A stretch of DNA of 64,000 bases from Candidatus Thorarchaeota archaeon (GTDB lineage Archaea; Asgardarchaeota; Thorarchaeia; Thorarchaeales; Thorarchaeaceae), in the NCBI GenBank assembly GCA_048882045.1, contig JBHLRZ010000010.1:13939-77938 (forward strand), in the 5' to 3' direction. This document shows, in pieces, positions 1 to 64,000 of this stretch (position 1 is the first letter of the stretch; each line of letters starts with the position of its first letter). The position numbers were made by a program, and so were the translations under genes. The notes under the pieces were generated by a model. The model was not told the DNA's origin. It saw only the letters and a program-made list of their open reading frames with translations, and did not search any database.

Positions 1-169
1 ACTATCAGGAAACGATTTAGTTATCACATGATAACTGGTGGGTGATAGATTTAGTAAGTTCAGAATATAAGTCACTACAGGCAACATTGTATAGTCATTT
101 TTCGATATATTAAAGAAATAATATGCGAATCTAGCCCGATAAAGCAATCTCAGCTTGAGGATTTCTAGA

Positions 170-256
170 CATCTTTCTCAGGGGAGTTATCACTGGGGGT
201 GTTTATATTCAAGTTCAGCTAAGGAGTTGGAGAGTCAGGTTCGAGTCAGGTGGAGG
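170..256 (+). repeat. Element A copy 1: 87-bp promoter/leader repeat (TTTATATT box plus GGTGGAGG RBS)
   Basis: 78/87 identical by manual alignment to the reverse complement of 52151-52237; similarity ends exactly at the RBS. Confidence 0.9.
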
Positions 257-264
257 AAGATATA

Positions 265-1551
265 ATGAGAAGACTGATGCTGGGTCTACTTACTATCTTT
301 ATCTTACTCCTTAGTTCCACTACCCAACTTTCCTCCCTCGTTTCAGTACTACCTCATAGAGAACCAAACAGTTTCAAACTGTCACAAAGTACAGAGCGAA
401 CAGAGCACAATCCAATCAATATCACTGATGATAGTCATTTCTTTGAAATGGGATTCAGTGGTTCTGGAACTGATGAAGATCCCTATGTTATTGATGATTT
501 AATAATAGTAAATGAAGACTATTGCATTCGTATAGCTGAAACAAATTCTTTCTTTGAAATTCGGAATTGCTTTCTAACTTGTCATAACGGTTTTGCAATC
601 AAGCTTGAGAATGTATCCCATTGCATAATTGACGATTGTATAATCGAAGGGGGTGAGTTTGGCATCAGTCTAAGAAACTGTAGCTTCATAGAAATTGTTA
701 GTACTATAATAGCTGGCTCTCATTCTTCTGGTATATACGCAAATGGTTGTGACTACAACCTCTCAATATCTAGCAACAGAATATTCGGATGTGAAACTGG
801 CATCTTCGTCGAAAATACAGAAAATTGCATAATAAACATGAACAGAATCTATTACAATAGGTTTGGCATTCATCTTCTTGATGATACGAATAGCAATATG
901 ATTACTCAAAACTCACTCGGATGGAACAATAATTCAGGTAACCGTTTTGGTGATAATATTGATGGTGGAAATGTAGTTGATTCTGGTTCCGATAACTATT
1001 GGGATGGAAATAGTTGGAGCGATTACAATTCTGTGGATGCTTGGTATGAAATTGGGGGAGGTTCAAATCCCCAGGACTATCCACGGGATCTTAATCCATC
1101 ATTACTACTCGATCTATCTTCACCAGTAATCACAATTTCAGATATTGATAGGGTTATCGAGGGTGACTCTATTGCTTTCCTTAGCTGGAGAATTATTGAA
1201 GAATTCCCTGCGTCATTTGAGTTGTATAGGAATACCATCGCTATCGATGAGGGGTACCTGACCACAGATATTCTTGTACAACCTCTTGGATTATTGAGTT
1301 ATGGAACACATAACTTTACGATAATAATCAGAGATGCTGTAGGGAATATTGAAACTCTTGAACATGATATTAGAGTGGTTTCGCCAGTTGTGGAGATATT
1401 CCTCATACTTAGTTTGGGAGTCTGTATTTGTGTATTCACGATTTTGCCTTTGGATTATCTCCTAAGGATTAGAAAGAGAAAGATGATCGATGAGCTTGAA
1501 TCTGATGAACCAGAGGATTCGATATTGGAACCCTCCCAGTTGCTCGAGTAA
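265..1551 (+). CDS. Membrane-anchored surface protein with right-handed beta-helix (NosD/pectin-lyase-like) repeats and an Ig-like domain
   Basis: Signal peptide; HNPINITDD..GSGTDEDPYVI motif; G-I-x-L-x-N repeats; C-terminal TM and charged tail; ATG at 265 follows GGAGG (ORF track starts at GTG 250). Confidence 0.8.
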   Translation: MRRLMLGLLTIFILLLSSTTQLSSLVSVLPHREPNSFKLSQSTERTEHNPINITDDSHFFEMGFSGSGTDEDPYVIDDLIIVNEDYCIRIAETNSFFEIRNCFLTCHNGFAIKLENVSHCIIDDCIIEGGEFGISLRNCSFIEIVSTIIAGSHSSGIYANGCDYNLSISSNRIFGCETGIFVENTENCIINMNRIYYNRFGIHLLDDTNSNMITQNSLGWNNNSGNRFGDNIDGGNVVDSGSDNYWDGNSWSDYNSVDAWYEIGGGSNPQDYPRDLNPSLLLDLSSPVITISDIDRVIEGDSIAFLSWRIIEEFPASFELYRNTIAIDEGYLTTDILVQPLGLLSYGTHNFTIIIRDAVGNIETLEHDIRVVSPVVEIFLILSLGVCICVFTILPLDYLLRIRKRKMIDELESDEPEDSILEPSQLLE

Positions 1552-1559
1552 TCAGAGTT

Positions 1560-1604
1560 CTGGGGGTTTTTATATTCGAGATATGCTAAGGAGTTGGAAG
1601 GTCA
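1560..1604 (+). repeat. Element A partial copy (TATA-containing core)
   Basis: 38/45 identical to 193-237 and 40/45 to the 52-kb copy. Confidence 0.8.
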
Positions 1605-1628
1605 TCGAGTTCCAGGTCACATCAAATG

Positions 1629-1777
1629 GCCAGCTTCATAGTGACCCTGCGCTCTGTCCGTGAGCTGGATACTTTCTGGAGTCACGACTGATGAAAAGGC
1701 TTCTCAAGAAGGAGGAGAACACCTCAAGGCAACTGGATGCGATGAGAGAGGTTCAGGGGAAGTTTGTGTTTACCTAA
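1629..1777 (+). pseudogene. Frameshifted copy of small gene B (homolog of 54306-54485)
   Basis: Translates as ASFIVTLRSVRELD / FLESRLMKRLLKKEENTSRQLDAMREVQGKFVFT*, with a 1-nt deletion at about 1670; 5' end degraded. Confidence 0.85.
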
Positions 1778-1799
1778 ATTAGTGACAACAAATGAGGAT

Positions 1800-1817
1800 G
1801 AGGGCTCGAAAGCCCTC
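1800..1817 (-). terminator. Hairpin terminator candidate
   Basis: GAGGGCT-TTCG-AGCCCTC (UUCG loop) 11 nt after the stop at 1829, followed by a pyrimidine-rich tail. Confidence 0.6.
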
Positions 1818-1828
1818 TCCTTTGATTA

Positions 1829-3310
1829 TTAGTAACAAAGCAAATCCATTAGCTCTCTCTTATGTTCCATTGCTGCTGCAATAGCTTGACCAGGCGAATT
1901 ACCCTGCATGTTATTGACGCCGACAAAGACGTTTGTTGTGATACCAAACCAGTAGGTGTTCTCATCGAACACATCATGTCCTCCAATGACCATGCACTCA
2001 CTGGTTCCGATGCCAAAGTAAATGTCAGCCAGATATGAATCAAAGCCTGCAAGATTGTTCCCAATCAACAAACAGCGAGTCGATGTCACATCACTAATTC
2101 CCCAATCAGCAGCTCCCGTGAGGTAGATTGCAGCTAATCCTTCACCCCTGAAAATGTTGTAAGCAATAACTGCATCATCTATACTGCATCCAAAGATCGG
2201 ACCCCATGGTGCGATATGAGTTTCAGAAATGATGAGATTCTGCTGGATTACAGGCTTTATGGTTGACTCACCATACCATGCATTCCAATAATCCCATAGC
2301 TCGATTCCAGCCCAATCGGTAGCATAAGCTGATGGTTGACGAAATGTATTATGATGAATGAGCAAGGTTGATGGGCTTACATTCGGCACTGGATAGAAAC
2401 GACCTGCTTGTCTGAACCAGACACCACTATTGTCGTATGTTTCACAATAACTGACCTCGATATTGGTATTAGCCACATCCATTATTGCTACAGCTTGAAA
2501 ATCAGCACCATTATACGCGTTATAATTGTCAAAACCTTTGACAAAGACATTCTTGGATTGTGGACTTCCACCGATTGTCACGGTCGAGTCCAAATAACCA
2601 CCTACAAAAATGCTCTCCCAATCATGGTCCTCGAAGATACAACCACTCACTGTGAGTGTTGAATCTCTGAAGTATTCAATATCTATACCCCATAAACTAT
2701 TGGACCGATACTGAGGATGTTCTCCTCCAGTAAAGCGCATGTTTTCAAAAGATACGTCTACGTAGCTGTGTTTTCCCTCATTCACCCAGTAACCTGTAAA
2801 TACATTAATCAAGCCTCCGAACTGGGTTGTAAGGGCTCCATGGTTCCAATAAGGTTCAGTTTCTCCGTATGCACGAAGTGACATGTCTGAAAACTTGACA
2901 TCCACTGGACTATTCGCATCTGCTCCTGCATAAAGATAACCAAAATCAAATAAAGCTGCCCAGCCATCGACAGTCCCAAACGGGGCATCTCCACGACTAC
3001 GAACCAAAGTCTGATCCATTCCTGCTCCTTTGAAGGTACCGACAAAGTCAGCTACAAAAATATCATGACTAATGAAATAAGTCCCCTCAATCAGTTGAAC
3101 TGTGCTCTCTATCCCTGATGCTGCAGCTGTATCAAAGGCAAGCTGCAAGTTTTCCGTATCATCTACGTCCGTTGGCAACACTGTGTAAGTATGAGTGCTA
3201 GGGTCATAGATGACATACTCGTTTCCATTCGCACTCACTATTCCTGGTAATGCCAATATCAGACATAATCCAACAACTATGGCAAGTGCTCTAAGTCTAT
3301 TTTTCCTCAA
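1829..3310 (-). CDS. Secreted beta-helix (pectin-lyase-like) protein
   Basis: Signal peptide; DDTENLQLAFD..VQLIEGTY..FKGAG N-cap motif; TTG at 3310 follows AGGAGGAG. Confidence 0.7.
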   Translation of the reverse strand: MRKNRLRALAIVVGLCLILALPGIVSANGNEYVIYDPSTHTYTVLPTDVDDTENLQLAFDTAAASGIESTVQLIEGTYFISHDIFVADFVGTFKGAGMDQTLVRSRGDAPFGTVDGWAALFDFGYLYAGADANSPVDVKFSDMSLRAYGETEPYWNHGALTTQFGGLINVFTGYWVNEGKHSYVDVSFENMRFTGGEHPQYRSNSLWGIDIEYFRDSTLTVSGCIFEDHDWESIFVGGYLDSTVTIGGSPQSKNVFVKGFDNYNAYNGADFQAVAIMDVANTNIEVSYCETYDNSGVWFRQAGRFYPVPNVSPSTLLIHHNTFRQPSAYATDWAGIELWDYWNAWYGESTIKPVIQQNLIISETHIAPWGPIFGCSIDDAVIAYNIFRGEGLAAIYLTGAADWGISDVTSTRCLLIGNNLAGFDSYLADIYFGIGTSECMVIGGHDVFDENTYWFGITTNVFVGVNNMQGNSPGQAIAAAMEHKRELMDLLCY

Positions 3311-3624
3311 ATTCTCTCCTCCTAAATCAGCGATGTTAATCACAAGAACAAGGGTTTCGATGTTCGAAAGACTGCGTATGGTCTAGAAACTCGGTGAAGA
3401 TTGATGATACCACTGACTTGTTTTCGTAATTGTGGGTCAGTGCACAGGATTGCTTTAAGGCTTCCATTAGTGAGCGTATGCACGAATGATTGCCAGACAG
3501 ATTTTCAATAGGAGTATTCAAGTGCAAAAACAGCACCTCAGTAGTAGGCGATGGAGGATACTATTACTCAGTTTCACGCAACAGTTTGTATGACTACTAA
3601 TCAGGTTTCATGTTGGATTCTATT

Positions 3625-3659
3625 AAAAAGAATAAGAGGAGCTGGTGTAGAACCAGCTC
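3625..3659 (-). terminator. Hairpin plus U-tract terminator
   Basis: GAGCTGGT-N5-ACCAGCTC followed by CTCTTATTCTTTTT, just after the stop at 3673. Confidence 0.65.
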
Positions 3660-3672
3660 ACTTTGCCAAAAT

Positions 3673-4338
3673 CTACTTCATGGATTGGACCCATTCATAG
3701 ACAGGTGAACACATCTCCTTCATGCGCTCCTTCTCGGGGTTCATGGGACCCGGTTTCCAGTCATCAGCGGGCTCAAAATGCCAGTCGGTGACGGTGCCCT
3801 GTCGCTCGTTCTTAGGTTTCCAGACCACTTTTACAGGCATGCCAAACTCTGCGTCCCATGGATCTAGACCTCTAAGCTCGTTTGCTATTGCAGTCTTGCA
3901 ACCATCAACGATGACATATGCCAGTACAAATGGAAGACGTTTCAATGAGGACTTTCCACTCCACCCGGCAATCGTGAAAGTATGAACAATGCCTTCCTCT
4001 TTGAGCATGACCCATTCCGTCTTTTCGAGGTTATCGTCAAGGTTCCAGCAGTTCACCCTTGGCGGGAAGAACTTGTCTCCACATTTGGGACATTTGGTTC
4101 CCCAGAACTCTCCATCAACAAAGCCTTTGCCAAGCTTTGAGACCTCTGCATACTTCCAGTAGTACAGCTGATCGTAGTGAAGATAGACCTTAAACTGCTC
4201 TTCTTTCGAATCCCAATCGTAGCCCATGAAACCAATACCAGTTTCCTTGACATCACCACGGAATTCATCCGAGTGCTTGTCATCCCACTCCACATCAGTA
4301 TGACCTGGGATCTTGTGCATGCGTTTGTCCTTCGTCAT
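3673..4338 (-). CDS. Zn-ribbon/OB-fold protein (DUF35 family), thiolase partner
   Basis: GTKCPKCGDKFFPPRVNC motif and OB fold (G.V.TFT..., GMPVKVVW); directly downstream of a thiolase. Confidence 0.9.
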   Translation of the reverse strand: MTKDKRMHKIPGHTDVEWDDKHSDEFRGDVKETGIGFMGYDWDSKEEQFKVYLHYDQLYYWKYAEVSKLGKGFVDGEFWGTKCPKCGDKFFPPRVNCWNLDDNLEKTEWVMLKEEGIVHTFTIAGWSGKSSLKRLPFVLAYVIVDGCKTAIANELRGLDPWDAEFGMPVKVVWKPKNERQGTVTDWHFEPADDWKPGPMNPEKERMKEMCSPVYEWVQSMK

Positions 4339-4339
4339 C

Positions 4340-5617
4340 TTATGGCCTCCTTAGAATGAAGTTCGAGATACTGGTTCCAGTTCCCGCGTGACTGTTGACA
4401 AGACCAGTGTTTGCATCCTTGACATAGGTCTTGGAGCTCAGGTGCTTCTTCGGTGCTTTGTCGTTGAGGTGATACGCACACTCGACAGCGGACATGATTC
4501 CAGTCGCTCCCACTGGGTGACCATAGCCCATCAAGCCACCGCCGATGTTAGTGGGGACCTCTCCATCAATGAAGGTCTGCTTGTCGCGGATGAACTCCCT
4601 CATGTTGTCTTTGTCGCACCAATAGAGTGCCTTGTAAATCTGCACTTCTGACGAGCTAAAGGCATCGTGAATCTCAGCCACATCAATCTCCTTGGCGGCG
4701 TTCTTGTACTCAATTCCAGCCATATCGTAGGCCATCTCGCCTGAGCGACGACATGCAGCAAACTCTGTCATGTCAGGGTAACCCTTTCCATATCGTTCGT
4801 TCCAACCTGGAAAGTCAATACGGTCTCCAGCCCTGATTGTGCAACTGCTAAGACCAGCGCCATCGATGACAACATAGTTGTCAGGAGCATGCTTCTTCGC
4901 CCACTCCTCAGTGGTGACCAGAGAGAAAGCTCCACCCCTGCTCATTAGACAACAATCCAATCGCTTCAATGGGTAACTTATCAGACGACTCTCCATGACA
5001 TCCTCCACTGAGAGTGTCTTTTTGTGGTATGGTGACTTTGGATTTGTAAAGTCACTTCTGTACCACTGACTCTTCTCGTTGTCAGCTGCATAATTCCTGT
5101 TCTTCATGGCAGCCATGGCAAAGTCTTCCTCTGTGAGACCGTTGTCTTTCATGAACTTGTACGCCATCGCAGCGTAGTAGATAGGATAGATACCTCCAGC
5201 AAGGGCTTCGTAACGTGTGTCAGAGGCAAGAGCAATGAACTCGCTACCCTGACTCTGAGTCACATTATCCATTGTTTCCCAGCCAGCTACGCCAACTACA
5301 TCGAACATGCCAGATTTGACAGCCATAAAGGCACCATAGAGAGCTGACCCCCCTGTGTTTCCTCCATTTTCAATTCGTATATGCGGTAGGCCGACTAGTC
5401 CCAGATGATCATGAACGATCCACTCCGGACAGAGCTGCTTACCAAAGTGCACTGAGAAGTGCGAATAGACCATAAACTCCAGGTCCCTCAATGTGAAGTC
5501 GGGAATATCTCCCTGTGTCTCCACAATAGCATTGGCAATCATTCCCTCTGGAGTGATATGCATGGGATAGTCGAATGGAGTGACCGCCCCACCAGCAAGG
5601 CACACTTTTCGACTCAT
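4340..5617 (-). CDS. Thiolase-superfamily protein (SCP2/archaeal type) lacking the N-terminal catalytic Cys
   Basis: EIHDAF, GGGL..GHPVGATG motifs; IENGGNTG where ENACASG is expected. Confidence 0.85.
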   Translation of the reverse strand: MSRKVCLAGGAVTPFDYPMHITPEGMIANAIVETQGDIPDFTLRDLEFMVYSHFSVHFGKQLCPEWIVHDHLGLVGLPHIRIENGGNTGGSALYGAFMAVKSGMFDVVGVAGWETMDNVTQSQGSEFIALASDTRYEALAGGIYPIYYAAMAYKFMKDNGLTEEDFAMAAMKNRNYAADNEKSQWYRSDFTNPKSPYHKKTLSVEDVMESRLISYPLKRLDCCLMSRGGAFSLVTTEEWAKKHAPDNYVVIDGAGLSSCTIRAGDRIDFPGWNERYGKGYPDMTEFAACRRSGEMAYDMAGIEYKNAAKEIDVAEIHDAFSSSEVQIYKALYWCDKDNMREFIRDKQTFIDGEVPTNIGGGLMGYGHPVGATGIMSAVECAYHLNDKAPKKHLSSKTYVKDANTGLVNSHAGTGTSISNFILRRP

Positions 5618-5813
5618 TTTATATCACTGAATCCTCTTTCACGCCCCCAAAATGGCGGCGATTCTGCGTCTTCACAAAAGTGGAGGGTACTTAACAGCTT
5701 CGGATAACCGCAACTTTAGACAAAATCTCAGTTCACACTCCCACTTTTTCGAAACGACACAGAGATAATAAAAAGTTAAAAGAAGCGTTCCCTGTCACTA
5801 ACTGGGTGGACTG

Positions 5814-8800
5814 ATGCGTGGGCAATGTAGCAAGTTCATTATCACTATTGTAATCATTACTATACTCTCAATTCCAATAAGAACTCCTTACAATCAAGTT
5901 GTCGAAGATATCGGCAACTCAAGTAAAACGCAACTTGCTGAAACTAGTTCGACTTGGCATGATGATTGTAGCTCAACGGTTGGATGGGCATCTCAGAGTG
6001 TATCCTCAGGATTTGATCCAAAGCATCCGATATTGGAATCGGGCACACTGACTACAAGTGGAGGATACCTTACTGTGAGTGGGATTGCTGATCCTGTCAC
6101 GGAGCGTAAGGGACCACTGTATATCAAGGAATTGAGTGATGACGTATCAATTAGCAATATTGAGTTATTCCAGGCAGAAGTCGAATTCACCTATTACAGT
6201 GACACATTCGGTTTCCTGTCAGTCTACCTTTTTGATGAGAACAAGCAGAAAGCAGTCATGCTTAGATTGCATGATGCATGGGCTGCAAGTGAGAGCCACC
6301 CTGAAAGCGTCTTTTTTGACCCAGGAGAGGTCGGAGATGGGACTGTTCACGATGAGATCCTCTTCGGTTCATGGACAGGATTCTTGCGATTTTGGTATGA
6401 TGGATCCACAGGAGATATAATTGGAGAGCTTGATGATGGGACACCAAATCAAGCAACACTGAAGACTTCAGGGACTTTTGATGCAGGGAGAAGAATCAAG
6501 TATGTTGGCATTCAATGGAGTCGACACCCAGGATTGGCCTATAATAGTGATGGCTATCGCCTTTTAGACATCCAACTGACATATGAGAAGACTCAGCCAG
6601 CATCTGATTGGTTGACAGGGTGGAACTACAGGAAATCCCTCGCTATCAATGGTTCTGCTGGTGCAGGTCCGGATTATCAAGTCAAGGTCCTTGTACAATA
6701 TGGTTCTGGAATAGATGGTCAAGAAGCTGTTTATTGTGATAATCTCTGCAATGTGGATTTCAGTGACATTCGCTTTACTGATGATGATGGCACCACAGAG
6801 CTTGCATTTTGGAGAGAATCATTCTATTCGGCTGATAATGCAACTTTTTGGGTCCGTGTATCGGATGATTTAAGCTTCTCCCAAATGATCTATCTCTACT
6901 TTGGAAACCCTGGTGTTGCTACTACTAGTGATGGTCAAGCAACATTCGATTTCTTTGATGATTTCGAAACTGGCTCTTTCGAAAGATGGGATTCAGTCAA
7001 CAGTTGGTCGATAAGCTCAACCTACGCAAGGACTGGAACATACGGTGCTTATGGTATCGGAGGAGTGACTCAACCCTTTCTGTTCCATAACATGTCCCAA
7101 ACCGGGAGTTTCCTAATTCATATTGATGCTCGCACATTTGACAACTTCAACACTTTTCCAGTGTTGCTAAGCTCTGATGAAGGAATATGTTACCCCTGTG
7201 CATTTGGTTGGACAAATGCACTCTATCACACTGGGTCTTTTCAGAACTGGCCCAGCAACAGTTCCCTTTCATACAACACTTGGTACAATCTCCAGATTGG
7301 TATTGATGTAGTTAACAGTAAGATGCATGGATGGAAAGATGGTGCATTTATGGGGGAGGTTATTTTCAGGTCTGACTCTGGCACCATACCCTCCAATATC
7401 ACTGGTTTCAGACCTGCTCCAGGAACACAAGCAACCAGATATCTCGCAGTCGATAATGTTTACATCCGGAAATGGATAGCAGATGAACCATCCTACGCCT
7501 CTTGGGGGGCACTGGAGTTTGAACCTCAGAATGGCTCGAATTGGTTGACTGGTTGGATGAATAGGAAATCGTATCAGATTCTTGGCACACCTGGTGCAGG
7601 AATGAACTATCAGATCCCAATCATTGTATACTTCGGTTCTGGCACAGATTCAACCAACAGCGTCTACTGTGATTCCAAGTGCCAACCAGATTTCGATGAT
7701 ATCAGGTTTACAAGAAGTGATGGTTATTCGCTTCTCGATTACTGGACCGAAAGTGTCTACGATTCGGATAATACTACCTTCTGGGTGGAAGTAAAAGACA
7801 ACCTCGATTTTAATACTACAATCTACATGTACTATGGAAATTCCGCCGCATCTACAATTAGCAATGGTACAGCGACATTCATCTTCTTTGATGATTTTGA
7901 AAGTGGGAACTTCAACAAATGGGATGATGCAGGAAGCGCCTGTTCTATTGAGTCATCTACTGTATTTTCTGGATCTTATTCAGCTTTACTACCAGGAGGA
8001 GGAAGTGAAAGACATCTCTGGAAAAACACCGACGCTCAATGGAGTACAACTACGTTCATGGTGCATGTTGCGGCGCGGTTAATAGATCCTGGCACTTATG
8101 CAGGATATCCAGTGTATTGGCAGGGATATAGCAATACAGATACATTACGATATGGGTACACAATATTTGGGAATTCTTTGTCCTGGTCATATGGAGATCA
8201 TACAGGGGGAAACATACCTTGGAGCTCAAACAACACATACTCCACAAACGTCTGGTACCAAATGGAAGGAGCAATTGATGTCATAGGGGACAAACACTAT
8301 GCCTGGAAGGATTCGTCCTTTATGGGAGAATCTCTCCTTGAACCCGATGGTCAGACTGAGCTAATGAATAACATAACAACCCTGCTTGTTGCAGGAGGCG
8401 CATTCACTGGAGGGGACCTTCTGATAGATGATTATTTCGTGAGAAAATGGATTGCTAGTGAACCAGTTCATGGACTATGGTCTGATTATGAATCGTGGTT
8501 GATGGGATGGAACTACAGAAAATCCCACGAAATTATTGGCTCGCTGGGAGCTGGTGAAAACTATCAGATGGAGATAGTCGTTCATTATGACCACGGACCA
8601 GATTCTGGAAGAGATGTATTTTGCGACCGGCGATGTCAATCTGACTTTGATGATATCAGGTTCACGGATAATGATGGTTATTCGCTACTCGACTATTGGA
8701 CCGAAAGCGTCTACGATTCGGACAATGCCACCTTCTGGGTGGAAGTAAAAGACAACCTTGATTTTGATACAACAATCTACATGTACTATGGGAACGCCAC

Positions 8801-11048
8801 TGTATCTACAATCAGTAATGGAACAGCGACGTTCATCTTCTTTGATGATTTTGAAAATGATGCCCTTGGAGCAGATCCAAATCCAGCGAGATGGTGGTTG
8901 GAAGCTGCGCAAGACCCCGACGATTATGTCCGGATTGAGCTAGATCCAATTGATAGTAGTAATCAGGTTGTATGCGCTGCAGAAACAGGCGACACTGTTG
9001 CAAACGTTGCATGGACTGTGAATTTCACATATAGTGGACCAGTGGCAATCGGTCAAAAGTTCCGATATGACTTGGATTACAAGGGTTATTTTGGAGTTCA
9101 CAACGAATCGTCATGGCTTTTCATCGACCAACTAGAAAACCTAGGTGTCAATGATCACCAGTGGTTCTTAGATCAAACTCCCTACGATTACTCGCCTGCA
9201 ATTGAAACTACAACTGACCGCTGGTTCAGCTGGGAATATCGATTCTCACCAACTGGTATGACACTCTTAGATCGTGAAACAGGCACGGTCCACACAGGAG
9301 GATTTACTCACGTAGATTATTCAGACGCAACCTTTGCTTCCATTAGATATGGTCTCAGAATGGGCGCGAATAAGTGGTGGACCGATGACATGTATGTCCG
9401 TAAATTTGTGTCTTCAGAACCAGCTCATGGAGAATGGAAGGGAGCTACTTTATTGAGCTGGCATCATGACTGTTCAAATAGTACTGGTTTTGTTTACAAT
9501 GACACTTGGAATATAAACTGGATGCCTTGGGTTATTCAACCGGGCACCCTGGCATCCGATGGGTCCATGCTCTCTGTGACTAGTGTGGTCACAGGATCAG
9601 GGTGGCATGGTCCAGTCTTTGAATATGAATTGCCTAGAACTTTGAGAGTGCGAGATATAGAGAACTTCACAGCTTTCTTCGATGTGGACAATTCCCTGAA
9701 TTCGTATTTGGGATATGAAGGACTAATGTTTGGAGATTCTGATAGAAATCCTATACTCTTTTGTGGCTTCCACGATGGATGGGCGGATTATCGACAGGGA
9801 TCTTATGGAATTTCGTATGGGTTTCTGAATGGTAGTCGTTCCGGTGTTGGTTCGGGGTATCCTGTAGGGTGGACTTCCTTCAGCGGCAAAATGAATGCGA
9901 GTTTCACAGAAGCAGGTTTGTTGTTGTATGTTGATGGACTCGGGGAAGGTTTACTCACAGGTCTTTCAGAGGGGGAGTTCAACCGAGAGATAAAATACGT
10001 GGCAATTGCTAGTGCACGGTTCGGTTCAGACCCATTGATTCCAGTTCATATCGATGAGATATACCTCAATTACGAGTTTGTCAGTGAACCGCCAGAACCT
10101 CCTCAACCATCGATTGATGATGTTGAAGACTTTGGATACGAGGTAGGCACATCAGGCAATGTGATAGTTTGGACAATTGCGAATTTCACTCCGACTTCCT
10201 ATGAGCTCTATAGAGACGGTGGCTTGCTTACTTCAGACATTTGGCTAGGAGGATCAACTATCGAGGTTGATATTGACAATCTTTCTCCGGGAGAGTATAA
10301 TTATACAATAGTCGTCTTTGGAGAAGGTTTGATTGAAGTATCGGATACTGTGATCATCACAGTCGCAGATACTACTGGTCCAAGTCTAGGAAATCCTCTA
10401 GATGTCAATTATGAACTCGGTTCAAGGGGACACTCAATAACCTGGACAGTAGCGGATCTGTACCCAGATTCATATATTATCTATCAGGATGGAGTTCCTA
10501 TTGAAACTAATGTGTGGACTTCTGGGACAATTCAAATAGATATAGACGGTTTAGGACTAGGAGTATATGACTTTAGCATTGAAGTCAATGATACTTCAGG
10601 AAATGTGGCTACAAATTCAGTGATTGTAACTGTAGCTGATACAACTTCACCTTTCATCGACCATCCGACAGACATTGTAATTGATATTCAATCAGCGACT
10701 ATCCAGATCACTTGGCGACCGACCGACCTTCGCCCATTCAATTATGAGATATACCGCAATGGCACAACAGTGGCTAGTGGAACATGGGCGAGTGGAGAGA
10801 ACTTAACCTACAGTCTTGGTGATGACCTGACCATTGGCACCTACAACTACACAGTTGTTGTATGGGATACCTCAGGCAACTACAATTCCGATACGGTAAT
10901 TGTAACAATTGAACCAATAATGGGTGGAGATTACCTCGGAATAAGCATCTCGATCGGTAGCCTTGTTGTCATCATTGTTGTTGCAGGCTTGATATGTCGA
11001 AGGCGAGGTAGTCCTCCAGCAGTGGAACCTAGCGGATACAACTGGTAG
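5814..11048 (+). CDS. Giant cell-surface protein: 3x DUF2341/ConA-like modules, 3x Ig-like domains, C-terminal TM
   Basis: Three copies of WL.GW.YRKS..DF.DIRFT..FWV...IY.Y.GN..FFDDFE; G.YNYTIVV.D..GN Ig repeats; N-terminal signal and C-terminal TM. Confidence 0.85.
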   Translation: MRGQCSKFIITIVIITILSIPIRTPYNQVVEDIGNSSKTQLAETSSTWHDDCSSTVGWASQSVSSGFDPKHPILESGTLTTSGGYLTVSGIADPVTERKGPLYIKELSDDVSISNIELFQAEVEFTYYSDTFGFLSVYLFDENKQKAVMLRLHDAWAASESHPESVFFDPGEVGDGTVHDEILFGSWTGFLRFWYDGSTGDIIGELDDGTPNQATLKTSGTFDAGRRIKYVGIQWSRHPGLAYNSDGYRLLDIQLTYEKTQPASDWLTGWNYRKSLAINGSAGAGPDYQVKVLVQYGSGIDGQEAVYCDNLCNVDFSDIRFTDDDGTTELAFWRESFYSADNATFWVRVSDDLSFSQMIYLYFGNPGVATTSDGQATFDFFDDFETGSFERWDSVNSWSISSTYARTGTYGAYGIGGVTQPFLFHNMSQTGSFLIHIDARTFDNFNTFPVLLSSDEGICYPCAFGWTNALYHTGSFQNWPSNSSLSYNTWYNLQIGIDVVNSKMHGWKDGAFMGEVIFRSDSGTIPSNITGFRPAPGTQATRYLAVDNVYIRKWIADEPSYASWGALEFEPQNGSNWLTGWMNRKSYQILGTPGAGMNYQIPIIVYFGSGTDSTNSVYCDSKCQPDFDDIRFTRSDGYSLLDYWTESVYDSDNTTFWVEVKDNLDFNTTIYMYYGNSAASTISNGTATFIFFDDFESGNFNKWDDAGSACSIESSTVFSGSYSALLPGGGSERHLWKNTDAQWSTTTFMVHVAARLIDPGTYAGYPVYWQGYSNTDTLRYGYTIFGNSLSWSYGDHTGGNIPWSSNNTYSTNVWYQMEGAIDVIGDKHYAWKDSSFMGESLLEPDGQTELMNNITTLLVAGGAFTGGDLLIDDYFVRKWIASEPVHGLWSDYESWLMGWNYRKSHEIIGSLGAGENYQMEIVVHYDHGPDSGRDVFCDRRCQSDFDDIRFTDNDGYSLLDYWTESVYDSDNATFWVEVKDNLDFDTTIYMYYGNATVSTISNGTATFIFFDDFENDALGADPNPARWWLEAAQDPDDYVRIELDPIDSSNQVVCAAETGDTVANVAWTVNFTYSGPVAIGQKFRYDLDYKGYFGVHNESSWLFIDQLENLGVNDHQWFLDQTPYDYSPAIETTTDRWFSWEYRFSPTGMTLLDRETGTVHTGGFTHVDYSDATFASIRYGLRMGANKWWTDDMYVRKFVSSEPAHGEWKGATLLSWHHDCSNSTGFVYNDTWNINWMPWVIQPGTLASDGSMLSVTSVVTGSGWHGPVFEYELPRTLRVRDIENFTAFFDVDNSLNSYLGYEGLMFGDSDRNPILFCGFHDGWADYRQGSYGISYGFLNGSRSGVGSGYPVGWTSFSGKMNASFTEAGLLLYVDGLGEGLLTGLSEGEFNREIKYVAIASARFGSDPLIPVHIDEIYLNYEFVSEPPEPPQPSIDDVEDFGYEVGTSGNVIVWTIANFTPTSYELYRDGGLLTSDIWLGGSTIEVDIDNLSPGEYNYTIVVFGEGLIEVSDTVIITVADTTGPSLGNPLDVNYELGSRGHSITWTVADLYPDSYIIYQDGVPIETNVWTSGTIQIDIDGLGLGVYDFSIEVNDTSGNVATNSVIVTVADTTSPFIDHPTDIVIDIQSATIQITWRPTDLRPFNYEIYRNGTTVASGTWASGENLTYSLGDDLTIGTYNYTVVVWDTSGNYNSDTVIVTIEPIMGGDYLGISISIGSLVVIIVVAGLICRRRGSPPAVEPSGYNW
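7695..8856 (+). repeat. Intragenic near-identical DNA repeat (7695-7902 vs 8649-8856)
   Basis: About 208-bp segments encoding DDIRFT...FFDDFE are almost identical at DNA level. Confidence 0.85.
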
Positions 11049-11437
11049 ATAATTCAATCCATGACCGGTAACATAACTGCATGTATATTGCGTAATAGAT
11101 GGAGAAGATGAGGAAGGCAAGACCAGCTTTTGCAACATTGAATATTTATATAACAATTGCTTAATATTTTAGATAACTTTATAATTATACTATCATTAAA
11201 ACTATATGGAACTCAGGCACCACCTGAAGCAAACACCCATTAATTATGAGAATGTCACGAGTAGAAATAAAGCAGTTCTCTCTACAATCCAAACACGATT
11301 TGCGAAAATCTGTTCCCCTTTCAATAGATTTCCAAAGTGACTGAATTGTTGCAGGTGATGTGTCTGTAAGTTCCGTTTGTGTGAGGGGGAACCTTACAGA
11401 TTCATTATAAAAGTGAAATTAAAAGAAGACGGAAAAA

Positions 11438-11770
11438 TTGCTAGTGAAGAATGATTCTGAATATGAAACTCTGGATCATATGTTAAAGCTCTTGAGAATA
11501 GATGTAAGAAAACTCCTTGCAAAGCTCGACCAATCGGAGTCGCTCAACATTGAAGATGAACTACTTGAAGACGAAAAGTGGCTTGCTAGTAAAGACGAGT
11601 ACGAAATCTTCGGCTTCATTAGAAGCCTTGCTCTCATTGCAACAAAGCTGCAACCTGAAACATTTGAGGAAACGAAGAACAGTCTGACGGAGTTTTGGAA
11701 GGATGTAATCTCCGAGGGCGATTGGGAAGATTATGAGAAGGAAGTTCCAGACAAGGTAAAAGACTTTTGA
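11438..11770 (+). CDS. Hypothetical acidic helical protein
   Basis: 110-aa ORF with TTG start, an upstream TTATAA box and protein-like composition. Confidence 0.55.
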   Translation: MLVKNDSEYETLDHMLKLLRIDVRKLLAKLDQSESLNIEDELLEDEKWLASKDEYEIFGFIRSLALIATKLQPETFEETKNSLTEFWKDVISEGDWEDYEKEVPDKVKDF

Positions 11771-12083
11771 AGGTGATTGTTTTGCTACGCCATTTAATAT
11801 CAACAACAAGCGAATGTGAAGCTCAGACCTATCTTAGACAAAACTCTGAGAGAATAAAGAAGGCATTTATCATCACCACCAGGATTCCTGACGATTGCAA
11901 TCATTTGAGGTATGATGTATTTCAGGTCGTGAAAGAAACTGAAAGGAACTGAGGTGATTGATCAACACAAACCTCAGACCAGCAGAATCGGTATACTTCA
12001 GCTGACTTTCCAAATCAGTGTTTCTACTCTGCGTTGGTGTCAAGATATAAAATGCACACAATAGCCAAAAAGAGTCGAGAGAT

Positions 12084-12587
12084 ATGAATGTAGTAGAGTT
12101 TGTCCGGTCTATGGCAGATTCCACGAGAGCTTGGCGTGAGAGGGCTCTTCAAAACTTGCGAGATGAGAAATGCGATAATCTGGGATATAGACCCCACTCA
12201 AGGATGTCCTCTGTGGGATGGCTTCTCGCTCATCAGGGTGCGGCCTACGACTACGTACTGAACATGCTGATCAAGGGCAATTCGCCCAAGAATCCAGACC
12301 TCTTCTACGCATACAGAGGGGATAGTAGCGATCCGGGCGATTGGGCAGGAACTCCTCTTCAAGAGATCAATGCCTACTTCGACTCAGTCGAAAATGACTT
12401 CCTTTCTTGGCTTGAGCAAGCGCCTGATGGAGAACTGGGTCGCATACTAGAAGGATCCGACACTCCTCAATACTTTCAGGGCATGCGCGTGACAGATGCG
12501 ATTACTGACATGTTTGCACATCTGAACCACCACAATGGACATCTCAGTTCTATCAAAGGTGATTGGTGTCAGCAGAAAGAGATGTGA
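12084..12587 (+). CDS. DinB/YfiT-like metalloprotein
   Basis: SVGWLLAH near the N-terminus and H.NHHNGHL near the C-terminus. Confidence 0.8.
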   Translation: MNVVEFVRSMADSTRAWRERALQNLRDEKCDNLGYRPHSRMSSVGWLLAHQGAAYDYVLNMLIKGNSPKNPDLFYAYRGDSSDPGDWAGTPLQEINAYFDSVENDFLSWLEQAPDGELGRILEGSDTPQYFQGMRVTDAITDMFAHLNHHNGHLSSIKGDWCQQKEM

Positions 12588-12588
12588 G

Positions 12589-12639
12589 AAAAAAGGACTC
12601 CAAGACATGCGATTTCCTTCAGGAAGAGCATGCTTGGAG
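12589..12639 (-). terminator. Hairpin plus U-tract between convergent genes
   Basis: CTCCAAG-CATGC...GCATG-CTTGGAG stem, followed by TCCTTTTTT on the minus strand. Confidence 0.55.
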
Positions 12640-12657
12640 GAAACAATAGTACCAGAA

Positions 12658-13425
12658 TTACACAGGTTTTGCATGAGCTCGAACAATTGATTCGATCTTG
12701 TCGAGTTTGACCTGAATATCAGCATCATTGATGTTGACAACAACTGAAACATCGATGTCGGCTATCTCTTGCTGACCTTTCTTGTTCGTATATGGTACAT
12801 CGACCTGGAAGTTGACTCTGTCATTTTGTTTTGCTCTGAATCCCTTGGCTTCCTGCTCGATATTGTAACCACCCCTTATTGGGTAGAGAACTCCATAGTT
12901 CACCATCTGGTATCCACTGTCGGTAATTCCCTTTGATATCTGTTCCATAATCGACTTGTTGTACATATAGCTGCCTAGTTGAATCAGACTCAGGAAAGCG
13001 AAAACGCCGCCTCCACTGACTCTAGCCTTCTTGGCCTCCTGTACACCGGTTGCTATGATACGATGGTCTGAAACAAAGACCTGGCCCTTGATTACAGACT
13101 TGCCGGTTTCGACCCAACCATCACAAATCACAGCGAATTCCTCACCAGGGAGTTTGCAGAAGTTCTGGACAAAGTATCTCTCGAATTCAGCTAGCTTGTC
13201 AGCCTTCCTTGCACGCATCATCTTGTCAAAGAGAATGTATGCCTTTTCAGAGAACATTGCAGGATCCACGAGAATGGCATCCCTCATGATCTCACCAAAA
13301 ATCTGGAACTCGGAAGATTCTATCTTTTCGAATGCCTTTCGTAATTCATTTCCAACGTCGCCAGATTTTCCTTTGTGCATTTTTTCCATGACTTTTTCTC
13401 TTAGTTTGTTAAAGTCTACACCCAT
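12658..13425 (-). CDS. Hypothetical protein with possible PH/GRAM-like domain
   Basis: F.KLPGEE...C.G......GQVFVSDHRII pattern, followed by a hydrophobic segment. Confidence 0.6.
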   Translation of the reverse strand: MGVDFNKLREKVMEKMHKGKSGDVGNELRKAFEKIESSEFQIFGEIMRDAILVDPAMFSEKAYILFDKMMRARKADKLAEFERYFVQNFCKLPGEEFAVICDGWVETGKSVIKGQVFVSDHRIIATGVQEAKKARVSGGGVFAFLSLIQLGSYMYNKSIMEQISKGITDSGYQMVNYGVLYPIRGGYNIEQEAKGFRAKQNDRVNFQVDVPYTNKKGQQEIADIDVSVVVNINDADIQVKLDKIESIVRAHAKPV

Positions 13426-13626
13426 GAGTAAAACCTCAGAATAGCATCTATTCTGAGTTGACGTATATTAAATCAGTTAGGATGCACAAAATAGCATTTC
13501 TGTCACAGGTGAGTGATTTCAGCAGATAGAGATGTGGCATAATTACACGTAGTGAGTCAATATAGACACATTTTATTTTTGTCTTGCTTTGGCGCATAGA
13601 AGATAACACTCGTGGAAGATGCAACA

Positions 13627-14532
13627 ATGACAGTCCACAACAACGAGCTTCTTACGGCGGCAGAAGATGGAAACATAAATGGAGTCAGGGATGCTGTTGA
13701 ATCCGGGGCCGATATCAATGCACAAAATGAGTTCATGAAAGACTCTGCACTACATATCGCATCAAGTCGAGGTTATCTAGAGATAGTCAAATACCTCGTA
13801 GAGAAAGACGCGGATATGCTCTTGACTAACGGGACTGATATGACTCCACTCCACCTCGCTGCTCGCGATGGGCAAACCCACATCGTCGAATTTTTACTAG
13901 AGAAGATGGAATCGGTACCTGAAAGGGTGTTGAATGATGTTCTCCATGTCGCGTCTATGTCAGTCTATGGAAGATCAGAGATTGTGCAAATGCTTGATGA
14001 TTTTAGAACAAAACAGGCAAGACCCAGTACAAGTGGAAGAGAGAACGCAGACTCAATTCTTCTCGAAGCCTCAGAAAGCGGAAGCCTGGAAGAAGTCACC
14101 GAAGCAATTCAAGATGGTGCAGATGTTAGCATTGTAGATGGAAGAGGAATGATGCCGATTCACTGGGCAGCATTGAGGGGACACACACAGATTGTAAACA
14201 TACTTCTTGAAAACAATACGGATGTAAATAGCACAAATTCAGCAGACTGGACTCCAATTATGCAGGCAAGTTTTGAAGGGCACACCGAGATTGTCCAGCT
14301 ACTCATCGAGAAGGGGGCGGATGTCAATGCCAAGACCTTTGTCTCAGGGACTGCACTCATCTTTGCAGCAGGGAAGGGACATTTTGAAATCGTCAAGATA
14401 CTTCTTGAAGCAGGTGCAGATTCCTCCGTAGAGATTGACGGATCAGAGAATGAGGATGGGATGACTGCGTTGGACTATGCTCGTCGTGAGGGACATCTGG
14501 AGATAGCAGAGCTGATTGAGAATCACAGTTAG
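13627..14532 (+). CDS. Ankyrin repeat protein
   Basis: Repeated TPLH.AA..G...IV..LL..GAD units. Confidence 0.95.
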   Translation: MTVHNNELLTAAEDGNINGVRDAVESGADINAQNEFMKDSALHIASSRGYLEIVKYLVEKDADMLLTNGTDMTPLHLAARDGQTHIVEFLLEKMESVPERVLNDVLHVASMSVYGRSEIVQMLDDFRTKQARPSTSGRENADSILLEASESGSLEEVTEAIQDGADVSIVDGRGMMPIHWAALRGHTQIVNILLENNTDVNSTNSADWTPIMQASFEGHTEIVQLLIEKGADVNAKTFVSGTALIFAAGKGHFEIVKILLEAGADSSVEIDGSENEDGMTALDYARREGHLEIAELIENHS

Positions 14533-14669
14533 AATGGATATTTGACAGATGTCGAAAACTGGAGATATTGATATCGGGTCAAACACAAGCTCAAGTGATT
14601 ATCCTTACGGAAAAAGGCATTGAAAACATCCACATAATCTATTTTACTGAATCTTGACGCGTTTTTGCT

Positions 14670-14954
14670 ATGACCAGCGAATCAGAAGAATTTGAGGATA
14701 TCATCCGGGTCATTGAGGGGATCCATTGCGCCAAAGGCCCCAAGGGATGCAAGAAATGTGAGGAGGCTGGCATTCAAAACAAGCTATGTCTCATCAGAAT
14801 CTTCAAGGAAGCTGGCAAAGAGGTTAGACCAGTCATCGAATTAGATCGGGAGGACCAGCAGTACTTCACCTATGAAGTTCTGAAGTGTTTCGACGACATT
14901 CAACAGGCTCATGACTATGCACAGCAGAACGACATCTATGATGTTGAGTATTGA
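14670..14954 (+). CDS. Small Cys-containing hypothetical protein
   Basis: HC..GPKGCKKC...C; ATG start. Confidence 0.6.
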   Translation: MTSESEEFEDIIRVIEGIHCAKGPKGCKKCEEAGIQNKLCLIRIFKEAGKEVRPVIELDREDQQYFTYEVLKCFDDIQQAHDYAQQNDIYDVEY

Positions 14955-15042
14955 TAGACAATCAAAAAGTCTGATGCTCGAGTGAAAACTAATATCATGC
15001 AGTGCTTTCGTTGATTGTGAGAAGAGAGCTGGTGCAATCTCT

Positions 15043-16635
15043 ATGGAGGAAACCGATAAGACGCAATCATCAACAGCATTGATTTTCCAACTTCGACAAA
15101 TACTCTGTATAGAGAGAGAGTCATGGAAATTCACCCTATTGACAGCAATTCCCATCACCATCATCACTATCTGCTATGTCCAATACATAATGGCCATATG
15201 GGGCATCTATGGGTTCTGTTTCGATGATTCATGGATTCATGTACAGTACGCTAGGACTATCTTCGAGGGAAGGCCTTGGGAGTATGCACGGGGAATTCCA
15301 AGTACTGGCTCGTCAGGACCTCTTTGGTCAGTTGTTTTGACACCTATCTTTCTCCTCGGGACATCGCATGATGCAATAGTAACATCTGTTCTGACTATCT
15401 CAGGAATTATGTTCATAGTGGACACTTTCCTTGTTGGAGAGATTGTCAGACAACATACTGGTAGATGGCAATATGCTGTGTTAGGACAGATCATCTTCGT
15501 TTTAGTACCAAGGAATGCGGGGCTGATGTTGTCTGGAATGGAAACTCCTCTAGGGATGATGATGCTACTAGGTGCTCTTCTTGCCCTCCCAAGATCCGAA
15601 TGGCAGTATGACATCCTCCTTGGAGTCTTAGTTGGCTTTGCCTATTTGTGTCGTCCCGAGTTCGTTCTACTCGCAGTGCTCTGCCTTCCTGTCAGGTCAT
15701 TGGTCATGCTTTATCGGGATAAGAACAGAAAGAAACGTCTTCTTACACTGACTGCTATGTTTGCAATTGCACTGCTTGTGGTTTTACCGTGGATCTTGCA
15801 TTGCTACAATACAACAGGACTCCCATTGCCAGACTCGTATTACTCGAAATTGAGATGGGGAGTGAACCAGGAAATGATTGACCTCTGGAACTATTTCTGG
15901 TTTGTTGCGTGGTTTCCGACAGAACCCTATCTTGCTCTGAGCTTTGTTGGAGCTGGTGTACTTCTGATTTTGAAACGGCGGCCATACGAACTGATGATGA
16001 TTGTGTCATTCTACGCATTGTACAGACTTACAATGCCCAGTATGGCTTTCCTGTTTGCGGCCCGATATCTAGTTCCATTGTTCGACATAATGGCAATTGC
16101 GTTCTTCTGTGGGTTTGCGCTTATAATTGAGCGACTGTTTAAGATGAAACCCTTGAGAGATACATTTAGTGTAGACTTCACGATTCTGCTCACTATTGTG
16201 GTAACATTCCTGTTGCTTACTCCCTCAATCGTTAGTAGCATCGGTTATGTAGATCATCACGCAAATCAAGCGAAAAATATCGAGGAGATGCAGGTACATC
16301 TTTCATCTTGGATTCTAGAGAATGTCCCAGATAATGCGACCATAGCAACGTACGATGTGGGAGCACTTGGATATTTTGCCAAAGGGATAGTATTGGATCT
16401 CTACGGTCTTGTCACACCTGTCGTTTTGCATAACTTGACAGGTCTAAATGACGCTGCAGAATTCCTCCGCGAAGTAAATTGTACGTATATCATGTTCTAT
16501 GTCGAGTGGTTCATAGGGTATTATATAGCCCTACTCTCAGCCGGAGCAACAGTTACAGAGCTCTATAGAGTGACTTTGTCAGACCCTGTTGTTGTGGGAA
16601 CTCCCAACATGGCTGTATACCATATAGATTGGTGA
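15043..16635 (+). CDS. GT-C-type polytopic membrane glycosyltransferase (ArnT/PMT-like)
   Basis: DDSWIH..YAR, G.SGPLW, SGMETPL, RPE, RYLVP and D.GALGY..D..GLV motifs; many TM segments. Confidence 0.8.
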   Translation: MEETDKTQSSTALIFQLRQILCIERESWKFTLLTAIPITIITICYVQYIMAIWGIYGFCFDDSWIHVQYARTIFEGRPWEYARGIPSTGSSGPLWSVVLTPIFLLGTSHDAIVTSVLTISGIMFIVDTFLVGEIVRQHTGRWQYAVLGQIIFVLVPRNAGLMLSGMETPLGMMMLLGALLALPRSEWQYDILLGVLVGFAYLCRPEFVLLAVLCLPVRSLVMLYRDKNRKKRLLTLTAMFAIALLVVLPWILHCYNTTGLPLPDSYYSKLRWGVNQEMIDLWNYFWFVAWFPTEPYLALSFVGAGVLLILKRRPYELMMIVSFYALYRLTMPSMAFLFAARYLVPLFDIMAIAFFCGFALIIERLFKMKPLRDTFSVDFTILLTIVVTFLLLTPSIVSSIGYVDHHANQAKNIEEMQVHLSSWILENVPDNATIATYDVGALGYFAKGIVLDLYGLVTPVVLHNLTGLNDAAEFLREVNCTYIMFYVEWFIGYYIALLSAGATVTELYRVTLSDPVVVGTPNMAVYHIDW

Positions 16636-17174
16636 TGCCAATAGCTATAAAGAGGATACCTCCCCATGAACAGAGTATGAAAGATGAGGATTGCATCGAG
16701 AAGGTTACGATTACTGTATTTCCTCCCATGGCTGGAATTGGTATCGTAGAGGGCGATCCTGTGATCGAAGACGAGGATGCATGTGGTGATACCACAGTTT
16801 CTTCGGTTCCAATCAATCCTGCAGATGCCAATGTAGTAGTTGTGAAGCTCAAGAGCGATGATCCAATGATGAAGATCAGTCAGCTATTAGAGAAGGCTCA
16901 GATAAAATACGGGGAGAGTATCTGTATTAGAACCGCGAAATATGACACGAAGGAAGATCTGGGTGATGCAATTGAGTGGTTAAATGCCTCCTTACGCGGG
17001 AGTGGTGATAATACAGTTCTTGATGGACCCAGTTTCTCAACCTTCATCGGTGCTTCTGCACCAATCTTGTCCATAAACAATAGGCTCTCATTCGTGGGGA
17101 TGATACCCAACGAAAGTCAGTTTCTGTCTAGACTAGGTGCAGCTATTCGAATTGCAGAAGAGGGTGTCAAGTAG
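16635..17174 (+). CDS. Hypothetical protein, possible thioredoxin-like fold
   Basis: ATG overlaps the upstream TGA; C-terminal APILSINNRLSFVG..P pattern. Confidence 0.55.
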   Translation: MPIAIKRIPPHEQSMKDEDCIEKVTITVFPPMAGIGIVEGDPVIEDEDACGDTTVSSVPINPADANVVVVKLKSDDPMMKISQLLEKAQIKYGESICIRTAKYDTKEDLGDAIEWLNASLRGSGDNTVLDGPSFSTFIGASAPILSINNRLSFVGMIPNESQFLSRLGAAIRIAEEGVK

Positions 17175-17181
17175 TAGATCA

Positions 17182-18135
17182 TCATTGCTTGAGAATGGAA
17201 TGGACCTCTTCTTCGCTGATATTCCCTCCACTCAGAACTAAGACAACTTTCTTACCAGCAAACTCCTCAGCATTCTCCAAGAGAGCGGCTGTTGACACTG
17301 CGCCAGCTCCCTCGATTCTTAATCCTTCATTCTCGTAAAGGATTCGCATAGCTTGCAAGATTGAGCTCTCTTTGACAAGAACAACTCTATCTACCAAGTC
17401 CTTGATGATGTCAAGAGTGATGGAGGTAGATTCCACACCGCCCATGAGACCCTGAGCCAGAGAGTCTGACTCTTCAGCTTCAACCCAATGTCCTGCGATC
17501 CAGGACTCGTACACCTCCGGTGATACCTCGGATTGGACTCCTATGATTATTGTGCTCGGATGTTTTGCCTTGATTGCAGTGGCTACACCTGAAATCAGAC
17601 CTCCACCCCCGATAGGAACAATCACGAGATCGATATCATTCAGTTGCTCAAGAATCTCAAGCCCGGTGGTTCCTGCTCCAGCTACAATCTCATGATCACT
17701 GTAAGGAGCGACATAAGTCAAACCACGATCCTTAGCCAACTGGCGAGCGTAGGTTTCAATCTCTTCATAACCTGTTTCCTGAATGACTTCAACACCTTCT
17801 TTCTCCATCTTTGCCTTCTTTACTTCTGATGCGTCAAGAGGGAATACTACCCTAGCTGAGATGTCTAGAAGTTTCGCAGCATAGGCAACGCCTAGTCCAT
17901 GATTACCTGTTGATGCAGTAATCACACCTTTTGCTACTTCTTCCTTAGACAGAGTCATTAGTCTGTTGAGGGCTCCTCGTACTTTGAAAGACCCAGTTAC
18001 TTGTTCATTCTCAAGTTTGAGATACACAGAGGAACCTGTCAATTTCGAGAGGTATTTGGATTTTCTAAGTGGAGTTTCTTTGATGTGGTTTCTAATTCGC
18101 TCTCGTGCTCTTTCGATATCTGACAAGGTGGTCAT
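17182..18135 (-). CDS. Threonine/serine ammonia-lyase (PLP fold II, no ACT domain)
   Basis: KLENEQVTGSFKVRGA, STGNHG, PIGGGGL, LSGGN; start MTTLSDI at 18135. Confidence 0.9.
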   Translation of the reverse strand: MTTLSDIERARERIRNHIKETPLRKSKYLSKLTGSSVYLKLENEQVTGSFKVRGALNRLMTLSKEEVAKGVITASTGNHGLGVAYAAKLLDISARVVFPLDASEVKKAKMEKEGVEVIQETGYEEIETYARQLAKDRGLTYVAPYSDHEIVAGAGTTGLEILEQLNDIDLVIVPIGGGGLISGVATAIKAKHPSTIIIGVQSEVSPEVYESWIAGHWVEAEESDSLAQGLMGGVESTSITLDIIKDLVDRVVLVKESSILQAMRILYENEGLRIEGAGAVSTAALLENAEEFAGKKVVLVLSGGNISEEEVHSILKQ

Positions 18136-18214
18136 GATTACAGCCTCATGCAATATTTTCAAAGTGGCATCATGTTGAAAAACAATGTGGCTTTCTATAG
18201 AACTCATCATTTCT

Positions 18215-18772
18215 TCAATCTTCATATTCCTGAGAGAAGCGGTTTTCAATCCATGAACGTATATCAGAGTCCTCCATTGATGACGGTGTGGACGGTTTTT
18301 GTCGTCCCTGTAGTCTTCGCTGCTCCATAACCTCTCGTAGGTTAATCACATTCACTATATTCCCGTCCTCGACATGAAGCTCTAGTACATCATAATATGA
18401 CTCAGCACTCTGGAAGCCCATATGTACATACATTTCCTGAATGAAGTCCCGACCAATCAGAATACGTCCTGTGAACTTAATTTTGAGACCGATATCCTCG
18501 TAGAAGTGTTTGAACCCCCAACCGTCCTTTGGTTTTCTGGGTTCCACACCGTTCACAGGCTTGACCTCAATGGGATTTGCTAGCATTGCATCCAAGAATA
18601 TTTCATCATCAACACAGGCATAGAACATCTGATAACCACGCCAGCATGCAGTGGTTGCCATGGTGGTCTCCATACCAAAGTCAACAGGGACCGGAAGACC
18701 TTCTCCATTGACTCCAATAAGGGAATATGTTTCTCCATTGTAACGGACCTCATCTGAGATTTGACCAGTCAA
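18215..18772 (-). CDS. Conserved-looking hypothetical protein
   Basis: MTGQISD...TACWRGY motif; TTG start. Confidence 0.7.
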   Translation of the reverse strand: MTGQISDEVRYNGETYSLIGVNGEGLPVPVDFGMETTMATTACWRGYQMFYACVDDEIFLDAMLANPIEVKPVNGVEPRKPKDGWGFKHFYEDIGLKIKFTGRILIGRDFIQEMYVHMGFQSAESYYDVLELHVEDGNIVNVINLREVMEQRRLQGRQKPSTPSSMEDSDIRSWIENRFSQEYED

Positions 18773-18870
18773 TAGTACTACCCATTTCAGATATCAAGCG
18801 TGAAGGCTAATAACTCTGTCATTGACCAAAGCTTATCTAGGTAAACTATCACGGAAAATGAGTCACAGGT

Positions 18871-20340
18871 GTGATGATGATGGATAGAATGAAGGTCCTT
18901 GGTATTTTGATTGTTGGTGTTCTGGTAGCTTCAATTGTTGTTATAGTGATCAATCTGCCCCCAACGACTCCACATGACAATGGAGATACAACACCACCTA
19001 TCATCACAATAACAGGACCTTCTGCAGAGGCAGTAGTATATGGTGCAGAAGCTATTACCTTCTCAGCGACAGATGAGAATGGAATACCAAGAGCAGAGAT
19101 ATACATCGATGGTGATCTGACCGCAGTAGGGCAGTCATACAACTGGAACACACTAGGAGTTGCAGACGGACCCCACACAATAATGTGTCGCGCGAGAGAT
19201 CCTAGTACAAACTGGGCAAACCAAACAATCAGCGTAACTGTGAATAACTCAATCGACTTCTCATCGTCAGACTTTGACCCTATTTTCAAGGTCATGGCAT
19301 ACAACATTCAGGAGTCAGGTATCAATCCGGATTGGAAAGAGGTTGTGATGGAAGAGAACGCAGACATAGTCATGTTTGTGGAAACCGGATTTTGGGACGA
19401 TGATGGTAGTGCAGACATGATTGCAGCTGTTGAAGAGTTCAACACATACTTCTCAGAGGAAACCCCCTATGAAGCATTCTGTACACAAGGGATTGCTTTC
19501 GAAACTAGTGGCGAAGCTGTGTTCAGTAGATATCCGGTCTTGAGGATAATCCAAATCCAATCAGTTTCACTAGATGACGAAACTGGTTATGATGTTACGC
19601 ATGACTTCCTTGATGCTGTCATAGATATCAATGGAACAAGTGTTCATTTTGTTGGAGTTCATCTAAAGGCGGCAGGTGGAGAAACAAACGAGAATAGAAG
19701 AGAATGGGAGAATGAGGGCATCATCAACTATTTCGACTCGCTCGGAAACGTACCAATCGTGTATCTCGGAGACTTGAACTCTGCATCACCTGTCGATGTT
19801 GGACCCCTAGCACCATTCTGGGACCCTGGGGTTGGCCCAATGACCATGTTGATTGACCCAGACGACCCAACATATGGACAGTATTCTTCTGAAATCCACA
19901 ACTTTACTGATGTTTTTCGCACTTTGAATCCAACTGATCCAGGTTATACCTTTGGGCACACATTTACTCCTCAGACAGCCCGGATTGATTACATAATCAC
20001 GAATGATTTCTTTGAGGACAAACTGATTAACTCAACTGCAGGTGACACTGCACATGCCTACACTGGCGCAGACCATTATTCTGTCGACGCATGGCTAAAC
20101 TGGAGCGGTGGGATGAATGTTTCAGCTCTGGCATACTCACCAAATGATTCAGTAATCACAGACCTCAATCTAGATCTGCGAATCTATACACCAGAAGTGT
20201 CTGTTGATGTCCCAGTGGAATCATCAGCTCTGCGAGAAACAGGGTCCTCATTGAGGATGATTGCAAGTGAATCCACAAAGCTGTCAGCATTTTGTTTGGT
20301 AAAGACCATTGGCGGTTTGATCTTCAAAATATTGCTATGA
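18871..20340 (+). CDS. Membrane-anchored endonuclease/exonuclease/phosphatase (EEP) protein with Ig-like domain
   Basis: N-terminal TM; MAYNI, HLKA, GDLN, RIDYI and DHY motifs. Confidence 0.85.
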   Translation: MMMMDRMKVLGILIVGVLVASIVVIVINLPPTTPHDNGDTTPPIITITGPSAEAVVYGAEAITFSATDENGIPRAEIYIDGDLTAVGQSYNWNTLGVADGPHTIMCRARDPSTNWANQTISVTVNNSIDFSSSDFDPIFKVMAYNIQESGINPDWKEVVMEENADIVMFVETGFWDDDGSADMIAAVEEFNTYFSEETPYEAFCTQGIAFETSGEAVFSRYPVLRIIQIQSVSLDDETGYDVTHDFLDAVIDINGTSVHFVGVHLKAAGGETNENRREWENEGIINYFDSLGNVPIVYLGDLNSASPVDVGPLAPFWDPGVGPMTMLIDPDDPTYGQYSSEIHNFTDVFRTLNPTDPGYTFGHTFTPQTARIDYIITNDFFEDKLINSTAGDTAHAYTGADHYSVDAWLNWSGGMNVSALAYSPNDSVITDLNLDLRIYTPEVSVDVPVESSALRETGSSLRMIASESTKLSAFCLVKTIGGLIFKILL

Positions 20341-23285
20341 GGTCCATCAAGACTGACCAAAATTCTAAGGTCTTTCATCCGTTGAATAATATAGTGTGCT
20401 TCCTTTTCAGCTGGTTCGAGGGTTTCACTGTTTAGAACTAATTCGACACCAATGAAGAGCCCATGTCCACGGACATCACCGATGATTTTGAATGTCTTCT
20501 GCATGTCGATCAAACGTTCCTTGAGATAATTGCCAACCTCTAGAGCATTCTTTTGTAGATGCTGATTCTCAATCTCATCCAAGACAGCCATTCCCACAGC
20601 ACACGAAACAGTGTTCCCACCAGTGGTACTGAAGAACTCCATTCCAGTTGTGAATGATTCCGCTATCTCAGGGGTGGTAATTACAGCACCAATGGGATGT
20701 CCATTACCTATTGGTTTACCTAAGGTCACAATGTCAGGTACAACGCTTTGGGTTTCAAAGCCCCAGAAGTGGGTACCCATCCTGCCAAACCCAACTTGGA
20801 CCTCATCAACAATACAGACACCACCAGCTTTTCGAACATACTTGAAGGCATTCTTCAGATATCCATCAGGGAATACTATCTGACCACCACACCCCATGAG
20901 AGGTTCACAAATGAATGCAGCCAATCCTCGACCTTGTTCTTCAAGACTTTTGGTTACCTCAAGGATGTCTTCGGCATACTTCTTGCCTGTCTTGAAACCT
21001 TTAAACTCCCCACGATAGGGATTAGGCATCCGGACAACATGGACATATGGAGGAGCTCCTTCTCCCCCTGGGCCATCATGTTTGTAGGAACTGATGTTGA
21101 TGAGTTCCCTGGTGTTTCCATGATAGGCCCCATCAATCGCAATGATGTCTTTCTGTCTAGTATGGGTTCTTGCCAGTCTCAATGCCAATTCGTTGGCTTC
21201 ACTCCCACTATTTACGAAGTAACAAACACTGAGTTTGGCAGGGAACTTGGAAGTCAAACGTTGGGCATACTTGACTAGATTGTCATGGAGGTAGCGGGTG
21301 TTGGTGTTCAGGACAAGAGACTGTCTACTCAGGACCTTAACAATCCGAGGGTTGCTGTGACCCACATGAGGAACGTTGTTTCTCATGTCGAGGTACTGTT
21401 GTCCATTCTCATCATACAGATACTGCATGTATCCTCGAACTATCTTGATAGGAGTCCTATATGACACGCTCAAGGATGGTCCAATGTGTATCTTTCTAAT
21501 CTTAAGGATCTCTTCACTTGTCAGAGGTGATTCAGGAAACAATGAGTCTGGAATCTGAAGAATCAGGTTGGGATCAGGACATATGCTGAGCCAGACATCG
21601 AGCTTGCTTGGTGGTGCGACACCAAAGAGGTCACCTTTCTGACCCATCATGTCAACAATGAGCTGGAAGTGAAGATGAGGAGGCCAACCTCCATTGTCGG
21701 GATATTCTCCAACCCGCCCGAGCTGTTCCCCTTTCTTTACTTCTTTCCCAGCAAAAAGTCCTGAGAGAGAGTCTCTTGTTAAATGACTGTAGAGTACATA
21801 GAAGGGAGGTCCATCTGGATCAGTCTTGTACTCAACCACAATCGTGGGGCCATTATCGTACGGTCTTGCATTGTCCTGAAAACTATGAATGACACCATCA
21901 TGGATAGAGTAGATAGGAGTATTTCTCTCGACGAACAGGTCAGTTGCTATGTGTACAGTGCGGCTTTCGCCCCCTGAAGAAAGGTACTGGTCACCACTAT
22001 AGATGAGTCTAGGTTCATTGTATCTACCTATTCCAATCTTAACACCAGCTTTGGAGATTTGCTCTGAAACAAGTCCTTCAAAGGATAGGTGGTTTGCTAG
22101 ATAATGAGGGGATTTAACATCAATAGATCCAACACTAAGATCAATCACAGTACTGTTTGATTCAGAGATTGGTGTGCCGATTGGACTTGTGAATTGGTCC
22201 GTGTTTTTCATAACCCACTCTGTGACCCTTTGTGAATTCGGACAGGGTTCAAATCCAGCCGCCTGACGAAAACAGTAAGCAGCAAACCTAGGGTGCACTT
22301 CAGCAAGTCGAGTCAAGAGCTCCCATGCTCTCGCCTCACTGATGATTAGATATTCATTATCAGGTTCAAGTGTCTTCTGATACGCAGAAACAGACACGCT
22401 TGTCGCAAGTCTTGTACAAGCAAGTGGAAAAAGTAGCTCGATTTCCTGCTCAGTGATGGGAAACACAGAATGATATCCACTGATTATCTTCTGGGCAGTA
22501 CCAATTGGGTCATCTTTATCGAGCATTGCATAGCTTATCGCGATTGCTAATTCGTTAATTGTATGAGAGTAGACCATATCCCCGAAATCAAGAATGCCAA
22601 AGATTCGTCCATCATCATCATGGGGATTGTCGATAACAACATTATCATCGTTCGTGTCATTGTGAATGATACTCTTCCGTAGTACAACCATTTGCGGCAC
22701 GACGATGGTCTGATACATATCCAAATAGTAGTCGACAAGCTCCCTCTTGTCTTGCTCAGGGATATGCTCCTTGAAATTTGCGATAGTAGAGCTGGCTTTC
22801 CCTAGGTCCCAATAGAAATCTCTGTGAGCTGCTGGGTGATTGAAACCTGCTAAACTCTTACTTAAAATCCCGACAAAGCGCCCAAAATCGTTGAGCAAGT
22901 TTGGTGAATGCGGTTTCACTGAGGACATGACTTTCCCAGGCAAGTAGGAAATCAATCTCACGAAATGTGAATTCCCTTCGGGAGTTTCAATCTGTGCTAT
23001 CTCTTCACCTGAAGTGGTTTTTTGGACTGTGGAGGAGATTGGTGACTTGCTTTTACCAGCCAAATACTTCAATGCACTGACCTGGAGATCTAAGGTTTCT
23101 CGCTTCTCAGAAATAGTTGAAATCTTCAGAACGTACTCGTCCCTGGTTTCAGTAACTAGGTGAAAATTCTGATCCCGTTCGCTGGGTAATTCCTGTAGAC
23201 TGCCTGATAGAGCATATAATGAACTGATGATATCACCGGCATATCCAGCATCGATTTGGGGGCGTTCTGGGTCTCTAGCATCCAA
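20184..23285 (-). CDS. Fusion of APH-type phosphotransferase, M23-like domain and class III aminotransferase/phospho-lyase
   Basis: HNDTNDDN and DFGD; H.ATD..PPHLHFQ; [23 protein letters not shown]. Confidence 0.9.
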
Positions 23286-23423
23286 GAAAATCTCACCACG
23301 TGACGATGACTAGTGAGTCATTCAATGCCATAAATGTAAGCGTTCTTGTCTATGGATTTTGTATTATGGTAAAGATGAAAAAACCTAGGAATTTAAGGTA
23401 GAACTTGAGAGTTCCGGTACTTT

Positions 23424-23930
23424 TCATTTAGAGTTTAGACCCCTGAGGTCCAGTGAGTCATAGTACGTTTCCATTGCGAACATAGTGAGAGTCCTATCTA
23501 CTTCGGGCAGCTCACGAAGGTAGTCAACAATGAACTTGTTCATGGCATCGATGTTCTTGGCTCGAACCTTGAGTAAGACATCATATTCACCACTCAGTAC
23601 ATGAACACTCTGGACAAGGTGGTGCTGGGCGATGGTCTGACAGAACTCACGTTGCGACAGTACCTTCGACTTACCTGGTACTCTGTAACGTACTGTCACA
23701 AGAATGAAAGCCAAGGTTTCACGATCGAGCTTCTTTGGATCCAAGACTACTGTAAATTTGTCGATTATCTCTTTAGACTGTAGGTTCTTTACCCGTGTGT
23801 GCACTCTTGAGATGCTTCTCCCAACTTTCTTCGCAAGCTCTGCGTTGCTCATCTTCCCATCCTTTTGTAATAGAGCGAGGATTTTGAGGTCAGTCTTGTC
23901 TATCTTTGAATCGGTAATTTTTTCCGCCAT
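23424..23930 (-). CDS. Lrp/AsnC family transcriptional regulator
   Basis: D..DLKIL..LQ.DG..S..ELA HTH; SGEYD.LLKV RAM domain. Confidence 0.95.
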   Translation of the reverse strand: MAEKITDSKIDKTDLKILALLQKDGKMSNAELAKKVGRSISRVHTRVKNLQSKEIIDKFTVVLDPKKLDRETLAFILVTVRYRVPGKSKVLSQREFCQTIAQHHLVQSVHVLSGEYDVLLKVRAKNIDAMNKFIVDYLRELPEVDRTLTMFAMETYYDSLDLRGLNSK

Positions 23931-23947
23931 AGGATATAAATTAGGAA

Positions 23948-23972
23948 AAAATCGGAAATACTTTCCGGTTTT
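23948..23972. promoter_or_regulatory. Inverted repeat, candidate Lrp operator between divergent lrp and glnA
   Basis: AAAATCGGAAA-TAC-TTTCCGGTTTT (10 of 11 arm positions complementary). Confidence 0.5.
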
Positions 23973-24014
23973 AGCAGGAAAACAATATAGCCAGTTATAA
24001 CTTACAGAGGGTCA

Positions 24015-24111
24015 GAGAGAGGCGATTACTGCCTCATGACATGAAATAATTGGAAACTCAAGTTTCATCGCCCCACCAGGGCTTCCGCACACTTGAGGCA
24101 GGCACTCTCTC
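24015..24111 (+). ncRNA. Candidate structured cis-regulatory leader RNA of glnA
   Basis: Nested helices GAGAGAG/CTCTCTC, CTGCCTCA/TGAGGCAG, ATGAAA/TTTCAT, GCCC/GGGC; alternative hairpin GAGGC/GCCTC. Confidence 0.45.
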
Positions 24112-24142
24112 AGCATTACAATGAAGCCAGAGGAATCCTTTG

Positions 24143-25444
24143 ATGACAACAGACCTGAGAAAGCCAGAATTCCTACGACTGATCTTTACCGACATTTTAG
24201 GACACACAAGGAGCATAGAGGTCGGAATGGACAGGCTTGATGAAGTTATTACACATGGATTGGCAATCGATGGGTCATCAGTTCCCGGCTATGCATCCGT
24301 TAACGAAAGTGATCTACTTCTCCTTCCAGAAAGCGCCACCCCCACCCTCCAACCTTGGGACCCAGCAGCAGCATTCATCATGTGTGGAGTCCATGAAACT
24401 ACTGGAAAACCGCATCCACGAGATCCACGCAACATCCTTCGAAGAGTTGCTACAAAAGCTGCTGAGATGGGTCTTCAGCTTAAAGTAGGAAGCGAGCTAG
24501 AGTTCTTTACCCTGAGCAGACATACAGATGGATCAGTCGGGCCCTACGACCAAGGAGGTTACTTCTGTTCACAGCCTGCTGATGGATCACTGGACCTTAG
24601 ACGTGACATAATCAGGACATTGAACGCTCTCCATATCCCCACAACATCTCATCATCATGAAGTTGCTAATGGACAGAACGAAATCGGCCTTCATTACAGG
24701 ACTGCTGTTACTGCTGCAGATGACATCATGTTAGCCCGGACTGTGATTTCTGAAGTGGCCTATAGACAAGGACTCATTGCGACCTTCATGCCCAAACCAT
24801 TCTCAGACCAGAATGGATCAGGTATGCACCTTCATCAAAGCATATGGGGACTCGATAGCACAAGAAACCTCTTTACTTCTGAAAAGATAGGTAATATCTC
24901 TCAACTCGCTACACACTATGTAGGAGGTCTCTTGAAACATGCGACTACTCTTGCTGCTGTGGTCGCACCTTCAGTGAACTCATACAAGAGATTGGTTCCG
25001 GGATTTGAAGCTCCGACAAAAGTCGCATGGGGATACAAAAACCGTAGCACAATGGTTAGAGTACCATACTTCAACGGTTCTGCAAAAGCGGCCAGAGTGG
25101 AGCTTCGTTGTCCAGATGCAACCTCATCGCCACATCTTGTGATTGCAGTGGTGCTTGCAGCTGGGCTAGATGGTATCAGCCAAAAGATAGAACCACCGAC
25201 ACCAACAGATGAGGACCTGTTCGAGGGAAAGTCTGATACAGAATCACTCCCAGGTTCGCTTGAACTGGCACTCACTAATCTGGAGAATAGCAAAGCGATG
25301 AGGGAGATTTTGGGTGGGACTGTCGTTGACAAGCTAGTAGAGCTGAGACGGAAAGAGTGGAGAGACTATGTTAAGGCTACTGGAAATCCTGGAATATCCG
25401 AGATTACCTCTTGGGAGATTGATAGATACCTACATGTAAATTGA
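24143..25444 (+). CDS. glnA: Glutamine synthetase family protein (GSI)
   Basis: DGSS, ELEF, HHEVA.GQ.E, FMPKP...NGSGMH.HQS, YKRLVPGFEAP, NRS..VR, ELRCPD. Confidence 0.85.
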   Translation: MTTDLRKPEFLRLIFTDILGHTRSIEVGMDRLDEVITHGLAIDGSSVPGYASVNESDLLLLPESATPTLQPWDPAAAFIMCGVHETTGKPHPRDPRNILRRVATKAAEMGLQLKVGSELEFFTLSRHTDGSVGPYDQGGYFCSQPADGSLDLRRDIIRTLNALHIPTTSHHHEVANGQNEIGLHYRTAVTAADDIMLARTVISEVAYRQGLIATFMPKPFSDQNGSGMHLHQSIWGLDSTRNLFTSEKIGNISQLATHYVGGLLKHATTLAAVVAPSVNSYKRLVPGFEAPTKVAWGYKNRSTMVRVPYFNGSAKAARVELRCPDATSSPHLVIAVVLAAGLDGISQKIEPPTPTDEDLFEGKSDTESLPGSLELALTNLENSKAMREILGGTVVDKLVELRRKEWRDYVKATGNPGISEITSWEIDRYLHVN

Positions 25445-25504
25445 TTCGGACTTCCAAAAGACTTGTATCTCGCCGCTTTACTTGAGCTGTACGGGAGGAC
25501 ATTA

Positions 25505-25930
25505 ATGATGCCCGGTTTCGAAAGTAAAGAACAGTTTCAGCAAGTATTCAACAAGTTCTGGGAAAAGGCAACTCAGCAATCTGAGATAATAGAGAAGCTT
25601 ACAAAGTCACAGGTTGTTGTCAGGTTCGATGTTGAAGACCCAGAAGTCCACATGACCATCAACTTCAGAGACCCTGGCCCGAACGGAGAGATAGGAACAC
25701 TAACCTTTGATAGTGATGTAGAACCTGAAATCTCAGTCTGGTCTAAATCAGAAACTACGAACAAGTTCTGGCAAGGCAAGCTCAACACGACTGTAGCCAT
25801 GGCACGAGGGCAGGTCAAGCTTGATGGATCAGTAGCTAAGGCTCTTGGACTGCTATCAAAAATCAAGCCACTATATGCTTTGTACCCGGACGTGCTCAGA
25901 GAGGAAGGCTTAGACCATATGTTGTTGTAG
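25505..25930 (+). CDS. SCP2 sterol/lipid-binding domain protein
   Basis: FWQGKLN...AMARGQVKLDGS motif; ATG follows GGGAGG. Confidence 0.85.
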   Translation: MMPGFESKEQFQQVFNKFWEKATQQSEIIEKLTKSQVVVRFDVEDPEVHMTINFRDPGPNGEIGTLTFDSDVEPEISVWSKSETTNKFWQGKLNTTVAMARGQVKLDGSVAKALGLLSKIKPLYALYPDVLREEGLDHMLL

Positions 25931-26011
25931 TATCAAAAGCAAAATATATATTCACAAATCTAACAACAGAGCTCGTTAAGACAATTAATTATTGTTAATA
26001 AGGTGTATACA

Positions 26012-26221
26012 ATGGCAGCAGTAACGAAAGAAATGAGCATTGGCGAGGTCGTAATGAAGTGGCCTGAAACAGCAGCGGCCTTCTTGGAGCATGGACTAAT
26101 GTGCTACGGATGCGCCGCCGCAAGATACGAAACCATCGAGCAGGGAGCACAAGCACACGGCATCGATCCAGATGAGCTCATCAAGGCAATCAACGAAGAG
26201 ATTGAAAAGAAGGAGAAATAG
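26012..26221 (+). CDS. DUF1858 (hybrid-cluster-associated redox disulfide) protein
   Basis: VTKEMSIGEVV..WPE....F...G..C.GC.AA..ETIEQGA..HG.D. Confidence 0.9.
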   Translation: MAAVTKEMSIGEVVMKWPETAAAFLEHGLMCYGCAAARYETIEQGAQAHGIDPDELIKAINEEIEKKEK

Positions 26222-26258
26222 ACTCCTTCCTGAGCCCTCTACATAGGGGACTTTATCA

Positions 26259-27116
26259 TTATTTCTCATTAGGTTTAGTACGACCGTAGAGACGGCCAGT
26301 TTCTTCCTCAGTCATCTCGAAACTGTGCTCAGGGTCTGGAAACTTTCCCTCACGGACTTCCTTTGAATAATCAGAAACTGCATTCTTGATCATTTCTCTC
26401 ACATTAGCGTATTTCTTAACGAACTTTGGTTTGAAGTCTTCAAAGAGACCCAGCATATCCCAGAGTACAAGGACCTGTCCATCACAGTATGGTCCCGCTC
26501 CGATTCCAATTGTGGGGATGTTCACCGACTCTGTAATGACCTTAGCAGTTTCGCTTGGAACAAGCTCTATGACCATCGAGAATGCTCCTGCTTCTTCTAG
26601 TTGAACAGCTTGGTCGATCAGCATTTTGGCCATATCAGCTGTACGACCTTGGATACGGTATCCGCCCAGTTGGAATATGGACTGAGGTGTAAGACCGATG
26701 TGGCCCATGACTGGAATTCCTACATCCACAATTGACCTAACGATGTCCACCACAGGTTTAGTTCCACCTTCGATCTTGACAGCTTCAGCACCACCCTCCT
26801 GCAACATGAGCCCACAGTTCTCCAATGCCTGTTGGGTACTGACTTTATAGGACATGAAAGGCATGTCCCCCACAATCAGACTATCTGGTCTGGCTCTGGC
26901 AACCGCGGCACAATGATGGATCACATCTTCTAATGTAACAGGAATTGTGCTCTCATAACCTAACAAGGAGTTCCCTACTGAATCTCCCACTAGAATCATG
27001 TCCACTCCCACCTCACTTAGTATCGATGCTGTGGGAGCATCGTAGGAAGTGAGCATCACTATCTTCTTACCTTTCTTCTTCATGAGACGGATACTGTGTG
27101 TGGTTTTTCTTGCCAA
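26259..27116 (-). CDS. panB: 3-methyl-2-oxobutanoate hydroxymethyltransferase
   Basis: LVGDS, DMPFMSY, VKIEG, GHIGLTPQ, IGIGAG..CDGQVLV. Confidence 0.97.
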   Translation of the reverse strand: MARKTTHSIRLMKKKGKKIVMLTSYDAPTASILSEVGVDMILVGDSVGNSLLGYESTIPVTLEDVIHHCAAVARARPDSLIVGDMPFMSYKVSTQQALENCGLMLQEGGAEAVKIEGGTKPVVDIVRSIVDVGIPVMGHIGLTPQSIFQLGGYRIQGRTADMAKMLIDQAVQLEEAGAFSMVIELVPSETAKVITESVNIPTIGIGAGPYCDGQVLVLWDMLGLFEDFKPKFVKKYANVREMIKNAVSDYSKEVREGKFPDPEHSFEMTEEETGRLYGRTKPNEK

Positions 27117-27217
27117 GGCGTTATCTCCACTCTAGACAATATAGTATGCCCTTGATATATATTCGTCACACAGAATGTATAATGTATATACATTTGAGTG
27201 GAGCTCGTACTCTTCGA

Positions 27218-30130
27218 TTACAGGTCAATACCTTTCCTTCTGAATCGACGTTTATACCACTCCATTCCTCCAATTGCTGGGATTGAAGCAGCAATACATA
27301 CAATCCAATCGTTGATTGTGAGTGGTGCAAAGTAGAACTCGAGTCCATACGGAGCGAGAATCTCCTGAGCCAGTGGAACGTACATCAGTAGGTAGTGTGC
27401 CAGATAGATCAGACCAATCAGAATAACGAATATCCATGTACCAGGCTCTCGAATGCTCTCCGACAGAGGCATGTTGATTCGCCGAATGATCAGGACCATT
27501 GTACTCTCGACAATCAGAATCACTGAGAGTAACATCACCGTGGCTTTGAAGACAGGGTCTATCACACCATAGTATCCCAGGTTATTCTCAGGATATATGG
27601 GTACAATCCCACCCCAAGCTGTCAGAGTTATTGCGTAGACTAAGGTAGCCCCAATGGTCATTAGGAAAACATTCAGTGCCATGAACTTTGCTAGATTCCG
27701 GGTTATGATCTCTTGACTGTCTCGAGGTTTGTCCTCCATTGCCCGTGGCGATGTCCTGTCGAATACCAACGCAAGACCGGGGAATGAGTGAGTAGTAACC
27801 ACCAAGTAGAGACTCTGCCACTGTGATAGCATGTTGATCCATTCAGGCAGAATGAACAGGGCTCCAAAGAAGATGATACTCTCAAACAGGTTTATGGCTA
27901 CATAGAAGTAGATCATTATTCTGATCTTGTTGAAGAGACCCCTTCCCTGATGCACACCAGACACGATAGAAGCAAAGCTGTCATCAGTGATAACAAGATC
28001 TGCAGCCTCCTTAGCTACGTCCGTACCTGTGATTCCCATGGCGATACCAGCATCACTCATGGCAAGAGCAAGGGCGTCATTCACACCATCACCAGTCATG
28101 GCCACGACACGGTTTTGGTCTTGGTAGCGTTCTACAATCACCTGTTTGTGTTCAGGGTTTACCCTAGCGAAAACATTGGTCCTGGCAAAGTCCTCATCAC
28201 TGATTGAGTCTATCTCAGTACCTTCAACAGCAAGTGAGCTCTCGCCAAAAATACCTAGGTCAGTTGCTATTGTCTTGGCTGTTGCAGAAGCATCTCCAGT
28301 TATCATGATTACATTGATTCCTGCACTGTGACACTCTTGAACAGCTTCACGAACACCCTCTCGTGGTGGGTCTACAATGCAAGCAAATCCTAGATAGATC
28401 AAATCCTTCTCAGTCTTCTCACGAGCGTCTTTGCCTGTCGGAACACTATCCAAGTGTCGATAAGCGATTGATATCACTCGATAGCCTTTAGCAGCAAAAT
28501 CATTGGTCATCTCCCTTACACGATTGACAACGTCGGGAGATATCTTCGAGGGAGAGTCCTTCCCATCAATGTAGGTGCATTTGGTTATCAGGACTTCAGT
28601 TGCACCTTTAACGAAGGCCACAAACTTTTTGCCATCCTTGCATATCTTAGACATTCGTTTCAGTTCTGACTCAAATGGAAACTCCTCCACGACCTCGTAC
28701 TTCTTGAGGATGGCTTCTTCATCCAATCCGCTCTTTCGGAACATAGTCAGGAGTGCTGCATCAGTCGGGTCGCCCAATGGCCTCCAGATTGTGCCTTGGT
28801 CAGGTATCTCCTCCCTAATGATCTCGGAATCATTGTTTATACCACCACACACAACAAGTCGATAGAGACCTTTCCAGGAGAATATGTCCTTCACCTCATC
28901 CTCCTCTATGCTGATGGTTGCCGGGTCAGCAGCGCCTTTGAGTAGATAGATACCACCTGTCGGCTCATAGCCATCACCCTTTACTGAGTATAGGTTATGA
29001 GTGTCCCAGATGTACTTGACCGTCATCTGGTTGCGTGTCATAGTGCCTGTCTTGTCGCTGCAAATGACACTCACTCTTCCAAGGCTCTCGACTGCAGAGA
29101 GGTCTCGAATGATGACTCCCTTCTTGGCCATAGCTAGAACACCAGTAAGAAGAACTATGGTCGTGAGCAGAGGAATGTTGATGGGCATGATGGTCATTGC
29201 ACGTGTGATTCCTTCTTGAGCCCGTGACATGATTGAATCAATATTGAGATCTATAATTCCAGTACCATAGACAATCGGATAGAGAAAGACCTGCCAAATG
29301 AGTGAAACTGCCATTAGTACAATTGCTGCGATTCCGAGATACTTTGCCAACAGGTTGGTTTTCTTTCGAAGTGGAATATCCCCTGTATTGAGTTCTCCAA
29401 GTGTGCCTTGAATCTTGCCAATCTCGGTCCTTCCTCCTGTTGCAGTCGTGACAACAGTCGCCATCCCAGTGGCCACGTAAGAACCGAAGAAGACCATGTT
29501 TCGCATGTCAGTGAGAGGCGCATCTTTTCCAATTATTGCATCGTTATCCTTAATGGCTGGAACGCTCTCACCAGTCATTGATGCCTCATCTGTGGTCAGG
29601 TTAGAACAGCTGATGATTCTACCATCAACAGGGATTCGATCACCCTGCTCAAGGATAACGATATCCCCAGGAACAGCGTCCATTGGAGGAACACTCATCT
29701 CAGAACCATTTCGAATCAATCGAGCCTCTCCAGCTGACAGTTGTTCCAGAGCCTCTAGTTTCTTCTGTGCACGGAACTGCTGGACAATAGCTACTAGGGC
29801 ATTTACAGCAACGACTCCAAGCCAGACAAGAGCTTGCGCCATCTCGTTCTCGTCTGACGGGAAAAGGTATGCGATGAGTATCAAAGCAAATGAGCTGACG
29901 ATGTAGATCGTAATGAGCCAGTTCAGAATCGGAGCGATGTAGACTTTCCAAAATGGCCCTCGAATCCGTGGGATAGTGTTAGGGCCAAATTCCTCAAATC
30001 GTGATTTTACATCAATATCCGACAGACCACGGGCAGGATCTACTTTGAGGACCTCGTATACATCCTTGAGGGGCATGGAATGGTAGGGGAGAACGGATTC
30101 GTCTTGTGTGATGGCGTCTTCTTCCGACAA
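27218..30130 (-). CDS. P-type cation-transporting ATPase (P2-like scaffold, atypical TM4)
   Basis: TGES, CSDKTGT, KGA.E, MITGD, TGDGVND; TM4 reads PINIP. Confidence 0.93.
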   Translation of the reverse strand: MSEEDAITQDESVLPYHSMPLKDVYEVLKVDPARGLSDIDVKSRFEEFGPNTIPRIRGPFWKVYIAPILNWLITIYIVSSFALILIAYLFPSDENEMAQALVWLGVVAVNALVAIVQQFRAQKKLEALEQLSAGEARLIRNGSEMSVPPMDAVPGDIVILEQGDRIPVDGRIISCSNLTTDEASMTGESVPAIKDNDAIIGKDAPLTDMRNMVFFGSYVATGMATVVTTATGGRTEIGKIQGTLGELNTGDIPLRKKTNLLAKYLGIAAIVLMAVSLIWQVFLYPIVYGTGIIDLNIDSIMSRAQEGITRAMTIMPINIPLLTTIVLLTGVLAMAKKGVIIRDLSAVESLGRVSVICSDKTGTMTRNQMTVKYIWDTHNLYSVKGDGYEPTGGIYLLKGAADPATISIEEDEVKDIFSWKGLYRLVVCGGINNDSEIIREEIPDQGTIWRPLGDPTDAALLTMFRKSGLDEEAILKKYEVVEEFPFESELKRMSKICKDGKKFVAFVKGATEVLITKCTYIDGKDSPSKISPDVVNRVREMTNDFAAKGYRVISIAYRHLDSVPTGKDAREKTEKDLIYLGFACIVDPPREGVREAVQECHSAGINVIMITGDASATAKTIATDLGIFGESSLAVEGTEIDSISDEDFARTNVFARVNPEHKQVIVERYQDQNRVVAMTGDGVNDALALAMSDAGIAMGITGTDVAKEAADLVITDDSFASIVSGVHQGRGLFNKIRIMIYFYVAINLFESIIFFGALFILPEWINMLSQWQSLYLVVTTHSFPGLALVFDRTSPRAMEDKPRDSQEIITRNLAKFMALNVFLMTIGATLVYAITLTAWGGIVPIYPENNLGYYGVIDPVFKATVMLLSVILIVESTMVLIIRRINMPLSESIREPGTWIFVILIGLIYLAHYLLMYVPLAQEILAPYGLEFYFAPLTINDWIVCIAASIPAIGGMEWYKRRFRRKGIDL

Positions 30131-30353
30131 TGCTTCTACCTCTCAAGTAATATTGCTGTACAAAGACAACAGATAAATCAAACTCGATGGTCCTACCTTC
30201 AAGTCCGACAACAGCTGTTGAACGACCGAACCTTTTGAAGCTTTTCCGTTTCATTTTTCAGAACATTTCAACCATTACCTGTGCCGATAGGTTCTTGAGG
30301 CCTCATGAGTGTTCTCGAATGCCGCACGCGGTAGATACTCATTGGTGCAGACA

Positions 30354-32330
30354 ATGTCAATGGACTATTACTGGCAGACCACCGACACTCGTAAATCCTC
30401 GTCGGAGGGACGACGGATTGTCGCAGCAATCATTATTCTCATGATAGTAATTTCTACAGGGATTGTACTCATTCTCCAGGGGGACTTCCCAGGTAGTACT
30501 ACAAGTGGTAGTCCAGTGAGAGTCGCAATACTAGACTCAGGTATCGACCAAGACTTTTCACTGCAGGGGCGAGTCGTAGAGGAGAAGAGTTTCATTGAGG
30601 TCCAATACGGATACGATCAACCCGACCAAACAGTCACAGATGCCAAACCCGAAAGTGTCCCCCATGGAACGCTAGTGGCTAAGTTAGTGGCAGAAACACC
30701 AAACGCGCAAATTGTAAATGCAAAAGTTTTGAGCTCGGATGGAACTGCAACGACTCTGGCACTCGTGGCTGCGATATACTGGGCTGTAGAGCAGAACTGC
30801 AGTGTTATTACGATGAGCCTTGGTTCTTCACCTGTGCACAATGACCCATTGGCAGAAACATTGGAATGGGCCTTCTCTAGGGGAGTTGTCATTGTGTCAT
30901 CAGCAGGCAATGAAGGAGAAGGAGGCGTCGCTGGAACGAGCATATCATCCCCTAGTGTCTTTGAACACTGTATATCAGTTGCAGCGCTTTATGAAACCGG
31001 TGAGCCTACAGAGTTTTCATCGACAGGTCCGACCAGGTCAAGATACATGAAGCCAGACATCAGTGCTCCAGGATGGGCGAACATTGCAGGAGGAGTTTAC
31101 TACGGGACGAGTTTCGCATCTCCCAGGGTTGCTGGAGCGGCCGCTGACTTGATTGGATATTGCGTGACGAACAACATCACCTATACTCCTGGATCCATTA
31201 TAACTGCTCTATTGAAAGGAGCCACTCCCGTAGGCAACTATCCGAGCTACATTGTCGGAGCAGGAAGGCTCAATGTCCAGAACTCACGAAACCTCATCAG
31301 CGAGAATAGTGTGGATGGGGATCTTCCAGCTTTCAGTCTAGCTTTCCCTGGAGAGCTGCCAATAGATTTTGAGAGGCTCTTTCTAGGGGACACTTACAGA
31401 TTTGATATTAGGCTCATAACCTCAGGATACACTACTTTTAGTGTCAGCATAACTGGTGACCCACTTGGGACCATAGATATCCCATCTACAGTCGTAGTAA
31501 ATCAGACACGGATTTTTCCTATGACTGTGAACATACCCAGTTCTGGTCTTTCTTCTGTTGATGCAACCATTACGTTCACATCTTCTGTTTTTGGATCGTC
31601 TGAGCTATCACTGTTGTTTGATGTGACAAGTCCTGTTGCAAGAGTTGCCTTTGACATCAGTCATACTGGATGGTCCATTGATTCATACTATGGTCAGTTC
31701 AGAGAGTTTTACAAAGAGTTGATTGATAATGACATCTCTGTTACAGAGATACGCAACAGCTCTGAAACAACACTCTCGTTCCTGCAGGAGTTTGATTCTG
31801 TCGTGATCCTAGATCCATGTGTGTACAATGTCAATGAAACAAACCCACTGAATCCCGAAGCATTCACCTTGCCCTTCTCATCCTCTGAGAAGGCAGCATA
31901 TGAGGATTATTTCAATTCGGGAGGTGGAATCTTTGTATCATCTCTCTCATCTGGTGCAACAAACCTTACGCAACTCAACAATTTTCTCGACTGGTCTGGA
32001 TTCGAGATCATAGATTCAGAAATTCCATCATCATCAGAAACTGATCCTATAATTATCGACAACATTGACACCCATATCATCACCCAAGGAGTTTCTGGTT
32101 TTCATTACCTTGGAGCACCAATCTCAATTCCCAGTGGTGGAAATAGGCTCGCTAGATATGGAGCGATGCCAGTCATGGGCTATCTAGAGGGAGGCGGAGG
32201 AGGAAGACTCGTAGTAACAGGTTCTAATTATATGATAGACAACTATGCTTTCCTTGGAGAATATGGACCTGGGGATGATGCACTGATTGCACTCAGGGTT
32301 GTGCTTTGGACTTCAGGACTAATTGTCTAG
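30354..32330 (+). CDS. Membrane-anchored S8 subtilase with C-terminal GATase1/DUF4350-like domain (site-1-protease-like)
   Basis: ILDSG, HGT, AGN, GTSFASP.V.G triad motifs; C-terminal FDISH.., GGGRLVVTGSN. Confidence 0.85.
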   Translation: MSMDYYWQTTDTRKSSSEGRRIVAAIIILMIVISTGIVLILQGDFPGSTTSGSPVRVAILDSGIDQDFSLQGRVVEEKSFIEVQYGYDQPDQTVTDAKPESVPHGTLVAKLVAETPNAQIVNAKVLSSDGTATTLALVAAIYWAVEQNCSVITMSLGSSPVHNDPLAETLEWAFSRGVVIVSSAGNEGEGGVAGTSISSPSVFEHCISVAALYETGEPTEFSSTGPTRSRYMKPDISAPGWANIAGGVYYGTSFASPRVAGAAADLIGYCVTNNITYTPGSIITALLKGATPVGNYPSYIVGAGRLNVQNSRNLISENSVDGDLPAFSLAFPGELPIDFERLFLGDTYRFDIRLITSGYTTFSVSITGDPLGTIDIPSTVVVNQTRIFPMTVNIPSSGLSSVDATITFTSSVFGSSELSLLFDVTSPVARVAFDISHTGWSIDSYYGQFREFYKELIDNDISVTEIRNSSETTLSFLQEFDSVVILDPCVYNVNETNPLNPEAFTLPFSSSEKAAYEDYFNSGGGIFVSSLSSGATNLTQLNNFLDWSGFEIIDSEIPSSSETDPIIIDNIDTHIITQGVSGFHYLGAPISIPSGGNRLARYGAMPVMGYLEGGGGGRLVVTGSNYMIDNYAFLGEYGPGDDALIALRVVLWTSGLIV

Positions 32331-32388
32331 GTTCAAAGTGTGTCTTGAAACACTATGATTGCCGGAAATCCGTGCTTTATATATAAAT

Positions 32389-32493
32389 AGGGGAACGGGT
32401 TGAATCACTAACAACCTTTCCGAGTCGAAGTCGGAACATGCCGGTGACAGGGATTAGTCCTTGGTCGCCGGCTCACCGACACTTCTTTTCCCT
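32389..32493 (+). ncRNA. Candidate small structured RNA or attenuator upstream of the MFS gene
   Basis: GC-rich long hairpin 32427-32485 then a U-tract; competing TTCCGA/TCGGAA hairpin; G-U wobbles favour the + strand; TATA-rich box at 32376-32388. Confidence 0.5.
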
Positions 32494-32561
32494 TGGTATA
32501 TACCAGCATGCTTAACATAGCGGTTTGTACGAATCTCGATGTCTGGGCGTGAGTCAGAGAT

Positions 32562-33803
32562 TTGGCAAGATCTACGAAAGCATCCTATGCAGTCCTTGCG
32601 GCTGTCACAATGGCACACTTTCTGAATCATGTTTACACAGGAGCATTATCGCCATTCTTACCTAAGATCCAGGATGACCTAAATCTTGGATATACAGAGG
32701 TTGGTATTATCACAAGTGCTGTAGTCATAGCGATGACCTTGTCGCACTTCATTGTTGGCTACCTTGGCGACAGAGGCTCTCGCTGGCGTGATGCTTTCAT
32801 CTCAACTAGCATACTTCTTAGTGCTGTAGCAATGATTCTTGTCAGCTACTCTAGCAGTTTCCTAATTCTTGCCATCTTCCAATTCTTTCTAGGTGTTGGT
32901 GCATCGGGATATCACCCTAGTGTCTTTCCAGCACTTGCTGAGAAATTCCCTCAAAGAGACCTAGCAAAAGCGACTGGTATTCAAGCCATGGGTGGTCTCG
33001 TAGGTATGGCAATGATACCATTCCTAGGAGTAACACTCTATGTCATTTTCAATGACCAATGGCGACCCTCACTAATTGCACTAGGTGTTATGGGATTCAT
33101 AGTATTCGTCCCATTCATAATTTTGATGAGATACTCCAGGTCAGGATACGCTGATGGTTTTTTGGATAAAGAGGAGGAGTGTGAAGGAACAGACGGATGG
33201 ACCAAAGGATATTGGCTAGGGTTGATTCTCATGGGTTTGAGAGGGATGTCCTTTAGATGTACCTCATTGCTAATGCCAGTATATCTGGTAGCCACGTATC
33301 CGGTGGACCTAATCGAAGCTGGATACCTGACAACAGTCATGTTGACAGCTGGACTCTTTGGTGAGATATTAGCTAGCTGGCTCTCGGACAGACTTAACAG
33401 ACGAGTTCCATTCCTCGTGGTTTCAACAGGACTGGCAACGCCAGCTCTGCTCTTACTGAACTATTCGCTAGAGATTTGGGTCCTCATAGCAATGCTGGTT
33501 GTTATTGGTTTCTTCTTCTATCTGGGAGTGCCAGCCAACACAGCCTACCTCACTGAGGTCAGTCCCCGAGAGAACAGAGGCCTCGCTTTTGGTATGCTGT
33601 TTTCCATAGGTGCTCTGCCTGGTGCAATATCGCCAATCATCTTTGGGTGGATTGGAGACCTGTATGGACTCCCTGCATCTATTCTCTTCCTCGTTAGCAC
33701 AACAATCTTAGCCACTATTGTAGCGCTCCTAATGAAAGATGTCAAACCAAGTGCGTTCGTAGATTCTCGGCTCTACCTAGATACTTCTCCTCCAATCGAA
33801 TAG
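32562..33803 (+). CDS. MFS transporter
   Basis: About 12 TMs; G.LGDR and LSDRLNRR motif-A loops. Confidence 0.92.
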   Translation: MARSTKASYAVLAAVTMAHFLNHVYTGALSPFLPKIQDDLNLGYTEVGIITSAVVIAMTLSHFIVGYLGDRGSRWRDAFISTSILLSAVAMILVSYSSSFLILAIFQFFLGVGASGYHPSVFPALAEKFPQRDLAKATGIQAMGGLVGMAMIPFLGVTLYVIFNDQWRPSLIALGVMGFIVFVPFIILMRYSRSGYADGFLDKEEECEGTDGWTKGYWLGLILMGLRGMSFRCTSLLMPVYLVATYPVDLIEAGYLTTVMLTAGLFGEILASWLSDRLNRRVPFLVVSTGLATPALLLLNYSLEIWVLIAMLVVIGFFFYLGVPANTAYLTEVSPRENRGLAFGMLFSIGALPGAISPIIFGWIGDLYGLPASILFLVSTTILATIVALLMKDVKPSAFVDSRLYLDTSPPIE

Positions 33804-33858
33804 GACACTGATTCATCTGTAGACAATCTGATATATGGAGAGATTTGGAGAGAAGATA

Positions 33859-34722
33859 ATGTTCGACTATCACATCCATCCCAATTATTCCATTGATGCA
33901 GAAGGAGAGATTGATGAGTTCTGCAGAGCAGCAGTCGAGGTTGGTCTGAAGGAGATTGCTTTTACAACACACCTAGATACAGACCGGATCGCTGATGACT
34001 GTTATGTCAACGTGAAGGGGAAGAGAGTGGATATTTCAGCAAGTGTCTGGCTCGAAGAGTATGAGTCAGAGATACGAGATGCTAGCGACAGATTTGTAGA
34101 CTCAGGTCTTGCAGTCCTATTAGGAGTAGAGGTTGACTGTTTCCCTGGTGTGGAAGAAGCGCTTCCAGAAAGATTCTTCTCAACAGATTTTGACCTTATT
34201 CTTGGATCAGTCCATCTCATTGACCATATTGCTATCTCCGCAGGAGGGAGAGCAGAGGATGTCCTGAGAAAGTACAACATGGAGGAGTTGGGTGAGAAAT
34301 ACTTCACTCTGATGCTCGACTCCATAGACCTGGATTTGTATGACGTTCTTGCTCATATCGACCTCTATAGGAGGTATGGAGAGTCATTCTTTGGTGAAGC
34401 TATTCATGACCTCTGGAAGACCTACATCCATGAGCTCAGTAACAAGATGAAAAGCAAGAATGTGGGCTTTGAGATCAACACGTCCTCTCTGAGAAGAGGG
34501 ATGAACCAGCCAATGCCAGATGAGCGTATAGTTCATGCGTTAAGGAAAGAGGGTGTTGAAATAGTGACAGTTGGTTCTGACGCTCATACTCCGAGTGAGG
34601 TTGGTAAAGGAATCGAGGAGGCGCTGCAAATTGCTAGAAGAGCAGGATTCGAGGGTCCATCCACATTTAGAAAGAGAGAGCCAGCTATTTGGAAATTGAC
34701 CAACCGAGGGAAACAGAATTAA
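33859..34722 (+). CDS. PHP-domain histidinol-phosphatase (HisJ/HisK) family
   Basis: DYHIH, FTTH, GVEVD, GSVH, AHID, EINTS, GSDAH. Confidence 0.88.
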   Translation: MFDYHIHPNYSIDAEGEIDEFCRAAVEVGLKEIAFTTHLDTDRIADDCYVNVKGKRVDISASVWLEEYESEIRDASDRFVDSGLAVLLGVEVDCFPGVEEALPERFFSTDFDLILGSVHLIDHIAISAGGRAEDVLRKYNMEELGEKYFTLMLDSIDLDLYDVLAHIDLYRRYGESFFGEAIHDLWKTYIHELSNKMKSKNVGFEINTSSLRRGMNQPMPDERIVHALRKEGVEIVTVGSDAHTPSEVGKGIEEALQIARRAGFEGPSTFRKREPAIWKLTNRGKQN

Positions 34723-34741
34723 ACCAGCGCAGATTAGACAC

Positions 34742-35386
34742 ATGGATGGAGGAATAATCACCTTGTCTGGTAATGATGTGGAAAGCCTCCAAACAGCACT
34801 ACGACTATTGGAGTCGGGCTTGACTGCAGAAGCTATCAAAGTACTCAGAGAGTTGGTCAAGGACAGGCCGGACATGATTGAAGGCTGGTATAATCTTGGC
34901 TATGCTCTTACAGAAGCAGAGGAGTATGATGAAGCAATCAAGGCATATGATGAAGCGCTGGCTATTGATAACTTCATCTTTGAGATCTGGTTCAACAAGG
35001 GCAACGTTCTGTATGCACTGAAGGATTTTGAGAATGCCAGAGATTGCTACGAAGAAGCTTTGGAGATAAATCCTGACGATGCTGAGGCATGGAACAACCT
35101 CGGAAACTGCTTTTCAAGACTTGCAGAAGGACAAGCTGCAATCGAAGCCTATACTCATGCAGTAGCCTTGAAACCAGACTATGCAGAGGCATTCTACAAC
35201 AAGGCCAATGCTCATTTCATTGAGGAACAAGATGACCACGCCATTACATATGCAGAGTACGCTTTACAGCTGGACCCATCTTTGGCTGAACTTGTGGGTA
35301 AATGGATCAATGTAGCAAGAAATAGGATTGCCTCGAGAAAAGAACAGGAAGAGTACAAGCGTAGACAGATGGGTCAAAGCGAATGA
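34742..35386 (+). CDS. TPR repeat protein
   Basis: W.N.G..L......EA...Y..AL...P repeats. Confidence 0.92.
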   Translation: MDGGIITLSGNDVESLQTALRLLESGLTAEAIKVLRELVKDRPDMIEGWYNLGYALTEAEEYDEAIKAYDEALAIDNFIFEIWFNKGNVLYALKDFENARDCYEEALEINPDDAEAWNNLGNCFSRLAEGQAAIEAYTHAVALKPDYAEAFYNKANAHFIEEQDDHAITYAEYALQLDPSLAELVGKWINVARNRIASRKEQEEYKRRQMGQSE

Positions 35387-35433
35387 TTGTTTGATTCATC
35401 ACACCTAAAAGGAGTTTCAACAAGGCACACACT

Positions 35434-35979
35434 ATGATGCCTATCAACCCAGACAGGCAAGAATCGCAGATAAGAATGCCCGAACCGAAATACATTGCCG
35501 GTCTCTCTTTAATCATCATCATTGGAGGGATTATTGCGGCATTTCTAGCAGGACAGGGGTATCTTCCGGTTGATCCAGGGATGGTTTTGGGCATGAGCAT
35601 ACTTGGTGCGACTATCATTGTCTGTTGTACTTCTACTATCATGATAGGTTCATACGCACAGAGGGTCCCAGAGTATGGAGACATGGAGATCAGGTTTGAG
35701 GAAGGCAAGACTCAGTTTGATAACGAAGATTGGGAGTATGCTCTGGAGATATTCAAGACTCTTGCTGGACCCAAACTTGACCATAAGAGAGCATTGTACT
35801 ATGGTGCGCGATGCTATGAGGAACTACAAGATTGGGAGAACATGAAGATTTTCTGCAAGGCGTATTTGAAGATGAAACCGAAGGACAAGGAAGTCTGGGA
35901 GATGTTGAATCGAGCACATAAGAAACTCTTCGAGTATGAGGAAGCCGAGAATGCGTTGAAAAGAGCAAATGAACTCTAA
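35434..35979 (+). CDS. Two-TM membrane protein with C-terminal TPR-like repeats
   Basis: Two hydrophobic helices followed by TPR-like helices. Confidence 0.7.
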   Translation: MMPINPDRQESQIRMPEPKYIAGLSLIIIIGGIIAAFLAGQGYLPVDPGMVLGMSILGATIIVCCTSTIMIGSYAQRVPEYGDMEIRFEEGKTQFDNEDWEYALEIFKTLAGPKLDHKRALYYGARCYEELQDWENMKIFCKAYLKMKPKDKEVWEMLNRAHKKLFEYEEAENALKRANEL

Positions 35980-35983
35980 AGAT

Positions 35984-36889
35984 CTACTTGGTCACTGGAT
36001 TACGTAAATAGCCAATCTTCTCGATGTACATTTCGACACTATCATCAGGCTTTAGGAATTCAGGTGGATCTCTCACAAAGCCTACTCCAGAAGGAGTACC
36101 AGATGCAATCACATCTCCAGGCTCAAGGGTGAATGATTTTGATAGGAACGAAACAATCTGCTCCACTTTGTATATGAGATTAGATGTTGAAGAGTTCTGC
36201 TTGGTTTCTCCATTGACCTTTGTATACATACTTAATCCTGAAGCGTTCCCAAGCTCGTCACAGGTAACGATACAAGGTCCCATGGGGCAGAATGTATCAA
36301 GCGATTTTCCTCGGACCCATTGTCCATCACCCAGCTGAATGTCACGGGCGGAAACATCGTGGATGATAGTATAGCCCGCGACATAGTCGAGAGACTGCTC
36401 TTCAGAAACATCTTTGCAGCTCTTACCAATCACAACACCAAGCTCGACCTCCCAATCAATCATGGAAGACACCTTTGGAATCACAATCGGATCATTCGGA
36501 CCAATTACACTGGAGGAAAATTTGGTGAAGACAACAGGAAACGCTGGGACTTCGGAACCAGTCTCCTCAACATGGTCCAGATAGTTCTTACCTAAAGCCA
36601 CAATCTTGCCAGGACGAGAGATTGGAGCTTCCAATGTTACAGAATCCAGAGGATAAGTCATTAATCGTTCCTCCTCTGGAGTTTTCTCATACCTGTCAAT
36701 AATCTGACTGACAACGCTGATGCCTGCAGACCATTGAAGAAGCTCCAACATCGTCGAGGGGAAACTGTGACCCCTTACGTGGTATTTCCTACCAAAGTGT
36801 GAAGCAGCATCAGGGATATCGAGAATGCCACTCTCGAGCTCTACACCGATTGAAGGGACACCCATCCTTGAATATGTGACGAGTCGCAT
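35984..36889 (-). CDS. Fumarylacetoacetate hydrolase family protein
   Basis: GKNY..H..E, DWEVEL, DVSARD.Q, GKSLDTF.P.GP, GTPSGVG. Confidence 0.95.
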   Translation of the reverse strand: MRLVTYSRMGVPSIGVELESGILDIPDAASHFGRKYHVRGHSFPSTMLELLQWSAGISVVSQIIDRYEKTPEEERLMTYPLDSVTLEAPISRPGKIVALGKNYLDHVEETGSEVPAFPVVFTKFSSSVIGPNDPIVIPKVSSMIDWEVELGVVIGKSCKDVSEEQSLDYVAGYTIIHDVSARDIQLGDGQWVRGKSLDTFCPMGPCIVTCDELGNASGLSMYTKVNGETKQNSSTSNLIYKVEQIVSFLSKSFTLEPGDVIASGTPSGVGFVRDPPEFLKPDDSVEMYIEKIGYLRNPVTK

Positions 36890-36953
36890 GAAGTTGAAAG
36901 GTATACCATCTCATTTATCCGTACCTATGTCAAATCGGACTTTGGTGTAGCAT

Positions 36954-37277
36954 TTGGTCGACGAACCTACATTGGACGAACTACCAGACAGAGTGTTTGT
37001 GGCACTTGGAAGAAGGGGAATGGAACCTATCCCTTTGAAGGAATGCACCTATGAATGTGACGGCCAAGAATTGAAACTCATAGAAGTAAAGAAAGACCCA
37101 GTTGGAGGGACTGGGACTGAAGAGGTTGAAGAGAACTGGTTGGTCGAATGTACAAAGTGTAATCGGCAGTTTACAATCCAATGCATCGTACGCTATCACG
37201 ACGGAGAAAGAATAGATACAAGAGTGAATTTGATAGATGACAAAGGGCAAAACCTCGGTTGGTTGGGTAGCTACTAG
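36954..37277 (+). CDS. Small Zn-binding hypothetical protein
   Basis: CTYEC and CTKC; first gene of the + strand operon. Confidence 0.7.
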   Translation: MVDEPTLDELPDRVFVALGRRGMEPIPLKECTYECDGQELKLIEVKKDPVGGTGTEEVEENWLVECTKCNRQFTIQCIVRYHDGERIDTRVNLIDDKGQNLGWLGSY

Positions 37278-37287
37278 GTGATGAGGT

Positions 37288-38427
37288 TTGGGTCGCAACT
37301 ACAAAATAGCAGTACTTCCAGGAGACGGAATCGGAAGAGAGGTCATTCCAGAGGCTATCAAGGTGCTGAGAGAGGCCTCAACTATCACTGGTCTCCAACT
37401 TGACATCCATGAATTTGAGTGTGGAGGGCAATACTACCTCGAACATGAGAGGGAATGGTCTGAAGAAGCAGAAGATTTCACTAAGAAAGAGGCGGATGCA
37501 ATCCTGCTTGGAGGGATTGGAGGAACTGACCAAGCAGGTAATGTCGTCAGATTACACGATGGCAATCTAGCTGGATACAACATCGTGATTGGGTTGAGGC
37601 AGGACCTTGACCTTTATGCTAATGTACGACCAGTGAAATTATACCATGGAGTTCCAACACCTCTAGCTAACAAACGTCCTGAAGATATCGACATGGTCAT
37701 TGTAAGAGAAAACACTGAAGGACTCTACACTCCTGTACGAGGGAGGGTGTCAGATTCTGACAGAGAGCTTGCGTTTGATCTGCGATTGATTACAGCAAAG
37801 GGGTCAGAACGTGTGGCAAGGTATGCATTCAATCTGGCCATGAAAAGAAACGGAGCTCCTGTTGACAAACAGAAGAGAGTGACCTGTGTCGACAAGAGCA
37901 ATCTCCTTGCAGGCTGTAAATTGTTCAGAGAGTCTTTCGACAAGGTATCAACAGAGTTCAAAGAAGTATCCAAAGACTATGCCTATGTTGATGCATGGAC
38001 ACTCTTGGCTTTGAAACAACCAGAGTTCTACGATGTTGTTGTTGCACCAAATGCCTTTGGTGATATAATCAGCGATTTAGGAGGAGCGATTCAAGGAGGA
38101 TTGGGTGTCGCTCCATCCGGCAATATCGGAGAGAAACATGGAATGTTTGAACCAGTCCACGGATCAGCCCCAGACATTGCGGGAACATATCAAGCTAATC
38201 CGATAGCTGCAATACTGTCAACTGCAATGATGCTAGAATGGCTGGGTACCAAACATAATGACGCAATATCAACTCAGGCTGCTGAATCAATTAGGTGTGC
38301 AGTAGAAAGTGTCCTACATGAAGGGCAGGACCGTACTGTAGACTTATGTAGAGGAAGATGGCAAAAAGTAAAGCCTGCAACCACTCTAGAAGTGGGCATA
38401 GCAATCGTCAAGAGAATCAAGGGGTGA
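37288..38427 (+). CDS. leuB: Isocitrate/isopropylmalate dehydrogenase family protein (exact substrate not resolved)
   Basis: PGDGIG.EV, RENTEG.Y, N.FGDIISD, EPVHGSAPDIAG. Confidence 0.8.
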   Translation: MGRNYKIAVLPGDGIGREVIPEAIKVLREASTITGLQLDIHEFECGGQYYLEHEREWSEEAEDFTKKEADAILLGGIGGTDQAGNVVRLHDGNLAGYNIVIGLRQDLDLYANVRPVKLYHGVPTPLANKRPEDIDMVIVRENTEGLYTPVRGRVSDSDRELAFDLRLITAKGSERVARYAFNLAMKRNGAPVDKQKRVTCVDKSNLLAGCKLFRESFDKVSTEFKEVSKDYAYVDAWTLLALKQPEFYDVVVAPNAFGDIISDLGGAIQGGLGVAPSGNIGEKHGMFEPVHGSAPDIAGTYQANPIAAILSTAMMLEWLGTKHNDAISTQAAESIRCAVESVLHEGQDRTVDLCRGRWQKVKPATTLEVGIAIVKRIKG

Positions 38428-38431
38428 GAGA

Positions 38432-39697
38432 ATGGGGAAGACTCTAGCTGAGAAGATATTGGGCAGTCACACAAATGATGGAGATGCAAGCGCTGGAGAG
38501 ATTGTTGAGGCACGAGTAGACCTCCTTATGGTTCATGAGGTGCTAGGCTCCAGAATTCTACCCATCCTTGACGAGATGAATTTCAAGAAGGTGTGGAACC
38601 CTAACAGAGTGCTTGTTGTCAATGACCACTGGGCGCCAGCCTCAGATATCAATAGCGCAGAAATCCATCGAAGAAACAGGAACTTCGTGAAAGAGCAAGG
38701 CATCACAAACTTCTGTGACGTGGATTGCGGCATCTCACATCAAGTCCTCCCTGAGATGGGGCTGGTGGTTCCAGGTGCGTTGATTGTGGGCAGTGATTCT
38801 CATTCCACAACATATGGAGCATTCAATGCTTTCTCAACTGGCTTGGCAGCAACAGATTCAGCACTGATTCTAGCCACAGGAGAGATTTGGTTCAGAGTAC
38901 CGGAAACTCTGAAGATTATTGTAGAGGGAGAGATTCCAGAAAGGGTGATGAGTAAGGACCTGATTTTGAAGATTATCAGCGAACTGGGTCCTGATGGAGC
39001 GAACTATCAATCTATGGAATTTCATGGTCCGACCATTGACACCATGAGTGTAGGCGAACGGATGACAATGTGCAACATGACAGTTGAGGCAGGGGCGAAG
39101 TGTGCTCCAATGCCCATCAATCAGGACGTGAGGTTCTGGATGGAGGACTATGCACCTAAGAAGAAGTGGAAAGAGGTCTCGGTCGATGCAGATGCTGATT
39201 ATATCGATGAACGTCAATATGACCTGTCGGACGAACCACTGGAACCAACGGTTGCACCGCCGGATCTCCCAACAAACGGAAAGCCTGTGGCAGAAGTTGC
39301 AGGAGTTCCAATCGATCAGGCTTTCATTGGTTCGTGTACCAACGGTAGGCTCGGGGACTTGATAATAGCAGCAGAGATTCTGAAAGGCAAGAAAGTGAAG
39401 GAAGGAGTTCGACTAATCATCACTCCTGCGAGTAAAGCGACCTACATGGAAGCGCTGGAAAGAAGCATCATCAAGATACTGATGGATGCAGGTGGCATAG
39501 TGACCAACTCGACTTGTGGTGCGTGTGTTGGAGGTCACTTGGGAGTATTAGGGGCTGGTGAAGTGTGTATTTCCAGTACAAACCGTAACTTCAGAGGAAG
39601 AATGGGGCATCAAGACTCACGTATCTATCTGGCCTCTCCAGCCACTGTAGCAGCAAGTGCCCTGAAAGGCGTGATTACGGACCCGAGGAGTGTTTGA
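38432..39697 (+). CDS. leuC: 3-isopropylmalate dehydratase/homoaconitase large subunit
   Basis: DSHSTTYGA, IGSCTNGR, CGACVG, STNRNF.GRMG. Confidence 0.88.
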   Translation: MGKTLAEKILGSHTNDGDASAGEIVEARVDLLMVHEVLGSRILPILDEMNFKKVWNPNRVLVVNDHWAPASDINSAEIHRRNRNFVKEQGITNFCDVDCGISHQVLPEMGLVVPGALIVGSDSHSTTYGAFNAFSTGLAATDSALILATGEIWFRVPETLKIIVEGEIPERVMSKDLILKIISELGPDGANYQSMEFHGPTIDTMSVGERMTMCNMTVEAGAKCAPMPINQDVRFWMEDYAPKKKWKEVSVDADADYIDERQYDLSDEPLEPTVAPPDLPTNGKPVAEVAGVPIDQAFIGSCTNGRLGDLIIAAEILKGKKVKEGVRLIITPASKATYMEALERSIIKILMDAGGIVTNSTCGACVGGHLGVLGAGEVCISSTNRNFRGRMGHQDSRIYLASPATVAASALKGVITDPRSV

Positions 39698-39700
39698 ACT

Positions 39701-40204
39701 ATGAGTAAGGACTTTAGTAACATCACTGGTCGTGCATGGGTGTTTGGAAATAACATCAACACTGACCAGATCATTCAAGGCCAATACCTCACACTCCTAG
39801 ACTACAGCGAGATGACAAAGCACACCTTCGAGATTCCAAGACCCGTCTTTGCATCTAAAGTGAAGCAGAATGACATTGTCATAGCAGGAACCAACTTCGG
39901 AAGTGGTTCTTCACGTGAAGAAGCTCCAAAGGTTCTCAAGCACAGTGGTATTGGTTGCGTGGTTGCAGAGTCTTTCGCTCGGATATTCTACAGGAACTCA
40001 TTCAATGTAGGATTGCCATTGTTGATCATTCCGAACATTGGAAAGCTCGTCAAAGACGGGAAGACTGTTACTGTCAATCTCTGGAAAGGCACACTGGCAA
40101 TCAAGGATGATGGTGTTACACTACATGGGAATCCACTCCCTGAGAAGATGGTTGAAATTCTTAGGGCTGGTGGAGCTGTGCCCTGGTTCAAAAAACACTC
40201 ATGA
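39701..40204 (+). CDS. leuD: 3-isopropylmalate dehydratase/homoaconitase small subunit
   Basis: NINTDQII, NFGSGSSREEA, SFARIFYRN. Confidence 0.88.
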   Translation: MSKDFSNITGRAWVFGNNINTDQIIQGQYLTLLDYSEMTKHTFEIPRPVFASKVKQNDIVIAGTNFGSGSSREEAPKVLKHSGIGCVVAESFARIFYRNSFNVGLPLLIIPNIGKLVKDGKTVTVNLWKGTLAIKDDGVTLHGNPLPEKMVEILRAGGAVPWFKKHS

Positions 40205-40279
40205 TCTCCAAAAGGTGGCAAAACACTAAAAGGAGTCACTCTGTGGACAAGACAGTAACCTTGATTGTGAGGACACTGG

Positions 40280-42064
40280 ATGAACGTAATCTTCTTTCTA
40301 TTCATTAGTTTGATTCTTCATGCGATTCCAATCCCGTTCAGGACTGAAATGCTGAAGCCAAACAGACTGATCAAATGGCTTCCATTTAGACTGATTTGGG
40401 GATCTGTGGCATGGGCTATAATAACTCTCTTGATGGTCTCAACCCTTCCTTGGGCAATACTGACCCTTCTCACGAGTCTAGGACTGCTTTTGATTTTCTC
40501 AAGCGGATTCAGGGGCGGCGATATTGAAGAGGTCCTGCAGGGAATTAGAGTGCCTCTGACTTGTATTGGACTTTTAGTCATCATTCTGGTCCCAGCATTC
40601 TCAGGAATCATCAGCTGGACTTCTGATGTATCAAATGCGAACTACTTCGATGGCAAAATCATTGAAAGTGATGAACCACTGTTTAATACGACAATTCCTG
40701 ACAATATGGTGCGTTTGGTGACTGAAGAATATGCTATGTACGTTGCAAGACAGCATCTCTCACCCTTTGGATCTAATGTCTATGTTGCGGCTGCACATAT
40801 CACTACGAGAAATGACAAGTTAGTATGGGTGTGTACAATAGTATCGACCAATGTCTTGGCAGAGAACTTCATCAAAGGATTCATCGTGGTTGATGCCAAT
40901 GATCCACAGTCTGAAACACCTGACTTGATCCAAGGTACAAACATTACTGTTGGAGAAGGTCTCTTCTGGGACCGCAATATTCAGTTTGGAAACTACTTGA
41001 ATGACATGACTTCAAGCTATGAGTATGCCTACCCAACATGGGATCCCGACGGCGATATGGTCTATGTTCAGACCAGAACGCCGATTGGTTTCGACTTTGT
41101 CGAGAGGGCTAGCGGACCAGTTCTCTATTATGAGAATGGTTCAGTATTCAGCTATGCAACCATCGAAGAAACCCCAGATTGGGTCACTCAGGCATATGGC
41201 GAAGAGTATCTAGAGCGACAGATCTCAAGATGGGGTGGCTACAGGCGAGGTGACGGATTCGATCTCTTTGCAGGTGGATTCCTCTGGGTCATTGCGCCTT
41301 CAAACAACCGATTGGAGATTCATGAAGACACGCGATACATCATAAATCCTGACACTAACCGAGTAGAAGCTTTCATAGCAATGAATCCCGTGACAGCTAC
41401 AAGAACCCTTGCAGGTGTATTCAGGGCTACAAAGGATGAGATATACTACCATGACCTGAGTGGAGAGGGATATGTCAGCGGCGATGCAGCTGCAGCCAAT
41501 GTTGTTGCAGTTTTAGGAAAGCCAGCAAGTGGAGAGTATTTTGGTGCAATGCCACTTCTCTATCCAGTCGTGATCAACTCAACACTGACCAAATGGACAT
41601 GGTATGCACCTATCTATTGGGCAGACTATGCCTATGATGAGGAATCTGAATCCTACACCGCGACAAACATGCGACTCATTGCATTAGGGATGGTGGATGC
41701 GTCCAACATCGATAGGTTTGCTTGGAAACTTCTTGAAGGAGGTCTTTCAGGAGAGGAACTCGTGCATTCTGTACGGACGGAATATGTAGAGTTGTTGGGA
41801 GGAACAGTAGAACCAGAGCCCACTGGAACCTTCGAGATGACTGCATCAGTCGTGAACAAGACGAGCTATGTAGACGGTGGTGACACTCACATAGTACTCA
41901 AGACCGATAATGCAACATATCCATACATCGAGGGAGCTCGGGACTGGATGAATCTGACAGACTGGTATACACTACTCAACGACATCGGAGTTGGAAACTC
42001 TTTCACAGCAACCATCCAAATCGTTGGTGACATGTATCGGATAATTGCTATATTTAAGAACTAG
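40280..42064 (+). CDS. Membrane protein with large extracytoplasmic domain
   Basis: Four N-terminal TMs followed by a ~480-aa soluble domain with N-glycosylation sequons. Confidence 0.7.
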   Translation: MNVIFFLFISLILHAIPIPFRTEMLKPNRLIKWLPFRLIWGSVAWAIITLLMVSTLPWAILTLLTSLGLLLIFSSGFRGGDIEEVLQGIRVPLTCIGLLVIILVPAFSGIISWTSDVSNANYFDGKIIESDEPLFNTTIPDNMVRLVTEEYAMYVARQHLSPFGSNVYVAAAHITTRNDKLVWVCTIVSTNVLAENFIKGFIVVDANDPQSETPDLIQGTNITVGEGLFWDRNIQFGNYLNDMTSSYEYAYPTWDPDGDMVYVQTRTPIGFDFVERASGPVLYYENGSVFSYATIEETPDWVTQAYGEEYLERQISRWGGYRRGDGFDLFAGGFLWVIAPSNNRLEIHEDTRYIINPDTNRVEAFIAMNPVTATRTLAGVFRATKDEIYYHDLSGEGYVSGDAAAANVVAVLGKPASGEYFGAMPLLYPVVINSTLTKWTWYAPIYWADYAYDEESESYTATNMRLIALGMVDASNIDRFAWKLLEGGLSGEELVHSVRTEYVELLGGTVEPEPTGTFEMTASVVNKTSYVDGGDTHIVLKTDNATYPYIEGARDWMNLTDWYTLLNDIGVGNSFTATIQIVGDMYRIIAIFKN

Positions 42065-42069
42065 ATGAG

Positions 42070-42105
42070 GGGAGGGGGTTTTCCCCCTTCCATTCATTTC
42101 TTTTC
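42070..42105 (+). terminator. Hairpin plus U-tract terminator
   Basis: GGGAGGGGG-TTTT-CCCCCTTCC, then ATTCATTTCTTTTC, between convergent genes. Confidence 0.65.
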
Positions 42106-42108
42106 GTG

Positions 42109-43278
42109 CTAACTAGGAAAGAAGTCCTTGAAGACTTCACGCTGGATGAGGAATCGTAGAATCTCAGCGGTCCCCCCACCAATTGTCATGAGTCGTGCAT
42201 CTCGCATGAAGCGTTCCACGGGATAGTCTGTTGTATATCCCATTCCCCCTAGTATTTGAATTGCGTCGTTTGTGATTTGGACTGCAGCCTCTGTGGTGAA
42301 CAACTTGGCTATTGATGCCTGTTTAGTTATTGGCTCTCCTCGGTCATACATTCTTGCTGCAGTAAGGGTGAGGGCACGACCAGCCTCCAGCTTCATGTAC
42401 ATATCGGATATTTTGAAGCTCACTCCTTCAAAGGCACGAATAGGTCGACCGAATTGATGGCGTTCGTTCGCATACTTTACCGAAATCTCATAGGGAGTGC
42501 GCGCATATCCAATCGCTTCTCCAGCAATTGCTGTTCTCTCACTATCAAGTTCATCCATGAGAATGTGGAATCCCTGTCCAGGTTTCCCAAGAAGCATATC
42601 ACTAGGAACTCTGACATCCTCCAGTTTCAACCAAGAGACTCGAGCAGATTTCATTCCTAGTAATTCATGGTCTTGGACTACAGTAAATCCATCCATGTTT
42701 TTGTCCACGATGAATGCAGACATTCCATCCTTGGATTTCACTTTGGGATCAGTAATAGCGAAGGCACACATGAAGTCTGCTTGACTTCCATTCGTGATGA
42801 AACGTTTCTCACCGTTTAGAATCCAGTCGTCTCCATCCTTCACAGCAGTTGTCTTCATCCCAGCAGTATCACTTCCCACATCAGGTTCTGTGATACCGAT
42901 ACATCCTATCTTTTCGCCAGCAACGACTGGCTCTAGGAATTTCTTCTTCTGCTCACGTGTGCCAAAGCGTGCGAGAGGCATCCCATATAGCGTTGTTGAA
43001 GCCATCCTAGCCATGTCGAGACCGCCGTTCACAGCAGAAATCTCCTCAGCCACAATGATCTCATAGGAGAGACCCTTCTCGGTTCCACCTACGGACCTGT
43101 CATGATGGACTCCCATGTAGCCCGCTTTGCCTATCTTGCGAAGAAGTTCCCGAGGATATGGACCCTTGTCAATCTCATCTGCAATCGGTGCAATCTCTTT
43201 TGCACAAAACTCCTGTATCTCCCTTCTGAAGGCGATTTCATCATCTGTCCAGAGTGCATTTGATAGATAGTCGACCAT
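42109..43278 (-). CDS. Acyl-CoA dehydrogenase
   Basis: TEPDVGSD, LNGEKRFITNG, R.QFGRPI, QILGGMGY, ERFMRDAR...I.GGT.EI. Confidence 0.95.
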   Translation of the reverse strand: MVDYLSNALWTDDEIAFRREIQEFCAKEIAPIADEIDKGPYPRELLRKIGKAGYMGVHHDRSVGGTEKGLSYEIIVAEEISAVNGGLDMARMASTTLYGMPLARFGTREQKKKFLEPVVAGEKIGCIGITEPDVGSDTAGMKTTAVKDGDDWILNGEKRFITNGSQADFMCAFAITDPKVKSKDGMSAFIVDKNMDGFTVVQDHELLGMKSARVSWLKLEDVRVPSDMLLGKPGQGFHILMDELDSERTAIAGEAIGYARTPYEISVKYANERHQFGRPIRAFEGVSFKISDMYMKLEAGRALTLTAARMYDRGEPITKQASIAKLFTTEAAVQITNDAIQILGGMGYTTDYPVERFMRDARLMTIGGGTAEILRFLIQREVFKDFFPS

Positions 43279-43341
43279 CGTAGACCCCTATGTTTTGAAG
43301 AAATAACTTGCTAAAATAACTAACTGGAGATGCAACTTGCA

Positions 43342-43665
43342 TCATGAATCAAGATTAAACAAGAACCGCTCTTCAGAGTCTAAAGAAAGAATCACGCTGT
43401 CACCAATCTCCAGAGTAGACAAGTCATTATCCTTGGCTAGACAAAGGACCACTGCCCCATACTCGAGTTCAACAAGTGCCATCATTAGGGGAGGTTCAAA
43501 TCCCTCCGGAGGCATCTGGAGTGTGGTGAAGCTTGCAACTGTTCCCTCACCCTCTATTTCCAATAAGTCCATCGTCCCAGATTTTGGTCCGCAGTATGGA
43601 CAGATTTCACGAGGGGGGACAATGGCTCGTTCACACTCCTGGCATCGAGAGGCTGTAATCTTCAA
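43342..43665 (-). CDS. Zn-ribbon/OB-fold protein (DUF35)
   Basis: CQEC...PPREICPYC; G.VASFT. Confidence 0.9.
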   Translation of the reverse strand: MKITASRCQECERAIVPPREICPYCGPKSGTMDLLEIEGEGTVASFTTLQMPPEGFEPPLMMALVELEYGAVVLCLAKDNDLSTLEIGDSVILSLDSEERFLFNLDS

Positions 43666-43758
43666 CCCTGTATCACAAGAAAATACTGAGTTTCACCGGT
43701 GAAAAGGTTTCTGTCAAATGACCATTGGGACTGTCGAGTCTTGATGTGAATCATGAAT

Positions 43759-44922
43759 CTAGATACTAAATAGTCCAACACACATGTTGTTGCCAAAGCC
43801 GCCTATGTTATGTGTCAGTCCAATTTTGGGAGAATCGACTTGGAGACCTGAAGGTGCGTTGCCAACAAGTTGCTGGTAGATATCATGAATCTGTGCGATT
43901 CCTGTAGCTCCTGTGGGATGACCTCTTGCCTTCAGACCACCAGTCGCGTTTACAGGGATGTCCCCGTCAATCTCGGTCTTTCCCTCCTTTACAAGGTCAA
44001 TTGCATGGCCTCGTTCGATCAGACCAATGTCCTCCATATTGATGAGTTCAAGTATGGAGAATGCATCATGGAGCTCACAAATGCCAACATCACCAGGGTT
44101 GATCTTTGCCATTCTGAATGCCTTTTCAGCTGCTGCAACTGTTGCACCGAAAGAGGTCATTGAGAGTCTGTGTTGGACAGCATGATAGTCTGTTCCATGT
44201 CCAACTCCAAGAACTCTGACAGCCTGATCCTTCAGTTTCAAGTCTTTCAAGATTCTGTCAGATGCCAGAACTATAGATGCGGCTCCATCAGATGTCGGAC
44301 AACAATCGAACAACGTTAGTGGTTCCGCAACAATCCTACTATTGTTGACTTTCTCAATAGAAATCTCCTTTTGAAAATGAGCCAGTGGATTCTTTGCTCC
44401 ATTTCTATGCGCCTTGACAGGAATGAGGGAAAGCTCATCTCTTGTCAAACCATAATCATGCATGTAGCGTCGTGCGACCATCGCAGCAAGAGCCGTAGGA
44501 GTGGCTCCATATCTGATTTCATTCTCATACGACATCATCTTGGCAAGGATTTTCGACGCAGTTCCTCTGTCTACCTCTGACATCTTTTCAACTCCAATGA
44601 CTAGGACAAGGTCAGAGTATCCAGAAGCAATCATTGTGAATCCAACCTCGAAAGCACTTGATCCTGAGGAAGGTCCAGTTTCAACACGAGTCGCTCCCGC
44701 TGGAACAATCCCAAGACGGTCTGCCAGAAGTGTTGAAAGATGACCTATACCAACAAACTCGTCAGGATTCTGAGAAGATACAACCAGATGGTCAAACTTT
44801 AGCTCTAGAGTCATTGACTGTGTCAACGCTTTAGATGCAGCCAATTCAGACAAATGAATCAGAGTATCATCAAGAATCCCAAAAGGAGTCATTCCAGCAC
44901 CAATGACGTTCACTGACTCCAT
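43759..44922 (-). CDS. Thiolase-superfamily protein lacking the N-terminal catalytic Cys
   Basis: VETGPSSG in place of VENACASG; DCCPTSDGAA, ELHDAF, GGLKARGHP.GATG, HNIGG. Confidence 0.88.
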   Translation of the reverse strand: MESVNVIGAGMTPFGILDDTLIHLSELAASKALTQSMTLELKFDHLVVSSQNPDEFVGIGHLSTLLADRLGIVPAGATRVETGPSSGSSAFEVGFTMIASGYSDLVLVIGVEKMSEVDRGTASKILAKMMSYENEIRYGATPTALAAMVARRYMHDYGLTRDELSLIPVKAHRNGAKNPLAHFQKEISIEKVNNSRIVAEPLTLFDCCPTSDGAASIVLASDRILKDLKLKDQAVRVLGVGHGTDYHAVQHRLSMTSFGATVAAAEKAFRMAKINPGDVGICELHDAFSILELINMEDIGLIERGHAIDLVKEGKTEIDGDIPVNATGGLKARGHPTGATGIAQIHDIYQQLVGNAPSGLQVDSPKIGLTHNIGGFGNNMCVGLFSI

Positions 44923-44932
44923 GTATAGGACC

Positions 44933-45457
44933 TCATTCAATGAGTACCAGAAGGTCATTAGGTGTGACCATTGTTCCCACCTCAACGTTGACCTCCTTCA
45001 CGGTCCCCCCTGACCCAGCCTTCAGTTCATTGAACATCTTCATGGCTTCTAGGATGACAACGGTGGCTCCGGATTTGATTTTATCACCTACTTTGATACG
45101 CACTTCGGTGATTTTACCTGGCATCGGAGGATAGATACCTCCTGAAATTTTTGGTCCAGCAGAAGATCCAGCCGCACTCTTCACTGCTTCTTCTTCCCGC
45201 ACTCGTTCCCACTCCAGAACTCTCTCCTCGCCATTTATTTCAAGAGTAATGTTCTTTCCAGACCTCTTTAGAATCTTGAGAGAGTAGTCAGAAGATGTAT
45301 CATTGACAGTCCAATTACCTTCATCATCCTGGAATGGCTTCATTGTATAGCTCTGGTCCCCAACACTGATCACGAGAAGACCACCTTCATCGAGCATCTT
45401 GACATCAACATCGAATGATTTCTCGTCAAGGAGTGCTTTGTATTTACTGGGACTCAC
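44933..45457 (-). CDS. Biotin carboxyl carrier protein
   Basis: PMPGKI...LEAMKMFNE; GTG start at 45457, just after the upstream stop. Confidence 0.9.
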   Translation of the reverse strand: MSPSKYKALLDEKSFDVDVKMLDEGGLLVISVGDQSYTMKPFQDDEGNWTVNDTSSDYSLKILKRSGKNITLEINGEERVLEWERVREEEAVKSAAGSSAGPKISGGIYPPMPGKITEVRIKVGDKIKSGATVVILEAMKMFNELKAGSGGTVKEVNVEVGTMVTPNDLLVLIE

Positions 45458-45458
45458 T

Positions 45459-47039
45459 TCACCCTCTCCTTCGACCACGCATGATGTCTTTGCGTCCAGC
45501 AGTTGACCACGCAGATGAGGACCTGTCCCACTGTCCAGGAGTATAGGTTGCTGTTCTGCCAACCACTAAATCAGACCGCCCTGCATCAGACCAAGACTGC
45601 GCACGATCTGCAGCAGTTGCAAGAGAACCAGGTCCTGCACCATTCATGTGAAGAACAGCTGCTGCAAGTGCGACCTCTTGTTCAGGCGTCATGGTCCCTC
45701 TACTCTTCCTCTGGGCCTTACGTTTGAGAAATTCCAGAGCATATTGTGGATACAGAGCATAGGAAACGAGGTCTCTCGGTTCATGTGGAATGTCTTTCAA
45801 CGCCTCACGAGCTGCTGGAAGCTCAGGTTCAAGCATGTCTGCAGGTCTACAGTCTAAAGGTTTCTCATCTCCTATGGCTTTCTTCTGGACCTCAGGATCA
45901 ATCTCAGCTGGTGGACGACCATAGTAGCCACGGATGTATTGCTTGACCTCAGTCGGAATCATACTATACCTCTTGCCCGTAATCACGTTGAGTGTAGCTT
46001 GGGTTCCCACAATCTGGCTTGATGGAGTGACAAGTGGAGGATATCCAAGTTCAGCTCTCACCCTGGGAACCTCTGCCAGGACCTCATCATAGCGGTCAAG
46101 GGCGCCCTGCTCTCGCAGCTGATTGTCAAGATTGGAGAGCATTCCACCAGGAATCTGGAATTGGAGAACCTGTGGATTGACTCCCTGGAGGCTCCCCTCG
46201 AACTGACCGTACTTTCTCCGTATCTTTCGGAAGTAGTTTGCTATCTCTGAGAGGAGGTTCAGGTCAAGACCTGTGTCTCTCTTTGTACCTTTCAACGCTT
46301 CAACAATCGACTCTGTTGCAGGTTGTGATGTGGCCATGGAGAGTGCTGAAATTGCACAGTCGACAACATCTACTCCTGCCTCAGCACCCTTCAGATATGC
46401 CATCGCAGCCATACCACTGGTATAGTGTGAGTGGAGTTGAATAGGTATATCAATCTCCTGCTTGAGCTTCGTGACGAGATCAAAGGCTGCCTCAGGTGAG
46501 ATGAGACCAGCCATATCTTTGATGCATATTGAATCAGCATCACGGGCGTAGAGTTCCTTCGCCATTTCCACAAACTTGTCATTCGTATGGAACGGACTCA
46601 ATGTGTAGCAGAAGCTTGCCTGAACATGACCACCCTCACGCTTGACAAACTTCATTGCAGCCTCCATGTTTCGAATATCATTGAGTGCGTCAAAGATTCT
46701 GAAGACATCGATTCCCACTTTTACAGATTCGTGCACAAACCCCTCAAGAACGTCGTCACTATAGTGGCGATAACCAACCACATTCTGTGCTCGTAATAAA
46801 CACTGGAATCTGGTTTTTGGTATAGCTTCTCGAAGTTTTTCAACTCGCTCCCACGGGTCTTCATCAAGAAAGCGCATCATTGAGTCAAATGTTGCTCCAC
46901 CGAACATCTCGAGAGACCAATATCCTACCTGATCTAGCTTCTCACAGATAGGAAGCATGTCCTCAGTTCGCATTCTAGTTGCTAGAAGGGATTGATGCGC
47001 ATCTCGAAGAACAGTGTCACAAATCATCAATTTCGACAT
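45459..47039 (-). CDS. Pyruvate/oxaloacetate carboxyltransferase subunit (PycB/OadA/transcarboxylase 5S family), no fused biotinyl domain
   Basis: LRDAHQSLLATRM, GGATFD, IKDMAG, HSH.TSG, PGGM.SN, PPLVTP.SQIVG.QA. Confidence 0.9.
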   Translation of the reverse strand: MSKLMICDTVLRDAHQSLLATRMRTEDMLPICEKLDQVGYWSLEMFGGATFDSMMRFLDEDPWERVEKLREAIPKTRFQCLLRAQNVVGYRHYSDDVLEGFVHESVKVGIDVFRIFDALNDIRNMEAAMKFVKREGGHVQASFCYTLSPFHTNDKFVEMAKELYARDADSICIKDMAGLISPEAAFDLVTKLKQEIDIPIQLHSHYTSGMAAMAYLKGAEAGVDVVDCAISALSMATSQPATESIVEALKGTKRDTGLDLNLLSEIANYFRKIRRKYGQFEGSLQGVNPQVLQFQIPGGMLSNLDNQLREQGALDRYDEVLAEVPRVRAELGYPPLVTPSSQIVGTQATLNVITGKRYSMIPTEVKQYIRGYYGRPPAEIDPEVQKKAIGDEKPLDCRPADMLEPELPAAREALKDIPHEPRDLVSYALYPQYALEFLKRKAQRKSRGTMTPEQEVALAAAVLHMNGAGPGSLATAADRAQSWSDAGRSDLVVGRTATYTPGQWDRSSSAWSTAGRKDIMRGRRRG

Positions 47040-47290
47040 TGTAGACCAAAAATGTTCAGTGTGCCTCTACATATAGTCGTTCTGATTTGGTCGAGGGGAC
47101 TATTTTGAAAATCCATAGCATACACCCCACGTGCCAGACCACCATTCATACATCACAGCAGAAGAAACTCATAAAGAGCTGAGCAATAAATGTTATCTGA
47201 AATTTCGCTTCTGTTGTCAAGAAGACGTGGAGCTTCTGGAGGACTTACACAAGAACCGTACAGAAGGTAGTAAATTGTTGGTGGTTGTAT

Positions 47291-47899
47291 ATGAGTGACT
47301 CCTTGAGCCTCTTGCACCTTGTTGAGTCATATCTCATGACTAAGGACTACAAAGCAGCAATCAAGCTGTGTAGAGAGATTCTCATCAAGGAACCAAACAA
47401 TGTCGGAGCAATCCACAATCTTAAGTTTGCGTTGCATGATCTGGGGGAGGCTAAGGCGTGGATAGAGTGTGCATTCTGCAGACGAACTCTCGAAACTGAC
47501 ATCTATCCCACCAACATACCTAGGGACCAGATACAGAAGGCTGTTTTCGCCATCAAGTACGCAGAGATTCCAGAAACTGTAAGGGTCGTATACTGTCCTG
47601 ATTGTGACAGGAACACACCGGTGACGTTCATCCTGTGTATCAAGTGCCGCGAGGGGTACTTGAAACACTACTATACCTTTCTTGGGGTAAACAAGGAAAC
47701 CAAGCAGGAAACCTTCATGGAACGGATCTTCCGATGTGAGAAATGCAACTACCGATCTACATTGGCCGAAGAAAAATCACCCGCTGAGCTGAGGGTCTAT
47801 GAGGGTCTCTTGCAGGTGAGACCAGAGATCAGAGAAATGATAGAGGTATTATTCCAGCAAGAGGAAATGCATGGTAAGATGAGAAGCAAATCAGAGTGA
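47291..47899 (+). CDS. TPR-like plus multi-Zn-ribbon hypothetical protein
   Basis: N-terminal TPR-like helices; four CxxC motifs (CAFC, CPDC, CIKC, CEKC). Confidence 0.7.
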   Translation: MSDSLSLLHLVESYLMTKDYKAAIKLCREILIKEPNNVGAIHNLKFALHDLGEAKAWIECAFCRRTLETDIYPTNIPRDQIQKAVFAIKYAEIPETVRVVYCPDCDRNTPVTFILCIKCREGYLKHYYTFLGVNKETKQETFMERIFRCEKCNYRSTLAEEKSPAELRVYEGLLQVRPEIREMIEVLFQQEEMHGKMRSKSE

Positions 47900-48171
47900 A
47901 CGGAGAATCGGAGGCCACGACTCGGTTTCAAGCCTGTTACAGAGGTCCTTCCTCTCTAACCACTGTTCGAGTTTCCGGTCCATACTCTTCTCTATATCAG
48001 CTCCATAGCCCCTCACCTCATCGTAGAGTGGCTCCCTCAGCTGACACAGGACCAGAACCTGAACTCCTCACCCTCCTCTCTCACATCGAAGGAGTGCCTG
48101 TTGGTCACATTGTCGAAGGTGATGACTGCGACCAAACCCTCTGATATGGTCTTCATGAATATCCGTCGCAT
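47891..48171 (-). pseudogene. Probable frameshifted small gene E downstream of element C copy 1
   Basis: ATG follows GGAG; MRRIFMKTISEGLVAVITFD... continues in another frame as VLCQLREPLYDEVRG...PPILRSL*. Confidence 0.4.
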
Positions 48172-48200
48172 GCACACTCCGTGGTAGACCACTATTCTTT

Positions 48201-48240
48201 CACCGGAACTATGTGCAGATGGAGCCTGAAAAAGACCTAC
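48201..48240 (-). repeat. Element C copy 1 (most diverged)
   Basis: + strand caccggaactatgtgcagatggagcctgaaaaagaccta aligns without gaps to the other three copies. Confidence 0.65.
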
Positions 48241-48274
48241 TGAGATTAATCAAATGATTCTGTCAATGGTTAAC

Positions 48275-50356
48275 TCAAGCGAATATCCATACAGCTTCGA
48301 ACATCGTCACATCATTAAGTGAATAACTGTTTTCAACAGTGCCTTGAACGACTACACTCGATCCAACGGATGGAGGTTCAACTCCATCCCAGAAAAATGA
48401 TAGGAAGCCTAGATATTCCACGTGCTCATCTATAATAGTAAAGTAGTTGTCGTCAACAATCGCGAGTATTCCCTTTACAGTGACTACTGTTCCAACTCCA
48501 GCTTTATCATCATTTATGTCCTTAATATCAGTCACACCGAAGACGCCGTCATGCCAAGCTACTGAAGATAACAATAGAATAAACACAACAATGATTACCA
48601 AAATAATACGACGTTTAGTGCTCATCAGAAATTTTGGCGTCCTAAAGCCGCTTCCCGCGGTTTCAGGACGATTGTAGAAAAGAGTATAGATAATAAATAG
48701 GAAGACGAAGACTCTCATTGCAGTATCAAGTAGAAGCCAAAATGCCACCCGTATAGGATAGAATTGCGGATCAGCTCTTGGATAAGTAAGGAAGGGAGAT
48801 ATACGTGTGAATTCAATCCCGTTGTATTGAACTGGTAATCCAATGCTAGCAATGATATAGTCAATATTGGGAAAGATGACCCACATTGTGAAAGATATTA
48901 GGACTCCTGTTGTTAGAGCGAATGATAATGGACCTCCCCTCTTCCTGTCTCTATATCGGTGTCCAAAGAAACCCATCGTGATAATCGTTAGCAAGGAAAT
49001 CATTAGAATCGTTACAGCGTATTGACCCTCATGAAGTGCTACTAGATTGGAAAATCCCCAAGGAGAGTAATAGGTGACAGTAACACCATTACCTGTGTCT
49101 AGTGGTGGAACATATGGTGCGTAAAACACATAAAACAGAGTTGAAAAGAACATGACGACAGTGTATAAACCTAACACTACTACACTGGTTTTTAATACAG
49201 CCCGCCAATGAATGAGTTCTGAGAACTTCCATCCATAGACATGTTTGAGAAATATTATACCTACGAAGTATGGAATTGACAATAGTAAAATCAGCCCGGG
49301 AATCATCATTGGAATGACATACCATAGCGAATTCAGCAATGGAATGACATTGAACAGTGTATATGCGCCTAAAATTGGAATGATTATATTTGGGAAATAT
49401 TTCCAATTGGAAACCTTCAGACGTAATTTCATGAATAAAGACACTAATCTCACACAAAAGATGGTAGCATATTTTTCAACGAGTGGCAACACCAAGACTG
49501 CAAAAATGATTGGGATGAATGCTAAGACAAATCCAGAAAGATAGGTTGTTGCGAATAACTCAAGCCCAGGAGTTCCAGCAATGGACAAGACTTGGAAGAT
49601 ATTCTGCAAGATTGCGACTATAGAGAGGAGGATATTAATCTTGAAGAACGCTCCAAAATGGGTGCTTGGATCCTGTTCAAACTCGACCTCACGAATGAAG
49701 AAACCTGCTGTTTTAGCAATCCTTCCGGTTGCTGGATATCCAAATCTGTAGATCCATGTAAAGAAGATGAGAATATTCAGAATATAATAGTCCATTATTG
49801 GTAAAATGTATATTTCCAGTGAAGGAATGATTGTGGCCAGCCCTATAATGAAGTACTCTTTCCTTGCTTCACCAATGTCTGTCTTCGGAATACAAGCAAA
49901 CCGTTGAGTTTTACCAGCAACCAACTTTGCATAGTCCGATTTTTTCTCCCATTCAATTAGACGCTGCATGGTTTCCTTTCTGCGCCAAGTAAATGTCCTC
50001 AAAACTAGCAATAGAAAGCAGAATAATGCAGAATAGAATGACACCATAATCCAAATCATATAATCTTGTAGCGCTCCTCCAACATGATATACGAAATTAT
50101 ATAGAAATATCATCCCCATAGTGCCTAATCCCACAGATGGATCAAATTGGGGATCTATCAAGGGCTGAAGATGAAATCGAAGAAAGAATGCGAATATTCG
50201 GACATACATGATAAGAATGAATGCCTCTATGTAGTTATTTCGTCGTATACGGTTACTTTTTACTAAAAGGAGATAGAGAGATGTTGTAATCACAGGTGGA
50301 ATGAACTCTATGAGAATTGTAGTGAGATTTGGAATAACAAGCTCTAAACCCTGCAA
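48275..50356 (-). CDS. Polytopic membrane protein with C-terminal OB-fold-like domain
   Basis: Many TMs; C-terminal T.IKDI...G..VTVKG...G..V.V.GTV; AT-rich. Confidence 0.7.
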   Translation of the reverse strand: MQGLELVIPNLTTILIEFIPPVITTSLYLLLVKSNRIRRNNYIEAFILIMYVRIFAFFLRFHLQPLIDPQFDPSVGLGTMGMIFLYNFVYHVGGALQDYMIWIMVSFYSALFCFLLLVLRTFTWRRKETMQRLIEWEKKSDYAKLVAGKTQRFACIPKTDIGEARKEYFIIGLATIIPSLEIYILPIMDYYILNILIFFTWIYRFGYPATGRIAKTAGFFIREVEFEQDPSTHFGAFFKINILLSIVAILQNIFQVLSIAGTPGLELFATTYLSGFVLAFIPIIFAVLVLPLVEKYATIFCVRLVSLFMKLRLKVSNWKYFPNIIIPILGAYTLFNVIPLLNSLWYVIPMMIPGLILLLSIPYFVGIIFLKHVYGWKFSELIHWRAVLKTSVVVLGLYTVVMFFSTLFYVFYAPYVPPLDTGNGVTVTYYSPWGFSNLVALHEGQYAVTILMISLLTIITMGFFGHRYRDRKRGGPLSFALTTGVLISFTMWVIFPNIDYIIASIGLPVQYNGIEFTRISPFLTYPRADPQFYPIRVAFWLLLDTAMRVFVFLFIIYTLFYNRPETAGSGFRTPKFLMSTKRRIILVIIVVFILLLSSVAWHDGVFGVTDIKDINDDKAGVGTVVTVKGILAIVDDNYFTIIDEHVEYLGFLSFFWDGVEPPSVGSSVVVQGTVENSYSLNDVTMFEAVWIFA

Positions 50357-50437
50357 TTACTACATTCCCTAATCATTTTATGAAAGAGGGAGATTCTGCT
50401 GCTTGTATAAGTGCCTTTTTGTCAATCTTGACATTGT

Positions 50438-50572
50438 TCATTTCTTCACTACATAGGCCACATGACAGGAGGGACATATCAGGACCATCTGGCGTTCTTG
50501 GAGCTCGTGGTTCGAGGCCTCGCACACTGTCTTTCATCTGGTCCCGTTCTTGAGAACGATTGTTTCACACAA
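50438..50572 (-). pseudogene. Microprotein D copy with in-frame TGA at Trp13
   Basis: MCETIVLKNGTR*KTVCEASNHELQERQMVLICPSCHVAYVVKK; collinear with 58968-59102. Confidence 0.85.
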
Positions 50573-50578
50573 GTTGTA

Positions 50579-50618
50579 CACCGAGAGTATGTACTGATGA
50601 GGATTGAAAAGCACCTAT
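50579..50618 (-). repeat. Element C copy 2; contains the TAG stop of the TPR gene
   Basis: + strand caccgagagtatgtactgatgaggattgaaaagcacctat. Confidence 0.9.
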
Positions 50619-52144
50619 GCATCAACAGAGGTTTCTAGTTCCTGCAACCGGTCCTGTATCCTCTTCCTCAGCGTCTTCACACCCGGCGAGTCTGTGAAGG
50701 TGAGGGCATCCCGCAGGGTGAGTTGGGCGGCCTCTGTTTCACCAATCATCTCTTGATATTTTGCCTTGAGAAGGGCATGCTGCATCATGATTCCGGGATA
50801 GTTCTTCTCTCGTGCATGAATCCCAAGTTGTGTCATCCACTGTCCTGAGGACTCGACTAATCTAGAACGCTCTAGTCTTTCGAGGTTCTGTACTTCAGCC
50901 TTTGCTAGAGCTAGAAGAATACTGTTGACCTGAAATTCTAAGGGTATGCGTTTGACCTCACTTAGGGCATCAGACATGTTTTGAAGTCCTGCATCAAGAT
51001 TACCAATAGCTATTTCGAATAAGCCTGACACAAAATTATAGCTCGCCAAGGTATAGTCTTCTCCTCGTCCTAAGACTATTTTATATATCTCACTCAAAAG
51101 TTGAGGAACTCCATCTAGCTGACCTAACTGAATCACAGTTCTTGCTATGGCTAAGGAAAGATGAGGGTCTGGAACTGGATCTGGATCTAACTTAGATATA
51201 GGAAGTTGTTTGATGATTGTAGGAGTGAGCTCATCCCAATCCATTATCTTCTTAGTCCATTCAAATGCCTCGTTTGGGAGATCAATATCGCAATATATTC
51301 GCGAAATTTCAATTGCATCTGTTCTCTTGTCAATCCAACTAGGTTCTGTAATTCGTTCAGCCTCAAGATAGAATTCCACAGCTAAATCATATTCTCCAAC
51401 AATGGAATGTAAAAGACCCATGTTACGAGCTTCAACACTCGCCCAATGGTTAGCTCCCCAAGACTTGGATGTTTGATAAGCCTCCTCCAAAAGGGAGAGT
51501 GCTTTGAATGCATCAGTTTCCATTAGACATCTAGCAAAATCAACTTGGGCATCACATTTCCCAATGACATCATCGTAGTGTGATGAGATTTTTATAGCCT
51601 TTTCAAAGAGTTTCATGGCTCCTGCAATGTCGGCACTTCCTCTCGCATACCACCCACTCCTAATGTAAATCTCTGTAGAGAAGCATTCTAAGTCAGGTTG
51701 ATTCTCAACTAGTTTTGTAGCCTCATCTATGAAAGTTGGCCGCTTAATTCTTGGAAGGTAAAAATGAGCTCCTATAATTAGGAGAAATAAACGAACCCAG
51801 TCTTCAGCTATGTGCTCAAGTGCTTTGTCGATTGCCAATGAAACACCTTGTTCGTATTCATCTGGGGGACCATCATAAAGATAGAATGACCAAGGTTTGA
51901 GTATAACATCATCCAAAAGATGAGGACGCAACTTATTGAATATCACGGGATTTATCGAGTTGTACGCAAGTATTGTTGTGAGATATGACAAATCGTTTGC
52001 TTCTTCTTGATCCAATATGAGATTAACAAGCTTCTCTACAAAATCATCAAATCCTTCCGCATCTTTCAGAGTGGATTCGACAATCTCACGTGTTTTCTGT
52101 GAGAGAAACGGATAGAAGTTCATAACAGTTCCAATAGGTTCCAC
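50615..52144 (-). CDS. Large TPR-like helical-repeat protein
   Basis: G......GEYD.A...Y..A TPR-like units; GTG at 52144 follows the GGTGGAGG of element A (MEPIGTVMNFYPFL). Confidence 0.8.
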   Translation of the reverse strand: MEPIGTVMNFYPFLSQKTREIVESTLKDAEGFDDFVEKLVNLILDQEEANDLSYLTTILAYNSINPVIFNKLRPHLLDDVILKPWSFYLYDGPPDEYEQGVSLAIDKALEHIAEDWVRLFLLIIGAHFYLPRIKRPTFIDEATKLVENQPDLECFSTEIYIRSGWYARGSADIAGAMKLFEKAIKISSHYDDVIGKCDAQVDFARCLMETDAFKALSLLEEAYQTSKSWGANHWASVEARNMGLLHSIVGEYDLAVEFYLEAERITEPSWIDKRTDAIEISRIYCDIDLPNEAFEWTKKIMDWDELTPTIIKQLPISKLDPDPVPDPHLSLAIARTVIQLGQLDGVPQLLSEIYKIVLGRGEDYTLASYNFVSGLFEIAIGNLDAGLQNMSDALSEVKRIPLEFQVNSILLALAKAEVQNLERLERSRLVESSGQWMTQLGIHAREKNYPGIMMQHALLKAKYQEMIGETEAAQLTLRDALTFTDSPGVKTLRKRIQDRLQELETSVDA

Positions 52145-52150
52145 GCTTGA

Positions 52151-52237
52151 CCTCCACCTGACTCGAACCTGACCCTCCAAATCCTTAGTATAACTCGAAT
52201 ATAAACACCCCCAGTGACATCTCCCCTGAGAGAGATG
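52151..52237 (-). repeat. Element A copy 2
   Basis: Reverse complement is 78/87 identical to 170-256. Confidence 0.9.
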
Positions 52238-52416
52238 CCTGAAAGTGAACTTTGTTCAATTTTTCCACCTCGATTCGTACAAATTCCTCACGAAAATCAC
52301 TAGTCCTGATTCTCCCAACATACCTTGAGCATTCCCCGGAGATCCAGCGCCACGGAAACGACAGCGACTAGTTACAAATCCAAGAGAATCTACACTTGTC
52401 ATTCGACTTTCTTGAC

Positions 52417-52443
52417 AAAGGGAATAGGGGGAACTAGTCCCCC
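52417..52443 (-). terminator. Hairpin terminator candidate
   Basis: GGGGGA-CTAGT-TCCCCC then TATTCCCTTT, after the stop at 52454. Confidence 0.6.
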
Positions 52444-52453
52444 GTTTGAAATG

Positions 52454-54193
52454 TTAATTGTTGATTATTCTCAATGAAAGAACATAGGCGAGTGCACCAC
52501 ATTGATTGACTCTTTTTCCCAGAACTTCCAATGCAATCCTCATCTCTTCGTATCCAGCACCTAGGCCACTCCACAAGTCATTCAACAAGGGATTCTGGAA
52601 TGGAAGATTTCCAGGCACCTCCCCCTCATGTTCATCGTAATATGTTTCCAGCTCCGTATATGCATATTCAAAAACATTATAGATTGAATATTGTGATCGC
52701 AGACCGTCTTCAAAGAAAAGGGTAAAAAGGCCTTGTCCGAAATCAACTACTGATTCGTGATAAGAATCAGCTGCGGTTATTACTAGTCTATCCTCTGCAC
52801 TGACATCATCAATATAGCTACCTGAGTAACAATTTTCAAAATATATGATCATCTTACCGGGTTTATTATCGCCATCATATGAGTTCAATGCTTGTGCAAC
52901 GACACTGATGCTAACATCGGTACCCCCTGAGGACACTCTTCCTCCTACTTTCACTACGTTTTGTTCACCATGTCCTACAATGTAGATGAAGAGTAAACTT
53001 CCACTGTCGGTTACTTGATTGAAATGAGAGATGTGATTTACTAAGGCAGTTGTACGATCCCCCTGCCAATCATCATGTGTTTCGACAGGAACTGGATTAT
53101 GACAGTCATCAAAGAACCAATGAAGACCATCTCCATCCTCTATAAAGTTGAAGATATTGTCTCTTGATGCTTTGTGTCCATTATATTCGGAGTCAGCTGT
53201 AAGAAAAGTCAAGTCAATGATGATCGCATACTTAGAAGTACATGTCCAGTCATCTGTTGTAAAGGTGTCCTCATTTGTTTGACTTCTCTCTTCACCCTGT
53301 ACAGTATGCCCAACTGTAATACTCCATGCATACTCTGTATCCATGACAAGACCTGTAAGTACTTGACTACCTTCATCTTCTCCATCCATGTCAATAATCT
53401 CAGTCATCTCCCAGTCAGCATCATTAACTCCCTTCCAACTGACAGATGCATAACAATCGGTTCCCTGTCCCAAATTTCCCCAATCATTCACCGTCCAATC
53501 CAGCTGTGCCTGTTTCTCATCTATTGAGCTGATACTGGCAGAGATATCCGGATTATAACTATGAGTAGGTATTAGCTCGCCCATATTGACACTATTACTA
53601 GTCACACTCACTGTACTGGCTCCAGGATTGGCAAATCCACCAACAGTTGCAATCGCCTTACATTGTGTCATGCTATCACCAGTCGTATATTCGAAAGAAA
53701 AGTCTCCATAGGCATCTGGTGTTGTTTGACCTATCTCCGACCAGCCTTCATACACATCTCTGTATATAGTCACAGTTGCATCCGGATTTGTTTCTCCGTA
53801 TATTGTATACATTCGAGTCATGTATACATTGCCAAAATTCACATTGTCGTACTGATCCGGAATCCCATACTTGATCTTGTCAGTCCATGGATATTTTACT
53901 ACTAGCACCTTGAAATTTTCAGTTGACGACCGCCCTGTAACTGACTTGCTGAAGTAACCATTTGCATCAGTATAGTCTGTAGCTTTCCAGACATTGTCGA
54001 CATAGATCTTGACCATTGCTGAAGCAATTGGGTCAGATGTTCCTTGTCTTTTCACATAGCCATAGACATCATACGTCGTTGTTCCACCACCTCCGGGTGG
54101 TGGAGGAAAAACAGCACTAGCTAATACAGCTGATTGTAACATCAACAGACATACTGTTACTGCTAGAAAATACGTTACTTTCTTAGAATGAAT
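52454..54193 (-). CDS. Secreted clan CD (C13 legumain-like/caspase-fold) cysteine peptidase with carboxypeptidase-regulatory-like and Fn3-like domains
   Basis: LLFIYIVGHG and IIYFENCYSGS His/Cys dyad; RLVITAA; complete signal peptide only if translation starts at ATT 54193 (otherwise 54145). Confidence 0.75.
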   Translation of the reverse strand: MHSKKVTYFLAVTVCLLMLQSAVLASAVFPPPPGGGGTTTYDVYGYVKRQGTSDPIASAMVKIYVDNVWKATDYTDANGYFSKSVTGRSSTENFKVLVVKYPWTDKIKYGIPDQYDNVNFGNVYMTRMYTIYGETNPDATVTIYRDVYEGWSEIGQTTPDAYGDFSFEYTTGDSMTQCKAIATVGGFANPGASTVSVTSNSVNMGELIPTHSYNPDISASISSIDEKQAQLDWTVNDWGNLGQGTDCYASVSWKGVNDADWEMTEIIDMDGEDEGSQVLTGLVMDTEYAWSITVGHTVQGEERSQTNEDTFTTDDWTCTSKYAIIIDLTFLTADSEYNGHKASRDNIFNFIEDGDGLHWFFDDCHNPVPVETHDDWQGDRTTALVNHISHFNQVTDSGSLLFIYIVGHGEQNVVKVGGRVSSGGTDVSISVVAQALNSYDGDNKPGKMIIYFENCYSGSYIDDVSAEDRLVITAADSYHESVVDFGQGLFTLFFEDGLRSQYSIYNVFEYAYTELETYYDEHEGEVPGNLPFQNPLLNDLWSGLGAGYEEMRIALEVLGKRVNQCGALAYVLSLRIINN

Positions 54194-54305
54194 TGAATTC
54201 CTCTCCTCACGCTATTAGTCTGTGGACGAATTTCACAGACTACAACTTGAAGTCAACTGCATCCTAGATTTAAGACCTATCATTCATATAAATGAAGAAT
54301 AATTG

Positions 54306-54485
54306 TTAGTCTAACACAAACTTTCCCTGAATCTCGCTCATCACATCCAGTTGCCTAGAGGTGTTCTCCCTCTTGAGAAGCCTCCTCCGTAGCCGTGACT
54401 CCAGAAAGTCATCCAGCTCACGGACTGAACGCAGGGTCACAATGAGGCTGGACTCCTCACTGATCTCATAGAGCTTGATCTGCAT
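54306..54485 (-). CDS. Small gene B, 59-aa hypothetical protein
   Basis: Homologous pseudogene at 1629-1777 keeps the same reading frame; no clear RBS, so it may be a gene remnant. Confidence 0.6.
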   Translation of the reverse strand: MQIKLYEISEESSLIVTLRSVRELDDFLESRLRRRLLKRENTSRQLDVMSEIQGKFVLD

Positions 54486-54581
54486 CAGAGTATGATTGTT
54501 TTGAAAATGAAATCGGAAGCTATAAGTCATAGGTTTGATTAATTTATTGCTTCTCACGGAATATTACAAGAAGGGACTGTT

Positions 54582-56642
54582 TTGACAATCAAGCAAATCA
54601 ATAGACTTGCAGAGGAACTCCTGAAGATAAGAGAGACTCCAGAAATGTCTCCGACAGAGTCATTTGAGAAACAGCAAACAGAGCTGAAAAGTCTTATTGA
54701 GCAAGGTGAAAAGCTAGCTCAGGATATAGGAGATATTGAAATAGAAAAGCTAGCTTTGGATATCGGAACTCTAGAAATCGGTCTAGAAAACATCGAGATA
54801 ATATCTCTACTCACAACGGCGAGTTTTCTTTTCAGAGGGGAAAATCTGAATGAGAGAGGACTCAAATTATTCAATCTAATATCTGAATGGTCAAAGAAGA
54901 AAGAGAAGCATCTGATAGACGATGCGTGGGAAATTTTGAAGTCAGAAACTTCTGAACGATCAAGTGAATTTCTAATACCGCATCTCTACTTTCTTATGCG
55001 ATACTATCATTGGTTCTCAGACTGTATTAGACATTTCAAAAAATGGTTTAGAAAGTATACTGATACTTTGGATCGCTTTTCCTACTCAGCGTTAATGGGA
55101 AGAACAAGGTGGGAGAGATTGGAAAGACCAAATCGGACACCAAAAGACGTAATCTCTCTTCAAGTTGAAATCCTAAAAGAAGTCCGCGAGAACCCTCCAG
55201 TGATTGATTGGCCATTTTGGGGATTGCCCTCGAGTCCACCTAGAGAACCTTGGATTCGTTCAGAACTCAAAGAGGGGGAAGATGTTACACTAAACTCCAA
55301 GAACCTTATTCATGATTTTAGACCTGATATCAAGATCACAGGCTATGATACATACAGAGACTTAGTGAGTAGAAATCGTTTCATAAGTCGAATTAGAGAA
55401 GCCACTTATTTACGCCATGCAATGTTCTACAGGGCTATAGTTTCAACCAATCAGAAAAAAATGTGTCTTCAATACCTTTGGATTTTCGATAGACAAATGG
55501 GGAGCACGAGCTCATTATACATGGTAATTGTGCCATTCCTTGCTCTTATTTGGACAATGATAGTATCCACAACCTTTGCTTCCGAGATATCATTGATACA
55601 TTCATGGTTGGGCGCAGGACTAATAGTCAATATCCTATCTAATCCGGAATTATGGGTTGCAATCATCACAACACTTGTTCTTGGTTTAACTCTCTTCATC
55701 TCAGGAATCACACCGCATATTAGTGATGTCAGAAAGATAAAGGAGGGTTCCAAATTTCGTTTTAGAAATACTACATATTTGATTCCAGTAGGTCTATGTA
55801 TAGTCTCGATCTTTTGGTTAAGTTCAGGGATTCAAGAAGCAGCAATCATAATCTTTCTAGTGGGTTTTGTTCCTTGGTTCCTGGAAACATTGGGTAAACT
55901 TCCTACTCAGCATGAAATGGACTATGCACCAATCTTCGTCTGGATTAAACGAAAAGAAGGAGTTCAGGTGTGGAATGATGATTCAAATGATTGGATATTC
56001 GTGAAAGCATACTGGGATAAATTCCACTATTACACTGATAAGTATGAATCGGAAGGTTGGATGGATAGAAAGGACAATTTGAAAAACAGTCAACAAATCC
56101 CGCTAACAATGGATAGTTCATGGCACAGTTTTTCTCTACAGTCAGAAGAACGAGATTTTCCAAAATCATCAAAATGGTTTGCATTGTGCGGAATAATATT
56201 CAGTTTTGTGCTTTGGTTCACAGGATTCTACCGAATTGGAGCTATTCTGTTGAGTCTATCTGCCATACTCGGACACCTATTTCTTTCTCGATATACGATA
56301 CAATGGGATTTAGTATCTTCAATTGATTACGAATTGGATAGGTTAAGAAAACATATACTCGATAAGAAAGATTACGAAAAAGTAAAGGGCAGTATTCAAC
56401 CCAGCTGGAAACTTAGCCTTGAAGATGAGATTATCCATAAACACCATCTCACATTTGATAAACTCAAGGTGTTATGGAACCGAGAGAGTGAGGAAGCCCG
56501 GTTAAAGATAGTATCGAAACTTCAGGACCCATTCAATGTTCGTCCTGAATTCTACTACACATTCAGAGATGATGTAGAGTACATGATACATGATCTGATT
56601 TCCAGAGTCCAAGAACTTGAAGAAAGAATGAAACAGAAGTGA
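54582..56642 (+). CDS. Hypothetical membrane protein
   Basis: 686-aa AT-rich ORF; TM clusters interrupt a soluble domain (LQYLWIF..Q, HEMDYAPIFVW, WDKFHY, WHSF). Confidence 0.7.
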   Translation: MTIKQINRLAEELLKIRETPEMSPTESFEKQQTELKSLIEQGEKLAQDIGDIEIEKLALDIGTLEIGLENIEIISLLTTASFLFRGENLNERGLKLFNLISEWSKKKEKHLIDDAWEILKSETSERSSEFLIPHLYFLMRYYHWFSDCIRHFKKWFRKYTDTLDRFSYSALMGRTRWERLERPNRTPKDVISLQVEILKEVRENPPVIDWPFWGLPSSPPREPWIRSELKEGEDVTLNSKNLIHDFRPDIKITGYDTYRDLVSRNRFISRIREATYLRHAMFYRAIVSTNQKKMCLQYLWIFDRQMGSTSSLYMVIVPFLALIWTMIVSTTFASEISLIHSWLGAGLIVNILSNPELWVAIITTLVLGLTLFISGITPHISDVRKIKEGSKFRFRNTTYLIPVGLCIVSIFWLSSGIQEAAIIIFLVGFVPWFLETLGKLPTQHEMDYAPIFVWIKRKEGVQVWNDDSNDWIFVKAYWDKFHYYTDKYESEGWMDRKDNLKNSQQIPLTMDSSWHSFSLQSEERDFPKSSKWFALCGIIFSFVLWFTGFYRIGAILLSLSAILGHLFLSRYTIQWDLVSSIDYELDRLRKHILDKKDYEKVKGSIQPSWKLSLEDEIIHKHHLTFDKLKVLWNRESEEARLKIVSKLQDPFNVRPEFYYTFRDDVEYMIHDLISRVQELEERMKQK

Positions 56643-56771
56643 CAGCAGAATAATGATGATGGAATTTCGCTTTTTATGTCCTTTTTAGGCGTTGACTGAG
56701 TCTTTTGAACTCCCACTATCCAGACTCCACTTCATTATAGATATGATAGAATTCCCCGGAAGTCAATTGTG

Positions 56772-57734
56772 TCATTGAATTGAAAATGCTGGTATCAACC
56801 TTCCAATTCTATCATAGCCCCTGGTCTTGTTTCTGAAATATCTAATCATGACATCCTTGTCATTCGATGGACTTTGTTGTGATATGTATTGATAGATGGT
56901 TTCCCAAGTGGTTCGTATGAATTTCCATCTCTGGTTTTCCTTGATATGTCTTCTAAAACTAGCTTCAATGTCTGTTTCCCGTTCAGACAACACCAGATTG
57001 ATGAGATAGAAGTCTAGATCGTATCGTTCTGCTATCCAAGTCCCAAGTACCCAGAAGCGTGTCAACTCAAAATATGCCTTATCTACAGCTACTGTAGTGA
57101 AGTCCGAGTCAAAGACTTCCGAGAACCAATTGTTAGCACGAGTCGCGTATTTCATAGAGTCGGGAATGTTTCTAGGTGGTTTTTTGTTTGGAGCCGTGAA
57201 CTTTGCCTCGATGAAGAACAGTGCATTCTCTGTCCTGACTATGATATCGGGCTCTGAGCCCCCTCTTTTCCGCTCTCCAAACTCATCTCCAGCTCTCTCT
57301 AGAAGGGACCAACCAGAATCTTCTCTCTGACTATAAGACCAGTAAATCACTTCAGCGGATTGTAGCGATGTGTCGGCAATTGAGCCCAGGAATCCCTCTA
57401 TCAGATTACTCCGTTCCAAGAATCTGAATACATTCCAAGTAAGAGCATCCTCGCTCCGTTCCCGTCCCAACCGATGTTTTTCTCGTTTGTACTCTTCAAT
57501 TCTATTGAACAGCTTTCGTCCTGACGAGTCCATCCAGAGAAAGTTATCTAACCAGGCCAAGTGATCAAAAGTTGAGGGAGAAATGTAGATGTTGTGCTTT
57601 CGACATAGGAATTCATCCTTTCTCTTGAACCGCCCTCGCTGTCTATCCACTCTTATATTGCAATCTTTGACTGGACATTCGACTTTACTATCTGTGATTT
57701 TTATTCTTTCCTTCAATTTTTGAACGCCGTACAA
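56772..57734 (-). CDS. PD-(D/E)XK-type nuclease (restriction-endonuclease-like)
   Basis: SEDALTWNVF...SEPD.......FIEAKF; N-terminal CPVKDC..C..H. Confidence 0.7.
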   Translation of the reverse strand: MYGVQKLKERIKITDSKVECPVKDCNIRVDRQRGRFKRKDEFLCRKHNIYISPSTFDHLAWLDNFLWMDSSGRKLFNRIEEYKREKHRLGRERSEDALTWNVFRFLERSNLIEGFLGSIADTSLQSAEVIYWSYSQREDSGWSLLERAGDEFGERKRGGSEPDIIVRTENALFFIEAKFTAPNKKPPRNIPDSMKYATRANNWFSEVFDSDFTTVAVDKAYFELTRFWVLGTWIAERYDLDFYLINLVLSERETDIEASFRRHIKENQRWKFIRTTWETIYQYISQQSPSNDKDVMIRYFRNKTRGYDRIGRLIPAFSIQ

Positions 57735-57753
57735 TTGCTGCTCCCCTCATGAC

Positions 57754-58047
57754 TTACTTTTTCTTCAGGTCCAAGAACTTCCCATCTCGAACTCTAGCCA
57801 GATACTGTCGTCCCCTCATGACCCACATGATCTGGTGTCCCTCCTGAGCCTCTTTTCCCCACTGCGAAGACTTGAACGGGTTCTGTTCGATGAACGTCAG
57901 ACCACCGTACTTGACAAGTCGGACCTTGCTCTTCGAGGTCTTCTCGATGGGGTACACCTCTCCATTGATCTCTACAGTGGATTCATCCTGAAAGATAGAG
58001 CCATAGATGAGATGAGCAACATTCTCGATGTCTTCTTCCTCATTCAA
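57754..58047 (-). CDS. Hypothetical protein (97 aa)
   Basis: Coding-like composition; F.EQNP.K.S.W motif; lies just upstream of the nuclease gene. Confidence 0.65.
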   Translation of the reverse strand: MNEEEDIENVAHLIYGSIFQDESTVEINGEVYPIEKTSKSKVRLVKYGGLTFIEQNPFKSSQWGKEAQEGHQIMWVMRGRQYLARVRDGKFLDLKKK

Positions 58048-58276
58048 GATTTGTCAACCAAAGGTACTATCCAAATCTTATGTCTTGAATGTTTTCACAG
58101 AATAGAAGAACTAGGACTATATGCGCTTTTCAACGCCGACTGATACTGACTCGACACTTCAGATAATCATCAAATACCCAACGAAATATTGAAACTTCTG
58201 ACGATAATTGAGAGAAGGTCCTTCTAAAATCCATTCATAAAGAAGTTCCTTTTCATTATTCTTTGGAGGGATTGGA

Positions 58277-58975
58277 TTGATCTTACCGCCAACTTATTTC
58301 CCTTGGCAGCTCATTTGGATAGGTGTCTTCATTCTCATCTACTATCATTCTTGGAAGACAGCCTCATGGAATGAAAGACGTAACATAGCTCTGGCAGTCT
58401 TGCTAATTTCCACAGCTCTTCTCATTCCATTTCATTTCTGGGGAACTTACAACCTAAATGGCATAGAAAATGACGGTCTGTTTGTGTATGGGTTTGGTTA
58501 TTGGGAGGACTCTGCTTTGCTACAACCAGAAACGACATACAAGTCTGATACATTGTCGAATCTGTACACTATAGGTTGGGTTTCTCTGACACTCTTGACA
58601 GATGAAGAGGTAGTATTCTATCTTTTAGACGAAAACTTTCCCGAAACAAGATACGAAGAATACAATTCTTCAGAAATGAGTGAGTTCTTTGGATTCAGCT
58701 TGCCCTATCATTATTCTGCGTTTAATGTCATAGCTAATTGGACCATGAATGTGTTTAATCCAAGTTTGAACGTGACTGCTGAATTCACTCTTTACATTGA
58801 AGGTTGGGAAGATGCTGGATTATCAGAACGCTGGTCAAGGCAGTACATTCAGTATGAAGAACCAACCAGAGGATTATATTCTCTCTGGGTATGTGCTCTC
58901 ATTGTCAATCCTATTGCTTACTACTTCTATAAGAAAGAAATGAATGATTCAAGCCAGAATGGAATTCTCATTTAG
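58277..58975 (+). CDS. Three-TM membrane protein with extracellular beta domain
   Basis: TTG follows GGAGGGG; two N-terminal TMs and one C-terminal TM. Confidence 0.65.
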   Translation: MILPPTYFPWQLIWIGVFILIYYHSWKTASWNERRNIALAVLLISTALLIPFHFWGTYNLNGIENDGLFVYGFGYWEDSALLQPETTYKSDTLSNLYTIGWVSLTLLTDEEVVFYLLDENFPETRYEEYNSSEMSEFFGFSLPYHYSAFNVIANWTMNVFNPSLNVTAEFTLYIEGWEDAGLSERWSRQYIQYEEPTRGLYSLWVCALIVNPIAYYFYKKEMNDSSQNGILI

Positions 58976-59102
58976 TGACAACATATGCCACATGACAGGA
59001 GGGGCAGATCAGAACCATCTGTCGTTCTTGGAGCTCGTGGTTCGAGGCCTCGCACACTGTCTTCCACCTTGTCCCGTTCTTCAGTAGGATTGTGTTACAC
59101 AA
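58968..59102 (-). CDS. Microprotein D: 44-aa Cys/His putative Zn-binding protein
   Basis: GGTG-N6-TTG start; MCNTILLKNGTRWKTVCEASNHELQERQMVLICPSCHVAYVVTK; 10 synonymous vs 3 nonsynonymous codon differences (plus the stop) relative to the 50.5-kb copy. Confidence 0.8.
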   Translation of the reverse strand: MCNTILLKNGTRWKTVCEASNHELQERQMVLICPSCHVAYVVTK

Positions 59103-59148
59103 GTTCTACACCGAAGGTATGTACTGATTGGGATTGAAAAGGACCTAT
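59099..59148 (-). repeat. Element C copy 3
   Basis: 45/50 identical to 62781-62830. Confidence 0.9.
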
Positions 59149-59308
59149 CAATTACTATGCAGATTGCAGAGCGACCAAAAATTCTCTCACATGTTTTTGA
59201 TATGGGTGTTCTCCTTTGAAAAACAACTCCTTGGCTCAACCCATAAAAACATCAAAAAACTAGCTCCCCAATATAATCTTAATAACTTGAATCATCATTA
59301 AACGTCCC

Positions 59309-60001
59309 ATGGAATTCGCGTGGTGTAAGAAACAGAGAACTATCTTTTCAAGTATAGTTTTTATGATTCTCATCTTGACTTTGGTCAGCTCTCGAAGCCA
59401 AGGAGTGACATTTGAATCCAACGAACCACACCAGTCAAACGCTCTATGGATAGAACCTGCAACTATGACATTACAAAGTCAGATTGGAAAATTCAATCTG
59501 ACCGTCTGGTTGAATATTTCAGAAGAGTGTTTTGCATGGCAGGTGAAGATTCTCTTCAATTCCATTCACTTCAATGTTTCAAGAGTGGGGTATACAGATG
59601 GAGAAAAGAGCGAATTCTTCTCAGGTCACCAAACAATCACAATTACGCCCATCATTAATGATACTCTGGGCTATGTCCTAGCTGGAGAAACTTTGCTTGA
59701 AAACGATACAAGAACCCCGGGCTATGGGAGTCTGTTATGGATTGAGTTCAATATGAATAGTGAATCCACTACTGGACAATTTGATATTGCCTTCTCCGAA
59801 CCATACGACGTGGATACATTTGTTCTTGATCCCTATCTCGGCACAGTAAGTATGGAGGAAGTAGATGGAGCTGTAATTTCCATTATACAACCTGGAGACA
59901 CCCTTGTTCGTGATCTAATCGTAGTGGCCATTATTGGTGGTGCACTGATTCTTGCTATAGTAGGAATTAGCAGAAGAAGGAGGGCTAAGATAGATGAATG
60001 A
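59309..60001 (+). CDS. Membrane-anchored cohesin-domain protein
   Basis: Signal peptide; LWIEP...FNLTVWLN....FAWQVKILFN......V...G.G.L..IEF cohesin pattern; C-terminal TM plus RRRR. Confidence 0.7.
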   Translation: MEFAWCKKQRTIFSSIVFMILILTLVSSRSQGVTFESNEPHQSNALWIEPATMTLQSQIGKFNLTVWLNISEECFAWQVKILFNSIHFNVSRVGYTDGEKSEFFSGHQTITITPIINDTLGYVLAGETLLENDTRTPGYGSLLWIEFNMNSESTTGQFDIAFSEPYDVDTFVLDPYLGTVSMEEVDGAVISIIQPGDTLVRDLIVVAIIGGALILAIVGISRRRRAKIDE

Positions 60002-62756
60002 GAATAAAGCGAAGTCGACCTTTTTGATTCTATTAATTTTCATATCATGCATCGCTGGCGGATGGTTTACCATCAAATCTGTAAATCCACGCCCTTCAGC
60101 CAATTCATCAGTAGCATCATCAGAAATAGGAAAAGATGTGCTGATTATTAACGACCCCCGGAAATACGCATTCTTTGGATGGTATAGACCGACAATATTC
60201 GCTATTGAGATATTGAATCTCTTGAATAGGACGATTTTGTGGGCTTCGAGTTATACGAATCCAAATGAGACTAAGATCGTATTCTTCCACGACCCAGGAG
60301 ACTCCGATGCATTATTTGTGCGAGACTGGTTAGTTGATGGAGGATATCTGTTGGAGAATATTAACAATCAGACTTCAGCCAATATTGAGGAGTTTGAACC
60401 AGACTATTACTCGGAGGTTGACCTTGTAATTTATTGGAGTACAATTGGTTTCTACTCAATGAATGTTGTCAACTCGGAAGTTCCATTCATTACAGTGTCC
60501 GTTGTGCAAGCAGAAGAGATGGGTATTGCAAATGGTATTGTTACAGGAAGTGGGAGTAAAGATACATTTCATGTGGTGAATAATGGGTACTTCCCAACTG
60601 AGAGCTATCCATTAACTAAGTTGATACTTGATGATAGCTATTCGTTCCAAGCTACTAAAGCCACTTCCATTGGTAAGGTTCTCGTCACATCTGAAGCGGG
60701 GAGCGTTGCAGCTAATGTGGAAATTTCAACAAATCAGAATGTGACAGTCCAAGGAGATGGCAGTGCTCTGATGTCATTTGGCATTACTATTCCAGAGTCC
60801 CCCTTGTCTGACATGCTTCGTAGTGCATTCTTCGAGAATCCCCTTACTCTCGAGCAAAATATTGAATATGATGTGCCTGAAACCATAACTGTTCAAGATG
60901 AATCTGAGAGTGAGGAAACTGTCAAAGATGTCTCACTTCTTGGAGATGTGAGCGATCATGATGGGCAGGTTGGAGTAGGAGACCTAGACCTCATTGCGGG
61001 TCATATTGGAGTCAGTGTTGGGGAAGATGATTGGATACCAGATCTTGATTTGAATTGGGATGGGAAGGTCGATCTAAGAGACCTTGCTATTGCAGCACAT
61101 AACTATGGTAAGACTGAGAATAACACAGGAATACTCTTCATATCAGGATACTATGATGGGGAACTAGTCAACCTCACTGAAGTGTACTTTAGAGGACCCG
61201 AAGGATCAACGAAAGTAAATGTTTCAGCTTCAGGACACATATGGTATCATCTACTTCCTGGGACCTACACCATTTTTGGCACATTCAATGGTACTGAAGA
61301 GAGCACTGTTGCTTCTATCAGCCCTGGAGAGGTGACATACGCACAGTTGGATTTTGGAGGGGTGCCTGCACCTACCGAACAGCAAAACTCCGCACCAGTA
61401 AGGCAATCACTATATGAGGGCTTTTCAATGGAGCAGTTGGTTCTGCTTGGTTTTGATGTCAACATCTATGATTCAAAGACAACACCATGGAGTTTGAGTA
61501 ATGAAACTATAGTGACAATGCAAGCGAACTCAGACCAACTTGCTGAATTCCTTGGTGGTACTGATTGGCAGATTAGAGTAGGGCCTATTGACGAAAATAC
61601 TACAAATTCTGCTGCTGAGTTCATATTTACCAAGATACAGTATATGATGCTCATGCTTCAGTCACTTCCCGGCGACCAAAACTATACATCTTACTGGCAG
61701 ATTGCATTCGACTTACCTGGAGGCAGCGTACTGCAAAATCCAACTGAGCTTGAAGATTTGACATGGACAGTCGACTTTGGAGAAGGTACAATCATGCAGG
61801 CAAACGTGACTGTAATTGCTGGGAGGGTCATCATTGATGAATTGCTCTCTGTCACTGAAGGAAATATCACAGCCTCAGAAACATACCTTGCAACAGCACT
61901 CGGAAACTATCGAATGTTCTCGATCAATTACACCTATGTTGCCCCACTATTACTGACAGAACGAGAAAGAGTAGAAATCGAACGTGATTGGTCGAAGACT
62001 TGGACCTACAGAATAGCCCCAGGGAGCTTTGAAAAAAGGATCAGTTCTGGTCCGTTCTCAGTAACTCTCAGAGCCACTCCTACACTACACGTAAATTGGT
62101 TCATGGGGTGGGAAAGAAAATGGACCTGGTCAGGCTATAAGTTGCAGTGGTTTGAATCATGGATGAAAATAACTCCAGCAATCAAGGTCGAAGCTTCTGC
62201 TGGGGTTTCTGTCGATTATACATATAGGAGAGAATTTGTACTTTGGACATTCTCGACAAGGTTCACTTTCTGGGCAGGCTCAGTTCTGGTTTGGGCAAAA
62301 TTGAAACTCACTGTTAGTGTGGGCGTAGAACTCAATGCTAATGGGCAATTCTCAATTTCAACTTGGGCCCAGGCAAGTTCATGGTACAAAGCAGGAGTTA
62401 GATGGCAGAATGGTTGGAGTCCCATATGGCAAAGTGGTAAAGATGCTTCATATGGAAGACCTTCAATCACGGCATCAGCAGGGGTAACACTAACCCCCTA
62501 TGCAAAGTGTAGACTAGCATTCCTACTATATGATGTAGGTGGACCTTTTGTGGAAGCTGTTGCGTATGCACCAATCAGTCTAACGTTATCAGCTGGACAA
62601 TCGGGTGTATCAGGGACGTGGGCAATCAGTCTCAAATTGAAAATCAATGTTGGAGTTACTCTTGCGGGATGGATAAAGAAGATCCTTAATATGAATGAGT
62701 ATTCGAGAACAGTTGCAGACTTTTATCTCATGACTTGGAATGGTACATGGTTATAA
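59994..62756 (+). CDS. Large secreted protein with a type-I dockerin and a beta-rich C-terminal domain
   Basis: GDV..HDGQVGVGDL..IA..IG and DLNWDGKVDLRDLAIAA.NYG duplicated EF-hand-like segments; overlaps the cohesin gene stop. Confidence 0.8.
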   Translation: MNENKAKSTFLILLIFISCIAGGWFTIKSVNPRPSANSSVASSEIGKDVLIINDPRKYAFFGWYRPTIFAIEILNLLNRTILWASSYTNPNETKIVFFHDPGDSDALFVRDWLVDGGYLLENINNQTSANIEEFEPDYYSEVDLVIYWSTIGFYSMNVVNSEVPFITVSVVQAEEMGIANGIVTGSGSKDTFHVVNNGYFPTESYPLTKLILDDSYSFQATKATSIGKVLVTSEAGSVAANVEISTNQNVTVQGDGSALMSFGITIPESPLSDMLRSAFFENPLTLEQNIEYDVPETITVQDESESEETVKDVSLLGDVSDHDGQVGVGDLDLIAGHIGVSVGEDDWIPDLDLNWDGKVDLRDLAIAAHNYGKTENNTGILFISGYYDGELVNLTEVYFRGPEGSTKVNVSASGHIWYHLLPGTYTIFGTFNGTEESTVASISPGEVTYAQLDFGGVPAPTEQQNSAPVRQSLYEGFSMEQLVLLGFDVNIYDSKTTPWSLSNETIVTMQANSDQLAEFLGGTDWQIRVGPIDENTTNSAAEFIFTKIQYMMLMLQSLPGDQNYTSYWQIAFDLPGGSVLQNPTELEDLTWTVDFGEGTIMQANVTVIAGRVIIDELLSVTEGNITASETYLATALGNYRMFSINYTYVAPLLLTERERVEIERDWSKTWTYRIAPGSFEKRISSGPFSVTLRATPTLHVNWFMGWERKWTWSGYKLQWFESWMKITPAIKVEASAGVSVDYTYRREFVLWTFSTRFTFWAGSVLVWAKLKLTVSVGVELNANGQFSISTWAQASSWYKAGVRWQNGWSPIWQSGKDASYGRPSITASAGVTLTPYAKCRLAFLLYDVGGPFVEAVAYAPISLTLSAGQSGVSGTWAISLKLKINVGVTLAGWIKKILNMNEYSRTVADFYLMTWNGTWL

Positions 62757-62780
62757 TATCTGAAAGAATGCGGGTTTCGT

Positions 62781-62830
62781 ACAAGTTCTACACCGAGAGT
62801 ATGTACAGATTGGGACTGAAAAGGACCTAG
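62781..62830 (-). repeat. Element C copy 4, with the truncated start of gene D
   Basis: 45/50 identical to copy 3; followed on the minus strand by TTG TAC GAA ACC CGC ATT CTT (MYETRIL vs MCETIVL). Confidence 0.9.
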
Positions 62831-62847
62831 AAGATTCAAGGCATCCT

Positions 62848-63270
62848 TCAGTTTTTGCTAGTTCCCATTTCTTCCTGGACAAAATCAACAGCCTGTTTCA
62901 TCTTGGATGCTAAATCAGACACATCCTTGACCACTAGAGTGTTAACAATTTCTTCTACAAAGAGGTCCTCAGGTGTTACTCCTTTCTTGGGAGGTCTCTC
63001 ATCCATGTCTGGAAAGTACTTCTTACGGATATTCTCGTCAAGTGTGTCCTTGTAGGAACTTGGAGTCGTGTCACGCCTTAGTCGAGTCGCCCTCTTCTCT
63101 CTTTCAATTGTCCTCTGAATGTCTTTCTTAAGCATCATCCTGATGTATTCTTCATCATTCATCTCATTTACAGACTTTCCACTAGTTTCAGTCACAGGAC
63201 TGAGGAAGTCATCAAGTAGTTGTAACACTGAAAAATCGTCAATGGTCTTCGGTCTCTTTCCATTCCGCAT
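62848..63270 (-). CDS. Hypothetical protein (140 aa)
   Basis: ATG start; charged, helical composition; ends 17 nt before element C copy 4. Confidence 0.6.
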   Translation of the reverse strand: MRNGKRPKTIDDFSVLQLLDDFLSPVTETSGKSVNEMNDEEYIRMMLKKDIQRTIEREKRATRLRRDTTPSSYKDTLDENIRKKYFPDMDERPPKKGVTPEDLFVEEIVNTLVVKDVSDLASKMKQAVDFVQEEMGTSKN

Positions 63271-63520
63271 AGTCTAGTCCGATCCGTCATGAACTACTGA
63301 GAGCCTCAGAATAAAATACCTTTGTAATAGGAAACAGAAACTCCTACGCGTCAACCTGCTACTAGATGCTTCGTACTAATTAGATCTCAATCATTTATAC
63401 CAGTCATCTAATGATTCTTCATCAAACAGTTCGGCCCCTTCCTCATCATCTTGAGATCCCTTGTCTTCTTCGACATTAATGTCCTCCAAAGGGGCCTATG
63501 CAATCGAAGTAGTTCCAGTA

Positions 63521-64000
63521 TCAATACACTGTAACAGTAAGAAAACTATATCTGATGTAACTATTCGTTCCCTCATCATCGATTGTAATCCAAATCGATA
63601 CAGTGGACTCTCCAGTCGTACTAGATACATAGGCGTATCTCATGTAACCGTTAGTGGCGATATTATGATCATCATACACGCGAATCCGTGTTGGTGGTAA
63701 AACTGTGTTGTTGATATCAAAGAGAATTCCAATTTCAGTATACCCAACTGGATCCAGATATACTTCACAGTTGAACTCAAGCAGTACTCTATCGCCAGGT
63801 TGCACAGAATATGTGAGGCTCAGTTCCGGAGGATATTCAACCAAACTAATGCCATCTAGGAAGTATATGTCATCATATTGTTTGACATATATCGTGGGTC
63901 CTTCTGGAGATGGAGCAAGAATCAACTGATACAAACCTATGCCCAATGCTCCAAGTGAGATAATTAGAGCCAAAGCACCTAGTGTTTGACCAGAGATTTG
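63521..64000 (-). CDS. Membrane-anchored beta-sandwich hypothetical protein, 5' end outside the window
   Basis: Reading frame open to the window edge (QISGQTLGALALII...); N-terminal TM. Confidence 0.65.
   Translation of the reverse strand, partial: QISGQTLGALALIISLGALGIGLYQLILAPSPEGPTIYVKQYDDIYFLDGISLVEYPPELSLTYSVQPGDRVLLEFNCEVYLDPVGYTEIGILFDINNTVLPPTRIRVYDDHNIATNGYMRYAYVSSTTGESTVSIWITIDDEGTNSYIRYSFLTVTVY

Follow-up and report, generated by a model that had tools for sequence, protein, structure and literature searches.

Element C, a short repeat that recurs in the window (the whole 64,000-nt stretch of Candidatus Thorarchaeota DNA analyzed here), is proposed, with somewhat more confidence than doubt, to be the conserved 5′ control region of a small D-(E)-B operon that has been copied, has decayed and has been exchanged in a hypervariable locus. 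This proposal draws on the observed anatomy, conservation, distribution and decay states of the C copies, on sites in relatives that are empty, and on the discordance between the phylogeny of the copies and the orthology of their flanks. The positions of all features are listed in Table 1.

Table 1. Positions of features in the window; for each C copy the upper coordinate is the minus-strand 5′ end
Feature	Position	Strand	Remarks
Element A copy	162–256	+	before gene for NosD-like beta-helix protein (250–1551)
Element A copy	1560–1617	+	before B′ remnant
B′ copy	1630–1770	+	5′-truncated and frameshifted; matches 54313–54451 of B
pycB-like carboxyltransferase gene	45459–47039	−	conserved left anchor of variable locus
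pycB-to-coh-doc interval	47100–59255		~12.2 kb here
Gene E remnant	47891–48192	−	two frames, 48037–48192 and 47891–48016; abuts C copy 1
Element C copy 1	48192–48239	−	most diverged; model R1 E=1e-9
Gene D copy 2 (type I)	50438–50572	−	in-frame TGA at codon 13 (50534–50536)
Element C copy 2	50570–50617	−	R1 E=2.7e-15; first triplet TAG is the TPR gene stop codon
TPR protein gene	50615–52180	−	TPR domain supported by family search
Element A	52151–52244	−	TATA-type promoter (predicted), G-rich upstream box and long 5′ leader, before TPR gene
Gene B	54306–54530	−	small protein, no assigned function
Gene D copy 3	58968–59102	−	intact, 44 aa, TTG start; dN/dS 0.13 versus G016
Element C copy 3	59100–59147	−	R1 E=1.2e-14; divergent intergenic region, 162 nt from coh230 start
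coh230 + doc920 block	59256–62757	+	putative cohesin-dockerin (coh-doc) gene pair; 75–81% nucleotide identity in five relatives; C copies 3 and 4 outside
Truncated D copy 4	62728–62784	−	~7 D-like codons, then unrelated sequence; 18-aa ORF
Element C copy 4	62782–62829	−	R1 E=7.3e-15
p150 gene	63521–63973	−	right anchor; ~700 bp from pycB in G022

Anatomy of element C and of the operon that it heads

The preliminary description had reported four co-oriented copies of C with a common sharp edge, and this was confirmed. On the minus strand each copy starts with TAGGT at its 5′ end, and similarity among the copies breaks off abruptly 5′ of this point. A 23-nt core with at most three mismatches was found in three of the window copies, against none expected in 100 shuffles, and the diverged fourth copy (copy 1) was recovered both in alignments and with the sequence model R1. 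A fifth copy in the assembly lies on a different contig. The element is a 45-nt stretch ending in GGTG, and constraint is strongest over nt 1 to 15, where the mean pairwise identity reaches 0.89; the corresponding values are 0.74 for nt 1 to 45 and 0.63 for D. The TPR orthologs abutting C have a protein identity of only ~51%. Copies 2 and 3 are separated by a dS of 0.58, at which similarity of the flanks would have been lost outside constrained sequence, and no crossover point is needed to account for the edge. On this reasoning the sharp TAGGT edge is the boundary of selective constraint rather than the place where a recombinase crosses over. Neither inverted repeats nor hairpins were found in C. 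Variable DNA frequently starts right at the TAGGT edge.

C always heads a small operon consisting of D and then E and/or B, or a recognizable deletion derivative of this operon. What comes after C is in every copy D, another gene of the operon (E or B) or a fusion that retains 5 to 11 initial codons of D, and the C-headed forms make up a natural deletion series in which C is retained throughout. Relatives carry a longer unit, C-D-E-B, with ragged 3′ ends, and B closes the C-D-(E)-B unit in them. The order previously given for the window, with D after three copies and a different small gene after the other, holds overall, but the second D is interrupted by a nonsense codon, the fourth is truncated and the gene after copy 1 is a frameshifted E. 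The third is the sole intact D in the window.

The product of D is a microprotein of 44 to 56 aa with a CPxCH motif and an N-terminal Cys, both conserved. Its dN/dS of 0.03 to 0.19 identifies D as a real protein-coding gene under purifying selection, as judged from codon changes. GGTG lies 6 nt ahead of the D start codon and is a putative Shine-Dalgarno (ribosome-binding) sequence; most copies use TTG as the start codon, and the one on contig C2 uses ATG. The D family was found only in Thorarchaeota (7 clusters among 5.8 billion sequences), and a family-level match to D was not obtained, the best Pfam hits (E=0.013–0.014) falling below the cut-offs. For B and E, nothing usable on function was returned by Pfam, NCBIfam, PADLOC or the ESM Atlas. 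Antisense ORFs running across C and D were rejected as a mirror of the D frame, their variation sitting at the first codon position.

The second D copy is probably a pseudogene. Comparison of copy 1 with G012:C141 showed that the deletion of D runs from the GGTG of C to a second GGTG close to the 3′ end of D. The E remnant of the window is 72% identical to the contiguous E of the same relative (a 137-aa ORF) and has lost one nucleotide of a Cys codon near 48040, which makes it a pseudogene. These states are consistent with the proposed mechanism, in which C would control in cis, from the 5′ side, a D-(E)-B operon specific to the genus, and several loci of the Thorarchaeota genome would have received copies of the operon head. 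The copies would then have decayed by different routes, namely the nonsense codon in the second D, the loss in copy 1 of the stretch between two GGTG microhomologies and the truncation or fusion in copy 4, while C itself would have been kept by purifying selection. Synonymous sites between copies would by now be near saturation, with only constrained sequence still alignable, and for this reason all C copies would seem to stop at the same base.

A regulatory function for C is suggested by these comparisons, with promoter or operator DNA on the one hand and an RNA leader or intercistronic element on the other judged about equally probable. The 5′ block of C resembles one tRNA-Gly promoter of the genome and lies only near the 99th percentile of a tRNA-promoter weight matrix built from 10 sites of this genome, on which the TATA-bearing element A scored no better. 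The upstream box of C is not purine-rich, unlike other BRE-like boxes seen, and C has no canonical TATA box. If the TATA-like run of C were used, the predicted transcription start would land on GGTG. A structured RNA was rejected, as folding of 14 copies on either strand, with RNAalifold and one sequence at a time, revealed no structure in common; Rfam covariance models gave no match on C at E values up to 5.

Distribution in the genus and the variable locus

The search of C across related genomes that had been suggested returned ~30 copies, all confined to one Thorarchaeota (Asgard) genus, where 16 of 28 genomes carry C. The 5′ edge was identical throughout, copy number did not exceed six per genome, and the same model search detected no tandem copies in the 28 genomes. 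In the C+D tree, copies 2 and 3 of the window are sisters (support 95/87) within type I. In G011, G069 and G009 the positions orthologous to TPR and mem232 are occupied by C+D of type II, with 96/96 support for the split. Different C+D types are thereby found at one and the same TPR stop codon in different species, and C+D is present or absent at loci that are otherwise syntenic. This disagreement between C+D phylogeny and flank orthology suggests that gene conversion or homologous exchange has taken place, and in the proposed mechanism C+D units would have replaced each other between loci by homology-dependent exchange, either conversion or crossover within C-D. The two types at one TPR stop would be explained by repeated site-specific insertion as well as by conversion.

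All four window copies lie between pycB and p150. The pycB-p150 interval was different in every species compared. In G068, G011 and G069 the pycB-to-coh-doc interval is 80 to 220 bp and the content of window positions 47.1 to 59.25 kb is missing; in G009 and G004 it is 3.4 to 4.2 kb and holds other content. The conserved coh-doc block ends 108 nt from C copy 3 and 24 nt from C copy 4, which itself lies 18 nt past the p140 stop and 24 nt past the stop of doc920 on the opposite strand. A comparison of cargo across relatives, also suggested earlier, thus bore out that gene content differs among species, but the differences are not bounded by C. On this synteny the pycB-p150 region is a variable island. 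The locus would gain and lose genes for surface and secreted proteins independently of C.

The cargo had been described as AT-richer than its surroundings, in agreement with a GC content of 0.40 to 0.42 for the island versus 0.45 to 0.47 at 20 to 48 kb, and the genes between C copies sit on both strands. The labels given to this cargo fared unevenly in searches of Pfam, NCBIfam, PADLOC and the ESM Atlas. TPR and peptidase C13 domains were supported, as was a NosD-like domain, but the "dockerin" rests on a weak Pfam match (E=0.37) and "cohesin" and "nuclease" found no family support.

The recurrence of A and B far from the island was verified, and the copies near 162–1770 are inverted relative to those of the island. 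Element A is present in only three copies in the genome, heading three unrelated genes. It is a predicted archaeal promoter of the BRE/TATA type, as every copy keeps a canonical TATA box at constant spacing from the gene start; the TTTATATT box that follows the G-rich box is conserved in each of the three and also in the ortholog of G022. The A-TPR-C-D unit is retained in G011, G022 and G069, upstream of a putative sec61-beta gene identified by eye only. Of the notion that the island is built from reusable small modules, the reuse stands, since A, C, B, D and E each recur before different genes; that they bound att-type cargo does not.

Other readings of the repeats

Copies 2 and 3 are similar exactly from TAG through the D stop codon, which would also be expected if C+D were a discrete unit of ~180 bp with C as one of its ends, copied to new places by some mechanism involving D or a host factor. 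The discordant phylogeny and the presence or absence of C+D at syntenic loci agree with this reading as well. It is nevertheless considered unlikely, as the dS of 0.58 already accounts for both edges through selection, the unit is longer and ragged at its 3′ end in relatives, and terminal repeats and target duplications are lacking. Furthermore, the filled sites hold other extra genes too, so that the insertion boundaries differ from those of C+D. A broader form, in which C+D(-E-B) would be a new small mobile module of Asgard archaea that ends in TAGGT and moves independently of a recombinase or by an enzyme that escapes recognition, possibly with the zinc finger of D taking part, is held to be equally unlikely. 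If true, it would explain both the two types at one TPR stop and the variable DNA starting at the edge.

No terminal inverted repeats, common flank motif or target duplications were found at C or C+D. An IS element or MITE was rejected on the first two of these counts and on the absence of the transposase families tested. Matches to the DDE and Y1 transposase families PF01609, PF01797, PF00665 and PF13358 and to the reverse transcriptase family PF00078 were absent from the 93%-complete assembly. A search of the literature on Asgard mobile elements yielded nothing resembling C.

It is very improbable that C is partly coding, that is, an N-terminal extension of D read from a GTG right after the TAG, with the edge being the start of an ORF. 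TAG-GTG does occur in five copies, four of which are open in frame through D, and several substitutions are third-position and synonymous in the extended frame. Most copies, however, have GTC, GAC or ATC in place of the start codon and offer no alternative start, and an in-frame TAG stands at codon 14 in four copies, including the one before the intact third D. Many replacements would be radical, and conservation of nt 1 to 15 far exceeds that of the D codons. Variability over the three codon positions is weakly biased in C (20:15:28) as against D (33:31:70). The slightly raised third position leaves room for partial coding in C.

The preliminary description had interpreted C as an att-like site at which cargo is inserted or swapped in the manner of an integron. 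In this reading a site-specific recombinase encoded elsewhere would act at the TAGGT edge, in keeping with the sharpness and common position of that edge, the direct orientation of the copies, the gene content that varies around them among species and the two C+D types at one TPR stop. The junctions pycB/coh-doc, pycB/p150 and fam69/fam28 in their empty arrangements in relatives contain no C, however, and neither does the fam69/fam28 junction of the window's own genome. The coh-doc block does not end at the repeats, C is conserved on one side of the edge only and forms no hairpin, and it is always attached to the D operon in few copies per genome. The statement that no recombinase is encoded in the window was borne out, and the families tested gave no match in the assembly either. 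The tyrosine recombinase family PF00589 had no matches in the assembly and was present in 14 of 14 control genomes; the serine recombinase family PF00239 had no match either, although a novel enzyme could escape in an incomplete assembly. In all, seven Pfam families of recombinases, transposases and reverse transcriptase are missing. An att-like cassette-insertion site is therefore not supported by these sequence comparisons and is considered very unlikely. Elements found beside paralogs of one gene family with ragged boundaries had been named earlier as speaking against insertion; C does stand beside such paralogs, with a ragged boundary only at its 3′ edge.

Several related candidates were also discarded. 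A tRNA-derived att site was rejected, as the window contains no tRNAs and a 3′ fragment of tRNA-Val was found neither in it nor elsewhere on its contig, and the end of a virus or provirus was rejected, as viral contigs gave no match to C. A second TAGGTC after gene B, considered as a right-hand att, was attributed to chance because its 8-mer class occurs ~9 times per 64 kb. That C is a remnant of a solitary CRISPR-like repeat, the end of a guide-RNA scaffold or a transposon end is scarcely credible: its plus-strand end is superficially like the 3′ end of some CRISPR repeats and is followed by variable DNA, but a k-mer scan found no arrays in the genome, only dispersed copies occur in the 28 genomes, the three TnpB-like ORFs of the genome have no similarity to the island, Rfam gave no match, and the RNA strand would be antisense to a gene under purifying selection.

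Related systems and significance

In bacteria, duplicated cis-regulatory regions occur before non-homologous genes, described as promoter propagation or as putative mobile promoters. The elements described here are similar in that a conserved non-coding block precedes different genes, with A heading three and C heading D, E, B or fusions. They differ in being archaeal, and C, whose function is putative, has no canonical TATA box and is tied to one operon family instead of being widely dispersed. The sister relationship of C+D copies within one genome and the confinement of exchange to the homologous stretch also resemble paralogous small-gene families homogenized by gene conversion. Unlike recent conversion, the C+D exchange is old (dS 0.58), and a crossover that swaps the downstream context is indistinguishable from conversion.

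With the attC/attI arrays of integrons the locus shares direct repeats at gene junctions, a variable gene set and a sharp common boundary. It differs in having no IntI, no imperfect palindromes of the attC type and genes on both strands, and in that C lies 5′ of one gene family in few copies, with empty sites that lack the repeat. Single-domain zinc-finger microproteins of the C(P)XCG type are known in archaea and have been studied in Haloferax. The D product is like them in its size, its CPxCH knuckle, its N-terminal Cys and its purifying selection; it is unlike them in having no family-level match and in its restriction to Thorarchaeota.

A conserved regulatory leader, together with old duplication and gene conversion, would thus account better for what appeared to be an archaeal integron without attC. 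Among the non-coding elements described for an Asgard lineage, C is one of few that are both sharply bounded and strongly constrained. The hypervariable pycB-p150 locus is useful for studying how Asgard archaea gain genes for surface proteins, and C, tied as it is to the operon of an orphan zinc-finger microprotein, could help to probe regulation in a group where experimental genetics is nearly absent.

Copies of element C and the genes behind them

The preliminary description claimed four repeats with a common sharp boundary, and both claims proved correct. A direct-repeat search of the window gave a 65-nt family of three members and a 181-nt pair of 87% identity, while the fourth, more diverged copy aligns with the other three and was also recovered by the sequence-only model of C (R1, E=1e-9). 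With up to three mismatches allowed, the 23-nt core of C was matched three times in the window versus zero times in 100 shuffles. On the minus strand TAGGT forms the first bases of all four copies, and no similarity was found among them 5' of it. The window spans C10:13939-77938 in an assembly (3.63 Mb, 93 contigs, 93% complete, GC 0.442) that contains a fifth copy on contig C2. Pattern and model searches gave about 30 copies in 16 of the 28 genomes of the genus, with at most six per genome and none in tandem. Since nearly all of the matches across species start at model position 1, the 5' edge of C was deduced to be common to species. One borderline pattern match (3 mismatches) was obtained in a different genus within the family, none in the viral contigs searched, and just two short matches, in bacterial MAGs and probably due to chance, among all GTDB species.

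The start codon of gene D, TTG (ATG in the C2 copy), is located 45 nt past the T of TAGGT, with GGTG 6 nt ahead of it. D is an ORF of 44-56 aa with an N-terminal Cys and a CPxCH knuckle, and with a dN/dS of 0.03-0.19 between species it is a real gene. Its similarities in Pfam were to zinc ribbons alone and weak, and seven related clusters were found among 5.8 billion proteins, both of those with a source name being from Thorarchaeota. Behind D, relatives have E (ORFs of 137-139 aa, although the true start may be just past the stop codon of D) and/or B (~105 aa). The claimed reuse of small modules is real. C was kept in every operon variant seen. These were C-D-E; C-D-B; C joined straight to B (G019, G018); C plus ~11 codons of D fused to a helix-turn-helix repeat protein (G012:C20); and C without D, the gene having been lost between two GGTGs, that of C and one within D (window copy 1; G022:C23).

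Several small genes in the window are decaying. Only D3, behind copy 3, is an intact D; D2 carries the nonsense codon TGA in place of the TGG found in other copies, D4 diverges after ~7 codons, the E gene abutting copy 1 is broken by a 1-nt deletion, and B', a second copy of B, is frameshifted too. The copies are thus the heads of one operon family, decayed to varied degrees.

Coordinates of the features discussed (window positions unless a contig is named; for C copies 2-4, those of the 65-nt repeat)
Feature	Position	Remark
C, copy 1	48192-48239	
C, copy 2	50553-50617	65-nt family
C, copy 3	59083-59147	65-nt family
C, copy 4	62765-62829	65-nt family
Repeat pair	50438-50618; 58968-59148	181 nt
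C, fifth copy	C2:101201	
E gene	47891-48192	
B'	1630-1770	
Extra DNA	47.1-59.25 kb	relative to relatives
coh230-doc920	59256-62757	conserved two-gene block
mem232	58277-58975	232-aa membrane protein
p97	57754-58047	
p140	62848-63270	
Secreted/surface protein	5814-11048	1744 aa
Internal repeats of this protein	6888-8879	~950 nt; families D1, D3
Putative sec61-beta locus	C11, ~1.6 kb; near 1595-1800	
mem232 homolog (L122)	G011:C100:3500-6647, ~1940-3069	
pycB 5'-end duplicate (L084)	G004:C23, 12132-12245	104 nt

Proposed insertion, probable exchange and relocation

The island was aligned against the genus and the matching loci were fetched. The conserved left anchor gene pycB is 80-220 bp from the putative cohesin-dockerin block coh230-doc920 in G068, G011 and G069, is separated from it by 3.4-4.2 kb of other genes in G009 and G004, and is separated from the right anchor p150 by ~700 bp in G022 and by ~2.6 kb in G014. 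Window 47.1-59.25 kb is thus extra DNA in the present genome, at a locus that is indeed hypervariable, and the island is real. The further proposal, that cargo is inserted at att-like C sites in the manner of an integron, is not supported. C was absent from the pycB junctions of all these relatives with up to five mismatches allowed, and the conserved block ends 108 nt from C3 and 24 nt from C4. No match to tyrosine or serine recombinases, DDE_Tnp_1, DDE_3, rve, Y1 transposases or reverse transcriptases was obtained in the 93%-complete assembly, while controls were positive for every family. PF00589 (tyrosine recombinase) was not found, so no Xer-like enzyme was detected, which assembly gaps or divergence may explain; three TnpB-like ORFs are on other contigs and have no relation to the island. 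At a second locus, C-D(-B) adjoins the conserved gene fam28 in G009, G005 and G022, and the present genome has a 153-bp spacer without C.

A maximum likelihood tree was built from 16 copies of C plus D, leaving out the helix-turn-helix fusion (G012_C20), a truncated copy (G024_C290) and one with a diverged 5' end (G007_C114). It resolved two types (split support 96/96). The TPR-linked copy 2 and the mem232-linked copy 3 of the window group as sisters (95/87) inside type I, and type II includes the copies linked to TPR in G011 and G069 and the one linked to mem232 in G009. Orthologous TPR loci carry a full C with D, a C with D deleted, a 19-nt C stub (G009:C50) or no C (G018:C176). In G011, G022 and G069, an A-TPR-C-D unit immediately precedes the promoter of a gene identified by eye as sec61-beta; the corresponding locus of the present genome lacks the unit and has another gene upstream, the unit lying in the C10 island. 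C-D units, as well as entire A-TPR-C-D blocks, have thus undergone replacement and relocation. Exchange within the shared C-D sequence would be the simplest mechanism, with repeated targeted insertion a possible alternative.

Other features were observed at these loci. In G011, the mem232 homolog is between a complete tRNA-Val and a ~36-nt copy of the tRNA-Val 3' end in the same orientation, the footprint classically left when an element integrates; only ~25 nt of the 3' end of D persist there. The genes p140 and p97 belong to multicopy families with many dispersed copies in the genus (70-89% nucleotide identity), p140 having at most three copies per genome and an identity above that of the neighboring housekeeping gene pycB. 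In the closest relative, G004, the pycB duplicate is inside the variable spacer and suggests that sequence was duplicated and rearranged locally at this hotspot. Domains related to the 1744-aa protein are found again in relatives, within their variable spacers.

Constraint on C and its probable role

Between copies 2 and 3, dN is 0.048 and dS is 0.58, as large as that between copy 3 and its G016 ortholog, so that unconstrained flanks are no longer alignable. The similarity of these copies spans exactly from TAG through the stop codon of D, the two points that bound the constrained sequence. Pairwise identity averages 0.89 over nt 1-15 of C, 0.74 over nt 1-45 and 0.63 over D; constraint on C is therefore stronger than on the codons of D. 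The TPR proteins abutting C have ~51% identity between species. C is therefore a functional element, bounded on its 5' side by TAGGT.

The reading of C as an N-terminal extension of D, starting from a GTG directly after TAG, fits five copies but is contradicted by the majority, which have no start codon, and by four copies, that of the intact D3 among them, whose codon 14 is an in-frame TAG. No conserved RNA structure was found in C on either strand, no Rfam match and no inverted repeats. The first 15 nt resemble a box upstream of one tRNA-Gly gene of the same genome, and a matrix from 10 tRNA promoters placed C only near the 99th percentile, with element A, an evident TATA promoter, scoring no better. 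The upstream half of C is not purine-rich, unlike the other BRE-like boxes read, no TATA-like box was present at a fixed distance upstream, and at TPR loci the coding region reaches right up to C. C would thus either contain a weak promoter or operator or be an RNA leader or intercistronic element, the two being about equally likely.

The three copies of element A, the only A-type sequences in the genome, have in common a G-rich box, a TTTATATT box and a ~50-nt leader, and are followed by the TPR protein, a NosD-like beta-helix protein and the B' remnant. A looks like a promoter-plus-leader module reused ahead of unrelated genes. Among the original cargo labels, TPR protein and protease (peptidase C13) were supported, dockerin corresponds to a weak Pfam match at E=0.37, and cohesin and nuclease lacked family support.

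C is best read as the conserved 5' control element of a microprotein operon specific to this lineage. Within a hypervariable locus, element and operon would have undergone duplication, homology-based exchange and decay. The kinds of feature involved, a conserved cis-regulatory element and a paralogous small-gene family, are already known.
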